Part shown: one piece after another, positions 1 through 26,023 of the stretch
Layout: each line of letters begins with the position of its first letter
Position numbering within the stretch: the first letter of the stretch is position 1
Source of the DNA: a virus
IMG/VR virus record: IMGVR_UViG_3300031994_000473
Coordinates: 1 to 26,023 of that record
Length of the DNA stretch: 26,023 bases
Direction: 5' to 3' (one strand)
Position numbers and translations under genes: made by a program
The notes under the pieces: generated by a model
What the model saw: the letters and a program-made list of their open reading frames with translations, nothing else
Told to the model about the DNA's origin: nothing
Databases searched by the model: none

Positions 1-126
1 AATCGCGGCATAAAAACAAGAATCGACTCTTCTTTTTTCCATATCAAGAGCAAGCGCAACTTCTTTAGCGGTTGCTCCATTATGTTCTTTAAGATAATTC
101 AAAATGCCGTAACTTATATCAGTCAT
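1..126 (-). CDS. 5' part (42 codons) of a small winged-helix protein gene, a second copy of 25801..26013 cut by the window edge
   Basis: ATG at 124-126 with GAGGAG upstream, 17 nt after the Tal stop. Nt 12-136 are identical to 25899-26023. Nt 1-11 differ at 2 positions: one Ser->Tyr change and one synonymous change. Confidence 0.6.
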   Translation of the reverse strand, partial: MTDISYGILNYLKEHNGATAKEVALALDMEKRRVDSCFYAAI

Positions 127-136
127 AATAATTTTA
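12..136. repeat. Terminal direct repeat, copy A (exact 125 bp; 136 bp with 2 mismatches)
   Basis: Base-by-base comparison with 25899..26023. Positions 1-11 versus 25888-25898 differ at positions 4 and 11. Confidence 0.9.
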
Positions 137-143
137 TCTCCTC

Positions 144-1163
144 TCAATTCAATGTAGCTAAGTTGGCTTTTATGTAAGCAATTTGCCTATCCGTATTATT
201 ATTAAATTTTGTCAGCATATCCGCAAAATTAACAATAGCATTAGATAACTAAATCTTATCACGTTCAGGTTCATGCGGATAGCGGTAAATTTTCTTTACC
301 CTTTGCTTTTGTTTTGTTCTCTTGATTTTATCAACTAATATAATATCATCTCCTAATTCTACCTAAAGCGGGAGCCCGCTTAATTGTAACTCATAACCTA
401 CAATAGGAGATGAATAATAATCTAAATATGCTTCAGCCATCATCTTTAGCTGTTGTGCCTATTCAATATCATCTTGTACCCAATATTGCGGCAAATATTT
501 GTCACAATATGAAAAATTCTATATTATAGGGCTTCCGTTGTTAATTGCAGTTATATTCAATCCATTTTTTCCTATTGGATATAAAACTGTTGTAAAATCG
601 TAGCACTGACTTTGTTTTTTGAGCAACTTTAACCGCAGCTCATTAGAAAAGTACATACCGCGGTTTTCCCCCATATGTCCGTAAACCCTAACTACCTTTT
701 CTTTTGTATCAAAGAAGATTTCTAAATTAAAATCCTCTTTAATTTGCTGAATAGCTTCATACGGGGTCGTCCTCAACGTATGATACTCAACCTCATTTAA
801 GTAAGTGCATTGATAATCAAGAGTCCAACTAGTACCTTCAAGAGCAGTAGTTAATGCTCCCTCAATATTCTTTTCTATAATATCATATACTGGAATTAAA
901 GTATGTTTTAATTCTTCAATGTCCGGAGAACAATAGATAGACATATACTTATAGTTATTTTCATTTACTTCTTTTATAACATAATTATAGTCTGCGGTTG
1001 TCACATATCCTTCCTATTGAACAACGGCTAAGTTCTATTCAGTCACAGGAAGTTTAAATGACAATGTCTTTAGCCCCGTATCTAACGAGGCTATGACACA
1101 CATATCCTTACTTTTATCGACTAACTTTAAGAAGTTTTTATCCGTATCATATATTTTAATCAT
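144..1163 (-). CDS. Tail-associated hub protein (Tal/gp27-like N-terminal region), 339 aa, 6 in-frame TAG
   Basis: Track ORF 519..1004 extends in frame through TAG at 1035 and 1014 upstream, and at 519, 459, 363 and 249 downstream. It starts at ATG 1161-1163 (AGGGGG upstream) and ends at TGA 144-146. The N-terminus MIKIYDTDKNFLKLVDKSKDMCVIASLDTGLKTLSFKLP and the motif YRYPHEPERDKI(TAG)LSN resemble the N-terminal region of Gram-positive siphophage minor structural/Tal proteins. Confidence 0.75.
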
Positions 1164-1175
1164 GCGGTCGCCCCC

Positions 1176-1544
1176 TTAAATGTATCTAGGTTGATACTAA
1201 ATACTTACACTAGAGGTTGCCGCATCAGTAATTGAAATTTCATTTATACCAGGTAATAAGCGAGGAAATTCCCAAGCATCATAGTCATTAAAAGCTGGTT
1301 GATCATCTTTTGTGACAGTGCGGTTGATACCATCTAATACAAGAATGGTATTTCTTTGCACTCTTGATACTCTAATAGGTTCATCACTTAAACCTGTAAT
1401 TTCCATTTGCATGACATCATTCTGGGGAACAATGGTCAGGCGGCAAGGGGCTGCCGCCGTCCCATTATTAATAATTGTAAAATCACCAGAAGAGTCAAAT
1501 TCAATAGGAAGATAAGTTTTTCCTTGTAATGACTCTATATTCAT
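1176..1544 (-). CDS. Distal tail protein (Dit) C-terminal domain encoded as a separate 122-aa protein, 1 in-frame TAG
   Basis: ATG 1542-1544 follows AAGGAGG. TAG at 1197-1199 is followed by YQPRYI and then TAA at 1176-1178. The sequence IINNGTAAAPCRLTI...LVLDGINRTVT...DAWEFPRLLPGINEISI...QPRYI fits the C-terminal half and typical ...RY(L/I) end of Sipho_tail/Dit proteins. Confidence 0.7.
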
Positions 1545-1561
1545 TGTTTTCCTCCTTATAA

Positions 1562-4500
1562 TTATCCTGCTACCGTATCTGTTGTATCAATCCAACCCAT
1601 ATTATTAACATATTTCCAGGCTTCATCTTGAATTAAATATGTTTGAGATTCAATTCTATCACCATTTTGATAAGTATGAACTAAGTATGCATCATTAGCT
1701 ATTGGTAATGAATATGCTTTTAATTCATCTTGTGAAACAATATAGGTTCTTGGATTTGCATATGTACCAGTATTTTTATTTGTATCTGTTTTCTTAATCC
1801 AACTATCTCCTGTCCAGTATAAAGTGCCATCAGTTGAATTTTCATATTTTGCAAAAATTGGTTTAACAGTTTCAGATTGTAATGTAATTGGATAAATATC
1901 CAATTTAGGAATCTTATAACTATTTAGGGAAGTTGCAGTATTATGCTGATTTCCTTTTAAAACTACCGTATCTTTTATTTCAGTTAATGTATCTGAATAG
2001 GTTTCAGAAGGTAACAATTCTAATTTATAAGAACGATACCATGCTTTGCCATCAGACCACCATAATCCTTCCACTCCATGTTCCTGATCATTTGTTGTAT
2101 AAAAGATAGGAATAACTATATCCTTATTAAGAGGATTAAATTTAGTAGAGTAAATTGAAGGTTGTTTATAATTATTAGTTCCATTATCTTTAACCTTTGC
2201 AAAATATTTAACATTATTTTTATCATATATCATAACATCATCTAATGATCCTACTGGAGAATCTGATGTATCAATAATTTGATCAAATAAAAATGGTTTA
2301 ATACCTGGGTCTGTTGTCCATGTTCTATATGGATCTTCACCCCTTGGATGTGCAGTATATTCATAAGAACTAGTGTGGTATACAGCTCCAGTAATTAAAT
2401 CTACTAAACAATGTGATCCTAATTTTTTACCATTGAAAATATATCCTTTTGGTAATGGAACAATATATTTTTGTAAGAAATAATCTTTCCAAACTTTAAA
2501 AGCATAAAATACTGGATAGTAGAATCCATGAGCAGAGCTAAAGCCATTTGCAAATATTCCTTGATGATACCAATATACTGGAGAAGGTTCATATATATTA
2601 CTACTAGGTGGTGTATATGAAAATTGACTTTGAGGAATTAAATTACGATTTTCTATAACTGCTCTTTTTGAACTATTAGTATTAGATTTTACAAGTTCAT
2701 CATTAAATTTAAACCAATAGAAACCATCCTAAAGAGGATTAGTGTTTAACTCTAATTTCTAAATTCCATCTATTGCATAGTCATCATGAGTATCTAATTC
2801 ATCACTTAATTTAACACCATAATATCCTGAATGATAATTACTTACGTTATCTTTATAACCTATAACTAAACTAATATCTCTTTTATTTGAAAAATTAGTA
2901 ATTAAAATTTTTTCAAGATTTCGACTATTAGGAAGTAAAAGCTGGCTAAAATTATAAAGAGTGAAAGTAGGATTATCATTATAACCATCTAATCGTGTGA
3001 ATAAAGATCTATAAGAACCGTCTTCACTGGTAAAGTTTGTAGCACAATTAGTTTGTAACTCCCAATCCCACATTCCACTATTTGTTGCACCGGGTGCATT
3101 ACTCCAATTGTCTAAGATCATAGTAGACATTGGAATATAAGAATCTGGAGGTAAATATGCTCTATATTTTCCATAACTTGGAATATATAAAATCCTTTGA
3201 ATTGCTGTGGTAATAATCTCTTCAAAAGTAAAGTAAACATCTTCATTATCATATGAACGAGGATTCCATAAGAATGTTCCATCTTCATATTGTTCTGAAG
3301 GCTTAAAAAGATTTTTATCTACTCCAAAGAAATCCCAAGTTAATCTAATAGGAGTATCTCTATATAAAGTGGGCTTAATTGGTTTTGTATAGTCATTTTC
3401 CATAATCACAGGATGAACTATATTAACATCTTCAATAAGAACGAATCCCCTAGTTGCGGAATCCGCTTCTAACCATACTAGGAAATAAGATTGTCCTTGG
3501 CTATTTACTCTAACTTCCTCGTCTTCAGTAACAAATCTAGTTCCAACAGGATAAGGTCCTTTTCTTCCATCCTCTCTAAAATCACCGTAGGAATATAAAT
3601 AAGTTTCAACTTTAGCAGTTAATAATCCATTATCCGCTTTATATCGTTCATATTTATTACTTGTTTCAATAAAGACATCCCAATCAGGATTCCAGTTGCT
3701 TATGCTACAAGAGAAAGCTGTTCTGCCCACTTCATATTGTTTAAAGCTTCTTTGAGTTGATACTTTAAATGGACCAAAATCAATTAATTTAACATTTCGC
3801 TTTTCAATCCAGCCCTAATCAATTTGATAAAGATTATTTTCAAAATCTAAAAGAGTAACCTCAGTTCCCTCTTCTATTGTATCTAAAACCTAAGATTTAT
3901 CTGCATTATAAATCGAAGAATCTCTTAAAATAATTCCTCTACCATAATAATCTCCAGTAGGAATAATAGAACCATTATGAATAATTTCTAATCCTTCTGG
4001 TAATGAATCTAATCTTGGATAAGTATCTTGACTCATATCGCTAGGATAATTATTTGTTTGACCTAACGCAAAGAATACATATTTTTCTTCAATATATTGA
4101 TTATCTTCTACTTCAACTTTTGATTGAATAGATACCTACTGTTGAGGAGTAATCCCAGAGTAAGTTATAGTAGCTTCTGGCGTTTCTGGCGCAAACCAAA
4201 TTACCTAATCTGTTGTATTTTTAACAATAGGATAATCAAGAGCTAAAGAAGAAGCTCTGGTAATAGTATAATCATCTTCAATATCAATATACCCATCTTC
4301 AGTTTCTAACATATCTGAATTGTCTGGACTAGCACCATAAAACTCAAAACTAGTATTAGCTTCATAGGTTTTAACTAAAGTCTATTTTTCAATATCTTCA
4401 TAAACATTAATTGCGGTGTTAGCTACAGCTAAACCAGTAGCGGTAGATTCTGTAAAGTACCTATCTTTATAATATACAACATTATAAGCATAAATAGTTT

Positions 4501-7500
4501 CTGGATATATAATATCTACATTATGTGCAGCGGTTAATTCTACACGATTAAAATTACCATTATAATTCATTTCGCCAGAATCATGGAAACGTAATTTATA
4601 TTGGTCTATTCCAAAATGATCCCCAAAGAAATCACTGAATAATTTAGACCAGCTATTGATTGTATTCCAATCAAGTTCATCTAAATGAACTACTCTAGCT
4701 TCTAATGCATTATATAATCTACCAGATTGATTAAATGATAAATCTTCTGTTTTAATCCAAGATTGATGTTCTGGACTCCAAGCCCAAAGTCTATCAATAG
4801 TCAATTTAGTAACAGTAATCATAGTTGAATATGGAACTGTAACTAAGTTTTCTGGATTTTCATCATATTCAGGATTCTGCCCTGGGCCAATAGTAGGATG
4901 AGTGTATCCAAGAATAATCCATCCTTTTGGATATTCTTTTAATCTACCCCAACCGCGTTTTTCTTCGATAACAGTATAACGTCCTTTATCTACGATTTCC
5001 GCCAATGTGCTATAAGCACGACCAGGTCCTTTATGTACCGCACAATAGTTAACATCAACATCTACTTGATAAGGAATGAAATAATCTTGTTTTTCATCCT
5101 CATATAATGCGGTATGATAATGATTAATATATTTAATTGCGCCGTTAGGATTTAAGACTCTAGCGTCTAAATCGCAATCTAAATAATTAACATCATCTTC
5201 ATTTAATGTAATTAAATCATCAGAGGCACCGCCGCGATAATAGTTAATATATAATAAATCTGGCTTCTCTTGTGCGGTAAATTCATCATAAATAACAACA
5301 GGTGATGGTGCGTCGATGAAACCTTTAATATCATTATCAATTAATAACTGTTCATTAAAAGCAATTCTACCTGGCTTATAATCTTCAGATGCATATAAAT
5401 CAACATCAATACCAAGATCTTCCAGTGAACTAGCATTTTCTATATCTTTAATGTTATAGAAAATATCTCTGCTACCAACTCTCTTGTTTCCTCTATAATA
5501 TTCAACGGTTTTAGTGAATGTTAATAATTTATAATAAATATTAGCGGTTCCTGCATTAAATATTGTCTTTAATACACTTTTCCCAACAACCTAACTATTT
5601 AAATTCCATGTTCCATATAATTCATCATTATCTAAAGATAATTTATGAGTAGTTGAATTGTACCATAAATTTTCATATCCTTCAAAATCATAATCTACAT
5701 CAAACATTCCGTTTGTATGGAAGTCATCTGGTTTAAAATCATTATATCTTAAAACTTCATAAATAGTTTCATTAGATTCTCTAAACATTACAGGAATATC
5801 AACATAATGATTGCCTAAGAAAGCATTATTTTCATCATAATAATTAATGACAATTTTACCAAATAAAGTCCAGTCATTACAAACATGGAATGGCGCAACC
5901 TAATGTGGCTAAACCTTTTTAGTTTGATTTGTATATGTCCACTGTCTATCCTCAGTGTCAATAGAGGAACTATAAGTTCCACCCTCATTAGCATTACTAA
6001 AGAAAATTTCAGTTACACGATCAAACATACCATTAGCTGGAGCTGTAAAATCATAAATTTTATCACCTTTAGCTACTGGAACTAAATCTCTTACTAATTT
6101 ATCCCTATCCCATATTTTTAAATACCATACTGCCATACGTGCGGGAACAGGGAAAGAATCAACTGGCATACCTTCATAAGCTATTGAAATAGTTTTAGAG
6201 ATATTTTGATAATGCCAACCTTGTTCAGAACTATCTGGTATAATAGTTGTAGACTCTACAGTAATCGAATTCTGGAAGCCAGTTTCATAAGGGTTATTAC
6301 TTAGTAAAACAGATAAACCATGTTGATTGAAGGTTCTTGCTCCAGTTAAAACTCCAGTAACTCGGAAAGGTTTCCAATTAATTTTACCAGTTTCTGGATT
6401 TCTAGTTATACCCAATGTTAAACTTCCTTTAGGTTTACCTCTCCATTCCCATAAATCAGTGTCTTGATTAACTAAATTATGAAATTCTGGATGCATTGAA
6501 TTTGTATAATCATACACTTCTGTATAATTATTTGGAGCATCTAAAACCATAGTTAAAGGATTACCAGCAACAAAACGAGCATGATCAATTGAACAACTAG
6601 TTATTTCTCCAAAAGGTGCGTTTGCTCTAAAATTAACCTCTGCATCTTGTATCATTCCCTTAAATGGTGAATCCTATTGAGAATCTGCGTCAAGAAAACT
6701 TGGATTAATATGTACAGCAGGACTTTTTATGCTATTTTGTGGAACAGGAATTGCACCAAACATTGGATACTAACCATGTCCCTAATTTTTGTCAACAGAA
6801 TAGGTATAGAATAAAGGAACAGATCTTAATTCTTCATCTAGAATTGAAGCTTTTCCTCGCCTCATTCCTCCATGTAATTCCCTCACTGATTCAATTGATC
6901 CATTAAGAGCATACCCATCAGGTGCATAAGGTGTTGCATGACTATTATATGAATGACCGTCCACATGAGTTGGTTGACCTAACTATCCACCATAATCCCA
7001 AAGTGTTGTCATGGTATGTCCAATATATCTAAAATCGCCGTCGTTGTTCTACGCAGCAGCTGTATAAGGTTTAGTTTGTTTTCCTAAATCCTTAATTGTT
7101 TCTTCAAAATTTTGAGCAGGATAATATCCAAAGAATCCTGCAAAATCATTACCCTTAAGTGAATAATGACTAGTTCCACCTATAGATCCTTGATTTAAAC
7201 AATAAGCCTTTATTTCACTTTTAAGCCTACCAATCTATTTAGGAGTATATCCTAAATCTAAATAAGGAGTGATAATATTTGCTTTTGGGTAGAAGGTTTG
7301 TTCCCCAAGTGAATTCCAATATGGAACAGGTAGAGTTCCCCAAGTTCCATGTGGATATCTTCCTGGAACCCATTCATCTCTAGCTATTGCTTCAGTACCA
7401 AAATCTCCTCCTTCAGCTATTTGTGTATATCCTTCAGCAGTATCAAACCAAAGAATCTTACTCGGCCAATCTTCATCATCAGGATCATGCGGCTATTCTT

Positions 7501-10500
7501 TAGTTTCATAAATAATATCTACATGACCTGCTTCAACAAGAGAAGTAAATGTATACCATGCTGTTTCGTCCGCTAAAACACCGCCCCAACAAATAATTGG
7601 TTTGTAAGCATTAAAATATGCATTTGGTAATTCATCAGTTAATTGGAACTGTTCATCATCATGCCAATCATCTACTTGAACTTGCCAATAATTGTTACCG
7701 ATTAAGTTTTCTTCATCCACCTCATCCGTATAATATCTAATTTCAATGCTAAACGGAGCAGGATCATATAAGATTTTATATTCACTCTTTAAAACATCTG
7801 GTGAGTAAAGATTTTCATCTTCAAGATACCATAAATAGTTTAAACCTTCTTTATAGAAACTTACACCAGATATTGCGGATTGCGGTCTGAATTGATTAAA
7901 ATTAATATGTTTTTCAATAAACTCGCCATCTGCAAATTGAGTTTCATCAAGAGATAAGGTAACTTCCCCAACCTTCTCATAAGACTCAAGTTTATTAAGT
8001 GGAGTAATACCAAAGACCTTCCGCCAATAGGTAACCTTAGTTGTATAAACTTGCGGATTCTCAACCTCTGTATATACAATAGTATAAGGTGAGTGTTCTA
8101 AGATACGTCTTAGTGTTACTTTTGTTTCAGGATATTCATAATTAACTTTATAATTATCCGGTTTATATTTTAATAACGGAACTATCTGTCCAAAAGTAGG
8201 AACTGATAAGAAATCTTTTTCAGTAAGTTCAATCACGTCTGATGTGATTAAATTGTTTTCATCATCTGCGCTATCTCTATAATAATTAACAGTAATATTA
8301 TAACTAATACTTTCATAATTAACATGGAATGTAAAGTTATTTACATTATCAAAATTAATTACTCCAATATCAGCTAAATTAACAATCGTACCACTGCCGC
8401 AATAGTTAGGTTGAAAATCATCCATAAATAAATTGGTGCTTTCAATCCAGTTACTATTTTCTGTGAAATCACTACCTCTAAAGTAATAGGTAACTGTATT
8501 AAATAATACGTTATCTTTATAATAATTTACATAACATTTTCCAATCTTATGCTCTGGATCATCATCTACTACATCAGGGTCATCCATGATATTAAAACTA
8601 TTTAATCCAGTTACATCTTCAAAGAAATTCTCTGTAATCTTATCGTAAAGACAATTACTTGGAGCAATCTTATCACCAATCTTATCAAAGAAAGCAACAG
8701 GGACAAAGTCACGAATTAACGTTCCGTCATAATAAATTTTACAACTCTTAATACCAACACCTGCAATACCGCCTTTATAAGAACCGTTATAATCACAAGC
8801 AAATAAATAAAGCGGGAGGTTCATTGGTACATGATTAGATTGAACTAAATGTGTAAAAGTAATAGTACCATAACTGTACCCTTCTCTTGTAGAAGAAGAA
8901 ATACCAGTATTAGAACTAAAACCTTCAGATGCATTTTCTTCAACAATTAATTCTGGTGTGCCGCGGCCAGCAGCTACGTTAAATGTATTAACACCAGTCA
9001 TTTCAGCCTTAGGACCGAATTGAGTATTATTACGATACTTAATATAATAATTACAATCCGCAGATACAGAACCGAATAAATAAGCATCTCCTACATTTAC
9101 ATTGTAAAGAGGTTCAGTGTCAAATACTCTGTAAGTATCTACTAAAACTGTTAATTTACTAACATCATCGCAAGTTACTCCAGTATTGATATAAGCATGA
9201 TTTAATGTCCAGTTTGTATATAAATTCTCAAACTCACCCATATCATTATGTTGTAAGAAAAGAATTCTATGTGGATAGTTAATTCCACTTGGATCAACTG
9301 GTTCACTTTCAGCTGTGTACACAATATCAATAGATTCAACAGCTCTCAATGCAGAGAAATTAACTGGTCCAGTATATTGTACCTCACCATTGCCGCAATA
9401 GCTAGGTTTGAAACCATTAATATCTAATCCTAAATCAGTTAAAGTAGTATTAGTTGAAAAACTTAATACAGTATAATTTAAAGTATCTGATCCAATCCAG
9501 TTCTCATCAGCTACTTCATCTGTATAATATCTAACTGATGTGCTATATTGAGTTGCGGAATATAATACATTATATGTTCCTTGTATATCTTCAAAAGTTA
9601 AAATAGCAGTTGCGGATTCCCCATCTATAATACCATCATTATAATATTCAGGTTTATGAGCATTTAAGTCAAACAATGAAGCTAAAGTAACTCCACCGCC
9701 CACCTGTGATTCTTCTATTGTTATGATAGAAGTATTAATGGTACTATACATTGATGCTAACTCTTGTTTATACTTAATAACAATACTTTTAGTACGAACT
9801 ACATCAACTTCTTTATATGCAATCTTAATTGGTGCATTTGCTAATAATGTAGCTAATTCAACAGCACCTTGATAAGAGTTATCTGCATCAAAAATATATC
9901 CTTCTGGACGTAATAAGTTAATATTAACAATCTGTGCAAGCGCAGGTGAATTTAAGAATTGAGTGGCATTAATTTGAATAGTTCTTGATTCAAGCTTTTC
10001 ATCATCTTGATAATAATCAACAACTAAATCAAAATCTTTTGCACTATAAAATATTTGTAAAACACCCACATCAATTAAATCATCAAAAGAAGTAATTGAA
10101 CCTTGTACGTTAAACAATCTTCCAGAATTATACTCTACAGTTAAATACCTATCTAAATCAATATTAACCGCCGCTAATATATCTTCCGCATTATCATAGC
10201 TAGTTTTATATTTAATTAAATGTGTATGAGTTGTAATTCTACTCCAATTTGGATAAGAACCATAAAAATATTCCACATACACGCGGTTTTCGGTTAATGG
10301 ATAATTAATCTGTACTGACGTTGGTAAAGTTTCAAAAGTAAGTTCTGTATTAGAATCCATGTTAACTACAGTTCCAGAATTATAATACTTTTGAGGTTTA
10401 TATAGGTCTTTATTAATAAAGTCCGTAATTTTTGCTCCGGGAAGAACATCACCTTCGCCGATAATATAAACAGTGGCGTCTTTAAATTCAAATTGACCGC

Positions 10501-11446
10501 TATCATTTTCTGTGTAGAATGTAACAGTTAATTCTTTTTTCTGTTCATTTGCAATATATTCATATCTAACTGTGAGATAAGGTAATGATATAAGACTTGT
10601 AAATGAGAAAACATATGGAGACGCATCGTTGAAATCTGTTAATACTCTAGTACCATTAGGTTTATTTCTTGAAAAATCAATTAAATCACCTAAACTATTT
10701 GCATTATCAACTTGTTCTTTTGTAAAATTAAGAACAGTATCCTCAATCCAAGCATACTCGCCATCTTCTTCTGTTTGTCTATAAAAGCTAACTTGCTTTT
10801 GATACACAATAGGAGCATAGTTAATAATTAAAGTACCAACATCTTTTAAATTAGAAAAAGTTAATTCCTTATTATTAAAATTAGCAATAACTCCACTCTG
10901 AAAATATTCAGGTTGATATTTATTTAATACAATCCCAAGAGAATCAAATGTAGTATTCTCATTAAAATCTGATGCTTTAATCATTACATCATCAGTAGAA
11001 AGTAAGGTATTGCCATTCCTATAATAAAGAACTTTTAATTTAAAATAATCAGTAGCAACAGTATCAGTGGTATATACTTCTGTACCACCTCTTGCGTAAT
11101 CACTCTACAAATTGAATGTTAAAACGAAATTACCATTCTTTAATCTGTTTTGTGATGCGGCGCCCCGCATTGTAACATCAAATATCAAGTTAATATCATC
11201 AAATATGATACTAGCTTTCTTTAACATTGATGTTAACTTACTCATAACTAAGAAGGCTTCAGCTTCATCATCTTTTAATACTAAGAATTTAAGCTGAATA
11301 TTTTTAAATTTATCTTGCTGTCTAATAAAAGTTGGTTGATTATCACCCTCCAACCAGTCTCTTGAAGTTTCAACCGTATTGCTCTGGATAACCCGGTCAT
11401 AAAGCTGAATCCCAAGAGTAGACAGGTCTATGCCATTAATTAGCAT
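1562..11446 (-). CDS. Giant 3,294-aa tail/baseplate adhesin: Dit N-domain fused to >12 MucBP-like repeat modules, three fibre-tip-like modules and several SH3b-like modules; 18 in-frame TAG
   Basis: Track ORFs 11105..11446, 7493..10984, 6782..6964, 5909..6655, 5591..5788, 4382..5005, 2759..3730 and 1562..2233 all lie in one frame. In-frame TAG codons are at 11105, 7493, 7235, 7049, 6983, 6782, 6770, 6674, 5909, 5900, 5591, 4382, 4205, 4136, 3890, 3815, 2759 and 2729. I scanned every inter-ORF gap for TTA/TCA (minus-strand TAA/TGA) in this frame and found none. ATG 11444-11446 follows GAGGAGG, and the gene ends at TAA 1562-1564. The first 113 aa (MLINGIDLSTLGIQLYDRV...FDDINLIFDVTMRGAA...NGNFVLTFNL) resemble the Dit/Sipho_tail N-domain. 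Confidence 0.8.
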
Positions 11447-11646
11447 TAATTACCTCCTCTTCTTTGGATTTCTAATCCAATATGGTTTAATAAGTTATTC
11501 ATTGACTAATCATCTTGCATAGAATAATCATTTATCGGCATTGGAGTTGACTCAATATGCGGTAAACCGCCATTAGAGTTTTGAATGTTTCTTCTGATAT
11601 TCTATTGCATAGCTTGATTAGTATCTCCAATATTTGTGATATTCAT
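11446..11646 (-). CDS. 66-aa protein at the position normally occupied by the tape measure gene; 2 in-frame TAG
   Basis: ATG 11644-11646 follows GAGGGA. TAA 11446-11448 overlaps the giant-gene ATG (TAATG). Translation: MNITNIGDTNQAMQ(TAG)NIRRNIQNSNGGLPHIESTPMPINDYSMQDD(TAG)SMNNLLNHIGLEIQRRGGN. Confidence 0.5.
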
Positions 11647-11647
11647 T

Positions 11648-12193
11648 TTATTCCCTCAAGATTCCAAGATTCTAAAATGTTTTATTTCTTTCTTCTAAAG
11701 AAGCTTTTTTATAGCCGATATCCTATACTAATGTAAGCGGTTCAGCCTAAGAATTAAAAGCTTCTCTAATTGCCATAATCATTATATTTCCTTCTAATTC
11801 TTTTCTTTTCAAGTAACCCTAATAAATGAGATTAGCCTCATGTGGAGAGAGGTTATAAAAATCTTCAATAGACATTCCAACCTCTCCTACCAACACTTTA
11901 CATAGCTAATCAAACTAAAGAGGGTCCATTTGTAAAATATACTATTTAATTTCATCAAATGAACCCTCAATATCGAAAGAATTAAAAAGAGAGAAAAGGA
12001 TTATGCTTAAAGCATCTGGACAAGTCTTGTATACCTATTGCCAGTTGTCCTTCCTGTCAATAGCTAGAAAGAAAAGTTTCTATAAAAGAATCTCCTCGTC
12101 TTTCACATTATATAAAAAATCTTTTAATAGGGTTAAATACTTCAGACCAAATTTGAAGGAATAAATTTGACCATTTATCTCCCTTATTATCAT
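11648..12193 (-). CDS. Tail assembly chaperone-like protein, 181 aa, 9 in-frame TAG (highest density in the window)
   Basis: ATG 12191-12193 overlaps the major-tail TGA (ATGA). TAG at 12080, 12035, 11942, 11915, 11906, 11819, 11747, 11723 and 11672; TAA at 11648-11650. I scanned this frame and found no TAA or TGA. The N-terminus MIIREINGQIYSFKFGLKYLTLLKDFL and the position after the major tail gene fit a gpG-like chaperone. The C-terminal half begins MSIEDFYNLSPHEANLIYQGYLKRKELEG. Confidence 0.55.
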
Positions 12194-12576
12194 TCTAAAG
12201 CGCCAACCCCCAAAAGAGTAATAGAATAAGTATAAGCCTTATTAAATGCGGCAGTGAGTGGCATATTGGTAATTAAAGCTTCGCCCTAATATTGTTTAAA
12301 GTTGTCAGTTAATTTAACCCTGATTTTCTATCCATCCTGAAATGCTTGTTCTAGGGCATCCCATGCTTCCTGATCCTTTATGAACACTCCGCCGCATCTT
12401 AAAGACCAACTTTTTAAGCCCGCAATGTTTTCCTCCCAGTCTCCATGAATCTGATTGGTGATTTTTATAGGAGACATTTGTCTATTTAATATACAGTTCT
12501 ATTGGCCACCAATCACTTTGTCTCCAATGTAAAGAACTGCGTCTACTCCCTTATGCGGAGGTTTAACCATTTTCAT
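12190..12576 (-). CDS. Major tail (tube) protein, TP901-1/phi13-like family, 128 aa, 3 in-frame TAG
   Basis: ATG 12574-12576 follows GGAGG; TGA at 12190-12192. The sequence GVDAVLYIGDKVIGGQ(TAG)NCILNRQMSPIKITNQIHGDWEENIAGLKSWSLRCGGVFIKDQEAWDALEQAF...Y(TAG)GEALITNMPLTAAFNKAYTYSITLLGVGAL follows the Phage_tail_2 pattern (G..W.e...G.k.w.i...G......a...l...., y.G.a.i.s, l.G.G.l). Confidence 0.8.
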
Positions 12577-12967
12577 TTTCAACCTCCTACTCCATTCCAT
12601 TGCAATAGAAAGAGATAGTCAGGACACCATGTTTCCGCATTACTCCTGTAGATTTATCATCTAAAATGCGGAAGGTCTCATTTACATACACTATTCCATC
12701 TATTGCATAGAACTGCTATAATTCATCAAATATTTCTGCTTCCATATCAAGTATCTATTGCTATCCATCGTATTCAGAAAAAATATGTACTTGATATCTA
12801 ACAACACATTGATAATTCTTATTATATCTATCTCTATTTACTGTTGATAATCTAATTTCAATACAAGGAAATTTATCTTGTCTTCTCTTTGGATTATCAA
12901 TAACTTGATAGTTTGCATATTTAGTAGAGAGTATTTCAAATAATTTTGTTTTAATTTTATTTATCAT
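12563..12967 (-). CDS. Tail terminator/tail completion-like protein, 134 aa, 4 in-frame TAG
   Basis: Track ORF 12761..12967 (AAGGAG RBS) continues through TAG at 12761, 12755, 12716 and 12587 to TAA at 12563-12565. It sits directly upstream of the major tail gene, and its size fits DUF3168-like terminators. Confidence 0.5.
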
Positions 12968-12977
12968 AAACTCTCCT

Positions 12978-13616
12978 TTAAATTATTTCAATATAAGAGG
13001 AGGGCGAACCTAGACTAAAAACAGGTCCGGCTTTATCATAGCCAATTTTCTATCCTCCAGAAAGCATATCTGCAAGTATTGAAAAAACTCCCCCAAAAAC
13101 AGCTCCAAAAACACCCGCAAAAAAAGACTAAGCAAAAGTACCGTGACCCATCATTTCACTGGGGTCTTCAAAATCATTTACTAAAATGTCATGTAGTTCA
13201 TCTGCAGCCTCTTGATAAGCAGCGTCAAATTCCGCGGCGGTTTGATCCCAAGCTTGTTCAAGAGCAGGCCCAAAATAAGGTTGAGCCATCATTTTCCAAG
13301 TTCCATATTCAACATATTGAGCATATTCAGTGTCTGCATAGCAAGATATACTCCAATCATCTGCCGATGCAGAAATTGATGAATATAAACGACCAGTGTT
13401 TATAGGCACTAAGTTAGTTGCCGCTTGGTAAAAAGCATCAGCAAATTCCGCAAAAGCGTCACTGTAATCCACTTCTACTGTAACTGTTACTTGTTCATCA
13501 TTTATAAGAGTATTATTTTCGCCGTTTGCATCTGAATCTACTGGCATCAGTGCTGTCCCAGTGACTTCAGTTTGTAAACCTAAATCATCTCCGCTTATAT
13601 ATGCATATAATGCCAT
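12978..13616 (-). CDS. HK97 gp10-like tail/neck component with a TAG-gated hydrophobic C-terminal extension, 212 aa
   Basis: Track ORF 13128..13616 contains NTGRLYSSI...YAQYVEYGTWKMMAQPYFGPALEQAW, the HK97-gp10 family motif. TAG at 13128 and 13050 leads to TAA at 12978-12980, which lies immediately before the next RBS. Confidence 0.65.
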
Positions 13617-13807
13617 TATTCTTCCTCAATATCTTCTATATTTACTTCTATATAATTATCTGGGGTATCCATACTCCCCATCCTGAGAGACGGGGAATAC
13701 AGATGAACCTCAGTAACAACATTATCTTCATTTAATGCGTAATGAGGTTTCTTAAAGTCTAATACCTTACCTTCATCCGCATATATAACTCTATCTCTTA
13801 TTACCAT
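13616..13807 (-). CDS. Small structural-module protein (63 aa), paralog of 13809..14027
   Basis: An internal ATG at 13805-13807 follows GGAGGG, one nt after the upstream TAA. TAA 13616-13618 overlaps the next ATG. It shares Y.ADEGKV.DF...E.HLYS..L..G..D..DNY.EV with its neighbour. Confidence 0.6.
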   Translation of the reverse strand: MVIRDRVIYADEGKVLDFKKPHYALNEDNVVTEVHLYSPSLRMGSMDTPDNYIEVNIEDIEEE

Positions 13808-13808
13808 A

Positions 13809-14027
13809 TTAACCCTCCTGCGTAGGAGCGTCAACTTCTACGTAATTATCGATGCTATCTGTGATGCCTAAGAACAATGTCTTAGAGTAAAGATGTTCTT
13901 GTACTGTTGTTTCTACTCCAGTTTCAGGATCTTTCTCAACAGTGACATGTGTTGATAAATCAGCCCAATCAAATACTTTACCTTCATCCGCATCGTATCT
14001 TTGCACTGTATATTCTTGTGTTTTCAT
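13809..14027 (-). CDS. Small structural-module protein (72 aa), paralog of 13616..13807
   Basis: Intact ORF with AAGAGG RBS and a TAA stop. It carries the paralogous motif RYDADEGKVFDW...EHLYSKTLFLGITDSIDNYVEV. Confidence 0.6.
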   Translation of the reverse strand: MKTQEYTVQRYDADEGKVFDWADLSTHVTVEKDPETGVETTVQEHLYSKTLFLGITDSIDNYVEVDAPTQEG

Positions 14028-14039
14028 GTTTTACCTCTT

Positions 14040-15254
14040 TTATGTTAACGATACTGTCCAACCCTTTGCAGTTGCTACTGCTATTTCTGCGGCAGTGAGG
14101 TCTGCTATTGCTCCTCCATCTGTTGCAGATCCTTTGTTAGTAGCATTTTCAAATGTAATAGTATTAGTACCACCTGCTGTTGCTATATATGCACTAGTAT
14201 CTGGGAGTGAATTAATAGTGTTTACCGCACTATCATGATTATATCTTGAATACTCAGGTAGAGTAGTAAACCACCAATCTTCATTTTTTAATGCTTCATA
14301 ACTTGCTGCATCGGTAACTTCTTTAGTAGTATCAAAATATGTATCCTTACTAAAACCAACAGGAGTAACACCATAATCAGCAAATACTTTAAAATTTTGA
14401 CTTTTATATTCTCTAACTACTGGAGCGTTATTTTCCATTAAAAAAGTTATATCTTTAATGCAATATAAATTAGCACCGGCTGTTCCAAACATATTTGCAG
14501 TTATAGGAGCTACTTGTTGACTTGAATAACCCCTATATAATGGAAGATTTAAACTTGTTAAACTATAATCTTGACCAAAACCTTGAGAAAAATTTAAAAG
14601 GCCATATTGAGATGAATTTGTTACAACAGACCACCAACTGAGATCAGGAATAGTTTTTAATTTATAACAATGTAAAAATGTCTGTTGTGGGGTTTGTTGA
14701 AATTTATTCTGTATCGCAAATAACACATCTGAATTATTTGTTAAAAAATCAAAAAAATTAGATGGAATAGACTATAAAGAACGACAATCATAAAAAGTTC
14801 CATTTGCAGTTAAATTAAACCCAGTCCGAAGATTTGGGTTATTATTTAAATTTAAAGTAATTATAGGTAATTTTTTTACATTACTAGTACGAAAAGAATA
14901 ATTTACCTGTACTGTAACAGATGAAGCATTAGCAGAAATAGTTAAAGGCAAAGTATAACTAGAAAGATCCTACAAACTTGTAGTCTAAGCAATATTACTT
15001 AAATTTGAATCTCCTGTAAAATTTATTTTATTCTTTAATAAATCTTTTAAAGCTATAAAAACTTTACTACCAAATAGATTTGATCCATCAAAGGGAAAAT
15101 TAATAGTAGGAATTTCTGCTCCACCACCGCCTTCAATAGCGGCAATAGCATCAGCCATATCACTAGGATAATAAGTAGTTTGTGTTCCATTTTGTTCTCT
15201 AATAGCATCGGCAATATCAGTAAGCGTGCTATCATTAATTAATACTACACTCAT
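14040..15254 (-). CDS. Fibre/receptor-binding candidate with BspA-type leucine-rich-repeat-like core, 404 aa, 3 in-frame TAG
   Basis: Track ORFs 14985..15254 and 14040..14726 are in one frame and are joined through TAG at 14985, 14970 and 14772. No TAA or TGA occurs in that frame. Motifs: N-terminal LTDIADAIREQNGT...MADAIAAI; Cys-containing repeats (CRSL(TAG)SIPSNFF, FLHCYKLKTIPDLS); C-terminal AAEIAVATAKGWTVSLT. Confidence 0.6.
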
Positions 15255-16921
15255 TAATATTGTACCTCCTCTGCATTAGTAAGATTAACAGAAATGACAC
15301 CATTAACAATGCTAATTCCAGTACCTGCGGTATAAGTAGCTCCTGCCCCATCCTGTCCATCTTGACCATCATATACATTAAAATCAGTATTACGAGAATC
15401 TCCTGTCCCATAACTAAATGCGACATTATGTCCTCCGGTTATCGAAGTTACTGTAACAATAGGTGTGATACCATCTTGTCCTGTTCCACCTCCGCCGCCA
15501 GTTGCGGAAATCACTCCATTAGTAATTTCAATACCAGTTCCCGCTGTATATGTCGTATGTTTAAATAAAGGAATTACTTTATTACTCCATGCGCTATATT
15601 GATTATTATAACCATTATACTAATAAATACGACCATATATATTATCAAGGTCCCGGAAAGAGTCACCAAGACCCAAGAAATAAATAAATAATCTTGTTCT
15701 ATTATTAGAATTTTCATTTGTTCCCCAGCATCTATCTGGGTCTAAATCAAAATACGCATATCTTATCGTTGTGTAGTTGGTCGTTATTGTAGTAGAGTTA
15801 GGCAAAGTCTCCCAAGAAAAAGCTGTGCTTCCATTATAGGAAGAACTAGTTGGAACTCCAACACTTGGGAGACATACATATCCATAAGTATTTACAGGTA
15901 TATTTTCCAATTTTGATGGGAAAAACATTCCAGTTTTAGGAATAGCATCTCTCAAATCAGTCTCTGAATAATCAAAATAAGTTAAATTATTAAAAATACC
16001 TGGTTTAATATCTCCACCTGTTCCATCTTGACCATCCATTACATCAAAATCAGTATTTCTTTGATCACCAGTACCATAATTAAATGCTATGTTGTGACCA
16101 CCAGTAATTGAAGTTACTGTTACTGTTGGAGTAATACCATCATCTCCATCGGTACCATTTGTACCATTTGTCCCTGCGGGACCTTGCTCTCCTTGAGGTC
16201 CAGTCGCACCTGTTGCACCATCTTGACCGTTTGTTAAATCAACTTCAGTAGTGCCAGCAATATCAGTTACCGCTAAATGATAACCATTACTTGTTTGTGT
16301 TACAACAACAGAGGGTGAAAAACCATTATTACCAGTATCTCCCTTTTCACCTTTTGGACCCTGAACACCTTGCGGGCCGGTCTAACCTGTATCTCCTTTT
16401 GGTCCCGTATCACCAGTATCCCCTTTTGGACCTTGAATACCTTGTGGACCTTGCTATCCTTGAGGACCAGTTTCACCCTGTGGTCCTTGTACCCCTTGAA
16501 TACCCTGAGGTCCTTGAGCTCCGGTTGCACCAGTGTCACCCTTATCTCCCTTGTCACCTTTATCTCCCTTAAGAGAAGCTTTCTGCTCAGGAGTTAAAGA
16601 TTCAAAAGTAACAGCACCATCTTCACCTTTTGGTCCTGCTTCACCGGGATCTCCTTTATCACCCTTATCACCTTTTGGTCCTTGAGGTCCAGTCTATCCT
16701 TGCGGTCCCCGCAATCCTTGGTTACCATCATCACCTTTTGGTCCTTTTAATGAAGCTAACCACTGTGCTTCAGTCCCGCTAAATCCGTTTTCAACAGCAA
16801 CTTCGTAAGCACTTAATCCATTGCCTACGACTCTAATAAACCCCAGTTCTTCGCTATTCTCTGCCTGGGTTGGGGTAATATTCTTTAACGAATAAAGAGT
16901 TGCGGTAATATCATTTGCCAT
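15254..16921 (-). CDS. Collagen-like (Gly-X-Y) fibre protein with an internally duplicated beta-module, 555 aa, 4 in-frame TAG
   Basis: Track ORFs 16694..16921, 15620..16039 and 15254..15514 share one frame. TAG at 16694, 16454, 16382 and 15620; TAA at 15254-15256. Long GXY runs are present (GPKGDKGDKGDPGEAGPKGEDG..., GATGAQGPQGIQGVQGPQGETGPQG...). Confidence 0.8.
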
Positions 16922-17250
16922 CAGTACGTTACCCCCTAAACTATCTTAATCTTAGCTGGGCCAACAACAGTATCAACCCAACCTGTTTCTGTGTCTAATT
17001 GTATATCATAAAAATATGTGCCTTTATCTAAATTAGTATCTTCTGAACTTAAATAGATAATAGCCATATTGTTGTTAGTAAATTCAGTAATCACTTTTTG
17101 TACAAGAGGTGTTTGTGATTCTTTTTCTTTTGAGATTGTAAAAGTAATCTTATCCCCTTCCCGCAGTTCATAGTTATCAAGAGCTACAGAAAAATAGGCG
17201 GTATCCTTTTTTACAATCGTAATCTTGTTGTTTTCATCAACTGTATACAT
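16921..17250 (-). CDS. Ig-like/beta-sandwich structural protein, 104 aa to TAG 16936 or 109 aa to TGA 16921
   Basis: Track ORF 16936..17250. After the TAG, 5 codons lead to a TGA overlapping the next ATG (TGATG). The motif KGTYFYDIQL...GPAKIKIV is typical of small phage Ig-like domains. Confidence 0.55.
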
Positions 17251-17253
17251 TGA

Positions 17254-17553
17254 TTACCTCTTTTCTTCAACCAGTATAGAATGTACAAAGCGGCGATGCG
17301 GGTTACTAAATCTTAAGGAATAGTTCTTATCTCTAAAAATATATTTAGCATCTTTCTTAAGCTATTCCCAAGAGAAAACAATCAAAACCTGCTATCCATT
17401 CAAACCATACTGTCCTGCTACTTCAGGATTAGTATTTAAAGAAGCATTACAGATGATCTCTCTTTGAACTGGATCGCCAACCTTGCGGCGGCCACCGCCA
17501 TTATCATCTTCATACTATTGAATGTTTTCAATTAATATATCTCGCATTACCAT
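17254..17553 (-). CDS. Head closure / head-tail adaptor-like protein, 99 aa, 3 in-frame TAG
   Basis: ATG 17551-17553 lies one nt after the upstream TAA; TAA at 17254-17256. Translation: MVMRDILIENIQ(TAG)YEDDNGGGRRKVGDPVQREIICNASLNTNPEVAGQYGLNG(TAG)QVLIVFSWE(TAG)LKKDAKYIFRDKNYSLRFSNPHRRFVHSILVEEKR. The call rests on position and size. Confidence 0.5.
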
Positions 17554-17554
17554 A

Positions 17555-17854
17555 TTATATACACCTAATCTTTCTGTGTTTTGTAAGTGTAGATATAATA
17601 TTTTTACTATATCCATCAATATAGCTCTCATTAACGCCAGAACCGGAGACTGAGGATAAACCCTCAGTCCCCATAGCGTTGTATTTCTAAATAACCATGC
17701 TTATTACTGCGGAATCTAATTTCTTATTATATTCGGAAAGATTACAAAAATCAATTGCTTCATCTTTGCACATACTAATCAAGAGATCAAGTAACTCATC
17801 TTTACTTTCATCATCTTCATTAATTCCTAATAATAATTTTATTTTATCCAGCAT
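17555..17854 (-). CDS. Head-tail connector (gp6-like, Phage_connect_1-like), 99 aa, 1 in-frame TAG
   Basis: ATG 17852-17854 follows AAGGAG; TAG at 17687; TAA at 17555-17557. The sequence MLDKIKLLLGINEDDESKDELLDLLISMCKDEAIDFCN...GTEGLSSVSGSGVNESYIDGYSKNIISTLTKHRK fits the family pattern. Confidence 0.65.
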
Positions 17855-17874
17855 GATTAAACTCCTTTATCAAA

Positions 17875-18786
17875 TTAAGGATTTGTAGTTCCGCCTTGAG
17901 TACCGCCACCTTCGGTACCTCCGCCTTGAGTTCCACCTTCGGTACCTCCGCCTTGAGTTCCACCTTCGGTACCTCCGCCTTGAGTTCCACCACCAGCAGC
18001 GGCAGCACCAGTTGTAATCTTAACAACCTTAGTAGCATCAGTAAGAGCAACGAGGGCTACTTTACGAGCAAATACTTTATTGTTACGGTAGTTGGCATCT
18101 CTTTCCTGTTCAATTTCAGAACCTTTCTTAATGAAAAGAGTAACTGCTTCAGCGTTAGCAAGGAATGCAGTATTTTCAGGAACTGCCTTAGAAACAATTA
18201 CAGGAACACCACATACTGTTCCAATGTAACCAGTTCTTACGAAATCTTCAACATATTTAAGGTCATCACCAAGAGCCTTTCTAACTTTGGCTTTGTCACC
18301 TGTGTTGATAAGAATGAAATAACCTGTTTCATCTTCAAGATCTAATTTAGCAATAGCATCAACAACAGCATCAAATGTAAGTCCTGTTGCGGAAGCGTCA
18401 TATGTAATAGTAGCCTTACCAAATTCCGCAATCGCTTTTCTTGTAAAGTCATTTGTCATGCGGGTTGCAAGTCCATAAAGACCAGCATCTACTACCATAG
18501 GATCTTTCATTTCTTGTTCATCGTAGTATTGGAATCTACCCTGAGTAACACCTACAACGTAGTCCACATCAGTGAAGCTAACTTCGATGTCATCTGTATT
18601 ACCTTCACCCATTTCAAGGTCTTCAACATCACCAGTAGAAGTGTAAGTATGAATAGTCTTAATCATACCTGCATTTTCTGTAAGTGAAGTATCTACTGTC
18701 ATATAAGATTGAAGATTAACATTAGTAGTAAGTAAATCTTCAAGTTTATTTTCTAATACAAAATTTTCATATACTTTATGAGCCAT
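17875..18786 (-). CDS. Major capsid protein (HK97-fold, N4-gp56-like family of Firmicute phages) with a Gly/Thr/Gln/Glu-rich repeat tail; no TAG
   Basis: Intact 303-aa ORF after the scaffold gene, with AAGGAG RBS and a TAA stop. Its position, size and sequence style (…GRFQYYDEQEMKDPMVVDAG…FIKKGSEIEQERDANYRNNKVFARKVALVAL) fit a major capsid protein. Confidence 0.75.
   Translation of the reverse strand: MAHKVYENFVLENKLEDLLTTNVNLQSYMTVDTSLTENAGMIKTIHTYTSTGDVEDLEMGEGNTDDIEVSFTDVDYVVGVTQGRFQYYDEQEMKDPMVVDAGLYGLATRMTNDFTRKAIAEFGKATITYDASATGLTFDAVVDAIAKLDLEDETGYFILINTGDKAKVRKALGDDLKYVEDFVRTGYIGTVCGVPVIVSKAVPENTAFLANAEAVTLFIKKGSEIEQERDANYRNNKVFARKVALVALTDATKVVKITTGAAAAGGGTQGGGTEGGTQGGGTEGGTQGGGTEGGGTQGGTTNP
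17891..17991. repeat. 27-bp tandem repeat (~3.6 copies) encoding GTEGGTQGG units at the capsid protein C-terminus
   Basis: ccgccttgagttccaccttcggtacct is repeated head to tail. The first copy carries a 3-nt insertion. The repeat forms a GC-rich island in an AT-rich genome. Confidence 0.9.
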
Positions 18787-18805
18787 AATTATAATCTCCT
18801 TCTAT

Positions 18806-19375
18806 TCATCGAGTTGTCATCTGTTTATACAACTCTGGATTTGTTCTATATAATTCGGCTTGCTGTGATACTGTAAGTTTTGCGAACTGTTCTTTAGTCA
18901 TGCCAGTTTGCGATACTGAACTTCCCTTTGGAGCGGGAGTCGCTAACCTAGAATTTACAGCATCCGCAAGCGCAGCCTTCCATGCCTTCTCAAAATTGTT
19001 AATGTTTTCCATCATACTTTCGGCATCGTCGGTCACAATGTAATCTACAAATTGTACTGGCAGCCCTCTATCCGCAAGAACCTTTGATGCACTTAACTTA
19101 TTCTGTGTAAGTGCAAACTCTCTTTCTTTTGCTTCGAGTTCTGCAACTCTTTTTTGAAATTCATATTCTTTCTTTTGAGCTTCATCCATATCACGCAATT
19201 TCTCAGCTTCTGCGCGTTCATTTTCAAATTTCTGTTTCTGTTTCTTAAGTGCGGATGTCACTCTCCTATCAGCTTCCTGTTGCAGAAGTTTATCAACTTC
19301 TTCTTGTGTATAGGTCTTAACCTCTTGAACTGTTTCCTCTGCCCCAGTCTCAACTGTTGTTTTATTTTCTTCCAT
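18806..19375 (-). CDS. Capsid scaffolding protein (DUF4355-like), 189 aa; no TAG
   Basis: Intact ORF directly upstream of the capsid gene. It is charged and coiled-coil rich (EEVDKLLQQEADRRVTSALKKQKQKFENERAEAEKLRDMDEAQKKEYEFQKRVAELEAKEREF), with a TGA stop. Confidence 0.7.
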   Translation of the reverse strand: MEENKTTVETGAEETVQEVKTYTQEEVDKLLQQEADRRVTSALKKQKQKFENERAEAEKLRDMDEAQKKEYEFQKRVAELEAKEREFALTQNKLSASKVLADRGLPVQFVDYIVTDDAESMMENINNFEKAWKAALADAVNSRLATPAPKGSSVSQTGMTKEQFAKLTVSQQAELYRTNPELYKQMTTR

Positions 19376-19477
19376 AATCTATATCTCCTTAAAAGTTCGC
19401 TATCAAAGCGCCCTTGTATCAAAAATAAATGAGTTACTTAATGTCCCTCATGGTTTATAAAAATTTTATTTAATCAC

Positions 19478-20011
19478 TTATTCGATTTTGTCCTAAAATT
19501 TCCAAACAAAACCTTTATGTTTTAAACCTTGATTCATAGCCATAGATAAGGTATTTTTATTATACCCAGTGGCTGCAGCAGCCTTAGCTACAGATTCGAA
19601 ACGACCAACTTCATTTCCACCTGAATCGTATTGAACAATATCTTTGTTAAAATGTTCTTTTCGTTTGTCAATTCTACGTTTTTGTACATTACCATAGTTT
19701 ACATTATATTTTGATGTACACCATTCAAGGTTTTCAACATTATTATTTTCCTTATCCTAATCAATGTGATTTATTTGCGGCAACCCCTCTGGATTAGGAA
19801 TAAAAGCTTCTGCAACAGCCCTATGAACATATTTCTGTTTATATTCATATTTACCAGTAGCTAACTTAACCTTTAAATATCCTACTCCTTTTTGAGTGCG
19901 GCTAGAATAAGGTTTAAGAATTCGTTGTGTTTCTTTATTGCGGACTCTTCCTTGTGTGCTTACTTCATATCTAGGAAAATCCTAAATTGTTTTCCAGGTT
20001 TCTTGTTTCAT
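19478..20011 (-). CDS. HNH homing endonuclease (NUMOD4/HNH_3-like), 177 aa, 3 in-frame TAG
   Basis: ATG 20009-20011 follows AAGGAG. TAG at 19982, 19757 and 19493; TAA at 19478-19480. The sequence WKTI(TAG)DFPRYEVSTQGRVRN...GYLKVKL...YVHRAVAEAFIPNPEGLPQINHID(TAG)DKENNNVENLEWCT is the classic phage HNH_3 signature. Confidence 0.8.
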
Positions 20012-20095
20012 AATCTATTTCTCCTTTGAATAATTCTTTCTACCATTATTCAAAATTATAAGAAATAAATTATATAAACTTGACCAAATTTTTTG

Positions 20096-20953
20096 TCAGT
20101 TTTCCTTTTCAAACTAGTCATATGCACAAAAGGAACAAGCACAATTAGGATGATATGGAGGTAAATCAACTCCAACATCAGCTTCTGCAAGCGGGATAGC
20201 CTATCCTACATAATCTAAGCAAATCCCTCCGCATTCCGCATCACCAATTATTTCCACATATTTAACACCACTCTATAAATAGGTATCTTTAGTGGCTTTG
20301 CTATAAATTGCCATTGTTTCGGTTCTAATAAGCCGTCTAGCTTGATATGCAGCAAATCCTGTTAGCTTTTGAAGTTCTTCAGTCATTTTATCTAATGACC
20401 AACCATTGTGAATTCCCTACAACAGAACAGAGCGAAGCTTAGAATCAAGAGTATCAACAATGTAGTTTGATCTATCTTTAAATGTTTTCTTGTCTTCACA
20501 CCATGGCTCTAATACTTTCTTCTTAATATCAATAGGAAGAATGAAATTCTTATTACCAACGGATTGCGCGGTCGCCGCTGCCGTCATCTAATAATCTAGA
20601 ATTAACCATGCCATTAATCTGTTGTTCTGTAATTCTTTTAAGTCACGCCGCATTTGCCTAAGGGTCTATTCCATCTAGGTAATATGCCCTCCCCGCATCA
20701 ATGAATGTGCAAGCGCTTGGTATCGTTTCATATCAATCGATCCCCGCTTAAAATAAAACGGGAACTCGTCTTTATACAATTTTTCTAATTTGATTAAGAC
20801 CTATTTATAGTCTTTAACTATATCGTTTTCAACTTCTTTAGCATCCGCTAACAACTAAAGAACTAAATCAAGCTCGTCTTGATAACTCTACTGATTATTG
20901 TAATCACTCTTCTTCTTTATTATCTTTTTCTTCTTCTTCTTCTCTTGACTCAT
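20096..20953 (-). CDS. Head morphogenesis protein, SPP1 gp7 / Mu F-like, 285 aa, 10 in-frame TAG
   Basis: ATG 20951-20953 lies inside the portal 3' end. TAG at 20888, 20855, 20801, 20675, 20666, 20588, 20417, 20273, 20201 and 20114; TGA at 20096-20098. I scanned the frame and found no TAA or TGA. The C-terminal IIGDAECGGICLDYVG(TAG)AIPLAEADVGVDLPPYHPNCACSF matches the family motif. Confidence 0.75.
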
Positions 20954-22277
20954 CCTAATCCTCTCCATTTAATCCCAATCTTACGTCATAGAAAGGATTA
21001 GCTTCTTGCTCTTTATCGAGTCTTTGAATTTCAGCTTCAACATCTTCAACAAAAGGAAGTTGAGCAAGTAAAGTCTCACGAGATACTTTACCAGATAATG
21101 TACTAACCATATTTGCAATTTCGGTATCATTTGAAGGAAGATTACGAGTAAATGTAATATCAATAGCTCGCCAATCAAACGCACTACCTTTTAATGCGGC
21201 GATGTTAAATATTAATTCAATCCTTCTCTGCAATCCACGTTTAAATTTACGCTCTTTAATTGCAACGACGTTTTCCATTGGTAATGTTTTATATTTAATT
21301 GCTACTCCTGAAGCATTTCCGCTAAACGCAGTATCGCTCATATCAGGAGTTTTAGAGAACTTATGAATATCTCTATCTAATCTATTCTTAACATTCTCTA
21401 TTGTTGTATCTGACCCTTGCTTAGTAAGCCATTTGGCATCAGAGTTTTCATCTAATAAAATGATACGATTCTCTTTCATAGCGGCGACATCGTCTTTATC
21501 CGCATTGAGACCAGATAAACAAAGATATGCATCTACAAAATAATCAAAGTCATCAAGAGAATCAGATTCCATCTTATCATAAGCGTCAATTAACGAAAGG
21601 ACTGGTTCAAAATCTCCAATCTCTTCTTCGTTATTTTCAAATACTACAATAGGAACAGAACCAAAATAATGCGGCGCCTCCGCTTCAAAGGTCAGAGTAC
21701 TCAAGTTCGCATCACTCTTATAATGCATCACTTTTGTATCTGAATAAACCTAAACTCTATAATACACTTCTTCAGATTCGATATCTTCACATTCAAAATA
21801 GCGGATGCCGTATAAAAGATCTTCATTAAGAGTATCGTCATATACAAGTACAATCTCTCGTGGATCCAATCTCTTTAGCCGCGTCTGCGCATCTTCATCT
21901 AAATAAACTAATTCAACAGCAAGACCAAAAATACTCATGTCTTTAGCTAACTCAATATTTTCATCTTGCTAATCAGTGTACTATAAAATCATTTTTAATT
22001 CATCCGCTGCTTCTTCAATTTCAGAAGAATAAGAAACACCCTAACCCATAAAATAACCTGTTAGAGTATCTGTAATGTAGCTTGCATACGGATGTGCAAT
22101 ATTATTACATGGAAGAGTCTCATCTGTTTTCATTCTTTGTAAAATAGGATTCTTCGCATGATAATAATTATCTAATTTATTAAGTCTAGCGATATCTCTC
22201 ATCCTATGTTTATCAATTAATTTCTTAATGATTTCAACAGTAAGAGGAGTCTATCTGCTTATCTTATACTGAGGCAT
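20904..22277 (-). CDS. Portal protein, SPP1 gp6 family, 457 aa, 6 in-frame TAG
   Basis: ATG 22275-22277 follows AAGGAGG. TAG at 22251, 22041, 21981, 21969, 21750 and 20955; TGA at 20904-20906. Motifs: KLIDKHRMRDIARLNKLDNYYHAKNPIL..., NNIAHPYASYITDTLTGYFMG(TAG)GVSY, and an acidic C-terminal tail. Confidence 0.85.
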
Positions 22278-22707
22278 CTTTGTCCTCCTTATCATTATAA
22301 ATCTCTCGTAATTCCTACATTAAATTATCAATATAACTATTACCGCCTTCATTCTTATAATGTTTATAGCGGCGTTCCAATAAATCCATTTGCATACTAT
22401 CTAATATACTTGGATCTTTTTTACATTGTTTATACAACATTACAATCCAGCTTTTTATACCATCTAGATCGCTGACTAAAAGTGAATCAAGCTTTTCGGT
22501 AATCTACTGTAATTGATCTTTTAGTCCCTTAACTTCCTACACAAGCCAGGTTAATAATTCTTTTTCATCTCGTACTTTATCAACCTGTTGAACAGTTTTA
22601 TTTTTAAAGAAGTCATACACTTCATAAAACTATTTACATGCTACTCCAAACATAAATAAAAATACAATAGTAAACTACAATGAATATTTTGAAAAGAACT
22701 AGACCAT
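22264..22707 (-). CDS. Membrane-anchored coiled-coil protein (holin-like candidate?), 147 aa, 6 in-frame TAG including codon 3
   Basis: ATG 22705-22707 follows AAGGAGG. TAG at 22699, 22675, 22630, 22537, 22504 and 22315; TAA at 22264-22266. It has a hydrophobic N-terminal segment FTIVFLFMFGVAC followed by heptad-like charged sequence. Confidence 0.55.
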
Positions 22708-22716
22708 ATTTCCTCC

Positions 22717-23961
22717 TTATAGTCCTAATGCCCCTTTTGACATTGTTTGTAACTTTTTGCGGTAAGTACCACATTGTGTGCCGTATCTAGCTGCATCTAT
22801 CAAGTGACAAAATGCGTCAATGGGTTTATCGGTCCAATTATCAAACTTATCTTTATCAAAAGCATAATTAGAAAATTCTATAATCGCATTTTCACAAGAG
22901 GGATGAATCAATATCTCATACTCTTGAAGCTTGCGGATACCCTACATAATAGAGCCTTTGCCTTTCTTTGCGGGCTTCACTCTTAATATATCTAATTTAC
23001 CTAGTTCCGCAATTGAGCGTGGCTAAGCGCTGTCCGCATAAATTAAACACTTTTGATACCCACGATACTTAATCCATGCCGCCACCTATTCAAGAGTCTT
23101 CTGTGACTGATAAAACTAATCACAAAAATATATTCTTTTGTTCTCTTCATCTACTCGCATTACCGCAATAGCAGTAGGATCTTGCCAACCAAAGTCTAAT
23201 CCTATCCAAAGCGGAAAGTCAAGCTTCTTCACATCATATTGCTCAACCCGCCAGTTATCAAATACTAATCCCTATGATACTCCCCATTCCCCATCACCTT
23301 CGATGCGGAAACGTCTAGGATATTTAACTTTCATATCTTCAAAGACTTTAATATCATCCTCACCTAACCACTCGTTGCAGCGGTAGGTCGTGGTCATCGC
23401 TAATTTATTCTAGTCATTTGGCGTATCAAAGAAACGTTTTTTAAGCCAAATTTTATCACTCCAAGGGTTAAATGTAAATATTATTTGTTTAAAATAACCA
23501 GGAGGAAGCTAGCCCCTCAACGATAAGTCAATTTTATTAAAGTCTTCCTATGATGTTATTTGATAAGCCTATTCAATCCAACAGAGATTCAAATAACCAA
23601 CAGGAGCAGTAATAGAAGTAATTGAAAGTGGATTATCACATCCTCTAAAATAAATCTTTTGTCCAGTAGGCTAGTAAGTAGCTTCGAGCGGAGACACCGT
23701 GAATTTCCACAAATGACCCACTCCCAAGTTCTAAGCAGCCCACTTTAATTGTTTCCAGGTTGAATCTCGCTGCGTATTAAAGACTTGCCGCACCACCAAA
23801 CAATTGGATAGCGGATATTGCATCATTAAAAAAATAATCTTCATTGCGGCGGTCGTCGATTTCTTACTTCCACGAGATCCTTTCACCAATAGATAACGAC
23901 CCTTAAAGTTCCAAAATGCGTTATAGCCTTTACCTATCTTTTCACTTAGTCTAATTTCCAT
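22717..23961 (-). CDS. terL: Terminase large subunit, PBSX/Terminase_3-like, 414 aa, 11 in-frame TAG
   Basis: ATG 23959-23961 follows GGAGGA. The whole gene was translated by hand. TAG at 23731, 23671, 23569, 23548, 23509, 23410, 23272, 23116, 23086, 23023 and 22942; TAA at 22717-22719. Motifs: VKGSRGSKKST (Walker A-like), YFRGCDNP, LCWIE(TAG)A (Walker B), FTFNP, ADSA(TAG)PRSIAEL, KKGKGSIM(TAG)GI, HLIDAARYG. Confidence 0.9.
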
Positions 23962-24385
23962 CTGCGTCCTCCGGCAGATCATTTACAATAACAACTTGTT
24001 CTTTAACATTGGCTTCAATAGTAGACTTAGAAGATTGAACACCTAATTGCTTTTGTAATAAATCTAATGCCTTTAACTGAACCTGCGGAGTGTAGACCGT
24101 ATCGCCCTTCTCAGCGAAACCCATTTCTATTAATTTTCGAGCTACATTTTCTGCCCCAAAACCCAATGATTCAAGTATTTCTTGCTCTCTAATTCTCTTA
24201 TATTCTTGAACTTTTGGGTTTCTTAACACTTGAGATGCATTCTTACTATTCTTAATAGGTTCCCCTTTATCTCCATAAACTGCAATATAAGCAGCAACAG
24301 GATCATAAGGTAATGTAGAAATTAACCTTTCCACAAAAGCAAGTTGTTGTGGTTGTAAATTAGGTTTCTCTTTAAGTTCGACCAT
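23951..24385 (-). CDS. terS: Terminase small subunit, 144 aa; no internal TAG, ends at TAG (TGA 3 codons later)
   Basis: The second ATG (24383-24385) has AGGAGG 7 nt upstream. The sequence QQLAFVERLISTLPYDPVAAYIAVYGDKG...ASQVLRNPKVQEYK fits small terminases of the Terminase_2 type. The gene lies directly upstream of terL and overlaps it. Confidence 0.75.
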   Translation of the reverse strand: MVELKEKPNLQPQQLAFVERLISTLPYDPVAAYIAVYGDKGEPIKNSKNASQVLRNPKVQEYKRIREQEILESLGFGAENVARKLIEMGFAEKGDTVYTPQVQLKALDLLQKQLGVQSSKSTIEANVKEQVVIVNDLPEDADGN

Positions 24386-24435
24386 AGTAAAACCTCCTTT
24401 CATATAAATATGAAAATTTCTTCAATAAAATTATA

Positions 24436-24612
24436 TTACTTTGTCTCAACAATAGAAAAAGGAACAGAGGCGGGCGGTGGGTCAGTGAAATTTATGCGGT
24501 TCCCGCGTGTCTCGTTTGTAGATACATGCATTTTATGTAAGATTTCTCTAGCTTCATTTTCTATTGTTTCTGTTTTCCAAAGCTCATCTTCAAAGTAGTT
24601 TGTATCCTGCAT
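24436..24612 (-). CDS. Hypothetical 58-aa protein (below the ORF-track threshold)
   Basis: ATG 24610-24612 with a weak GGGA RBS; TAA at 24436-24438. Translation: MQDTNYFEDELWKTETIENEAREILHKMHVSTNETRGNRINFTDPPPASVPFSIVETK. It fills an otherwise non-coding gap upstream of terS. Confidence 0.35.
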   Translation of the reverse strand: MQDTNYFEDELWKTETIENEAREILHKMHVSTNETRGNRINFTDPPPASVPFSIVETK

Positions 24613-24641
24613 ATCCCTAATCCTATTTTCTTTTGTTGCAA

Positions 24642-24723
24642 GGGTTTGGGGGCGAAGCCCACAAATCCCGCGCAGATTATATAGTATTTCAATGCGTGCC
24701 CGAAGGGCTAAGCTTTGAAATAC
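24642..24723. other. Two GC-rich imperfect hairpins, each with a GAA/UUC triloop
   Basis: In 24642-24669, gggtttgggggc-gaa-gcccacaaatccc forms about 12 bp with one bulge and one mismatch. In 24684-24723, the outer stem gtatttcaa/ttgaaatac encloses gccc-gaa-gggc. There is no flanking U/T tract. Confidence 0.6.
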
Positions 24724-24740
24724 GTTATTTTATATATTGT

Positions 24741-24829
24741 ATTATTATATTATGTGAGTTATTTTTTGCTCACTTGTGAGAAATTTTTTACGCACATGTG
24801 AGAAAAATTTTGCTCACATGTGAGAAATT
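24741..24829. repeat. Iteron/operator array: three full CTCAC(A/T)TGTGAG palindromes at ~22-bp spacing plus two flanking half-sites, separated by A3T6-like spacers
   Basis: tatgTGAGttatttttt GCTCACTTGTGAGaaatttttta CGCACATGTGAGaaaaatttt GCTCACATGTGAGaaatttttt GCTCAC. The array starts 18 nt after the stop of the wHTH gene 24848..25213. An AT-only block at 24711-24742 lies next to it. Confidence 0.85.
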
Positions 24830-24847
24830 TTTTGCTCACCCAATCTT

Positions 24848-25213
24848 TCAATCTTGAGTTTTCACAACGTTTACCGCAATACTTTCTGTTACAGGTGGAT
24901 TATCATAAAAGTCCCAAACTTCACTATCTGCCCTTTTAATTAAAAAACCATTATCAATTAGTTCCTTAATGGCACTAGTGTATGTTCTACGACTAATCCC
25001 CAACTCCGCAGTAACATCATTACTTGTCAAAAGAAAATGATAATTATTTGCATTTGCGGTTACAAATAAATAAATTTTAAGGGCGGAAGGTGTTAAAGTT
25101 TTCATAGCTATTCTTTCACCCTGTTGACTTCTAATTGAAAGTAAGTTATCTTTACTTCCTTTCTCTTGTGTTTTTACTGTTGTCTGGTATGCACCAGTTT
25201 GTCTTCCTGCCAT
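24848..25213 (-). CDS. Winged-helix DNA-binding protein, possible replication initiator/organiser, 121 aa; no TAG
   Basis: Intact ORF with AAGGAG RBS and a TGA stop. The wHTH-like segment is LTSNDVTAELGISRRTYTSAIKELIDNGFLIKR. The gene is adjacent to the iteron array. Confidence 0.6.
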   Translation of the reverse strand: MAGRQTGAYQTTVKTQEKGSKDNLLSIRSQQGERIAMKTLTPSALKIYLFVTANANNYHFLLTSNDVTAELGISRRTYTSAIKELIDNGFLIKRADSEVWDFYDNPPVTESIAVNVVKTQD

Positions 25214-25266
25214 AGCAATACTCCTTATCTCTTTTCTACAATAACTTTAATAATAATATCGTGTTC

Positions 25267-25464
25267 CTATTCAAATCTATCTAAATACTCGTCAAGTGCC
25301 GTCCAATATTTCTCAGGAAGATTGCGGTCACCCGCAAGTACATGATAGAGGAAGTCTGGATTGATATTTATTGCCTTCGCAACATCTTTATATTTTAACC
25401 CAGAAGTTGTTTTATTTGTTTTTAATCTTAAAACAAAATTTTGAGTTTCCCCATTTATATACAT
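25267..25464 (-). CDS. Cro/XRE-like helix-turn-helix regulator, 65 aa; ends at TAG
   Basis: Intact ORF with GGAAGGA RBS. The HTH-like segment is LKYKDVAKAININPDFLYHVLAG. The stop is TAG at 25267-25269, and the next in-frame stop is TAA at 25225-25227. Confidence 0.65.
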   Translation of the reverse strand: MYINGETQNFVLRLKTNKTTSGLKYKDVAKAININPDFLYHVLAGDRNLPEKYWTALDEYLDRFE

Positions 25465-25486
25465 ATATCAAAATTCCTTCCTATTG

Positions 25487-25516
25487 TTTATAAAAATCTG
25501 ACCAAAAATTCTACAA
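25487..25516 (-). promoter_or_regulatory. Weak candidate promoter (TTGTAG-18-TATAAA) just upstream of the Cro-like gene
   Basis: On the minus strand, -35 lies at 25511-25516 and -10 at 25487-25492. The match to consensus is poor. Confidence 0.25.
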
Positions 25517-25519
25517 AAA

Positions 25520-25550
25520 TAGGGAAAAGGGTGACGTTCCCTCTTCCCTA
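25520..25550. promoter_or_regulatory. Inverted repeat TAGGGAA-N17-TTCCCTA with an inner AGGG/CCCT pair; operator or RNA hairpin candidate
   Basis: Read directly from the sequence. It abuts the weak -35 element upstream of the Cro-like gene. Confidence 0.4.
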
Positions 25551-25766
25551 TTGGAGTGAAAGTTAATTGTAGAAAATTTTGGAGGACGCCAAAACTTTCA
25601 GTGACTTATGAGTAAAAAAGTGGTATTAAAAATAAAAATATAATAATTATAAAATATTACCAATAAGGTAAATAAAAGGAAATGGAGTGAAAGAAAAAAG
25701 TCTTTAAATAATATAGGAACCCAAATGAAAAAAATTATTACATACTACTTTTTTCTTTCTATATAT

Positions 25767-25795
25767 ATTATACCAAAAATTTTTTCATTAGTCAA
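25767..25795 (-). promoter_or_regulatory. Near-consensus sigma70/sigmaA promoter: TTGACT-17 nt-TATAAT with extended -10 (TGG)
   Basis: The minus strand reads aaaaTTTGACTaatgaaaaaattttTGGTATAATatat. It begins 5 nt after the wHTH TAA and points toward the Cro-like gene. Confidence 0.6.
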
Positions 25796-25800
25796 ATTTT

Positions 25801-26013
25801 TTACTGAATATAGGAAAGACCTTTTTCATTTAAGACTAAACTTGACGGAGTAACAGATTTATCTCTTTCCCCTAGACCTGCGCCCGCAATAGCGGCAGAA
25901 AAACAAGAATCGACTCTTCTTTTTTCCATATCAAGAGCAAGCGCAACTTCTTTAGCGGTTGCTCCATTATGTTCTTTAAGATAATTCAAAATGCCGTAAC
26001 TTATATCAGTCAT
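25801..26013 (-). CDS. Small winged-helix DNA-binding protein, 70 aa; no TAG
   Basis: Intact ORF with a TAA stop. The wHTH-like segment is ILNYLKEHNGATAKEVALALDMEKRRVDSCF. From the copy at 1..126, it lies immediately downstream of Tal. Confidence 0.65.
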   Translation of the reverse strand: MTDISYGILNYLKEHNGATAKEVALALDMEKRRVDSCFSAAIAGAGLGERDKSVTPSSLVLNEKGLSYIQ

Positions 26014-26023
26014 AATAATTTTA
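25899..26023. repeat. Terminal direct repeat, copy B
   Basis: Identical to 12..136. Confidence 0.9.

Follow-up and report, generated by a model that had tools for sequence, protein, structure and literature searches.

The window (the whole 26,023-nt stretch of viral DNA analysed) is a complete genome with a unit of 25,887 bp after subtraction of the terminal overlap. Positions 12-136 repeat 25899-26023 exactly over 125 nt, and 1-136 compared with 25888-26023 gives 134 matches out of 136, the two mismatches lying at the outer edge of the overlap, which marks a circular or terminally redundant genome. An overlap of ∼127 nt is the residue left on a circular path by an assembler run at k=127, so the terminal overlap may not correspond to a physical terminal repeat. 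Four independent contigs (L001, L005, L006, and L009) share one order through the junction, with Tal followed by the small HTH genes, the Rep-like gene, terS, and TerL, and the contigs of relatives measure 23-27 kb. The phage clade consists of SPP1-like siphophages of roughly 26 kb. The nearest cultured terminases (∼50% identity) are those of Streptococcus, Bacillus, and Staphylococcus phages and strong Shine-Dalgarno sequences lie upstream of the genes, which favours a Bacillota host.

Each of the 26 genes is encoded on the minus strand, and together they supply a complete set of head, packaging, and tail functions; about 96 in-frame TAG codons are spread over 21 of them. No lysis, integrase, or DNA-replication enzyme gene was recognisable in PHROGs/Pfam scans of the window ORFs. 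From the high-coordinate end, two small HTH regulators (25801-26013, 70 aa, no TAG; 25225-25464, 79 aa, one TAG) flank an AT-rich intergenic region (25465-25800) with a dubious 65-aa hydrophobic ORF (25598-25795). A Rep-initiator/DnaD-like winged-helix protein follows (24848..25213, 121 aa, no TAG; phrog_270, PF13730, weak RepL), adjoined by four tandem 22-bp palindromic iterons at 24752-24839, a probable origin or operator, within the largest intergenic region (24613..24847), which also holds two stable hairpins. The packaging and head genes comprise the small terminase (23942..24403, 153 aa, phrog_51, one TAG three codons ahead of the stop), the large terminase (22717..23982, 421 aa, 11 TAG), a 147-aa protein that by eye has a hydrophobic N-terminus followed by a coiled-coil-like remainder (22264..22707, six TAG), the SPP1-type portal (20904-22295, six TAG; phrog_64, 6.5e-149), a MuF-like minor head protein (20096-20968, 10 TAG), an HNH/NUMOD4 homing-type endonuclease (19478..20053, four TAG; phrog_59, 1e-45), the scaffolding protein (18806..19375, 189 aa, 26 Glu codons, no TAG; phrog_172, 4e-40), and the major capsid protein (17875..18786, 303 aa, 22 Glu codons, no TAG; phrog_544).

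The head-tail connector genes (16921..17854) encode proteins of 109 aa (one TAG) and 99 aa (three TAG) and a 99-aa adaptor (one TAG, phrog_132). A putative receptor-binding protein (404 aa, three TAG) and a collagen-like tail fibre (555 aa, four TAG) occupy 14040..16921, and PHROGs profiles identify a neck/tail completion protein (12978-13616, two TAG), a tail terminator (12563-12967, four TAG), and the major tail protein (12190-12600, three TAG). Two small ORFs at 11446..12193 (66 aa with two TAG, 181 aa with nine) sit in the usual tail chaperone/tape-measure slot, and neither gave a tape-measure match in PHROGs or Pfam. The giant virion or tail-associated ORF at 1562..11446 (3,294 aa, 18 TAG) makes up 38% of the genome, carries TAG at 8% of its Glu positions, and is kept in the recoded relatives L005 and L009; its matches are limited to a weak SH3_3 in Pfam and an amidase C-terminal-like stretch in PHROGs. 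The set ends with the Dit C-terminal domain as a separate 122-aa ORF (1176..1544, one TAG; phrog_33 Dit, 2e-17), whose L001 ortholog bears PF22768 SPP1_Dit, and the tail-tip/Prophage_tail-like protein Tal (144..1163, 339 aa, six TAG; phrog_18110 at 1e-60 plus tail families).

Reading TAG through extends the minus-strand ORFs of at least 100 aa from 5,044 aa in the standard code to 8,644 aa, and the read-through products match terminase, portal, MuF, and other profiles at full length. The 26 genes end in 18 TAA and 8 TGA and never in TAG. In the large terminase, TAG faces a Glu that is invariant in 120/120 homologs at three positions and present in 117/120 at a fourth, and TAG pairs with E in the solved structures 2wbn and 5oe8. 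The invariant Glu positions written as TAG include two in the N-terminal ATPase half (X138, X145) and two in the C-terminal nuclease domain (X289, X320). At the window TAG sites, the residue in standard-code relatives is E 113 times, D 20 times, N 15 times, and Q 14 times; the log-likelihoods are -627 for E, -754 for D, and -792 for Q, which places Glu over Gln by 165 nats. The TAG-to-E match rate (0.43) approaches that of E-to-E (0.50) and TAG-to-Q stands at 0.05. In recoded relatives, the codon at these sites is GAA 91 times, TAG 52 times, GAG 29 times, and CAA 12 times; conversely, where relatives have TAG, E stands in the window at 96 sites. The sequence context of TAG is also that of GAA and GAG. 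By these alignments, TAG is glutamate, not glutamine, and would serve as an ordinary sense codon at 15.3% of Glu positions genome-wide, with TAA and TGA as the only stops. The missing part would hence be a Glu-accepting tRNA(CUA) charged by GluRS.

The first-pass annotation had reported no suppressor tRNA, release factor, or aminoacyl-tRNA synthetase gene in a genome that looked complete, and searches with ARAGORN, Rfam, PHROGs, and Pfam, which also covered tmRNA, bear this out. ARAGORN at default settings found no tRNA or tmRNA in the window, and Rfam returned nothing at gathering thresholds and no tRNA, tmRNA, or tRNA-Sec even at E<=10; the tRNA-CUA that had been named as the refuting result was thus found by neither program. 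Relaxed ARAGORN gave 12 candidates at 80% and 69 at 70%, all sub-threshold, none with a CUA anticodon, and in numbers equal to those of shuffled sequence (5-15 and 71-87, respectively). The non-coding stretches listed earlier agree with the gene map and, as had been judged by eye, lack cloverleaves, containing instead the hairpins and iterons described above. No release factor or synthetase was found by PHROGs among the 26 retained ORFs (the dubious 65-aa ORF being left out) or by Pfam among the nine without functional PHROG annotation, and neither search found such a domain in the giant ORF. A Seryl_tRNA_N match in the 147-aa protein (17.5 bits against a cut-off of 28.2) was treated as noise. 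Since the genome is complete and carries no decoding machinery, TAG decoding must come from outside it, as the annotation had argued. Borges et al. (10.1101/2021.08.26.457843) detected suppressor tRNAs in no more than 35-40% of the phages with an alternative code, hence their absence is not unusual by itself.

At least eight related contigs are recoded alike, and no tRNA was found in any fetched stretch of the recoded relatives. The standard code is found in sister phages with terminase identities of 71-76%. Independent assemblies from separate samples, L026 at 97.8% identity among them, keep TAG or swap it with GAA/GAG. Neither the capsid nor the scaffold gene has a TAG in the window or in L001, L007, and L009, the recoded relatives whose fetched stretch spans both genes; zero TAG among the window's 48 Glu positions has a probability of ∼3e-4 at the genome-wide share. 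The putative early genes of relatives (Rep-like and HTH) bear TAG near the start: the Rep-like gene has one to three TAG near its N-terminus in L001, L005, and L007-L009. One example from the putative early genes is 'IRSQ*GERIA' of L005 against 'IRSQEGERIA' of L006. With TAG in putative early genes of a tRNA-less clade, the decoder must be resident at DNA entry.

We then consider it probable, at somewhat better than even, that TAG in this phage is read by a Glu-charged tRNA(CUA) already in the cell before the phage DNA enters, most likely from the chromosome of a Bacillota (Firmicutes) host and alternatively from a resident element. Lachnoclostridium phytofermentans KNHs2131 (L174) carries a chromosomal tandem pair between rpsU/alaS and polC, a tRNA(CUA) of 64.3 bits and a tRNA-Glu(CUC) of 64.1 bits, each with its own promoter-like -35/-10 sequence by eye, and the sole difference between them is anticodon position 36 (C36A). 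Such a tRNA could arise in one step, by this substitution in a second copy of the tRNA-Glu(CUC) gene, with positions 34 and 35 and the entire body unaltered for GluRS. In many Bacillota, which lack GlnRS, GluRS also charges tRNA-Gln and thereby tolerates variation at position 36, so the C36A tRNA would presumably still be charged. A related tRNA(CUA) adjoins infC, rplT, and polC in a Lachnospiraceae MAG (L179), and three further tRNA(CUA) with a tRNA-Glu-type D-arm (L166, L176, and L177) lie in chromosomal-looking contexts; such chromosomal examples number about five among 185,579 species representatives, with a narrow pattern. Exact matches to the L174-type anticodon arm were absent from JGI metagenome contigs, the patterns used found no terminase relative in the genome collection, and nothing tied the phage directly to a bacterium with a tRNA(CUA), be it a CRISPR spacer or a prophage form. 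Suppression would probably compete with release factor 1 or depend on a scarce tRNA, which would explain the avoidance of TAG in capsid and scaffold, the most highly expressed genes.

A less probable but serious alternative is that a larger co-infecting or resident phage with a tRNA array supplies the Glu-type tRNA(CUA), and perhaps replication and lysis too, so that recoding gates expression on helper presence. The 'Glu-type D-arm plus CUA' pattern occurs in 17 IMG/VR contigs of 2.9-235 kb, in all of which ARAGORN finds a tRNA(CUA), and many share samples with the clade: 10 were recovered from the same eight sheep-rumen metagenomes as L007 and L011, and others share samples with L005 and L012. 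In rumen samples with the clade, the tRNA(CUA) genes found are mostly on phage contigs. One of them, L155 from the sample of L007, has a strongly TAG-recoded locus in which TAG faces the conserved Glu of a glycosyltransferase 'E-V-I-V-D-D' motif, and its Glu-like tRNA(CUA) is close to what we take to be the Bacillus subtilis tRNA-Glu sequence. However, the D-arm pattern is not strictly diagnostic (tRNA-Gln and tRNA-Cys share it in one array), which leaves the isotype of most phage-borne CUA tRNAs uncertain, and co-occurrence in rumen samples does not show a common host. The lack of recognisable lysis, integrase, and DNA-replication enzyme genes fits a helper, but the full head, packaging, and tail set is unlike known satellites, and the standard-code sister L010 is equally small with no recognisable lysis gene among its scanned ORFs, so neither trait implies helper dependence. 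Obligate co-infection would also decode about 96 essential codons unreliably. Of the three sources proposed in the first-pass annotation, the host and the co-infecting element have thus gained concrete candidates, and the actual supplier stands at candidate level.

The third proposed source, a host that has fully reassigned UAG to Glu (RF1 lost, tRNA-Glu(CUA) present, TAG in frame in its own genes) and whose code the phage mirrors, appears improbable. TAG in all gene classes including early ones, its complete absence as a stop, and a clade nowhere carrying phage-borne machinery are what it would predict. Nevertheless, no bacterium with reassigned UAG is known, the known bacterial reassignments being all of UGA (PMC8629427), and in both L174 and L179 the genes beside the chromosomal tRNA(CUA) do not require TAG to be read through. 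The standard code of the close sisters also speaks against it, and the use of TAG for only 15% of Glu codons and none in capsid or scaffold looks inefficient; this codon usage is more suggestive of suppression that is partial or inefficient than of full reassignment.

That no dedicated suppressor exists, TAG being near-cognate read-through, genuine stops in a decaying element, or a sequencing/base-modification artefact, would suit a phage without tRNA and is very unlikely. The residue placed at UAG by near-cognate read-through is typically Gln, Tyr, Lys, or Trp and not Glu, and such read-through could not carry an essential protein past 11 sites. TAG stands in 21 of 26 genes, at catalytic Glu positions of the terminase, and is kept or swapped with GAA/GAG across independent assemblies, while the 111 GAG codons left in the window argue against a blanket G-to-T artefact. 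Least credible of all is an incomplete genome with the suppressor tRNA on unassembled sequence: the overlap, with its two edge mismatches, could be an assembly artefact, but the shared gene order through the junction, the clustering of relatives at 23-27 kb, and the absence of a tRNA from every fetched stretch of the recoded relatives oppose it.

Among known systems, the 'genetic code 15' gut phages (crAss-like, Lak, Garnet, and others; 10.1101/2021.08.26.457843; PMC9523058) likewise have in-frame TAG in structural/packaging genes, close standard-code relatives, and animal-gut or rumen habitats, and many lack a suppressor tRNA. In those phages, however, TAG is Gln, and for phages with a code unlike their host's only TAG-to-Gln and TGA-to-Trp have been observed (Borges et al., 10.1101/2021.08.26.457843), whereas TAG here is Glu. 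Their early/replication genes keep the standard code, recoding being proposed as a late-gene switch; in this clade, the relatives' Rep-like and HTH genes carry TAG and the TAG-free genes encode the most abundant late proteins. Code 25 phages (TGA = Gly) of Absconditabacteria/Gracilibacteria similarly have no machinery of their own in a cell that already decodes the codon, although that codon is UGA, fully reassigned by the host, and not UAG. Eukaryotic UAR-to-Glu codes (peritrich ciliates, table 30; Blastocrithidia, PMC12153298) also read UAG as Glu through an altered-anticodon tRNA-Glu, but these are nuclear codes with UAA reassigned too, while this phage has TAA as the main stop (18/26 genes) and its genes are those of a bacterial phage, preceded by Shine-Dalgarno sites. 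In laboratory amber suppressors (supE, engineered tRNA-Glu(CUA)), one change of the anticodon likewise turns a duplicate tRNA gene into a UAG reader; the L174 pair differs in being a natural chromosomal tandem with its own promoter-like upstream sequence in a wild Lachnospiraceae. In essence, the whole phage clade appears dependent on Glu-type UAG decoding from outside.

The 26,023 nt of the window (33.6% G+C) end in a repeat of their beginning: the last 125 nt are identical to positions 12-136, and 134 of 136 positions match overall, which gives a unit length of 25,887 bp. A circular molecule assembled at k=127 ends in just such an overlap of ~127 nt, and related sheep-rumen samples were assembled with metaSPAdes (PMC6118326). 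The order Tal (tail-tip protein), HTH genes, Rep-like gene, small terminase (terS), large terminase (TerL) crosses the junction in four independent contigs of relatives (L001, L005, L006, and L009), and the contigs of relatives measure 23-27 kb. The genome is complete, and the inference of the first-pass annotation that the window is the whole genome is supported by the terminal overlap and by the gene order in these four contigs. Reading TAG as sense raised the summed length of minus-strand ORFs of at least 100 aa from 5,044 aa in the standard code to 8,644 aa. The 26 closely packed genes, all on the minus strand, end in TAA (18) or TGA (8) and contain no in-frame TAA; 96 TAG codons lie within 21 of the 26, and read-through gives full-length profile matches, as in a stop-codon-recoded phage.

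In transcription order, PHROG and Pfam annotation of this strand starts with small HTH regulators and a Rep-initiator-like winged-helix protein, followed by the small and large terminase (Terminase_3); the SPP1-type portal, a MuF-like minor head protein, and an HNH endonuclease; the scaffold, the major capsid protein, and adaptor and connector proteins; a collagen-like fibre and a putative receptor-binding protein; the neck protein, tail terminator, and major tail protein; and lastly a 3,294-aa giant ORF, a separate C-terminal domain of the distal tail protein (Dit), and Tal. The Terminase_3/SPP1-portal head module and the set of terS, TerL, SPP1 portal, MuF, DUF4355 scaffold, HK97-fold capsid, adaptor, tail terminator, major tail protein, Dit, and Tal (PHROG, Pfam) place the phage among SPP1-like Caudoviricetes; a phage satellite was rejected on the complete head, packaging, and tail gene set. 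The giant ORF (1562-11446, minus strand) makes up 38% of the genome and, besides a weak SH3 match and an amidase C-terminal-like stretch, has almost no recognisable domain, and the Dit C-terminal domain (1176-1544) is a separate ORF just downstream of it. No tape-measure protein was found among the window ORFs with PHROGs and Pfam, and only a 181-aa and a 66-aa ORF lie between the major tail protein and the giant ORF (11446-12193); in the standard-code sister L010 the tape-measure protein is normal and Dit is 238 aa long. No endolysin, holin, integrase, or DNA-replication enzyme was recognisable in the ORF scans of the window, and L010 also has no recognisable endolysin and carries 260-aa and 784-aa ORFs without annotation.

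Several local features of the genome deserve mention. The gene for the Rep-initiator-like winged-helix protein (24848-25213) is directly followed by four tandem 22-bp palindromic repeats (24752-24839; ATGTGAG-N8-GCTCAC type), probably an operator or the iterons of an origin. The C-terminus of the major capsid protein (17875-18010) is a Gly/Thr-rich repeat (GGGTQGGGTEGGTQ...), and the 555-aa tail fibre (15254-16921) contains long collagen-like G-X-Y runs, some of them with TAG. The HNH/NUMOD4 endonuclease gene (19478-20053), between MuF and scaffold, shares 31-33% identity with its counterparts in relatives as against 50-80% for the flanking genes, is absent in the standard-code relatives L003 and L004, and is probably a mobile homing endonuclease.

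The first-pass annotation had seen no suppressor tRNA, release factor, or aminoacyl-tRNA synthetase gene, and our searches bore this out. ARAGORN returned no tRNA or tmRNA, hence neither a tRNA(CUA), with its UAG-reading CUA anticodon, nor another suppressor, and Rfam gave no match at gathering thresholds and no tRNA, tRNA-Sec, or tmRNA even at E<=10. With ARAGORN relaxed to 80% and 70% of its thresholds, the window gave 12 and 69 candidates, as against 5-15 and 71-87 in shuffled sequence, and none had a CUA anticodon. A cryptic intron-bearing tRNA(CUA) was also rejected, since the sole CUA call needed a 2,275-nt 'intron' and the rest was shuffle-level noise. The 26 retained ORFs were scanned against PHROGs, and the nine without a functional PHROG annotation against Pfam as well; no release factor or synthetase was found, nor a hidden domain of either kind in the giant ORF or the unannotated ORFs, where a Seryl_tRNA_N match fell below the cut-off. 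The earlier list of intergenic stretches agrees with our gene map, and these stretches are indeed without a cloverleaf; they hold hairpins, seen on folding, and the four 22-bp putative iterons. No suppressor tRNA(CUA), release factor 2, or synthetase is encoded in the window or in the fetched stretches of the recoded relatives.

Eleven in-frame TAG codons occur in TerL, three of which align with a Glu invariant in 120 of 120 homologs and a fourth with a Glu present in 117 of 120. Because the homologs P0001 and P0002, database proteins of the same clade, had been translated with TAG = Q by the source pipeline, the amino-acid test was redone at the DNA level against eleven standard-code relatives, whose residues at the TAG sites of the window were E 113 times, D 20, N 15, and Q 14. 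Under a per-amino-acid substitution pattern from the same alignments, the log-likelihood was -627 for E, -754 for D, and -792 for Q, and the match rate of TAG to E was 0.43, compared with 0.50 for genuine E codons and 0.05 for TAG to Q. The recoded relatives have GAA (91), TAG (52), GAG (29), and CAA (12) at these sites, and at their own TAG sites the window has E 96 times; in TerL, for example, the window reads 'CWIE[TAG]A' and L001 'CWI[TAG]EA'. When aligned with solved terminase structures, TAG lies opposite Glu at five of six sites. These alignments indicate that TAG encodes glutamate, not glutamine, and the same statistics, together with the invariant catalytic Glu positions, rule out code 15 (TAG read as Gln). 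Pyrrolysine decoding was rejected as well, TAG aligning with Glu in no special context and the ORF scans containing no pyl genes. The bases around TAG are the same as around GAA and GAG, and therefore no special read-through signal (SECIS/PYLIS-like) is involved. An artefact or modified base turning GAG into TAG does not fit either, as GAG persists, TAG sites vary among relatives, and an independent assembly is 97.8% identical; the Glu-position codons of the window are 111 GAG, 427 GAA, and 97 TAG. In the public entries of P0001 and P0002 (compare L001:5463-6713), translated in code 15, Gln stands inside the invariant Glu-Glu pair of TerL and at further conserved Glu sites, a systematic mistranslation.

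Recoded relatives with 83-92% terminase identity came from Logan (L001 and L002) and IMG/VR (L005-L009), and a further one, L026, from a different sample, is 97.8% identical to the window in DNA over 10.3 kb; no tRNA genes were found in the fetched stretches of the recoded relatives. Sister phages at 71-76% terminase identity (L010, L011, L012, and, from a partial match, L023), on contigs of 20-26 kb, read the standard code, which indicates that the code switch is recent. Sheep-rumen metagenomes are the source of L007 and L011 (PMC6118326). Along the alignment with L026 (7450-18466), positions 14343-15108 inside a 404-aa putative receptor-binding gene fail to align, which looks as if these otherwise near-identical genomes had exchanged the receptor-binding domain as a cassette. 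The standard-code relative L003 (ENA ERZ28573767 scaffold_121, 159,835 bp) is embedded in a 159-kb contig; its head module is preceded by large genes and then a lysin (amidase) gene and followed by tape-measure-like and Dit genes, an arrangement more suggestive of a concatemer or of prophage copies in tandem than of a simple prophage.

The use of TAG differs strongly among genes. None of the 48 Glu codons in the capsid and scaffold genes is TAG (P ~3e-4 at the genome-wide TAG share of 15.3%), and both genes lack TAG in L001, L007, and L009 too. The share is 8% in the giant ORF and reaches 34-37% for terminase, MuF, and the chaperone-like genes. Such a distribution is consistent with TAG being slow or leaky and avoided by the most abundant proteins. 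In L001, L005, and L007-L009, one to three TAG lie near the N-terminal start of the Rep-like gene, and L007-L009 also have one TAG in the 70-aa HTH gene. Since putative early genes of relatives carry TAG, decoding capacity must precede any phage gene expression, which argues for a resident source and against a late switch. The late-gene or lysis switch of the Borges model was rejected on these early Rep-like and HTH genes and on the TAG-free genes being capsid and scaffold; no lysis genes were identified in the window.

Candidate suppliers were sought with a pattern that joins a Bacillota tRNA-Glu-type D-arm to a CUA anticodon; this D-arm is common also to some tRNA-Gln and tRNA-Cys genes, some matches are eukaryote-like tRNA-Gln(CUA), and nearest-neighbour isotype typing of the phage CUA tRNAs was noisy. 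The pattern matched 17 IMG/VR contigs, ten from eight sheep-rumen metagenomes that also gave clade members, and others from the same samples as L005 and L012. The best phage example, the larger phage L155, shares its sample with L007 and is strongly TAG-recoded at this locus; its tRNA(CUA) presumably has the acceptor stem, D-arm, and 4-nt variable loop of Bacillus subtilis tRNA-Glu, and in its glycosyltransferase TAG stands where four solved homologs have the conserved Glu of an 'E-V-I-V-D-D' motif. TAG exchange in the tRNA-bearing phages (GAA 9 versus CAA 3 plus CAG 1) leans to Glu in a small sample. That the supplier is another phage is a reading that these shared samples favour, and we regard it as doubtful.

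Among GTDB species representatives, the pattern matched 18 loci, 13 of them with a real tRNA(CUA). The cultured isolate Lachnoclostridium phytofermentans KNHs2131 carries on a 618-kb contig (L174) a tRNA(CUA) and a tRNA-Glu(CUC) in tandem (64.3 and 64.1 bits), which differ only at anticodon position 36 (C36A), lie between rpsU/alaS and polC (L174:4659-4870; NZ_JPOF01000002.1), and each have their own promoter-like upstream sequence; no mention of this chromosomal amber-suppressor-type tRNA was found in the open literature. A related tRNA(CUA) adjoins infC, rplT, and polC in a Lachnospiraceae MAG (L179), and three other loci (L166, L176, and L177) look chromosomal; among the pattern matches, only L174 and L179 are taken as securely Glu-derived. 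The genes in the 8-kb stretches around both of these tRNAs need no TAG read-through, and a host with UAG fully reassigned, which we count as one form of resident supplier, is quite improbable. In JGI metagenomes, a general pattern matched 114 loci, 94 with a tRNA(CUA), and the exact L174-type anticodon arm had no match. No alaS, polC, infC, or rplT synteny was found around other tRNA(CUA) loci. The search also brought up tRNAs of other kinds. In the metagenome contigs L275, L277, and L293, the tRNA(CUA) is near-identical to an adjoining eukaryote-looking tRNA-Gln(CUG), is unrelated to the phage, and may belong to gut or rumen ciliates reading UAG as Gln. The 1.46-Mb contig L245 (Ga0308158_10000004), which is the size of a chromosome, holds a tRNA(CUA) whose D-arm is short and atypical and which may be a bacterial tRNA-Pyl. 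Arrays of 14 (L162) and 18 (L167) tRNA genes on Erysipelotrichaceae and Anaeroplasmatales MAG contigs, which encode CCA ends and include a tRNA-Gln-like tRNA(CUA) with a U1-A72 pair, may be tRNA clusters of the bacteria or large phages that were binned wrongly.

The genes have strong Shine-Dalgarno sites, and the nearest cultured terminases (~50% identity) belong to phages of Streptococcus equinus, Bacillus, and Staphylococcus; both observations support a Bacillota host. No match was obtained by megablast of the window against cultured phages, by a terminase pattern scan of GTDB genomes, or for the Rep-like protein in plasmids; the NCBI-sourced homologs sit on a highly fragmented assembly, and neither these nor the megablast, GTDB pattern, and plasmid searches linked the phage to a tRNA(CUA)-bearing bacterium. 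The source of strain KNHs2131 is absent from the Hungate1000 paper and its supplements.

A complete genome without decoding genes lends weight to the earlier inference that TAG decoding is supplied in trans, and overall we consider supply of a Glu-tRNA(CUA) in trans very probable. As a Glu codon, TAG is most likely read by a tRNA(CUA) that carries Glu and is already resident in the cell, and C36A in a duplicated tRNA-Glu(CUC) would keep C34, U35, and the whole tRNA body. In Bacillota without GlnRS, GluRS tolerates C or G at position 36, since tRNA-Gln is charged too, and there is no enzyme of the GlnRS kind to mischarge a CUA tRNA; given this known tolerance, GluRS may be expected to charge tRNA-Glu(CUA). 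We lean towards a supplier resident in the cell, most likely the host chromosome and otherwise a resident element. Conceivably, a chromosomal tRNA-Glu(CUA) is expressed constitutively in some wild Bacillota (e.g., Lachnospiraceae of the rumen or gut), where UAG would then be read in part as glutamate, and a clade of small phages without tRNA genes has adapted to such natural amber-suppressor hosts with ~15% of its Glu codons as TAG, a specific scenario that we offer tentatively. In view of the terminal overlap, the gene order across the junction, the full-length profile matches after read-through, and the Glu alignments shared across the clade, we think it unlikely that the genome is incomplete or that the TAG codons reflect near-cognate read-through, pseudogenes, or artefacts.

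TAG recoding in phages is itself well established. Suppressor tRNAs were reported in only 35-40% of recoded phages, so that most being without one was already known, and only TAG-to-Gln and TGA-to-Trp were observed (Borges et al., 10.1101/2021.08.26.457843). In the Lak phage paper, a number of TAG were seen to align with E, yet were read as Q (PMC8346664), and known bacterial reassignments all involve UGA (Shulgina and Eddy, PMC8629427). No description of TAG = Glu in phages or bacteria was found in the literature outside subscription journals. The nuclear codes with UAR = Glu (table 30/Blastocrithidia) reassign TAA along with TAG, whereas TAA terminates genes in the window; code-15 phages read TAG as Gln and in a minority carry a decoder, whereas here TAG is Glu and the decoder is lacking. 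What we regard as new is that TAG stands for Glu, that it occurs in early genes, that a whole clade with standard-code sisters lacks tRNA genes, and that natural chromosomal tRNA-Glu(CUA) genes are plausible suppliers.

Annotation pipelines hard-code TAG = Q, and a TAG = Glu clade both widens the known phage assignments and makes such annotations wrong at functionally critical residues. The lack of decoding genes together with TAG in early genes contradicts the model of a phage's own suppressor as a late switch and points to cells already suppressing amber codons. The tRNA-Glu-derived CUA tRNAs on bacterial chromosomes, including that of KNHs2131, make the supplier question experimentally testable, and natural Glu-inserting amber suppressors are possible tools. 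Host prediction is affected, as the host must supply the tRNA(CUA), and so are metaproteomic search databases. If the suppressor-host reading is true, code 15 translation misreads these proteins, with Gln at catalytic Glu positions, and TAG = Glu would be a previously undescribed prokaryotic code variant whose decoding is wholly outsourced to the host, which would tie the phage to suppressor-bearing strains.

Follow-up and report, generated by a model that had tools for sequence, protein, structure and literature searches.

The stretch of viral DNA analysed here, referred to as the window and taken at its full length of 26,023 nt, raises the question of how the amber codon is read in a phage whose minus-strand genes are crossed by TAG, which amino acid is inserted and where the decoding comes from. 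Amber recoding in phages is established, and in every reported case TAG is translated as Gln; according to the current models, CUA suppressors are charged by the host GlnRS. A sequence-only reading of the window had proposed that TAG is a sense codon throughout the morphogenesis genes and had placed the phage under genetic code 15 (TAG=Gln).

Under code 11, 15,189 nt are covered by minus-strand ORFs of 100 aa or more; the covered length is 16,398 nt with TGA as a sense codon and 26,007 nt with TAG as one, a gain peculiar to TAG and to the coding strand. The comparison of gene calling with TAG as sense versus code 11 had been suggested by the sequence-only reading as a check, together with an HMM search of the joined proteins, in which Pfam domains cross the TAG codons as single full-length stretches (Terminase_3 3-201/201, SPP1_portal 3-412/416, Prophage_tail 18-249/250); both came out in favour of the claim. 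The whole genome holds 98 in-frame TAG codons over 26 genes and 8,372 codons, in which no in-frame TAA or TGA occurs. The 22 morphogenesis genes account for 97 TAG in 8,044 codons, about 1 in 83; the earlier count of about 93 was somewhat low, and its density of about 1 in 85 was close. As had been claimed, the genes end at TAA (18) or TGA (8 of 26) and none at TAG; the TGA stops are enriched. The frame said to hold 18 TAG and no TAA or TGA between 1562 and 11446 was confirmed, since 1562..11449(-) is open over 3,296 codons, and the giant ORF with its 18 TAG is one gene in relatives, with 3,062-3,240 aa. The reading of UAG as a sense codon, with UAA and UGA as the sole stops, is strongly supported by the ORF coverage, the unbroken Pfam domains and the single-gene state of the giant ORF in relatives.

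All genes described below lie on the minus strand, and the start codons of several are approximate. The small terminase (23942..24403; 153 codons, one TAG, TGA stop; Pfam Terminase_2) is followed by the large terminase, terL (22717..23982; 421 codons, 11 TAG, TAA stop), whose Terminase_3 and Terminase_3C domains span the TAG codons and for which the ATG at 23961 is a possible true start. Next come a 147-aa protein with a hydrophobic N-terminus (22264..22707; six TAG), the portal (20904..22295; 463 codons, six TAG, TGA stop), matching SPP1_portal in one stretch at E=1e-122, a Mu-F/SPP1 gp7-like head protein (20096..20968; 290 codons, ten TAG), identified by Pfam Phage_Mu_F and alignment to relatives, and an HNH/NUMOD homing endonuclease (19478..20011; 177 codons, three TAG; Pfam HNH_3, NUMOD4 and NUMOD1). 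The scaffold protein (DUF4355; 18806..19375, 189 codons) and the major capsid protein (17875..18786, 303 codons; Pfam Phage_capsid) each lack TAG, against a combined 48 GAA/GAG codons (P about 2e-4). Three small head-tail genes (17555..17854, 17254..17631 and 16921..17250, with one, three and one TAG), the first being Phage_connect_1, precede a collagen-repeat protein (15254..16921; 555 codons, four TAG; Pfam Collagen), a 404-aa protein (14040..15254; three TAG), a tail-proximal gene (13616..13993; three TAG), an HK97-gp10-like gene (12978..13616; two TAG; weak match to Pfam HK97-gp10_like), the tail terminator (12563..12967; four TAG; Phage_tail_terminator_8) and the tail tube (12190..12600; three TAG; Phage_tail_2). 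Neither the chaperone-like gene (11648..12193; nine TAG) nor the 66-codon ORF beside it (11446..11646; two TAG) has a Pfam match. The giant tail gene (1562..11446; 3,294 codons, 18 TAG, TAA stop) corresponds to proteins of 3,227 and 3,240 aa in standard-code and of 3,062 and 3,078 aa in recoded relatives, and is followed by an SPP1_Dit C-terminal-domain protein (1176..1544; 122 codons, one TAG) and the Tal/Prophage_tail protein (144..1163; 339 codons, six TAG; Pfam Prophage_tail). The TAG numbers originally given for terL (11), gp7-like (10), chaperone-like (9), portal (6), Tal (6) and the membrane protein (6) agree with the recount.

The non-structural region (24436..26013) is formed by four small genes, encoding a 58-aa protein (24436..24612), a 121-aa HTH_36 protein with a weak RepL match below cutoff (24848..25213), a 79-aa HTH protein (25225..25464) and a 70-aa wHTH protein (25801..26013); about 780 nt of the small-gene region is non-coding. 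The HTH gene of 79 aa carries one TAG, at 25269, which is read through, and past it 'EHDIIIKVIVEK' matches 'EHNITIKVVVEK' of L088, the closest relative of the window, and L089. Homologs of the small non-structural genes in recoded relatives have TAG at E/D/Q columns (1-4 TAG per locus in L001, L088, L090 and L092), and the putative early genes of the window and four recoded relatives hold 11 TAG in about 1,505 codons. The entire genome is thus recoded, small regulators included; the claim made for the morphogenesis genes was correct for these and understated the extent. A TAG-free early or regulatory module, the mark of a Borges-type switch, was not found, the HTH gene and the homologs in relatives carrying TAG.

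Positions 1..136 of the window are repeated at 25888..26023 with two mismatches; the unique circle is therefore 25,887 bp and the genome is complete. No tRNA was found in the closed genome by ARAGORN, including relaxed score, intron and circular settings, or by a permissive Rfam scan, and no CUA-anticodon tRNA in ten recoded relative loci. The only call among the recoded relatives, a tRNA-His-like sequence of L112, a distant relative with an integrase remnant, was rejected as degenerate and non-CUA, and is probably an att-site scar beside that remnant. The window genome lacks an integrase, and no full replication module can be recognised in it, the weak RepL match of the 121-aa gene being the sole hint of one. 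The absence of a tRNA, claimed from the start, stands; the view that this and the small size are unusual is weaker than was stated, as the TAG-recoded Topaz phages have genomes of 22±3 kb and infect Firmicutes, and suppressor tRNAs were found in just 35-40% of recoded phages (Borges et al., preprint 10.1101/2021.08.26.457843).

The amino acid at TAG was addressed by aligning 80 TAG sites with four standard-code loci, which belong to three distinct phages, and tallying the resulting 212 cells. The residues facing TAG are E in 52.8%, D in 9.9%, Q in 5.7% and K in 5.7%; about half of the cells are non-Glu, as expected at variable positions, and for this reason the Glu assignment is statistical outside the invariant columns. 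Genuine Glu codons show the same pattern (E 50.8, D 8.7, Q 6.2 and K 5.9%), unlike genuine Gln codons, which face Q in 34.4%, so that the label of genetic code 15 has to be given up. Log-likelihoods favour Glu (-408.8) over Asp (-568) and Gln (-575) as the identity of TAG, and the residue is the same in every relative at 29 sites for Glu and at one for Gln. In terL, the TAGs of aa 138, 145 and 320 face Glu in 120/120 homologs and the one of aa 289 in 117/120; the invariant Glu columns hit by TAG include a Walker-B-like EE pair and the nuclease motif 'ADSAEP', written 'ADSAxP' in the window and aligned with 'ADSSEP' of the SPP1 G2P nuclease (2WBN). Glu likewise stands in every standard-code relative at portal TAGs aa 85, 105 and 182, in all relatives at Tal TAGs aa 50, 215 and 305, in 4/4 standard-code loci at TAG aa 3 of the 147-aa protein and in 3/3 standard-code relatives at the TAG of the SPP1_Dit-domain protein, and most TAG sites of the small head-tail genes align to Glu in relatives. 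In the collagen-repeat protein, three of the four TAGs occupy X of G-X-Y, where Glu otherwise sits (GETG, GEQG), and the residue aligned in L006 is Glu twice and Asp once. TAG and GAA/GAG are exchanged in both directions among recoded relatives, as in 'CWIEx' of the window versus 'CWIxE' of L001, and these swaps do not involve CAA/CAG; the nucleotide contexts at -1 and +4 are nearly identical for TAG and GAG. UAG makes up 16% of all Glu codons, GAA is four-fold commoner than GAG, and TAG is as frequent as GAG, in like context. Pyrrolysine is ruled out because TAG occupies catalytic and invariant Glu columns. Judging from these alignments, UAG is here a glutamate codon, not a Gln codon.

Assemblies made independently of one another at JGI, ENA and Logan contain between them at least ten TAG-recoded loci, and eight TAG positions are common to the window and L001. 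The loci represent at least three recoded lineages interleaved with standard-code relatives, which possess the same gene set; one close relative has no TAG at all and is therefore compatible with both codes. Among GenBank phages no nucleotide match was found, and terL identity is at most 51%. A scan of GTDB genomes gave prophage terL matches, mostly in Clostridia and other Bacillota; since their identity is at most 58% and none of the 80 GTDB prophage loci is TAG-recoded, the host is placed to phylum only (Bacillota).

Glu-type amber suppressor tRNAs do exist in other contigs. IMG/VR was scanned for the D-arm of tRNA-Glu with a CUA anticodon loop behind it, the anticodon stem being relaxed; this gave exactly two contigs, each with a real 72-nt tRNA(CUA) gene, from unrelated phages of the same sample series (rumen). 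With any anticodon allowed, the same D-arm carries TTC or CTC (Glu) in 114/121 cases and never a Gln anticodon. Both tRNAs(CUA) resemble tRNA-Glu by the D-arm, the 4-nt variable loop and the best overall match, and their genes are located within or close to tRNA arrays or directly upstream of late genes. In the 36-kb contig (L117), a capsid-protein TAG column holds Glu in 109/116 homologs from a database search, used because the local late-gene tally had too few homologs; in the second contig TAGs lie within a Glu-rich repeat. By these comparisons, both contigs place TAG at Glu positions. CACCGCCCTCTAACGGCGG, the anticodon arm of a canonical tRNA-Glu fitted with CUA, had no match in IMG/VR whether or not a TAA was added at its end; in JGI metagenomes it gave no match and then two matches without a tRNA.

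It is highly probable that an uncultured Bacillota phage of siphovirus-like type has its complete genome, the window, written in a code with UAG=Glu, for which we infer the decoder and its charging. The decoder would be an amber suppressor derived from tRNA-Glu, with the anticodon CUA and presumably aminoacylated by GluRS, which the infected cell would provide in trans from a host gene or a co-resident element; a source in trans is suggested by the lack of any tRNA in the closed genome and by the recoding of the small non-structural genes as well. Since 11 read-throughs in succession are required for terL alone, release factor 1 would either have to be inactive at UAG or be strongly out-competed there. 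No decoder was found for the window phage itself. We tentatively suggest that the host may belong to an uncharacterised Bacillota lineage of rumen or gut in whose own code UAG means Glu, the phage mirroring this code. This possibility is favoured by the complete genome without a decoder, the recoding of every gene class, the GAG-like frequency and context of TAG, the TGA enrichment, the interleaved recoded and standard lineages and the TAG-free close relative. Pyrrolysine users excepted, no bacterium is known to read UAG as an amino acid. Codetta, applied to over 250,000 genomes, reports UGA as the only reassigned stop codon in bacteria.

The decoding of UAG as Glu could also come from a suppressor of a co-infecting or resident phage, the window phage being a 'code parasite', which we regard as rather unlikely. 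A candidate helper is a 118-kb, 33.5%-GC contig that shares its sample with L088, has equal GC content and a Glu-type tRNA(CUA), is itself TAG-recoded and contains a stretch 82% identical to a 60-nt promoter-like stretch of the window (20035..20094). However, the two are tied weakly by a common sample and a single short match, a need for co-infection to make every protein seems hard to sustain, the standard-code family members with the same gene set need no helper, and the existence of three or more recoded lineages speaks for decoding in a stable setting. Much less probable still is a switch of code that the phage would impose at a late stage of infection, following the Borges model, through an undetected non-canonical tRNA or factor of its own; Borges et al. 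suspect that non-canonical tRNAs evade detection, and the non-coding part of the small-gene region could offer room, but the complete genome gave no CUA tRNA-like match at relaxed thresholds or in Rfam, and there is no standard-code early module to build such machinery, the regulators holding TAG. The standard code 15, as in crAss-like and Lak phages, is scarcely credible here. Gln is the sole amber reassignment reported for phages, it occurs in at least one relative at 5/80 sites (in all at gp7 aa 184), and the public protein database already renders TAG of the recoded relatives as Q; yet Gln lies 166 log-likelihood units below Glu, recoded genomes swap TAG with GAA/GAG rather than CAA/CAG, and TAG falls on columns with Glu in 120/120, the Walker-B-like pair and 'ADSAEP' included. 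In ASCE ATPases generally, a Walker-B Glu to Gln change abolishes hydrolysis. That the TAGs are untranslated, in a decaying element or as G→T errors in GAG, can be dismissed for practical purposes: a single G→T change does turn GAG into TAG, but it would also make TAA from the four-fold commoner GAA, and in-frame TAA or TGA is absent from the 8,372 codons, the same code recurs in the independent assemblies, and the protein sequence is conserved past the TAGs.

The code 15 gut phages (crAss-like, Lak, Garnet, Amethyst and Topaz; 10.1101/2021.08.26.457843, PMC9523058) share with the window TAGs in structural genes, TAA/TGA stops, standard-code close relatives and many members without a detectable suppressor tRNA, and the Topaz phages also resemble it in small size and Firmicutes hosts. 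There are major differences, however: in these phages TAG is reported as Gln (the preprint observed only TAG→Gln and TGA→Trp) and is avoided in integrase or early genes, suggesting a code switch, whereas in the window TAG corresponds to Glu and the small regulators are recoded; a phage-encoded Sup(CUA) tRNA is frequent among them (35-52%), although not universal, and none was found in the window. Sup-CTA phages (Cook et al., PMC11210395) carry a tRNA(CUA), as do the two rumen-series contigs, in which the tRNA body is Glu-like and TAGs are at Glu positions; the window has no such gene. Phages of Absconditabacteria (code 25) and of Mycoplasma/Spiroplasma (code 4) are, like the window, recoded over the whole genome without needing switch machinery or a suppressor tRNA, but their host codes are known, while no UAG=Glu bacterium is. 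The UAR→Glu codes of eukaryotes (peritrich ciliates, table 30; Blastocrithidia nonstop, PMC12153298) read UAG as Glu via cognate tRNA-Glu variants; these codes (tables 30 and 31) are nuclear and UAA is also Glu, in contrast to a bacteriophage with UAA as the main stop (18/26 genes). The searchable literature yielded the eukaryotic cases alone; TAG→Glu was not found reported for any phage or bacterium.

If correct, the reading of UAG as Glu would represent a code variant absent from the NCBI tables (TAG=Glu with TAA and TGA stops) and a different charging route, GluRS with tRNA-Glu(CUA). Pipelines would mistranslate these genomes; the public terL sequences of relatives have Gln at nearly invariant Glu columns. 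The closed 25.9-kb genome without a decoder, with standard-code sisters and a TAG-free sister, would form a compact test system bearing on the existence of a UAG-reassigned host and on the spread of a code change in a phage family. If the host itself reads UAG as Glu, this would be the first case of a bacterium in which UAG has come to code for a standard amino acid.

All genes of the window lie on the minus strand. With genetic code 11, ORFs of 100 aa or more on this strand span 15,189 nt; re-calling with TAG as a sense codon raises this coverage to 26,007 nt, compared with 16,398 nt when TGA is read as sense, while TAA as sense mostly adds noise on the non-coding strand. The frame at 1562..11449 runs through 3,296 codons, 18 of them TAG, without meeting a TAA or TGA. 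A total of 98 in-frame TAG codons were counted over 26 genes and 8,372 codons, 97 of them in 22 structural genes (the first plausible ATG was taken as the start, and several start codons are approximate). The sequence-only reading had proposed TAG as sense, and its counts per gene were reproduced: 11 in the large terminase gene (terL), 10 in the gp7-like MuF head protein gene, 9 in the chaperone-like gene, six each in the portal, Prophage_tail protein (Tal) and membrane protein genes, and 18 in the giant tail gene. All 26 genes end at TAA (18) or TGA (8), as it had also stated for the genes it counted.

A Pfam search on the joined proteins revealed models crossing the TAG positions as single full-length stretches. 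Terminase_3 matches terL over 3-201 of 201, together with Terminase_3C, and SPP1_portal matches the portal over 3-412 of 416 (E=1e-122); Phage_Mu_F, HNH_3/NUMOD, Phage_tail_2, Prophage_tail and Terminase_2 likewise run over TAG codons. The giant tail gene is one called gene in two standard-code relatives, L006 (3,227 aa) and L007 (3,240 aa), and in recoded relatives (3,062 or 3,078 aa), which rules out a row of separate genes each encoding a full-length protein. The giant 3,294-aa protein itself has no significant Pfam domain, the sole match being a weak one to SH3_3 (near aa 2517-2552). No tape-measure gene is recognisable in the window, and only a 66-codon ORF separates the chaperone-like gene from the giant tail gene (11446..12193 / 1562..11446). 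A 555-aa collagen-repeat protein (15254..16921) is inserted, with a 404-aa unknown protein, among the head-tail connector genes, where local GC reaches 44% against about 33% for the genome.

The TAG codons follow glutamate, and not glutamine as the earlier label of code 15 implied. When terL is aligned with 120 homologs, Glu occupies the TAG columns at aa 138, 145 and 320 in 120/120 and the one at aa 289 in 117/120; in most of the others Glu predominates or Glu, Gln and Asp are mixed, the column at aa 104 is hydrophobic or Asn, and no TAG site is a Gln-specific column. Residues 137-138 ('LCWIE-TAG') form an invariant acidic pair following a hydrophobic strand, predicted by motif logic to be the Walker B motif and catalytic glutamate, and 'ADSA-TAG-P' aligns to 'ADSSEP' in the solved SPP1 G2P nuclease. 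For a genome-wide tally, all window proteins were compared with four standard-code loci from three distinct phages (L004/L005, one phage at 99.7% identity; L006; L007), which covered 80 of the 97 TAG sites in structural genes and gave 212 aligned cells. The residues opposite TAG are E 52.8%, D 9.9%, Q 5.7% and K 5.7%, those opposite the Glu codons GAA/GAG are E 50.8%, D 8.7%, Q 6.2% and K 5.9%, and those opposite the Gln codons CAA/CAG are Q 34.4%, K 12.7% and E 8.5%. The log-likelihood of the TAG data is -408.8 for Glu, -568.4 for Asp and -575.4 for Gln; counting once per phage, Glu is present in all relatives at 29 sites and Gln at 1.

Among the recoded genomes, TAG exchanges with GAA/GAG in both directions. 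Opposite window TAG, the recoded relative L001 has GAA 17, TAG 8, CAA 4 and GAG 2 times, and opposite L001 TAG the window has GAA 13, TAG 8 and GAG 4 times; an example is 'CWIE-TAG ... TS-TAG-ED' in the window and 'CWI-TAG-E ... TSE-TAG-D' in L001. TAG is used 97 times in the window, GAG 104 and GAA 408 times, and the nucleotide contexts at -1 and +4 are almost the same for TAG and GAG; by frequency and context, TAG thus behaves as a synonymous partner of GAG. On this comparative evidence, from alignment and codon usage, UAG is a Glu codon in this phage. The scaffold and capsid, the two most abundant virion-assembly proteins, contain 48 GAA/GAG and no TAG (P about 2e-4), which may reflect general codon selection, as the capsid avoids GAG too. 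The major capsid protein carries a low-complexity GGGTQGGGTEGG repeat tail at its C-terminus (approximately 17878..17990). Artefact or decay is rejected as the source of the TAG codons, since G-to-T change on the four-fold commoner GAA would give far more TAA than TAG and no in-frame TAA or TGA is present, and since the same code recurs in independent assemblies (JGI/IMG-VR, ENA, Logan), with some TAG positions in common.

Positions 1..136 repeat 25888..26023 with 2 mismatches, and the contig is therefore a closed 25,887-bp circle. In this closed genome no tRNA was found by ARAGORN (default, intron, circular and relaxed modes) or by a permissive Rfam scan, in line with the sequence-only reading; a cis-encoded tRNA is thus absent, and the annotated genes include no aminoacyl-tRNA synthetase or release factor. 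Four small genes are found in the roughly 1.6 kb between Tal and the small terminase gene (terS): two encode HTH proteins, one encodes an HTH_36/weak-RepL protein and one is a 58-aa ORF. The 79-aa HTH gene has a TAG at 25269, a terminator under code 11, and the sequence behind it, 'EHDIIIKVIVEK', is conserved in the close relatives L088/L089 as 'EHNITIKVVVEK', which indicates that this TAG is read through. Homologous small genes of recoded relatives place TAG on E/D/Q columns, as in 'SIRSQ-TAG-GERIAM' against 'SIRSQEGERIAM'. TAG as sense, proposed throughout the morphogenesis genes, therefore holds for the structural genes but is not confined to them. With TAG in the small regulators here and in relatives, no window gene needs TAG as a stop and a standard-code early module is absent; the genome is completely recoded. 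No lysis or integrase genes are recognisable in it, nor a replication module beyond one weak, below-cutoff match to RepL (plasmid replication). The non-structural region (24404..26023) contains only four small ORFs, a minimal layout common to the standard-code relatives.

Every locus with a terL at least 83% identical to that of the window (L088-L092, L001-L003) is recoded, with ORF coverage of 0.29-0.67 under code 11 versus 0.82-0.96 with TAG as sense (1.03 for L003, from a sum that includes overlapping ORFs). Loci at 70-81% (L004-L007, L093-L095) use the standard code, and those at 69% (L110/L111) and 66% (L112) are recoded once more, their TAG facing Glu in 38-56% of aligned cells. No tRNA with a CUA anticodon was found in these recoded loci. 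TAG makes up 21 of 164 stops in the standard-code relatives. The closest of them, L004/L005 (terL identity 79-81%; Logan SRR33964902, SRR29188459), ends none of its roughly 29 genes with TAG (P about 0.007) and has no sense TAG either, so that the coding frames of its sequenced 20.7 kb are TAG-free and readable under both codes. TGA accounts for 32% of stops in recoded genomes versus 8% in standard-code relatives (9% of TAA+TGA stops; Fisher p=3e-6), which would fit RF2-reliant termination. L112 carries a 122-aa integrase remnant beside a degenerate tRNA-His-like sequence (811..1515), suggesting that part of the family is of temperate ancestry. The distant terL relatives place the host probably in Bacillota, at phylum level only. 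Prophages of Oscillospiraceae and other Clostridia (L044, L067, L069, L076; terL 49-52% identical) possess tRNA-Glu(UUC), located between the portal and the next head gene in L067 and comparably far from terL in the other three; L076 has a Ser-Glu-Leu-Gln tRNA cluster. The JGI samples are presumably from rumen, judging also by the sample name 'STEW19'.

No decoder was recovered with the canonical anticodon arm of tRNA-Glu carrying CUA. A second scan, in which the D-arm of Bacillota tRNA-Glu was followed by a CUA loop on an unconstrained anticodon stem (GGTCAAGNGGTTAAGACNNNNNNCTCTAA), matched exactly two IMG/VR contigs, both with a well-folded 72-nt tRNA(CUA) whose D stem has 3 bp and whose variable loop has 4 nt. 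The best overall match is tRNA-Glu for the first, and for the second tRNA-Glu ranks first or close to it, by small margins; this class is partly built into the search pattern, and is supported by a control in which the same D-arm with any anticodon gave TTC/CTC in 114 of 121, TTT in 7 and a Gln anticodon in none. The first contig (L117, IMGVR_UViG_3300021400_001383; 36.4 kb, 51% GC; positions 10783..20771) is from a temperate-type phage unrelated to the window. Immediately downstream of its tRNA gene come ParB and methylase genes, which precede the late operon. In that operon, terS, portal, MuF, capsid, connector, tail tube and tape measure, seven genes, have one TAG each within the first 6-34 codons, and terL and scaffold have none, a pattern that resembles a translational gate acting on the late genes; the capsid TAG column ('FIPELWAARL') is Glu in 109/116 homologs. 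The second contig (L127, IMGVR_UViG_3300032038_000025; 117.9 kb), also from a phage and read over 20 kb (3793..23936), encodes there 21 tRNAs, including two tRNA-Glu(UUC), one tRNA-Gln(UUG) and the CUA suppressor, a sigma-factor-like gene, and a mixture of standard-code and heavily TAG-recoded genes. One of the latter, of at least 819 aa, contains 22 TAG codons; an ORF with a putative NlpC/P60-like end, assigned by eye, has 11, most in a Glu-rich repeat ('VEE-x-VYIE-x-EPIVYEE-x-VAY-x-EEPVYYE-x-EP'). With TAG at Glu in two contigs bearing Glu-type tRNA(CUA), Glu-type amber suppression is a real, wider feature of these communities.

The predicted decoder of UAG for the window phage is a tRNA-Glu(CUA) that GluRS would aminoacylate and that the cell would already contain when infection begins; RF1 would be missing or have no effective activity at UAG. 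Given the 11 TAGs in terL, read-through per codon must approach completeness. Host-level supply of the decoder, whether the host has this code natively or stably harbours an element that provides it, fits best with the recoded regulators, the GAG-like TAG usage, the recurrence of recoded lineages and the existence of a TAG-free sister genome. The estimates for single sources need not sum to one: a host natively recoded for UAG is a tentative option, and a decoder from a co-infecting tRNA-bearing phage is somewhat less probable. The evidence for co-infection concerns L127, which comes from the sample of L088, the closest relative of the window, matches the window in GC (33.5%), and shares with it an AT-rich, promoter-like 60-nt stretch with a TATAAT-like box (window 20035..20094, L127 15050..15109; 82% identity), upstream of an endonuclease gene in each, of the HNH type in the window and the GIY-YIG type in L127. 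A phage-encoded but undetected decoder is highly improbable in the closed, tRNA-free genome.

Amber-recoded phages are already known as a kind; among them are the small TAG-recoded Topaz phages of Firmicutes (22±3 kb) and others that lack a detectable suppressor tRNA. Only TAG to Gln and TGA to Trp were observed in the preprint that describes them (10.1101/2021.08.26.457843), in contrast to the Glu assignment predicted here. Proteomic validation of phage TAG recoding concerns Gln only. UAG to Glu occurs in eukaryotic nuclear codes, where UAA is reassigned too, whereas UAA remains a stop in the window, and for bacterial stop codons the Codetta screen gave UGA reassignments only. The searchable literature, of incomplete coverage and thus no guarantee of priority, holds no report of UAG to Glu in phages or bacteria; what appears new here is TAG to Glu in a phage, as judged by homology. 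The public protein database translates TAG as Gln in proteins of L001-L003 (P0001, P0002), and its terL entries for these loci show Q at columns that are Glu in nearly all homologs, including one Walker-B-like EE position. If TAG encodes Glu, the Gln at TAG positions in the database proteins of these relatives would be a systematic mistranslation.

Follow-up and report, generated by a model that had tools for sequence, protein, structure and literature searches.

To our knowledge, the distal tail protein (Dit) is seen as the fixed hub of the adhesion devices of Gram-positive siphophages, with known variation limited to modules in its outer domain. The classical protein combines a ring domain, a split barrel resembling the tube protein and carrying a belt hairpin, with a peripheral galectin-like domain; it forms a hexameric ring beneath the last ring of the tube and atop the trimer of the tail-associated protein (Tal), and its gene normally lies between those of the tape measure protein and Tal. 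In the 'evolved' Dits of Lactobacillus, lactococcal and streptococcal phages, carbohydrate-binding modules sit within loops of the galectin domain, and other Dits lack that domain or bear different extensions, such as the ring-only gpM of lambda and pb9 of T5 with its OB fold (PMC7291167). A separate literature describes gut phages that recode TAG (genetic code 15), among them crAss-like, Lak, Garnet and Topaz phages; in these TAG aligns with Gln, the survey having seen no reassignments other than TAG to Gln and TGA to Trp, and a suppressor tRNA(CUA) is encoded by only 35-40% of them (Borges et al., bioRxiv 10.1101/2021.08.26.457843).

We analysed the window of 26,023 nucleotides that covers positions 1 to 26,023 of IMG/VR record IMGVR_UViG_3300031994_000473 and is a complete circular genome of ~25.9 kb. 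The genes of the tail region are arranged in the order tube, chaperone-like, 66 aa, giant, Dit-C and Tal, and the features used below are as follows.

11648..12600, minus strand: tail tube protein (12190-12600; PF06199, E 1.7e-14; phrog_1407, E 3e-27) and chaperone-like protein (11648-12193; Phage_TAC_12, weak, E 0.05)
11446..11646, minus strand: 66-aa ORF in the place of the tape measure gene; only a C-terminal motif, NxIGLExQRxGG, is conserved, and it has no family match
1562..11446, minus strand: giant ORF of 3,294 sense codons plus TAA; ring domain, then a fibre of ~3,170 residues
11066..11446, minus strand: Dit N-terminal ring domain, residues 1 to ~127 (hhalign, profile search, AlphaFold2 model of P0019, Foldseek)
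11105..11107, minus strand: TAG codon 114, a sense codon in the final strand of the ring domain; unconserved
1565..11065, minus strand: fibre, a probable adhesin (self-BLAST of fragments; comparison with L003 and L006)
4895..5107, minus strand: amidase-tail-like segment, residues 2114-2184 (phrog_1794, E 2.7e-6)
1545..1564, minus strand: junction of the giant and Dit-C genes (TAA 1562-1564, AAGGAGG 1551-1557, 6-nt spacer, ATG 1544)
1176..1544, minus strand: Dit C-terminal (galectin-like) domain protein, 122 aa (PF22768, phrog_33, hhalign, P0054 model)
144..1163, minus strand: Tal, with a gp27-like N-terminal region (PF06605 Prophage_tail, E 2.8e-31; PF18994)

Our analysis indicates that the Dit of this phage is encoded in two pieces, and we consider it likely that a conserved fission of the Dit gene marks a whole family of ~26-kb uncultured siphovirus-like phages. 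Residues 1-127 of the giant protein align with columns 5-131 of a profile built from canonical Dits of ~230 aa (hhalign, E 7e-37), the small protein aligns with columns 135-236 (E 6e-35), and the two together tile the canonical profile with neither overlap nor loss. The small ORF also matches the PF22768 model from end to end and without interruption (1-97 of 97 positions, residues 27-121, E 3.3e-10) as well as phrog_33, 'distal tail protein Dit' (E 4e-18). An exhaustive profile search with the N-terminal domain retrieved roughly 160 homologues, in canonical, mid-size fusion and giant fusion architectures; many were canonical proteins of 226-243 aa (E 1e-24 to 1e-5), and PF22768 was present in 31 of the 37 proteins of canonical size found in this way. 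PF05709 (Sipho_tail) was reached weakly by two of these 37 bridging homologues and by one mid-size relative, and did not match the giant protein of the window at E up to 1. Pfam and PHROGs likewise gave no Dit match for its first 298 residues, and no match of any kind came from PDB chains, searched with the single sequence and with the profile, or from GenBank phages searched by tblastn with the N-terminal 224 residues.

The structural comparisons used models of relatives rather than of the window proteins themselves, namely P0019 for the ring domain and P0054 for the small protein (58% and 85% identical, respectively). In the AlphaFold2 model of P0019, residues 13-30 and 39-56 pair as a long beta hairpin that fits the 'belt' of Dit, and a helix (61-75) and three strands are also present. 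Its best Foldseek matches were the solved Dits of TP901-1, monocin, NF5, SPP1, 80alpha, Bxb1 and p2, with modest E values (1.6e-4 to 3e-3) and with TM scores that were low because the query has two domains. The P0054 model matched the Dit chains 9j1k_K, 6v8i_AC, 9m8o, 2x8k and 8zdo_m, with TM 0.65-0.67 to SPP1 gp19.1, and the same solved Dit chains were matched by the models of both halves. A preliminary description of this DNA had assigned the start of the giant ORF to the Dit ring domain and the 122-aa ORF to the galectin-like domain, and the profile and structure searches agree with it on both. It was also right that the small ORF lies in another frame and starts 17 nt past the giant TAA behind a strong ribosome binding site; its own stop is the TAA at 1176-1178. 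Two of its statements did not hold. The ring domain extends past the first TAG: its last strand covers residues 107-119, and it remains homologous to canonical Dits up to ~127. Nor does Dit sequence lie on both sides of the supposed 9.5-kb insertion within one ORF; this stretch is a C-terminal extension of the ring domain, terminated by its own stop.

The same split was found in all 14 related loci that were checked. In each of the 15 loci (window included) the stop of the giant gene is TAA or TGA and is followed either by a Shine-Dalgarno sequence and an ATG or, in two loci, by an abutting ATG; the frame offset between the two genes is 0, 1 or 2; and in none does the PF22768 domain share a polypeptide with the ring domain. 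In every relative, the Dit-C gene has the ring gene on one side and Tal on the other. Database homologues of the small ORF number 31; all are 70-180 aa long, and none carries the N-terminal domain. Orthologues of the giant gene are unbroken in relatives (2,844-3,257 codons), the window protein and that of L003 aligning collinearly, with 52% identity over residues 1-2328; L001 and L008 are uninformative for the downstream end of this gene, as one contig ends early and the other is frame-broken at codon 86. Because the split recurs in 14 other loci with varied frame offsets and with either a ribosome binding site or an abutting ATG, it represents a real gene fission rather than an error or a frameshift.

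This arrangement resembles the classical two-domain Dit in its ring domain with belt hairpin and its galectin-like domain, in its position directly upstream of Tal, and in the homology of both halves to canonical proteins and solved chains, but it differs in being made as two polypeptides, in the ~3,170 residues added to the ring domain, and in having no tape measure gene before it. As in evolved Dits, the hub itself displays host-binding modules; here, however, the galectin domain is uninterrupted, and the added mass, 10-20 times larger, comes after the ring domain and before a stop and a new start. A ring domain that lacks a covalent galectin domain and can bear other C-terminal parts is shared with lambda gpM, T5 pb9 and Bxb1 (the 671-aa Dit chain 9d93 among the Foldseek matches), although their extensions are far shorter. 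We know of no report that the lambda, T5 or Bxb1 genomes retain a galectin domain as a separate adjacent gene.

These observations suggest that an ancestral two-domain Dit was cut at its inter-domain linker and that the ring domain (residues 1 to ~127) became the N-terminal anchor of a single polypeptide of ~3,000 residues. The remainder of that polypeptide is a string of beta modules that includes a probable cell-wall-binding segment. Since the ring domain would anchor the giant polypeptide, a Dit hexamer, if formed as expected, would carry six giant adhesion arms projecting from the ring's rim at the tail tip. The galectin-like domain is made separately from its own Shine-Dalgarno sequence and ATG just past the giant TAA, and the small protein would re-dock non-covalently on the ring, beside Tal. 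Alternatively, the small PF22768 protein may no longer work with the ring, having been recruited to a role of its own in the baseplate or in carbohydrate binding, for example on Tal or on the fibre; in functional terms the phage would then have a ring-only Dit and an accessory protein. It does have an N-terminal segment of ~20 residues (conserved TYxPIxF; Y11, P13 and I14 invariant) that has no counterpart in canonical Dits, is disordered in the monomer model and could dock on any partner, and ring-only Dits such as lambda gpM are known (PMC7291167). But its gene keeps the ancestral place between the ring gene and Tal throughout the family, and the protein is 50-85% identical across it, as expected of a part retained in the same complex; we therefore regard co-option as unlikely and prefer re-docking on the ring. 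A hub cut in two, with one half anchoring a fibre that uses 38% of the genome, would be a different route to a receptor-binding device, and the split family is a natural experiment on whether the galectin-like domain must be covalently attached to the ring.

The rest of the giant protein has almost no recognisable domains, and so its assignment as an adhesin, which we infer, rests on architecture. Self-BLAST of fragments revealed a beta module of ~100 residues in about ten diverged copies, the first at residues 134-249, together with two related modules of ~120 residues (816-942 and 1700-1816). Such repeated beta modules, the amidase-tail-like segment and a C-terminal third that is the most divergent part of the fibre in comparison with L003 and L006 are all adhesin-like traits. 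The amidase-tail-like segment is a putative cell-wall-binding region, possibly SH3b-like, and a faint SH3_3 match occurs on the L005 orthologue (precomputed Pfam). PHROGs returned nothing for the window giant protein beyond this segment, and Pfam returned nothing for the whole L003 orthologue.

Between its ATG at 11446 and its TAA the giant ORF contains 18 in-frame stops, all of them TAG and the first at codon 114, and standard-code gene calling breaks it into 19 pieces. The same pattern extends over the genome. ORFs of at least 150 codons contain 83 TAGs (e.g., 11 in TerL, 10 in MuF, 9 in TAC, and 6 each in the portal and Tal genes), the capsid and scaffold genes have none, and with TAG read as sense the gene strand has 26.0 kb of coding sequence instead of 15.2 kb. 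Judged from the sequence, TAG 114 and the other in-frame TAGs are sense codons, apparently read as glutamate. Glu is favoured over Gln at the TAG sites of the window genome by 72 log-likelihood units, and among the 20 TAG sites at which relatives agree, 18 have Glu and none has Gln. The single TAG of the small ORF (codon 116, 1197-1199) fits this picture as well, its aligned position (alignment A6) being Glu in 21 of 22 relatives and Q in P0054. The same likelihood test on six sister genomes (L006, L011, L014, L015, L018 and L019) gave Gln, and across the sister phages TAG is Gln in some and a stop in others. A sequencing or base-modification artefact turning GAG into TAG was considered and rejected, as 95 GAG codons remain, the TAGs have no common sequence context, and a protein ending at TAG 114 is on record for three contigs.

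The window phage resembles code 15 phages in its small genome (cf. the 24-kb Garnet and Topaz), its in-frame TAGs in most structural genes with few genes free of them, its otherwise intact genes with TAA and TGA as stops, and its standard-code sister lineages. It differs from them in that TAG aligns with conserved Glu. It differs from those with a suppressor tRNA in encoding none, as ARAGORN and Rfam searches of the complete genome and of six related loci detected no tRNA; decoding of TAG would thus have to come from the host or a co-resident element. Our literature search on TAG-to-glutamate returned nothing relevant, with no phage report of such a reassignment. If TAG is glutamate here and glutamine in the sisters, the meaning of a recoded stop has changed within the family, which would have implications for the way phages acquire charged suppressor tRNAs, and this side result could matter more than the split Dit.

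The preliminary description had also seen in TAG 114 a stoichiometry valve, at which incomplete suppression would give both a free ring domain and a ring-adhesin fusion. The comparison with relatives speaks against this, as the position is occupied by ordinary and variable sense codons and the boundary is not conserved. The TAG is unique to the window genome; the residues found here in ten aligned relatives are L, T, K, T, S, S, T, R, R and S, and the aligned codon is CGA in L009, with CAA read in the neighbouring L020. Six relatives (L003, L005, L012, L013, L016 and L017) have a giant gene of 2,844-3,240 codons free of TAG, and in the other recoded relatives the first TAG of the gene falls at codon 14, 205, 254, 390 or, in L009, 1468. 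We estimate the chance of a TAG within ~13 residues of a boundary at roughly 15% (18 TAGs in 3,294 codons). TAG 114 is one of the 83 sense TAGs in long ORFs, with no role beyond that of any recoded codon.

Two functional readings of this codon were weighed against that conclusion. The codon could act as a generic early abort gate, such that no ribosome crosses 9.9 kb without suppressor activity and the released peptide has no function. It has been proposed that late and lytic genes are restrained by recoded stops for as long as the code has not switched (Borges et al., bioRxiv 10.1101/2021.08.26.457843), several recoded relatives likewise have a TAG within the first 14-254 codons, and the TAG-free capsid and scaffold genes indicate that TAG use differs among genes. 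Yet the position is not conserved, with the first TAG of L009 lying far into the gene, the standard-code sisters need no gate, and on present data a gate is indistinguishable from neutral drift of a sense codon; we give it a slightly smaller chance than the co-option of the small protein. Far less probable is a leaky stop under selection, which would yield ring subunits of 113 aa and ring-fibre fusions at a fixed ratio and so limit the number of arms on the six-position ring. TAG 114 is, it is true, the sole TAG within the first 1,317 codons of the gene, a stretch otherwise poor in TAG (1 of 86 Glu-like codons, against a fraction of 0.15 in the gene middle), and with no suppressor tRNA encoded, suppression may be incomplete, any shortfall releasing the 113-aa peptide. 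But beyond its restriction to the window genome, and the relatives that have no TAG in the gene or have the first one elsewhere, the TAG interrupts the 107-119 strand, so that the truncated product would lack part of the fold (half of the last beta strand, from the P0019 model), and with 17 more TAGs downstream incomplete suppression would mostly destroy the full-length product instead of tuning it. We therefore retain the reading of TAG 114 as a sense codon like the others, and the practical lesson is that a TAG resembling a designed boundary can be no more than a sense codon.

The least credible alternative, to which we give next to no weight, is that the split is itself an artefact, in which a single 'evolved Dit' gene with a huge insertion was broken by misassembly or is rejoined by programmed frameshift or read-through: both ORFs do share a frame in L003 and L005, but there they are separated by two in-frame stops (TAA and TAG) in genomes that use TAG as a stop, and the 15 independent contigs with their own stops and starts, the occurrence of all three frame offsets and the 31 short, stand-alone homologues argue against it.

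The fission stands beside a second departure from the usual tail module. No tape measure gene was found in the complete genome, only the 66-aa ORF in its place, so that the family may not build its tail tip as a textbook siphophage does; a literature search on phages without a tape measure returned nothing relevant. A reading of the 66-aa ORF as a frameshift extension of the chaperone was rejected, as the coordinates show a frame relation that varies between relatives. Taken jointly, we lean, with modest confidence, towards a phage that reads TAG as glutamate (as L010 probably does), bears six arms of ~3,300 residues on a split Dit, and has no tape measure protein. The capsid protein is at best only 26-28% identical to those of Firmicutes siphophages, and the family therefore has no cultured relative. 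In L007, a mid-size fusion of the ring domain is followed in the Dit-C position by a 219-aa product with a similar C-terminal motif, for which hhalign gave a weak match (E 0.047) and Pfam nothing. In shorter relatives the same ring domain is fused into proteins of 470-1,054 aa that carry InlB B-repeat (Flg_new_2) domains and lack PF22768.

All long ORFs of the window lie on its minus strand, and the standard code shatters them. When TAG is read as sense, open frames of 100 codons or more on this strand grow from 15.2 to 26.0 kb, with little gain in open-frame length when TGA or TAA is so treated. The last 125 nt (25899-26023) are identical to positions 12-136, so the contig forms a closed unit of 25,887 bp and represents a complete genome, either circular or terminally redundant; contigs of relatives measure 23-27 kb. 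A single giant gene takes up 38% of this genome and holds 18 internal stops, every one a TAG, the first at codon 114 (11105-11107). Its TAA is separated by 17 nt, with AAGGAGG ahead of the start, from a small ORF in another frame. This arrangement, including its coordinates, had been given correctly in the preliminary description, as re-reading of the window confirmed. The genes of this region are:

before the giant ORF, minus strand: tail tube protein gene and chaperone-like gene (11648-12193)
11446-11646, minus strand: 66-aa ORF between the chaperone-like gene and the giant ORF, the usual place of the tape measure gene
ATG at 11446 to TAA at 1562-1564, minus strand: giant ORF, 3,294 codons with TAG as sense
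1544..1176, minus strand: small ORF, 122 codons
directly after the small ORF, minus strand: tail-associated protein Tal (PF06605, E 2.8e-31)

The reading of the giant N-terminus and the small ORF as two parts of one split distal tail protein (Dit) is well supported. The small ORF is clearly the Dit C-domain: it matches the whole PF22768 model (SPP1_Dit C-terminal domain, E 3.3e-10) and phrog_33, "distal tail protein Dit" (E 4e-18), and a structure model of its type built from 23 homologues (pLDDT 84, pTM 0.76) has as its best structural matches the Dit chains of monocin, 80alpha, NF5, SPP1 (TM 0.65-0.67), Douge and p2. The giant N-terminus gave no Dit match in Pfam, PHROGs or PDB sequence searches. 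An exhaustive HMM search with an alignment of its first ~120-160 residues (E up to 0.001) returned 164 proteins, among them eight of 1,971-3,214 aa, one of 1,215 aa, about thirty of 364-1,054 aa and many of 214-281 aa (E 1e-24 to 1e-5). PF22768 is present in the C-terminal half of 31 of the 37 short homologues, which are therefore ordinary Dits. In profile-profile alignment, giant residues 1-127 fall on canonical Dit columns 5-131 (E 7e-37, a match that is partly by construction because the Dits of the profile were found with the N-terminal profile), and the small ORF falls independently on columns 135-236 (E 6e-35). Together, the two proteins thus cover one canonical Dit that has been divided at the linker between its domains. 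In the AlphaFold2 model of a 58%-identical relative, a long hairpin (13-30, 39-56) and a helix (61-75) are accompanied by three strands, of which the last spans 107-119; a low-confidence linker (122-125) and a second domain from 134 come next. The best Foldseek matches of this model in the PDB are the Dits of TP901-1, monocin, NF5, SPP1, 80alpha, Bxb1 and p2 (E 1.6e-4 to 3e-3), with TM scores that are low because the query has two domains. Both domain assignments of the preliminary description, ring domain and galectin-like half, are therefore borne out.

The same split is found in 14 related loci, retrieved via both halves. In these loci the giant gene, of 2,844-3,257 codons where its start falls within the locus, ends in TAA or TGA, and after a gap of 0-18 nt, mostly with GGAGG or AAGGAG, an ATG opens a PF22768 ORF of 114-134 codons; two of them have no gap between stop and ATG. 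Depending on the locus, the second gene is offset in frame from the first by 0, 1 or 2, which rules out a fixed frameshift or read-through joining the two. Furthermore, each of the 31 small-ORF homologues in the databases is a short, stand-alone protein. The conserved layout, the varying offsets and the short homologues together indicate that the fission is a family trait and not an error. In L008, a long close relative, the reading frame of the ring domain breaks at codon 86 (10001-10258), which reflects either misassembly or disruption of the gene. In a more distant locus, L007, the same ring domain is carried by an 846-aa protein (5001-7541) that also contains InlB B-repeat domains; a 219-aa ORF, possibly a Dit-C, and then Tal come next. 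The ring domain also heads mid-size proteins of 470-1,054 aa (P0098-P0125) with InlB B-repeats (Flg_new_2) and without PF22768.

The preliminary description had further proposed that the N-domain ends exactly at the TAG at 11105, and that this codon acts as a stoichiometry valve between free Dit-N and a Dit-N-adhesin fusion. Neither proposal is supported. Codon 114 falls midway along the ring domain's last strand, canonical-Dit homology runs 13 residues further, and conservation is unbroken across it (SDYAKGxREVYTT). At this position, ten relatives in the alignment carry L, T, K, T, S, S, T, R, R and S (the codon is CGA in the close long relative L009 and CAA in L020). TAG is absent from the whole giant gene in six relatives, and in recoded relatives its first TAG is at codon 14, 205, 254, 390 or 1468. 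The preliminary description had itself named such ordinary sense codons in relatives as grounds for refuting its proposal. Codon 114 is the sole TAG among the first 1,317 codons, which is a weak sign of a special role, this region being as TAG-poor as the capsid gene; at most, codon 114 would abort translation early, in a generic way, where suppressor activity is lacking.

Overall, the preliminary observation was largely right. In the most likely mechanism, a Dit hexamer would comprise six ring domains, each running on into an arm of ~3,170 residues, while the galectin-like domain would be translated alone from the coupled downstream start and would re-attach at the periphery of the ring. Stand-alone Dit-C proteins have in common an N-terminal stretch of ~20 residues (codons 1-20, window 1485-1544) in which Y11, P13 and I14 are invariant. 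This stretch has no counterpart in canonical Dits, is disordered in the monomer model and is a candidate docking peptide. In "evolved" Dits, carbohydrate-binding modules are inserted into galectin loops (PMC7291167), whereas here the added mass is far larger and follows the ring domain. No description of a split Dit was found in the literature searched.

The giant protein is collinear with its L003 orthologue (52% identity over 1-2328, 28% over 2572-3293), in which Pfam found no domain. Directly after the ring domain begins the first of roughly ten divergent copies of a ~100-residue beta module; the protein further holds two copies of a ~120-residue module and one segment resembling the C-terminal end of phage amidases. 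The repeated modules, the fast-evolving distal third and the wall-binding-like segment fit a host-adhesion fibre.

Besides the split Dit, the most unexpected results are a tail apparently lacking a tape measure and an apparent reading of TAG as glutamate. No tape measure-like protein was found among the ORFs of the complete genome, nor was a tape measure gene found in L007. Across relatives, its place is occupied by a protein of 44-76 aa whose sole conserved part is a C-terminal NxIGLExQRxGG motif. The 66-aa ORF may be the remnant of a ruler, in which case a very short tail would be expected.

Genes differ greatly in their use of TAG, as do parts of the giant gene. In-frame TAGs number 11 in the large terminase (TerL), 10 in the Mu F-like gene, 9 in the chaperone-like gene, and 6 each in portal and Tal. 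The TAG share of Glu-like codons is 0.34-0.38 in TerL, Mu F-like and chaperone-like genes, 1/86 in giant codons 1-1317, 0/15 in its last 388 (2907-3294), and 0/22 and 0/26 in the capsid and scaffold genes (17875-19375), which have no TAG. We aligned TAG-containing ORFs with relatives' orthologues and scored amino acids by the genome's own substitution counts. Glu was favored over Gln by 29, 25 and 40 log units against L003, L006 and L008 singly, and by 72 against five pooled standard-code genomes. Of the 20 window TAG sites with at least 70% agreement among four or more relatives, the residue was Glu at 18 and Gln at none. TAG falls on conserved Glu in TerL (22717-23982), portal (20904-22295) and Dit-C codon 116 (1197-1199), among others. 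The TerL sites include LCWIE-TAG-A and ADSA-TAG-PRSI, which correspond to the catalytic glutamate of Walker B and a conserved motif of the nuclease domain, respectively. Codon composition agrees: GAA+GAG make up 6.3% of window codons (7.1-7.8% in L003 and L006) and 7.45% with TAG added, Gln being already at a normal 3.4%. The 95 remaining GAG codons and the lack of a common sequence context argue against the TAGs being an artefact. The same test gave Gln for L006, L011, L014, L015, L018 and L019, and Glu for L010. On this comparative evidence, TAG appears to encode glutamate in the window phage and in L010. A survey of phages with a code unlike their host's describes only TAG to Gln and TGA to Trp (Borges et al., bioRxiv 10.1101/2021.08.26.457843). 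One phage family of ~26-kb genomes spans the standard code (L003, L005, L012, L013, L016 and L017), TAG as Gln and, apparently, TAG as Glu. No tRNA was found in the examined stretches of members of any of the three groups, and no tRNA or other Rfam family in the window genome.

The scanned products of the window included no recognisable integrase, polymerase or lysin. A 555-aa collagen-like (Gly-X-Y) protein (15254-16921, minus strand) and a 404-aa protein (14040-15254, minus strand) are encoded between the head-tail connector and neck genes, an odd spot for fibre-like proteins. An HNH/NUMOD4 homing endonuclease-like gene (19478-20053, minus strand), so assigned from Pfam domains seen only on its L006 and L008 counterparts, lies between the Mu F-like and scaffold genes, and relatives carry a similar gene at other positions.

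Follow-up and report, generated by a model that had tools for sequence, protein, structure and literature searches.

A 3,294-residue split Dit fills 38% of a small recoded phage genome and probably forms long tail-tip arms

Results

One reading frame takes up 38% of a closed phage genome

The window analysed here comprises the 26,023 nucleotides of IMG/VR virus record IMGVR_UViG_3300031994_000473. Positions 1–136 recur at 25888–26023 as a 136-bp terminal direct repeat (134/136 positions identical), which indicates that the window represents a closed genome of 25,887 bp. On its minus strand, where all the tail features mapped below also lie, a single ORF (1562–11446) runs from an ATG at 11446–11444 to a TAA at 1564–1562 and comprises 3,294 codons plus the stop, specifying a protein of 377 kDa with a pI of 4.5. 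A preliminary description of this DNA had placed a 3,294-aa ORF at exactly these positions and estimated its share of the genome at about 38%; the gene occupies 38.2% of the closed 25,887 bp. The surrounding genes are ordered MTP, chaperone, a 66-aa putative tape measure relic, the giant ORF, an ORF for the C-terminal part of Dit, and Tal, and the same order is found in relatives. The earlier placement of the gene behind a tail-chaperone region is likewise correct, as a 181-aa fused G-T chaperone ORF and the 66-aa ORF precede it.

The giant frame contains 18 in-frame TAG codons (first bases at 11107, 7495, 7237, 7051, 6985, 6784, 6772, 6676, 5911, 5902, 5593, 4384, 4207, 4138, 3892, 3817, 2761, and 2731) and no TAA or TGA. 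Translation with table 11 breaks it into 19 pieces that share one common frame, the largest having 1,203 codons. In a genome of 34% G+C, 3,294 codons free of TAA and TGA place the ORF beyond chance. The single-ORF state is kept in more than 227 homologue protein clusters (2,832–3,256 aa), all from contigs of at most 26.7 kb, and the ORF has 2,844–3,257 codons in 15 fully sequenced relatives. Four relatives (L013, L015, L020, and L024) encode it with no in-frame TAG, unbroken under the standard code, so the giant ORF is real under any code.

No DNA repeat longer than 29 nt occurs inside the giant gene, because its modules are merely 15–31% identical at the protein level, and an independent contig (L004) matches window positions 7450–14343 at 98.4%. 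Taken together, these observations make an assembly chimera unlikely. The preliminary description had raised internal RBS-start pairs as a sign that the ORF might be made as several proteins; a comparison of the internal SD-plus-start pairs of the giant gene between genomes found none in common.

TAG is a sense codon, apparently for glutamate

The genome contains 98 in-frame TAG codons, distributed over nearly every gene; the genes for TerL, TerS, and an XRE-like regulator are among them. Every gene terminates in TAA or TGA, and the genes pack tightly only when TAG is read as sense. TAG is a sense codon in this genome, and since it falls where TerL and other gene products have a conserved Glu, it must be decoded. 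Log-odds summed over 74 TAG columns give +56.9 for Glu and −32.9 for Gln, and the masked-codon controls return the correct residues. When TerL is aligned with four standard-code outgroups, 22 of the 44 cells opposite TAG hold E and none holds Q; in clade-mates, Glu codons stand opposite TAG 90 times and Gln codons 30 times. These alignments argue that TAG is read as Glu in this clade. The table-15 translation (TAG=Gln) on which the preliminary description relied must therefore be set aside, as it would place 18 wrong residues in the giant protein. Sister clades that carry the giant gene use TAG=Gln, TGA=Trp, or the standard code, which together with the putative Glu clade would make four coding states in one small phage family. 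No tRNA genes, suppressor tRNA genes included, were found in 23 genomes or loci.

The Dit is divided between the giant gene and a small downstream ORF

In known Dits, the ring domain assembles into a hexameric ring that sits between the Tal trimer and the last ring of the tail tube, and in a normal Dit a short linker joins this ring domain to a galectin-like domain. The first 131 residues of the giant protein (11054–11446) correspond to the N-terminal ring domain. They match by blastp the Dits of relatives L030–L032 (233–238 aa) at 40–43% identity, including residues 1–135 of the 238-aa L030 Dit at 43% identity (E 1e-24). Profile matches are weak: PF05709 matches 3 of 17 family N-termini (best E 0.004), others match phrog_202 (5e-5) and phrog_33, and the N-terminus from the window itself falls below threshold for the Dit ring in Pfam and PHROGs.

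The galectin-like domain expected on the same chain is instead detached, in a 122-aa ORF (1176–1544) that begins with its own SD and ATG 17 nt past the TAA of the giant ORF. This ORF matches PF22768 (SPP1_Dit) at E 3e-10, above the cut-off, as well as positions 170–278 of phrog_33; its residues 22–122 align with residues 136–238 of the L030 Dit (E 7e-9), and it shares the Dit C-terminal motif Y[KQ]PRYI with classical Dits. An artificial fusion of the giant N-terminus to the 122-aa ORF aligns end to end with the L030 Dit (E 5e-31). The ORF is separate in 15 of 15 complete genomes, each time with its own SD, at frame offsets of 0, 1, or 2. The giant gene also lies between the tape measure and Tal positions, where a Dit gene is expected. 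With the N-terminal half in the giant ORF and the C-terminal half in the 122-aa ORF, the locus encodes a split Dit with ~3,160 extra residues. The Dit-like start proposed earlier is thus borne out for the ring domain, but it represents only half of a Dit, the C-terminal domain being supplied by the 122-aa ORF.

Repeat arrays, lectin-like domains and an SH3b pair follow the ring

Family matches at the sequence level are nearly absent, which leaves the domain calls dependent on two AlphaFold models and on modest Foldseek matches. Over aa 1–1330 the domain order is collinear and conserved in all homologues. The ring is followed by a first array of seven tandem ~80-aa repeats (aa 133–718; 9293–11050), which were delineated with phmmer and an iterated HMM and match each other in pairwise phmmer at E as low as 1e-12. 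A second array of four repeats, the third copy degenerate, occupies aa 967–1318 (7493–8548), and HMM matches define a third array of ~3 divergent repeats at aa 1861–2120 (5087–5866). In total, pairwise phmmer and the iterated HMM recover 11 full and ~5 partial copies of the module, in line with the more than 12 divergent modules of ~80–95 aa described before. In model 1, the DSSP reading of the repeat at aa 633–716 gives the strand/helix order expected of a β-grasp, and the best whole-chain PDB match of this model is YwfG (Foldseek E 3e-4); DSSP of model 2 was read for aa 1977–2053 of the third array. By this DSSP pattern and whole-chain match, the predicted repeat fold is compatible with a β-grasp. 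No Pfam MucBP match to the repeats was obtained, and a PDB profile match to CapZ alpha (E 4e-4) was judged spurious. The same ~80-aa repeat is also present in VWA/GBS104-type pilus-tip adhesins of Gram-positives.

Between the first and second arrays lies a predicted jelly roll of the ConA/LamG/galectin type (lectin-like domain 1, aa 719–962; 8561–9292), the best-conserved segment across the family, with invariant residues. Its AlphaFold model has a pLDDT of 86.7, and Foldseek matches it in the PDB to CGL3, neurexin LNS2, laminin LG, and sialidase lectin domains at modest strength (E 3e-4 to 1e-2) and in BFVD to phage proteins of ConA-like and LamG-like type (lowest E 7e-11). The fold is common among phage tail proteins, and one relative (P0162) carries Laminin_G_3. 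A second lectin-like domain (aa 1592–1860; 5867–6673) is homologous to the first (phmmer E 2e-10; hhalign probability 98%, E 1e-13, 161 columns). A third (aa 2756–3045; 2312–3181) is more divergent and variable within the family, and hhalign relates it to the second at 91% (E 1e-6) and to the first at 75%. The three modules previously called fibre-tip-like are thus mutually homologous, and the one that was modelled has a predicted lectin fold.

Model 2 and Foldseek place a tandem pair of SH3b domains of the cell-wall-binding type at aa 2126–2254 (4685–5071). The pair superimposes on 2krs with probability 1.00 (TM 0.69, rmsd 1.6 Å), and 2kt8, 9ovi, 6biq, and 4krt are matched with the same probability; the proteins hit include YrvJ, the phiSM101 endolysin, NlpC/P60 SH3b pairs, lysostaphin, and ALE-1, along with the teichoic-acid-binding domain of SlpA. 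A PHROG amidase C-terminal domain matches aa 2114–2184 (E 2.7e-6). Confidence in model 2 is low at linkers such as aa 2188–2200. Pfam SH3_3 matches neither aa 2126–2254 nor the C-terminal region, its sole match lying at aa 2517–2552 with 16–18 bits against a gathering cut-off of 27. Several SH3b modules had been suggested from the sequence; structure prediction supports the two in tandem, and the other suspected copies received no such confirmation. The SH3b fold and the ConA/LamG/galectin-type fold of the first lectin-like domain are the predicted carbohydrate-binding folds among the added modules.

Three regions carry no domain assignment. The variable region between the second array and the second lectin-like domain (aa 1319–1591; 6674–7492) is present in ~25–90% of homologues, depending on position. 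It has no Pfam match and aligns to the first lectin-like domain at just 29% in hhalign, and so the ~280-aa stretch at about 6660–7490 that was listed as unassigned keeps that status. A lineage-specific region (aa 2330–2700; 3347–4459) is mostly common to only 3–6 close homologues. The Trp-rich C-terminal region (aa 3046–3294; 1565–2311) is conserved in 80–98% of homologues; its sequence pattern has an SH3-like look, with an hhalign probability to SH3b of only 19% and no match in Pfam.

Neighbouring tail genes are reduced compared with a classical relative

The tail genes of L030, whose TerL is 74% identical to that of the window, comprise MTP, G, T, a 1,041-aa TMP, the 238-aa Dit, a 713-aa Tal, and a 784-aa protein. 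In the window, the 181-aa tail assembly chaperone (11648–12193) has its G and T parts in one frame; its residues 102–178 match the T ORF of L030 (E 1e-16), and a weak Phage_TAC_12 match was also obtained. The adjacent 66-aa ORF (11446–11646) matches aa 978–1040 of the L030 TMP by blastp (E 1e-4), and the matches of its family profile are confined to the extreme C-terminal ends of the TMPs of L032 and L030, with which it has a terminal motif in common. From these similarities (E 1e-4 to 4e-4), the terminal motif, and the gene position, we identify it as a probable relic of the tape measure C-terminus. Such relics of 51–96 aa occur in most genomes of the lineage; some relatives have ORFs of 134–189 aa at this site, so tail length may vary. 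The 339-aa Tal (144–1163; PF06605, PF18994) retains only the structural N-terminal domain and corresponds to aa 32–344 of the L030 Tal. The preliminary description had passed over both the reduction of the tape measure to a 66-aa relic and the truncated Tal.

The separate receptor-binding protein of L030 is absent from this lineage. Two further products of this genome, a 555-aa collagen-like fibre protein and a 404-aa protein of no assigned function, are each a possible primary receptor binder. Nowhere in the genome was a lysin or holin recognised. The closest deposited TerL proteins all come from siphophages of Bacillota.

Discussion

A predicted array of binding arms at the tail tip

The giant gene probably encodes a greatly enlarged split Dit that makes six long binding arms on the tail tip. 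After the ring domain, ~3,160 residues would fold into a string of ~25–30 mostly β-rich domains: seven repeats, a lectin-like jelly roll, four repeats, the variable region, and a second lectin-like domain, then ~3 repeats, two SH3b domains, the lineage-specific region, a third lectin-like domain, and the Trp-rich end. Downstream, a ribosome-binding site of its own would allow the galectin-like Dit domain to be produced as a separate protein. With six copies in each virion, there would be six long flexible arms, each up to ~100 nm when fully extended, as scaled from an elongated crystal fragment of YwfG, and together they would display ~18 lectin-like and at least 12 SH3b domains. The predicted folds suggest that this array would bind multivalently to glycopolymers of the cell wall and to peptidoglycan in a Gram-positive (Bacillota) host. 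The first 1,330 residues, which are conserved, would serve as a stalk, and the variable stretches at aa 1330–1650 and 2330–3000 may set host range. Since the tape measure is cut, Tal truncated, and the receptor-binding protein lost, the arms probably replace a long tail for reach and hold. The six-fold display, the arm length, the short tail, and the binding to the cell wall are inferred.

Relation to known proteins

Dit ring architecture and the evolved Dits have been reviewed (PMC7291167). In the evolved Dits of lactococcal, Lactobacillus, and streptococcal siphophages, with J-1, the 936 group, and the cos/pac phages of S. thermophilus as examples, the ring likewise serves as a platform for added carbohydrate-binding modules (CBMs) that aid adsorption to Gram-positive cell walls, and the gene has the same position beside Tal. 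However, these proteins have just one or two CBMs, frequently BppA-type, in the galectin-domain loops of one chain (PMC7291167), whereas here the extra residues lie after the ring and before the stop codon, ~3,160 of them, and an intact galectin-like domain of 122 aa is separate. The modules also differ, being β-rich repeats, ConA/LamG-like lectins, and SH3b domains, and the tape measure is a relic. Compared with classical Dits (SPP1 gp19.1, TP901-1, p2 ORF15, and L030–L032), the ring is homologous (43% identity to that of L030) and so is the C-terminal domain, but a classical Dit is one chain of ~240 aa, in contrast to 3,294 plus 122 aa here.

Outside phages, the combination of a lectin-type jelly roll with β-rich stalk repeats is found in YwfG, Msa, and pilus tips of the GBS104/RrgA type; YwfG and Msa have an L-type lectin with MucBP and Mub repeats (for YwfG, PMC9815576). 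Unlike these Gram-positive adhesins, the giant protein has no signal peptide, LPXTG, or VWA, its anchor is a phage Dit ring, and sequence similarity is limited to the repeats. The tandem SH3b fold is that of phiSM101 Psm, lysostaphin/ALE-1, YrvJ, and NlpC/P60 proteins, although in the giant protein the pair sits mid-chain with no catalytic partner and falls below the Pfam SH3_3 threshold. The modules that the arm has in common with Gram-positive surface adhesins point to host–phage module exchange.

Alternative readings

Its location right after MTP and the G-T chaperone ORF, in a genome with no other gene of tape measure size, might suggest that the giant ORF is itself the tape measure or a replacement that sets tail length inside the tube. 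We consider this highly improbable, because the N-terminus is homologous to the Dit ring domain, both modelled segments are β-rich and globular with no long helices, no tape measure match was found, the tape measure C-terminal motif sits in the upstream 66-aa ORF, and the homologous domain of L030 comes after a true 1,041-aa tape measure. There is next to no chance that the long ORF is spurious, be it through misassembled repeats or as separate genes that end at TAG or start internally. Its 19 ORFs under table 11 and its repeated modules could be read in that way, but all 19 fall in a single frame whose 3,294 codons include no TAA or TGA, four relatives have no TAG at all, and the full length recurs in more than 200 clusters. 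The lack of DNA repeats above 29 nt, the 98.4% agreement with contig L004, the lack of conserved SD-plus-start pairs, and the occurrence of TAG where Glu is conserved in TerL and in other gene products argue in the same direction.

Very large structural polyproteins are frequently processed, and the product could be broken up into several proteins through self-cleavage or the action of a protease, in which case the arm would not be one Dit-anchored chain. Low model confidence at linkers (aa 2188–2200 and elsewhere) would accommodate this; we nonetheless judge it unlikely, as neither a protease domain nor a conserved motif for cleavage was detected and the collinear order of the first 1,330 residues fits a tethered stalk. 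The protein might also be Dit-anchored but serve mainly in niche retention, through mucus, plant fibre, or other bacteria, a role previously proposed for Ig-like capsid decorations, or contain a hidden wall-degrading enzyme. The proteins closest to it in architecture are bacterial adhesins for mucus and yeast mannan, together with pilus tips, ~900 aa have no assigned domain (aa 1319–1591, 2330–2700, and 3046–3294), the genome has a separate collagen-like fibre, and an enzyme would fit the lack of a recognised lysin or holin. Against this, SH3b pairs of this kind typically serve bacterial proteins for cell-wall binding, the giant protein shows no catalytic domain, and the truncated Tal and missing receptor-binding protein leave the tail tip with no other obvious host binder; the chance that this reading is right seems small. 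Binding of the host surface by a Dit-anchored arm, as suggested by the modelled folds, is the reading that we favour.

Implications for tail evolution and recoding

To our knowledge, no tailed dsDNA phage gives near 38% of its genome to one structural gene, and no described Dit comes near 3,294 aa. In this lineage, a giant Dit arm appears to have taken the place of the tape measure, the extension of Tal, and the receptor-binding protein, while L030 keeps the textbook set. The contrast amounts to a natural experiment in which the evolutionary re-engineering of tail length and reach is testable, and the arm provides a catalogue of putative cell-wall-binding domains in which the conserved zones and the variable ones are defined. 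The combined proposition, that the giant gene is readable only through TAG=Glu with no phage tRNA and that its product replaces the long tail, leaving a stubby tail with six arms of ~100 nm, is in our estimation evenly poised between right and wrong.

The indirect Gln-tRNA pathway operates in most Bacillota. The decoding of TAG would come from the host or a co-resident element, possibly through an amber suppressor tRNA charged with Glu by a non-discriminating GluRS; a charged suppressor that escapes GatCAB amidation would insert Glu, and one that is amidated would insert Gln. Code-15 gut phages (Lak, crAss-like, and the Garnet, Amethyst, and Topaz phages) share with this clade a low G+C content, sense TAG in structural genes, and codes that differ between close relatives (bioRxiv 10.1101/2021.08.26.457843, Borges et al.; PMC9523058, Peters et al.), but the present clade differs in its apparent TAG=Glu assignment, the lack of a suppressor tRNA, and TAG codons in nearly all genes. 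Borges et al. (bioRxiv 10.1101/2021.08.26.457843) report recoding solely as TAG to Gln and TGA to Trp, and a TAG=Glu reassignment was not found in the phage or bacterial literature searched. If borne out by peptide masses, TAG=Glu would be a new natural code and would call into question the view of recoding as dependent on phage suppressors and restricted to Gln and Trp. Annotation with table 15 mistranslates these genomes, at 98 residues in the present one, including the catalytic glutamates of TerL.

The giant gene is a single, intact reading frame

The preliminary description reported one very large ORF and read it as an instrument of elaborate, probably multivalent, host recognition; the observation is confirmed and the interpretation is largely right. 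Its position, 1562-11446, holds with the strand corrected to minus, the ATG lying at 11446 and the TAA at 1564-1562. The frame runs through 3,294 sense codons, 18 of them TAG, and has neither TAA nor TGA within it; the standard code cuts it into 19 pieces, all in one frame. Window positions 1-136 and 25888-26023 are identical at 134 of 136 positions and form a terminal direct repeat, and the sequence is therefore a closed genome of 25,887 bp. The giant gene takes up 38.2% of this length, in line with the earlier figure of ~38%. The two mismatches near the start of the repeat may be population variants or assembly-end errors.

The giant ORF is neither a chimera nor an annotation artefact. Homologues form more than 227 clusters of 2,832-3,256 aa, none of them on a contig longer than 26.7 kb, and in 15 complete relatives the gene spans 2,844-3,257 codons. 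Four of these 15 (L013, L015, L020, and L024) lack in-frame TAG in the gene, and their ORF is thus intact under the standard code as well. DNA repeats inside the gene do not exceed 29 nt, and an independent contig, L004, agrees with its 5′ 4 kb at 98.4%. Internal SD-plus-start pairs, which the preliminary description had raised as a sign that the frame is made as several proteins, are never common to different genomes, bearing out a single ORF. An exhaustive search of 1.84 billion representatives retrieved only ~8 full-length clusters at 50% identity. Against a deposited phage collection, neither a genome megablast nor a tblastn search with the Dit N-domain gave a match. A scan of bacterial and archaeal genome contigs confirmed no relative of the family, and hence supplied no host clue.

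The Dit protein is split between the giant gene and a separate ORF

The Dit-like ring domain noted earlier at the start of the giant protein is borne out by comparison with three distant relatives (L030-L032) that have a normal Dit of 233-238 aa. The first 135 residues of these proteins align with giant protein residues 1-131 at 43% identity (E 1e-24), and the 122-aa ORF directly downstream of the giant gene (1176-1544, minus strand) aligns with their C-terminal 103 residues (E 7e-9). This ORF matches the C-terminal Dit domain only, with PF22768 above cut-off and phrog_33 at positions 170-278, and shares a Y[KQ]PRYI end with the normal Dit. When giant protein residues 1-128 were artificially fused to the 122-aa ORF, the product aligned with the normal Dit over its full length (E 5e-31). 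A PDB sequence search with the giant-family N-terminal profile gave no match.

Each of the 15 complete genomes has a giant ORF that stops at TAA, then an SD-containing spacer of 11-24 nt, and then a Dit C-domain ORF of 115-134 aa with its own start. Readthrough or frameshifting could in principle join the two; we rejected both, since the frame offset is 0, 1, or 2 among these genomes, an SD is present everywhere, and there are extra in-frame stops. The separate start with its SD and the varying offsets thus mark the split as conserved, and not as a product of frameshifting or readthrough.

Evolved Dits carry their extra residues in galectin loops, whereas here the extra residues follow the ring domain and the protein is split. 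For these two reasons the giant protein fails the strict definition of an evolved Dit, and it is best described as a new and extreme form of that idea.

The tape measure is reduced and the tail is predicted to be very short

The distant relative L030, whose TerL is 74% identical to that of the window, has a classical set of MTP, G, T, a 1,041-aa tape measure, a 238-aa Dit, a 713-aa Tal, and a 784-aa protein. In the window the Tal (144-1163, minus strand; 339 aa) is the structural N-domain only, equivalent to residues 32-344 of the L030 Tal, and both the Tal extension and the downstream 784-aa protein of L030 are absent. The 181-aa chaperone (11648-12193, minus strand) carries its T part, which matches L030 T at E 1e-16, in frame with G; with the two fused in one frame, a frameshift is not needed.

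Between the chaperone and the giant gene lies a 66-aa ORF (11446-11646, minus strand) that aligns at E 1e-4 with the final 63 residues of the L030 tape measure. Most genomes of the family have an ORF of 51-96 aa here, with a conserved terminal motif, and L022, L027, and L028 have one of 134-189 aa. When these ORFs were combined into a profile, its only matches were at the very C-terminal ends of the L032 and L030 tape measures. The alignments thus identify the 66-aa ORF as a putative relic of the tape measure C-terminus. As a rule, tail length follows tape measure length at ~1.5 Å per residue, and a relic of 66 residues therefore predicts a very short tail of ~10 nm.

The giant protein combines lectin-like, SH3b, and repeated modules

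Sequence searches alone said little about the remainder of the giant protein. A whole-protein Pfam and PHROGs scan returned only a sub-threshold SH3_3 match and an amidase C-terminal domain, a segment-wise Pfam scan yielded nothing useful, and a close homologue found no match among PDB sequences at E up to 10. Chunked phmmer self-comparison and an iterated HMM revealed a module of ~80 aa in 11 full and ~5 partial copies, with pairwise E down to 1e-12 and 15-31% identity. The sole PDB match of the repeat profile, CapZ alpha (E 4e-4), was judged a chance match of β-strands.

A structural model of residues 633-1048 (pLDDT 86.7, pTM 0.81) displays a jelly roll flanked by small β-rich repeats. Among PDB entries its whole chain is matched best by YwfG, a Lactococcus adhesin made up of an L-type lectin, a MucBP domain, and a Mub β-grasp repeat (PMC9815576). 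At the level of single domains it matches galectin-like CGL3, the LG domains of neurexin and laminin, and the lectin wings of sialidases; in BFVD it matches phage proteins annotated as ConA-like or LamG-like (E down to 7e-11). The three lectin-like domains (Lec1, residues 719-962; Lec2, 1592-1860; Lec3, 2756-3045) are mutually homologous (hhalign 98%, 91%, and 75%), and Lec1 scores 29% against the region at residues 1319-1591. A second model (residues 1953-2354; pLDDT 75) contains two tandem SH3b domains at residues 2126-2254. The pair superposes on the C. perfringens SH3 domain 2krs with a TM-score of 0.69 and an rmsd of 1.6 Å, also matches YrvJ, the phiSM101 endolysin, and NlpC/P60 SH3b pairs, and further matches the SlpA teichoic-acid-binding domain and lysostaphin/ALE-1. 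Its hhalign values are 19% against the C-terminal region (residues 3046-3294) and 4% against the lineage-specific region (residues 2330-2700). The segment-wise Pfam scan and these hhalign comparisons assigned no domain to residues 1319-1591, 2330-2700, or 3046-3294.

Across the family, residues 1-1330, 1650-2330, and 3000-3294 are conserved, and residues 1330-1650 and 2330-3000 are variable. In the search of 1.84 billion representatives, the repeats also appeared in Gram-positive pilus-tip adhesins, proteins that start with VWA and GBS104-type tip-pilin domains; Laminin_G_3 was present in a further protein related to the lectin domain.

From these folds and the genomic context we infer the function of the giant protein. 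The ring domain of Dit proteins is established as a hexamer (PMC7291167), and six giant-protein ring domains would form the Dit hexamer, each copy bearing one arm of roughly 25-30 domains. Scaled from the 180-Å span of YwfG residues 28-511 (PMC9815576), an arm could reach up to ~100 nm if fully extended. A particle would then display ~18 lectin-like and at least 12 SH3b domains, with which the arms may achieve multivalent binding to the peptidoglycan and wall glycopolymers of a Bacillota host. Bacillota siphophages are the source of all the nearest deposited TerL proteins. The arms may thereby replace both the reach of a long tail and the missing receptor-binding protein.

TAG is probably decoded as glutamate

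The window contains 98 in-frame TAG codons. They are found in nearly all genes, TerL, TerS, and an XRE-like regulator among them, are absent from the MCP, the scaffold, and two HTH genes, and would make up 15.6% of Glu codons. The preliminary description used the table-15 translation, in which TAG encodes Gln; this is wrong for the window genome. We applied a Codetta-style test to 21 ortholog alignments from 30 loci, with TAG masked and profiles built only from the non-TAG codons of other genomes. Over 74 sites in the window, Glu scored +56.9 and Gln −32.9, and masked-codon controls were assigned correctly (GAG=E, CAG=Q, AAG=K, GAC=D, TAC=Y, and TTG=L). The TAG sites of the giant gene, such as codons 1318 (7495-7493) and 1404 (7237-7235), are mostly Glu or Asp codons in a nearly TAG-free relative, and two of these TAG sites are Glu in 117-118 of 120 homologues. 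In TerL (22717-23982, minus strand), TAG falls at the Walker B, FCDE, and SAEP sites and at other acidic positions, with Glu in most or all outgroups; overall, Glu occupies 22 of the 44 cells opposite TAG in four standard-code outgroups (including the cultured phages Javan202 and SA97) and Gln none. Pyrrolysine was rejected because TAG stands at invariant catalytic Glu positions.

Clade-mates have Glu opposite TAG 90 times and Gln 30 times. This ratio is reversed in the sister clade (Gln 129, Glu 76), which fits Gln clearly (for example, L018 at +36.8). The alignments therefore point to TAG being Glu, and not Gln, in the window genome and its closest relatives, L001, L004, and L007-L011. TAG reads as Gln in L002, L014, L018, L021, and L025, the signal is mixed between Gln and Glu in L022, and L016 has TGA at invariant Trp sites, including codon 31 of the giant ORF. 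In the four relatives with a TAG-free giant gene, recoded stops of any kind are absent from that ORF. One phage family with the same gene order thus appears to span four coding states: standard, TAG=Gln, TAG=Glu, and TGA=Trp. The recodings reported by Borges et al. are limited to TAG as Gln and TGA as Trp (bioRxiv 10.1101/2021.08.26.457843), and we found no case of TAG to Glu in phages or bacteria in the literature searched.

Neither ARAGORN nor Rfam detected a tRNA or suppressor in 23 genomes or loci (the window and 22 related). The phage thus carries no suppressor, yet uses TAG in nearly all its genes, and the means of decoding must be supplied by the host or by another element.

Genome layout and neighboring genes

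With TAG as sense, all genes lie tightly packed on the minus strand and terminate in TAA or TGA. The order assigned from PHROGs and Pfam is TerS, TerL, a small membrane protein, portal, minor head protein, and HNH; scaffold, MCP, adaptor, and three unknown proteins; a 555-aa collagen-like fibre protein, a 404-aa unknown protein, Neck1, tail terminator, and MTP; the 181-aa chaperone, 66-aa ORF, giant ORF, 122-aa ORF, and 339-aa Tal N-domain; and three small HTH proteins. This layout is common to relatives. Neither a tape measure nor a lysin, DNA replication enzyme, integrase, or tRNA could be recognised in the window, and the complete 25.9-kb genome has no recognisable endolysin or holin. Dependence on a helper is possible. 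The HTH ORFs lie at 24848-25213, 25225-25464, and 25801-26013 (minus strand), one of them weakly similar to RepL/HTH_36, and an origin might lie in either of two non-coding gaps of 340-445 nt (24403-24848 and 25464-25801).

The Neck1/tail-completion homologue (12978-13616, minus strand) has an extra C-terminal stretch, residues 128-212, with a Gly-rich hydrophobic segment, FFAGVFGAVFGGVFSILADMLSGG, similar to membrane-active segments of tape measure or ejection proteins. Its aligned L030 counterpart is only 108 aa and matches residues 68-124. The 555-aa protein (15254-16921, minus strand), which has collagen repeats and duplicated Ig-like segments, and the 404-aa protein (14040-15254, minus strand) sit between the head-tail connector and neck genes, where fibre genes are unusual; the two proteins may represent fibres of the head or neck and a second adhesion system. 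The MCP (17875-18786, minus strand) ends in a Gly/Thr/Gln/Glu-rich tandem repeat (GGGTQGGGTEGGTQGGGTEGG...) that may serve as a flexible surface decoration.

Follow-up and report, generated by a model that had tools for sequence, protein, structure and literature searches.

Stop-codon recoding in phages is itself known. Among phages whose code differs from that of their host, only the change of TAG to glutamine (code 15) and that of TGA to tryptophan have been described, and suppressor tRNAs are found in about 40% of the TAG-recoded ones (Borges et al., 10.1101/2021.08.26.457843). Insertion of glutamine at TAG has been confirmed by proteomics for crAss-like phages, and in Lak phages the residue aligned with TAG is glutamine in 75-85% of cases. 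Isotype prediction for 180 phage tRNA-Sup genes returned Gln, Trp, Ile and Tyr but never Glu. The Topaz clade comprises TAG-recoded phages and prophages of Oscillospiraceae with genomes of 22 ± 3 kb (Borges et al., 10.1101/2021.08.26.457843).

Glutamate at UAG is on record in eukaryotes. Peritrich ciliates (NCBI table 30) read UAR as glutamate, and UAG/UAR is glutamate in the trypanosomatid Blastocrithidia nonstop (PMC12153298). Laboratory amber suppressors include the E. coli supE tRNA-Gln with a CUA anticodon and engineered tRNA-Glu(CUA). In the literature that we searched, which did not cover all journals, there is no report of TAG read as glutamate in a phage or a bacterium.

Here we analyze the IMG/VR virus record IMGVR_UViG_3300031994_000473, a stretch of 26,023 nucleotides that we call the window. 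What is new in it is a phage recoding of TAG that very likely yields glutamate, with no decoder encoded in cis. As in code-15 phages (crAss-like, Lak and the gemstone clades), TAG is an in-frame sense codon in an AT-rich gut or rumen phage that has standard-code sister lineages. It differs from them in the inferred amino acid, which is Glu and not Gln (Gln stands at 5% of the aligned TAG positions, against the Lak values above), in the absence of both a tRNA-Sup and RF2, and in the presence of TAG in early genes together with its avoidance in the capsid and scaffold genes.

Results

A complete phage genome that uses TAG as a sense codon

The window has a G+C content of about 33%, carries every gene on the minus strand and shows a monotonic GC skew. 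Its first 136 bases recur at its end with 134/136 identities, from which we infer that it holds one complete genome unit of 25,887 bp, terminally redundant or circular. In support of completeness, a standard-code relative (the P0003 phage) is represented by 24,549-bp contigs from two samples that differ in rotation; other family members lie on contigs of 23.1-26.7 kb. With TAG read as sense, minus-strand ORFs tile the whole window and have the lengths of their homologues (Table 1). The gene order is terS, terL, a 147-aa gene, portal, MuF, HNH endonuclease, scaffold and major capsid, then connector and tail genes, the collagen-like protein, the giant protein, Dit and Tal. Beyond Tal lie about 1.6 kb of small genes: wHTH, HTH, a Rep-like gene beside iteron-like repeats, and a 58-aa ORF. 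The window encodes no release factor, no aminoacyl-tRNA synthetase and no DNA-modification enzyme, and no exact match to its capsid protein is on record in public assemblies. The gap at 25520-25750 was considered as a site of a conserved non-coding RNA, a candidate that we rejected since even the closest recoded relatives show no conservation of the gap.

Table 1 Positions of the features discussed in the text, numbered along the window
Feature	Positions	Strand	Remarks
Terminal direct repeat	1-136	no strand	matches 25888-26023
Giant ORF, 3294 aa	1562-11446	-	18 TAG; orthologues of 3120-3240 aa in standard-code relatives
Collagen-like tail or fibre protein	15254-16921	-	3 TAG within Gly-X-Y repeats
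Major capsid gene	17875-18786	-	zero TAG and zero GAG (codon counts)
Scaffold gene	18806-19375	-	zero TAG (codon counts)
MuF-like head morphogenesis protein	20096-20968	-	10 TAG; profile match and relatives' codons
Portal protein (SPP1_portal)	20904-22295	-	6 TAG; profile match
terL (large terminase), 414 aa	22717-23961	-	11 in-frame TAG; ATG 23961, TAA 22719-22717
terL TAG, aa 77	23731-23733	-	
terL TAG, aa 97	23671-23673	-	
terL TAG, aa 131	23569-23571	-	LCWIE-TAG-A, Walker-B catalytic glutamate; E in 120/120 homologues
terL TAG, aa 138	23548-23550	-	ITS-TAG-EDF, invariant Glu column; E in 120/120
terL TAG, aa 151	23509-23511	-	
terL TAG, aa 184	23410-23412	-	
terL TAG, aa 230	23272-23274	-	
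terL TAG, aa 282	23116-23118	-	YFCD-TAG-FY; E in 117/120
terL TAG, aa 292	23086-23088	-	
terL TAG, aa 313	23023-23025	-	ADSA-TAG-PRSI, nuclease-domain motif; E in 120/120
terL TAG, aa 340	22942-22944	-	
Sole non-structural region	24422-26023	-	small wHTH/HTH genes, no tRNA (gene and tRNA scans)
Iteron-like repeats	~24755-24840		inside 24422-26023
Rep-like gene, 121 aa	24848-25213	-	inside 24422-26023
Early small gene, 79 aa	25225-25464	-	sense TAG at 25267-25269

The 20 late genes comprise 7841 codons, among which there are 92 in-frame TAG and not a single TAA or TGA; one further TAG lies in an early gene, for a total of about 93. The 23 genes end with TAA (15) or TGA (8). Many in-frame TAG codons in intact genes of homologue length, with neither TAA nor TGA in frame, are the mark of a stop-recoded phage, and it is met here: TAG is read as sense in this phage. 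TAG is used in early genes as well. One of these, of 79 aa, reads ..LDRFE-TAG-EHDIIIKVIVEKR, and its orthologue in the recoded relative L083 reads ..LDRFE-D-EHNITIKVVVEK; because the similarity continues beyond the TAG, we take this codon too as sense. The wHTH gene of L174, another recoded relative, has TAG where the window has Glu, and the Rep-like gene of L001 and L174 holds two TAGs.

Within the late genes TAG makes up 92 of the 592 Glu-type codons. It is commonest in terL and absent from the genes with the highest expression, those of the capsid and scaffold, both in the window and in the recoded relatives L083, L001, L163 and L174. This avoidance, shared by GAG in the capsid gene, is as expected if TAG is a minor codon read by a scarce tRNA. 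The nucleotides at +4 and -1 of TAG are indistinguishable from those around GAR codons; a stop-context bias at +4, sought as a sign of competition by RF1, was not seen. A full-length product of the giant gene would need near-complete read-through at all of its TAGs.

It could be argued that the TAGs are not translated at all, the phage being decaying or defective, or the codons being sequencing or base-modification artefacts of GAG. This possibility is all but excluded. Nothing specific favors it, and it arises only from the lack of a tRNA. Against it stand the absence of in-frame TAA and TGA beside so many TAGs, the recoding of at least 10 related genomes with a recoded terL cluster of 267 sequences (see below), and the lack of any DNA-modification enzyme in the genome.

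Four TAG codons of the large terminase occupy conserved glutamate positions

The terL product matches Pfam Terminase_3 (3e-48, 164 bits; cut-off 23.2) and Terminase_3C (1e-22, 81 bits; cut-off 26.7). With ATPase and nuclease domains both above the curated cut-offs, it qualifies as a terminase of the Terminase_3 or PBSX type, and its frame contains no TAA or TGA. The search for relatives gave 7526 homologues at E<=1e-10 among 8000 candidates scored. The best 120, all full-length and 57-83% identical, were aligned. Among cultured relatives, prophages of Streptococcus equinus, Bacillus and Staphylococcus come nearest (46-49% identity).

Comparison by phmmer with sequences of the PDB places four of the TAGs opposite glutamates of terminases of known structure. 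The segment CWIE-X-A of the window aligns with CWVE-E-A of Sf6 gp2 (E119), ADSA-X-PRSI with ADSS-E-PRSI and CD-X-FY with ID-E-LV of SPP1 G2P, and VS-X-GL with LA-E-GI of D6E. In Sf6 the Walker B motif with its catalytic glutamate is ICWVE-E119 (PMC6379665, Table 1). The equivalent substitution in lambda, E179Q, is lethal and leaves 0.2-0.7% of the wild-type ATPase activity (PMC6379665). At the codon level the aa 131 column is GAA or GAG in 82/82 loci. A Walker A motif of the form GxxxxGK[ST] was sought and is present as KGSRGSKKS; a Walker B motif with a catalytic Glu is present only if TAG encodes Glu.

The preliminary description, made from the sequence alone, had counted about 93 TAGs in the genome, had located the motifs LCWIE-TAG-A and ADSA-TAG-PRSIAEL and two portal TAGs (22041-22043 and 21750-21752), and had proposed that TAG stands for Glu rather than Gln. 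The count held, the coordinates proved exact and the portal codons are present. Its assignments of aa 131 to the Walker-B catalytic Glu, of aa 313 to the Glu of a DSAEP motif and of YFCD-TAG-FY to a Glu column also held, on the Sf6, SPP1 and homologue alignments, respectively. For its claim that the corresponding Glu of T4 gp17 tolerates no substitution, the lambda and Sf6 data serve here in place of direct evidence. An alignment of GSIM-TAG-GI with Gln held in part only: it is seen in distant homologues, and 7/7 close standard-code relatives have Glu. That TAG = Glu is known only in ciliates did not hold, in view of Blastocrithidia nonstop.

The few exceptions at aa 282 are the homologues P0001, P0002 and P0033. 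The first two come from TAG-recoded genomes translated under another code, and the Q of P0001 at this column is a TAG codon; the codon in P0033 was not examined. Setting aside P0001 and P0002, the remaining 118 homologues define 136 columns with at least 95% conservation. The window carries the conserved residue in all of them except for 4 TAGs. All 4 fall on the 8 conserved-Glu columns, and none on the 5 conserved-Gln columns. The chance of 4/4 TAGs on Glu columns is about (8/136)^4, roughly 1e-5.

These columns bear on a rival reading, in which TAG is glutamine (code 15) and the alignments with Glu reflect tolerated Glu-to-Gln changes that arose through mutation of GAG to TAG. In its favor, all earlier reports on TAG-recoded phages give Gln, Gln is what public gene callers already use for this clade, and it is the majority residue of relatives at 4/86 TAG sites. 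Against it, code 15 would place Gln at the Walker-B catalytic carboxylate, the substitution that is lethal in lambda, and at three further Glu columns conserved in 117-120 of 120 homologues.

Sister recoded genomes and a database artefact

P0001, the closest terL protein in the databases (83% identity), has Q opposite five TAGs of the window. Its contig, L001, yields no match to P0001 under table 11; the gene has 9 in-frame TAGs that the source had translated as Gln. These 9 codons align with E, E, TAG, E, E, E, TAG, TAG and E of the window. A database Q at such columns is thus an artefact of gene calling under code 15, and the later tallies were made at the codon level, on DNA. Under this code the public databases place Gln at catalytic Glu positions in this clade.

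For these tallies 160 terL-bearing loci were fetched from IMG/VR and metagenomes, together with contigs of the closest relatives. They include a recoded group (L083/L003/L177, L084, L001/L002/L163 and L174-L176, and later L213-L216) and a standard-code group (the P0003 and P0005 phages, L171, L172, L173, L004, L005 and L085), and both belong to one family. The giant gene is present in the standard-code P0003 phage, L172 and L173 as well.

TAG interchanges with GAA and GAG among the sister recoded genomes. When the 38 TAGs of L001 are compared with the window, E is found at 18, TAG at 8 and Q at 1. The clade has 182 distinct TAG columns in total. In the 88 of these with TAG in relatives only, the window has E at 36 and Q at 6, and no other residue at more than 5. 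Over all TAG columns, the recoded relatives have TAG 273 times, GAA 211, GAG 73, CAA 42 and GAT 40. At least 10 related genomes, obtained from various samples and with various assemblers, share the recoding; some TAG positions are common to them and many are specific to a lineage. Recoded terL forms one cluster at 90% identity with 267 member sequences; several members lie on 25-26-kb contigs and one on 30 contigs. No integrase was found in the recoded clade with the integrase of the relative L168 as query. The 33.4-kb contig that carries P0123 probably holds more than one genome unit.

Genome-wide identity of the TAG residue

Every ORF of the window was compared with the relatives by tblastn, and the alignments were mapped back to the codons of the subject DNA. 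At 86 TAG sites, eight close standard-code relatives have E at a frequency of.50, D.08, K.06, A.05 and Q.05. The true Glu codons of the window give E.50, D.09, Q.06 and K.05 in the same alignments, and the true Gln codons give Q.36, K.12 and E.09. Glu is conserved at TAG sites to the degree seen at real Glu codons, and variable columns are not enriched among them. Log-likelihoods were also computed site by site, each site having a single vote, for the 51 sites covered by at least three sequences; they come to +40.0 for E, -30.1 for D, -36.5 for A, -37.6 for K and -43.9 for Q. The difference LL(E)-LL(Q) is +83.8 nats; resampled true-Glu sites range from 37 to 96, and true-Gln sites from -99 to -51. 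The preliminary description had named a Codetta-type tally of consensus residues as the check on its proposal; this tally clearly favors Glu and rejects Gln.

Composition and local context point the same way. The sum of E and TAG in the window compares with the E of relatives as 453 vs 445, 299 vs 282 and 338 vs 333. The Q of the window alone is near that of relatives in most comparisons (145 vs 147, 152 vs 147) and lower in a few (187 vs 233, 55 vs 79); Q and TAG together would exceed the Gln content of relatives by 30-50%. In the portal, close relatives read DEEEEEL, DEEEEEI, EEEEEEK and DEEEEEE at 4/6 TAG sites. The collagen-like protein has 3 TAGs in its Gly-X-Y repeats, every one at X; Glu occurs at X 5 times and never at Y, and Gln is at Y 16 times and at X twice.

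With these data the glutamine reading becomes very unlikely. Beyond the terminase columns, it fails to account for TAG sites that match the conservation of Glu codons and not that of variable columns, it lies 84 nats below Glu in likelihood, and it requires the excess of Gln just described. TAG columns that are mainly Gln, as code 15 demands, are not what is observed (E 50%, Q 5%). Reading of UAG as Glu, the trait shared with the UAR = Glu codes (NCBI tables 30 and 31), is met by comparative inference, without peptides. We conclude that TAG is very likely glutamate and not glutamine in this phage, on the strength of comparative sequence statistics only and with no peptide evidence.

Assignment of TAG to yet another residue (Asp, Lys or pyrrolysine) is also very unlikely. 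Asp is the second commonest residue at TAG sites (8-10%), and archaea that encode pyrrolysine live in the rumen. Against these readings, the log-likelihoods are -30 for D and -38 for K compared with +40 for E, the invariant catalytic Glu columns speak against all three residues, and both terL and the ribosome-binding sites are of the Bacillota type.

A minority of TAG sites do align with Gln or other residues, such as terL aa 292 and MuF aa 184, and the terS segment KDD-TAG-YYTP of L001 has Q in L164 and L176. This minority matches the level expected for real Glu codons, though some insertion of Gln is still not excluded. A related alternative is that TAG is ambiguous and yields a mixture of Glu and Gln, either because a Glu-tRNA(CUA) is partly amidated by GatCAB in a host without GlnRS or because two suppressors compete. 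The nearest cultured relatives infect Bacilli, in which Gln-tRNA is made through Glu-tRNA and GatCAB, and a minor Gln fraction cannot be excluded by sequence statistics. We nevertheless consider such a mixture unlikely: Gln is no commoner at TAG columns (5%) than at true Glu codons (6%), TAG occurs on none of the conserved-Gln columns, and at the catalytic sites a mixture would give dead subunits in a multimeric motor.

Search for the decoder

The phage genome encodes no tRNA in cis. ARAGORN in default mode finds none in the window, and what its relaxed (ps80, ps60), mitochondrial and intron modes return, if anything, is noise within coding regions. The only match to Rfam at E<=1 on the window is a chance one to a miRNA, with none to a tRNA. 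A CUA anticodon stem-loop (5-bp stem, NU-CUA-NN loop) has two matches in the window, both in genes, and none in non-coding DNA. Ten recoded relatives, of which parts of 2.5-17.6 kb each were fetched, likewise yielded no tRNA in these parts. The phage-encoded suppressor tRNA(CUA) that is a trait of code 15 is therefore not met in the complete genome of the window or in the fetched parts of its relatives, and there is no tRNA-CUA whose identity elements, which the preliminary description had wished to determine, could be inspected. Since the genome is complete, lacks a tRNA and has TAG also in early genes, the decoder must pre-exist in the infected cell.

Outside the phage, a tRNA-Glu-derived suppressor was sought in IMG/VR with the anticodon-arm pattern CCGCC-YUCUAAN-GGCGG and was rejected, with no ARAGORN tRNA at any match. 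The first anticodon-arm pattern matched short GC-rich inverted repeats; with the second, two matches lie inside tRNA-Leu(tag) genes of the opposite strand and the other five have no tRNA call. A DNA pattern of the TAG-containing terL has no match in the representative genomes of GTDB. A family-level terL pattern has 6 matches there, in Myxococcales, Haliangiales and Bacteroidetes MAGs; these are probably chance matches, although the presence of terL at them was not examined. The terL and the ribosome-binding sites of the phage itself are of the Bacillota type.

Discussion

We propose that TAG is a minor synonym of GAA and GAG, with TAA and TGA as the only stops, in this phage and in its sister clade of siphophage-like phages, whose genomes measure about 23-26 kb and probably stem from rumen or gut samples. 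The putative decoder would be a CUA-anticodon tRNA to which the host GluRS attaches Glu; no such tRNA was found, and its nature is an inference. Its gene may lie on the host chromosome, or a co-resident element or helper may carry it; the tRNA would be supplied in trans and be present before or at the start of infection. Bacilli lack GlnRS and make Gln-tRNA through GluRS and then GatCAB. If GatCAB failed to act on a CUA tRNA in a host of this type, that tRNA would insert Glu; this is a lead and not a result.

The likeness to peritrich ciliates and Blastocrithidia nonstop is that UAG is glutamate. In those codes UAA is Glu as well, a trait of NCBI tables 30 and 31 that the window does not meet: here TAA is the main stop, at 15/23 genes, and never occurs in frame. 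They are, moreover, codes of nuclear genomes with their own tRNA-Glu(UUA/CUA) genes. Laboratory suppressors indicate that insertion of Gln or Glu at UAG by a CUA tRNA is biochemically feasible, but their action is partial and competes with RF1, whereas near-complete read-through is needed here, with 18 TAGs in the 3294-aa ORF. Phages that mirror the code of their host, those of code 4 (Mycoplasma/Spiroplasma) and code 25 (Absconditabacteria), likewise have no decoder of their own and use the recoded codon in all gene classes. They differ in that no bacterial host with TAG = Glu is known, and the host of this phage is unidentified.

A bolder reading is that the host itself reads TAG as Glu, with a code independent of RF1, in uncultivated rumen or gut Bacillota. 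It is supported by the lack of a tRNA in the genome and in the fetched parts of ten relatives, by TAG in early and Rep-like genes, and by the 18 TAGs of a single ORF with no stop-context bias at TAG. Against it, no bacterium is known to read TAG as Glu, and a 2021 Codetta screen of 250,000 genomes reportedly found none; the representative genomes of GTDB yielded no member of the phage family; in the Topaz precedent the host of the prophage uses the standard code (Borges et al.); and the capsid and scaffold genes do without TAG. On balance we lean against this reading. If true, it would be the first natural stop-to-sense reassignment of TAG to a standard amino acid in bacteria.

The Topaz phages resemble this phage in their small genomes of nearly all structural genes, TAG recoding, a Bacillota-type host, the animal gut and a monotonic GC skew. 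The window differs in having no integrase, and Topaz is assigned code 15 (Gln). Membership in the same clade is possible, but it rests on size, habitat and recoding alone, without a terminase phylogeny. Should the two belong together, the Gln assignment of Topaz would need revising, and a pre-existing decoder in a standard-code host would be harder to picture.

A phage clade with TAG as glutamate, if this assignment is right, adds a natural code variant to the prokaryotic world. Automatic translation under code 15 then mis-assigns about 1.2% of the residues in these phages, catalytic glutamates included; this bears on the prediction of function and structure, and the database entries P0001 and P0002 already carry the error. 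It also follows from the glutamate reading that a decoder of amber codons which inserts Glu awaits discovery in gut or rumen Bacillota, be it a tRNA-CUA with GluRS or a host with a new code. Such a decoder is relevant to how the code evolved, and synthetic biology could draw natural orthogonal pairs from it. The glutamate reading further sharpens the question of how translation proceeds in the approximately 60% of recoded phages that lack a suppressor tRNA.

The stop codons of the relatives give a hint as to how the change could have come about. TAG ends 0/30 genes in the nearest standard-code relative and 16/76 in more distant ones, counts that fit a loss of TAG stops before codon capture.

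TAG usage and its distribution among genes

The use of TAG as a sense codon is uneven across the genome. The major capsid and scaffold genes (17875-19375, minus strand) contain no TAG at all, and the same holds for the other recoded genomes examined (L083, L001, L163 and L174); the capsid gene lacks GAG as well. TAG-rich genes are found elsewhere, with TAG accounting for 36-38% of Glu-type codons in terL, MuF, the 147-aa gene and the 181-aa gene. Such a difference between capsid/scaffold and genes such as terL and MuF suggests that selection at the level of translation disfavours TAG as a minor codon that is decoded poorly. The long stop-to-stop ORF with three TAGs at 13616-14023 (minus strand) is probably not coding throughout, and therefore a few of the counted TAGs probably fall outside real genes. 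The same interval holds a tandem pair of small paralogous genes, with the stretches YADEGKVLDFKKPHYALNEDNV and YDADEGKVFDWADLSTHVTVE.

Stop codons were compared with those of relatives that use the standard code. TAG terminates none of 30 genes in the closest of these, the P0003 phage (L165 and L166); it provides 16 of 76 stops in more distant ones (loci compared: L168, L171, L172 and L173). TGA serves as the stop in 8 of 23 cases in the window versus 9 of 106 in the relatives.

The recoded clade is stored in public protein collections under TAG = Gln (L001 5463-6713; the terL homologues P0001 and P0002; cluster members P0121-P0139). A single cluster of such Gln-translated terL proteins, at 90% identity, has 267 members. 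The Gln seen at or beside the Walker-B acidic pair of the stored terL proteins is there because the clade was translated in this way.

Genome organization

The termini of the window form a direct repeat (1-136 and 25888-26023, 134 of 136 positions identical), which shows that the window is a complete genome of 25,887 bp. Its gene content is nearly all structural; small regulatory or Rep-like genes occupy only ~1.6 kb, and no polymerase, primase or integrase is present in the complete genome. The iteron-like repeats and the winged-helix-like gene beside them likely constitute a minimal replication origin and its initiator.

Features of the phage genome outside the terL region
Feature	Position	Strand	Remarks
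Giant ORF, 3294 aa	1562-11446	-	38% of genome; position expected for tape-measure gene
Iteron-like repeats, 4 copies of TTTCTCACA(T/A)GTGAGCAAAA	~24755-24840		directly downstream of 121-aa gene
Rep-like gene, 121 aa, winged-helix-like	24848-25213	-	adjoins iteron-like repeats

The giant ORF contains beta-rich repetitive modules, and one orthologue gave a faint match to SH3_3. It is kept across the phage family at 2984-3240 aa, in recoded and standard-code members alike.

A standard-code sister lineage

The P0142/P0006 phage (loci L217-L226) represents a standard-code sister lineage with 75% identity in terL. Its genome is circular, measures 18.7 kb, encodes a tyrosine integrase and lacks the giant gene. 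Contigs of near-equal length come from many samples, whose source is probably pig gut.

A hairpin motif in unrelated viral contigs

The search for tRNA-Glu-like anticodon arms also met, in unrelated viral contigs, a conserved motif of ~90 nt around the hairpin GCGCCGCCCTCTAAGGGCGGTGGGT (L187-L190 and L200; IMG/VR samples 3300021400, 3300021387, 3300021431 and 3300021254). ARAGORN made no tRNA call for this motif. Some contigs carry two copies, ~1.9 kb apart.
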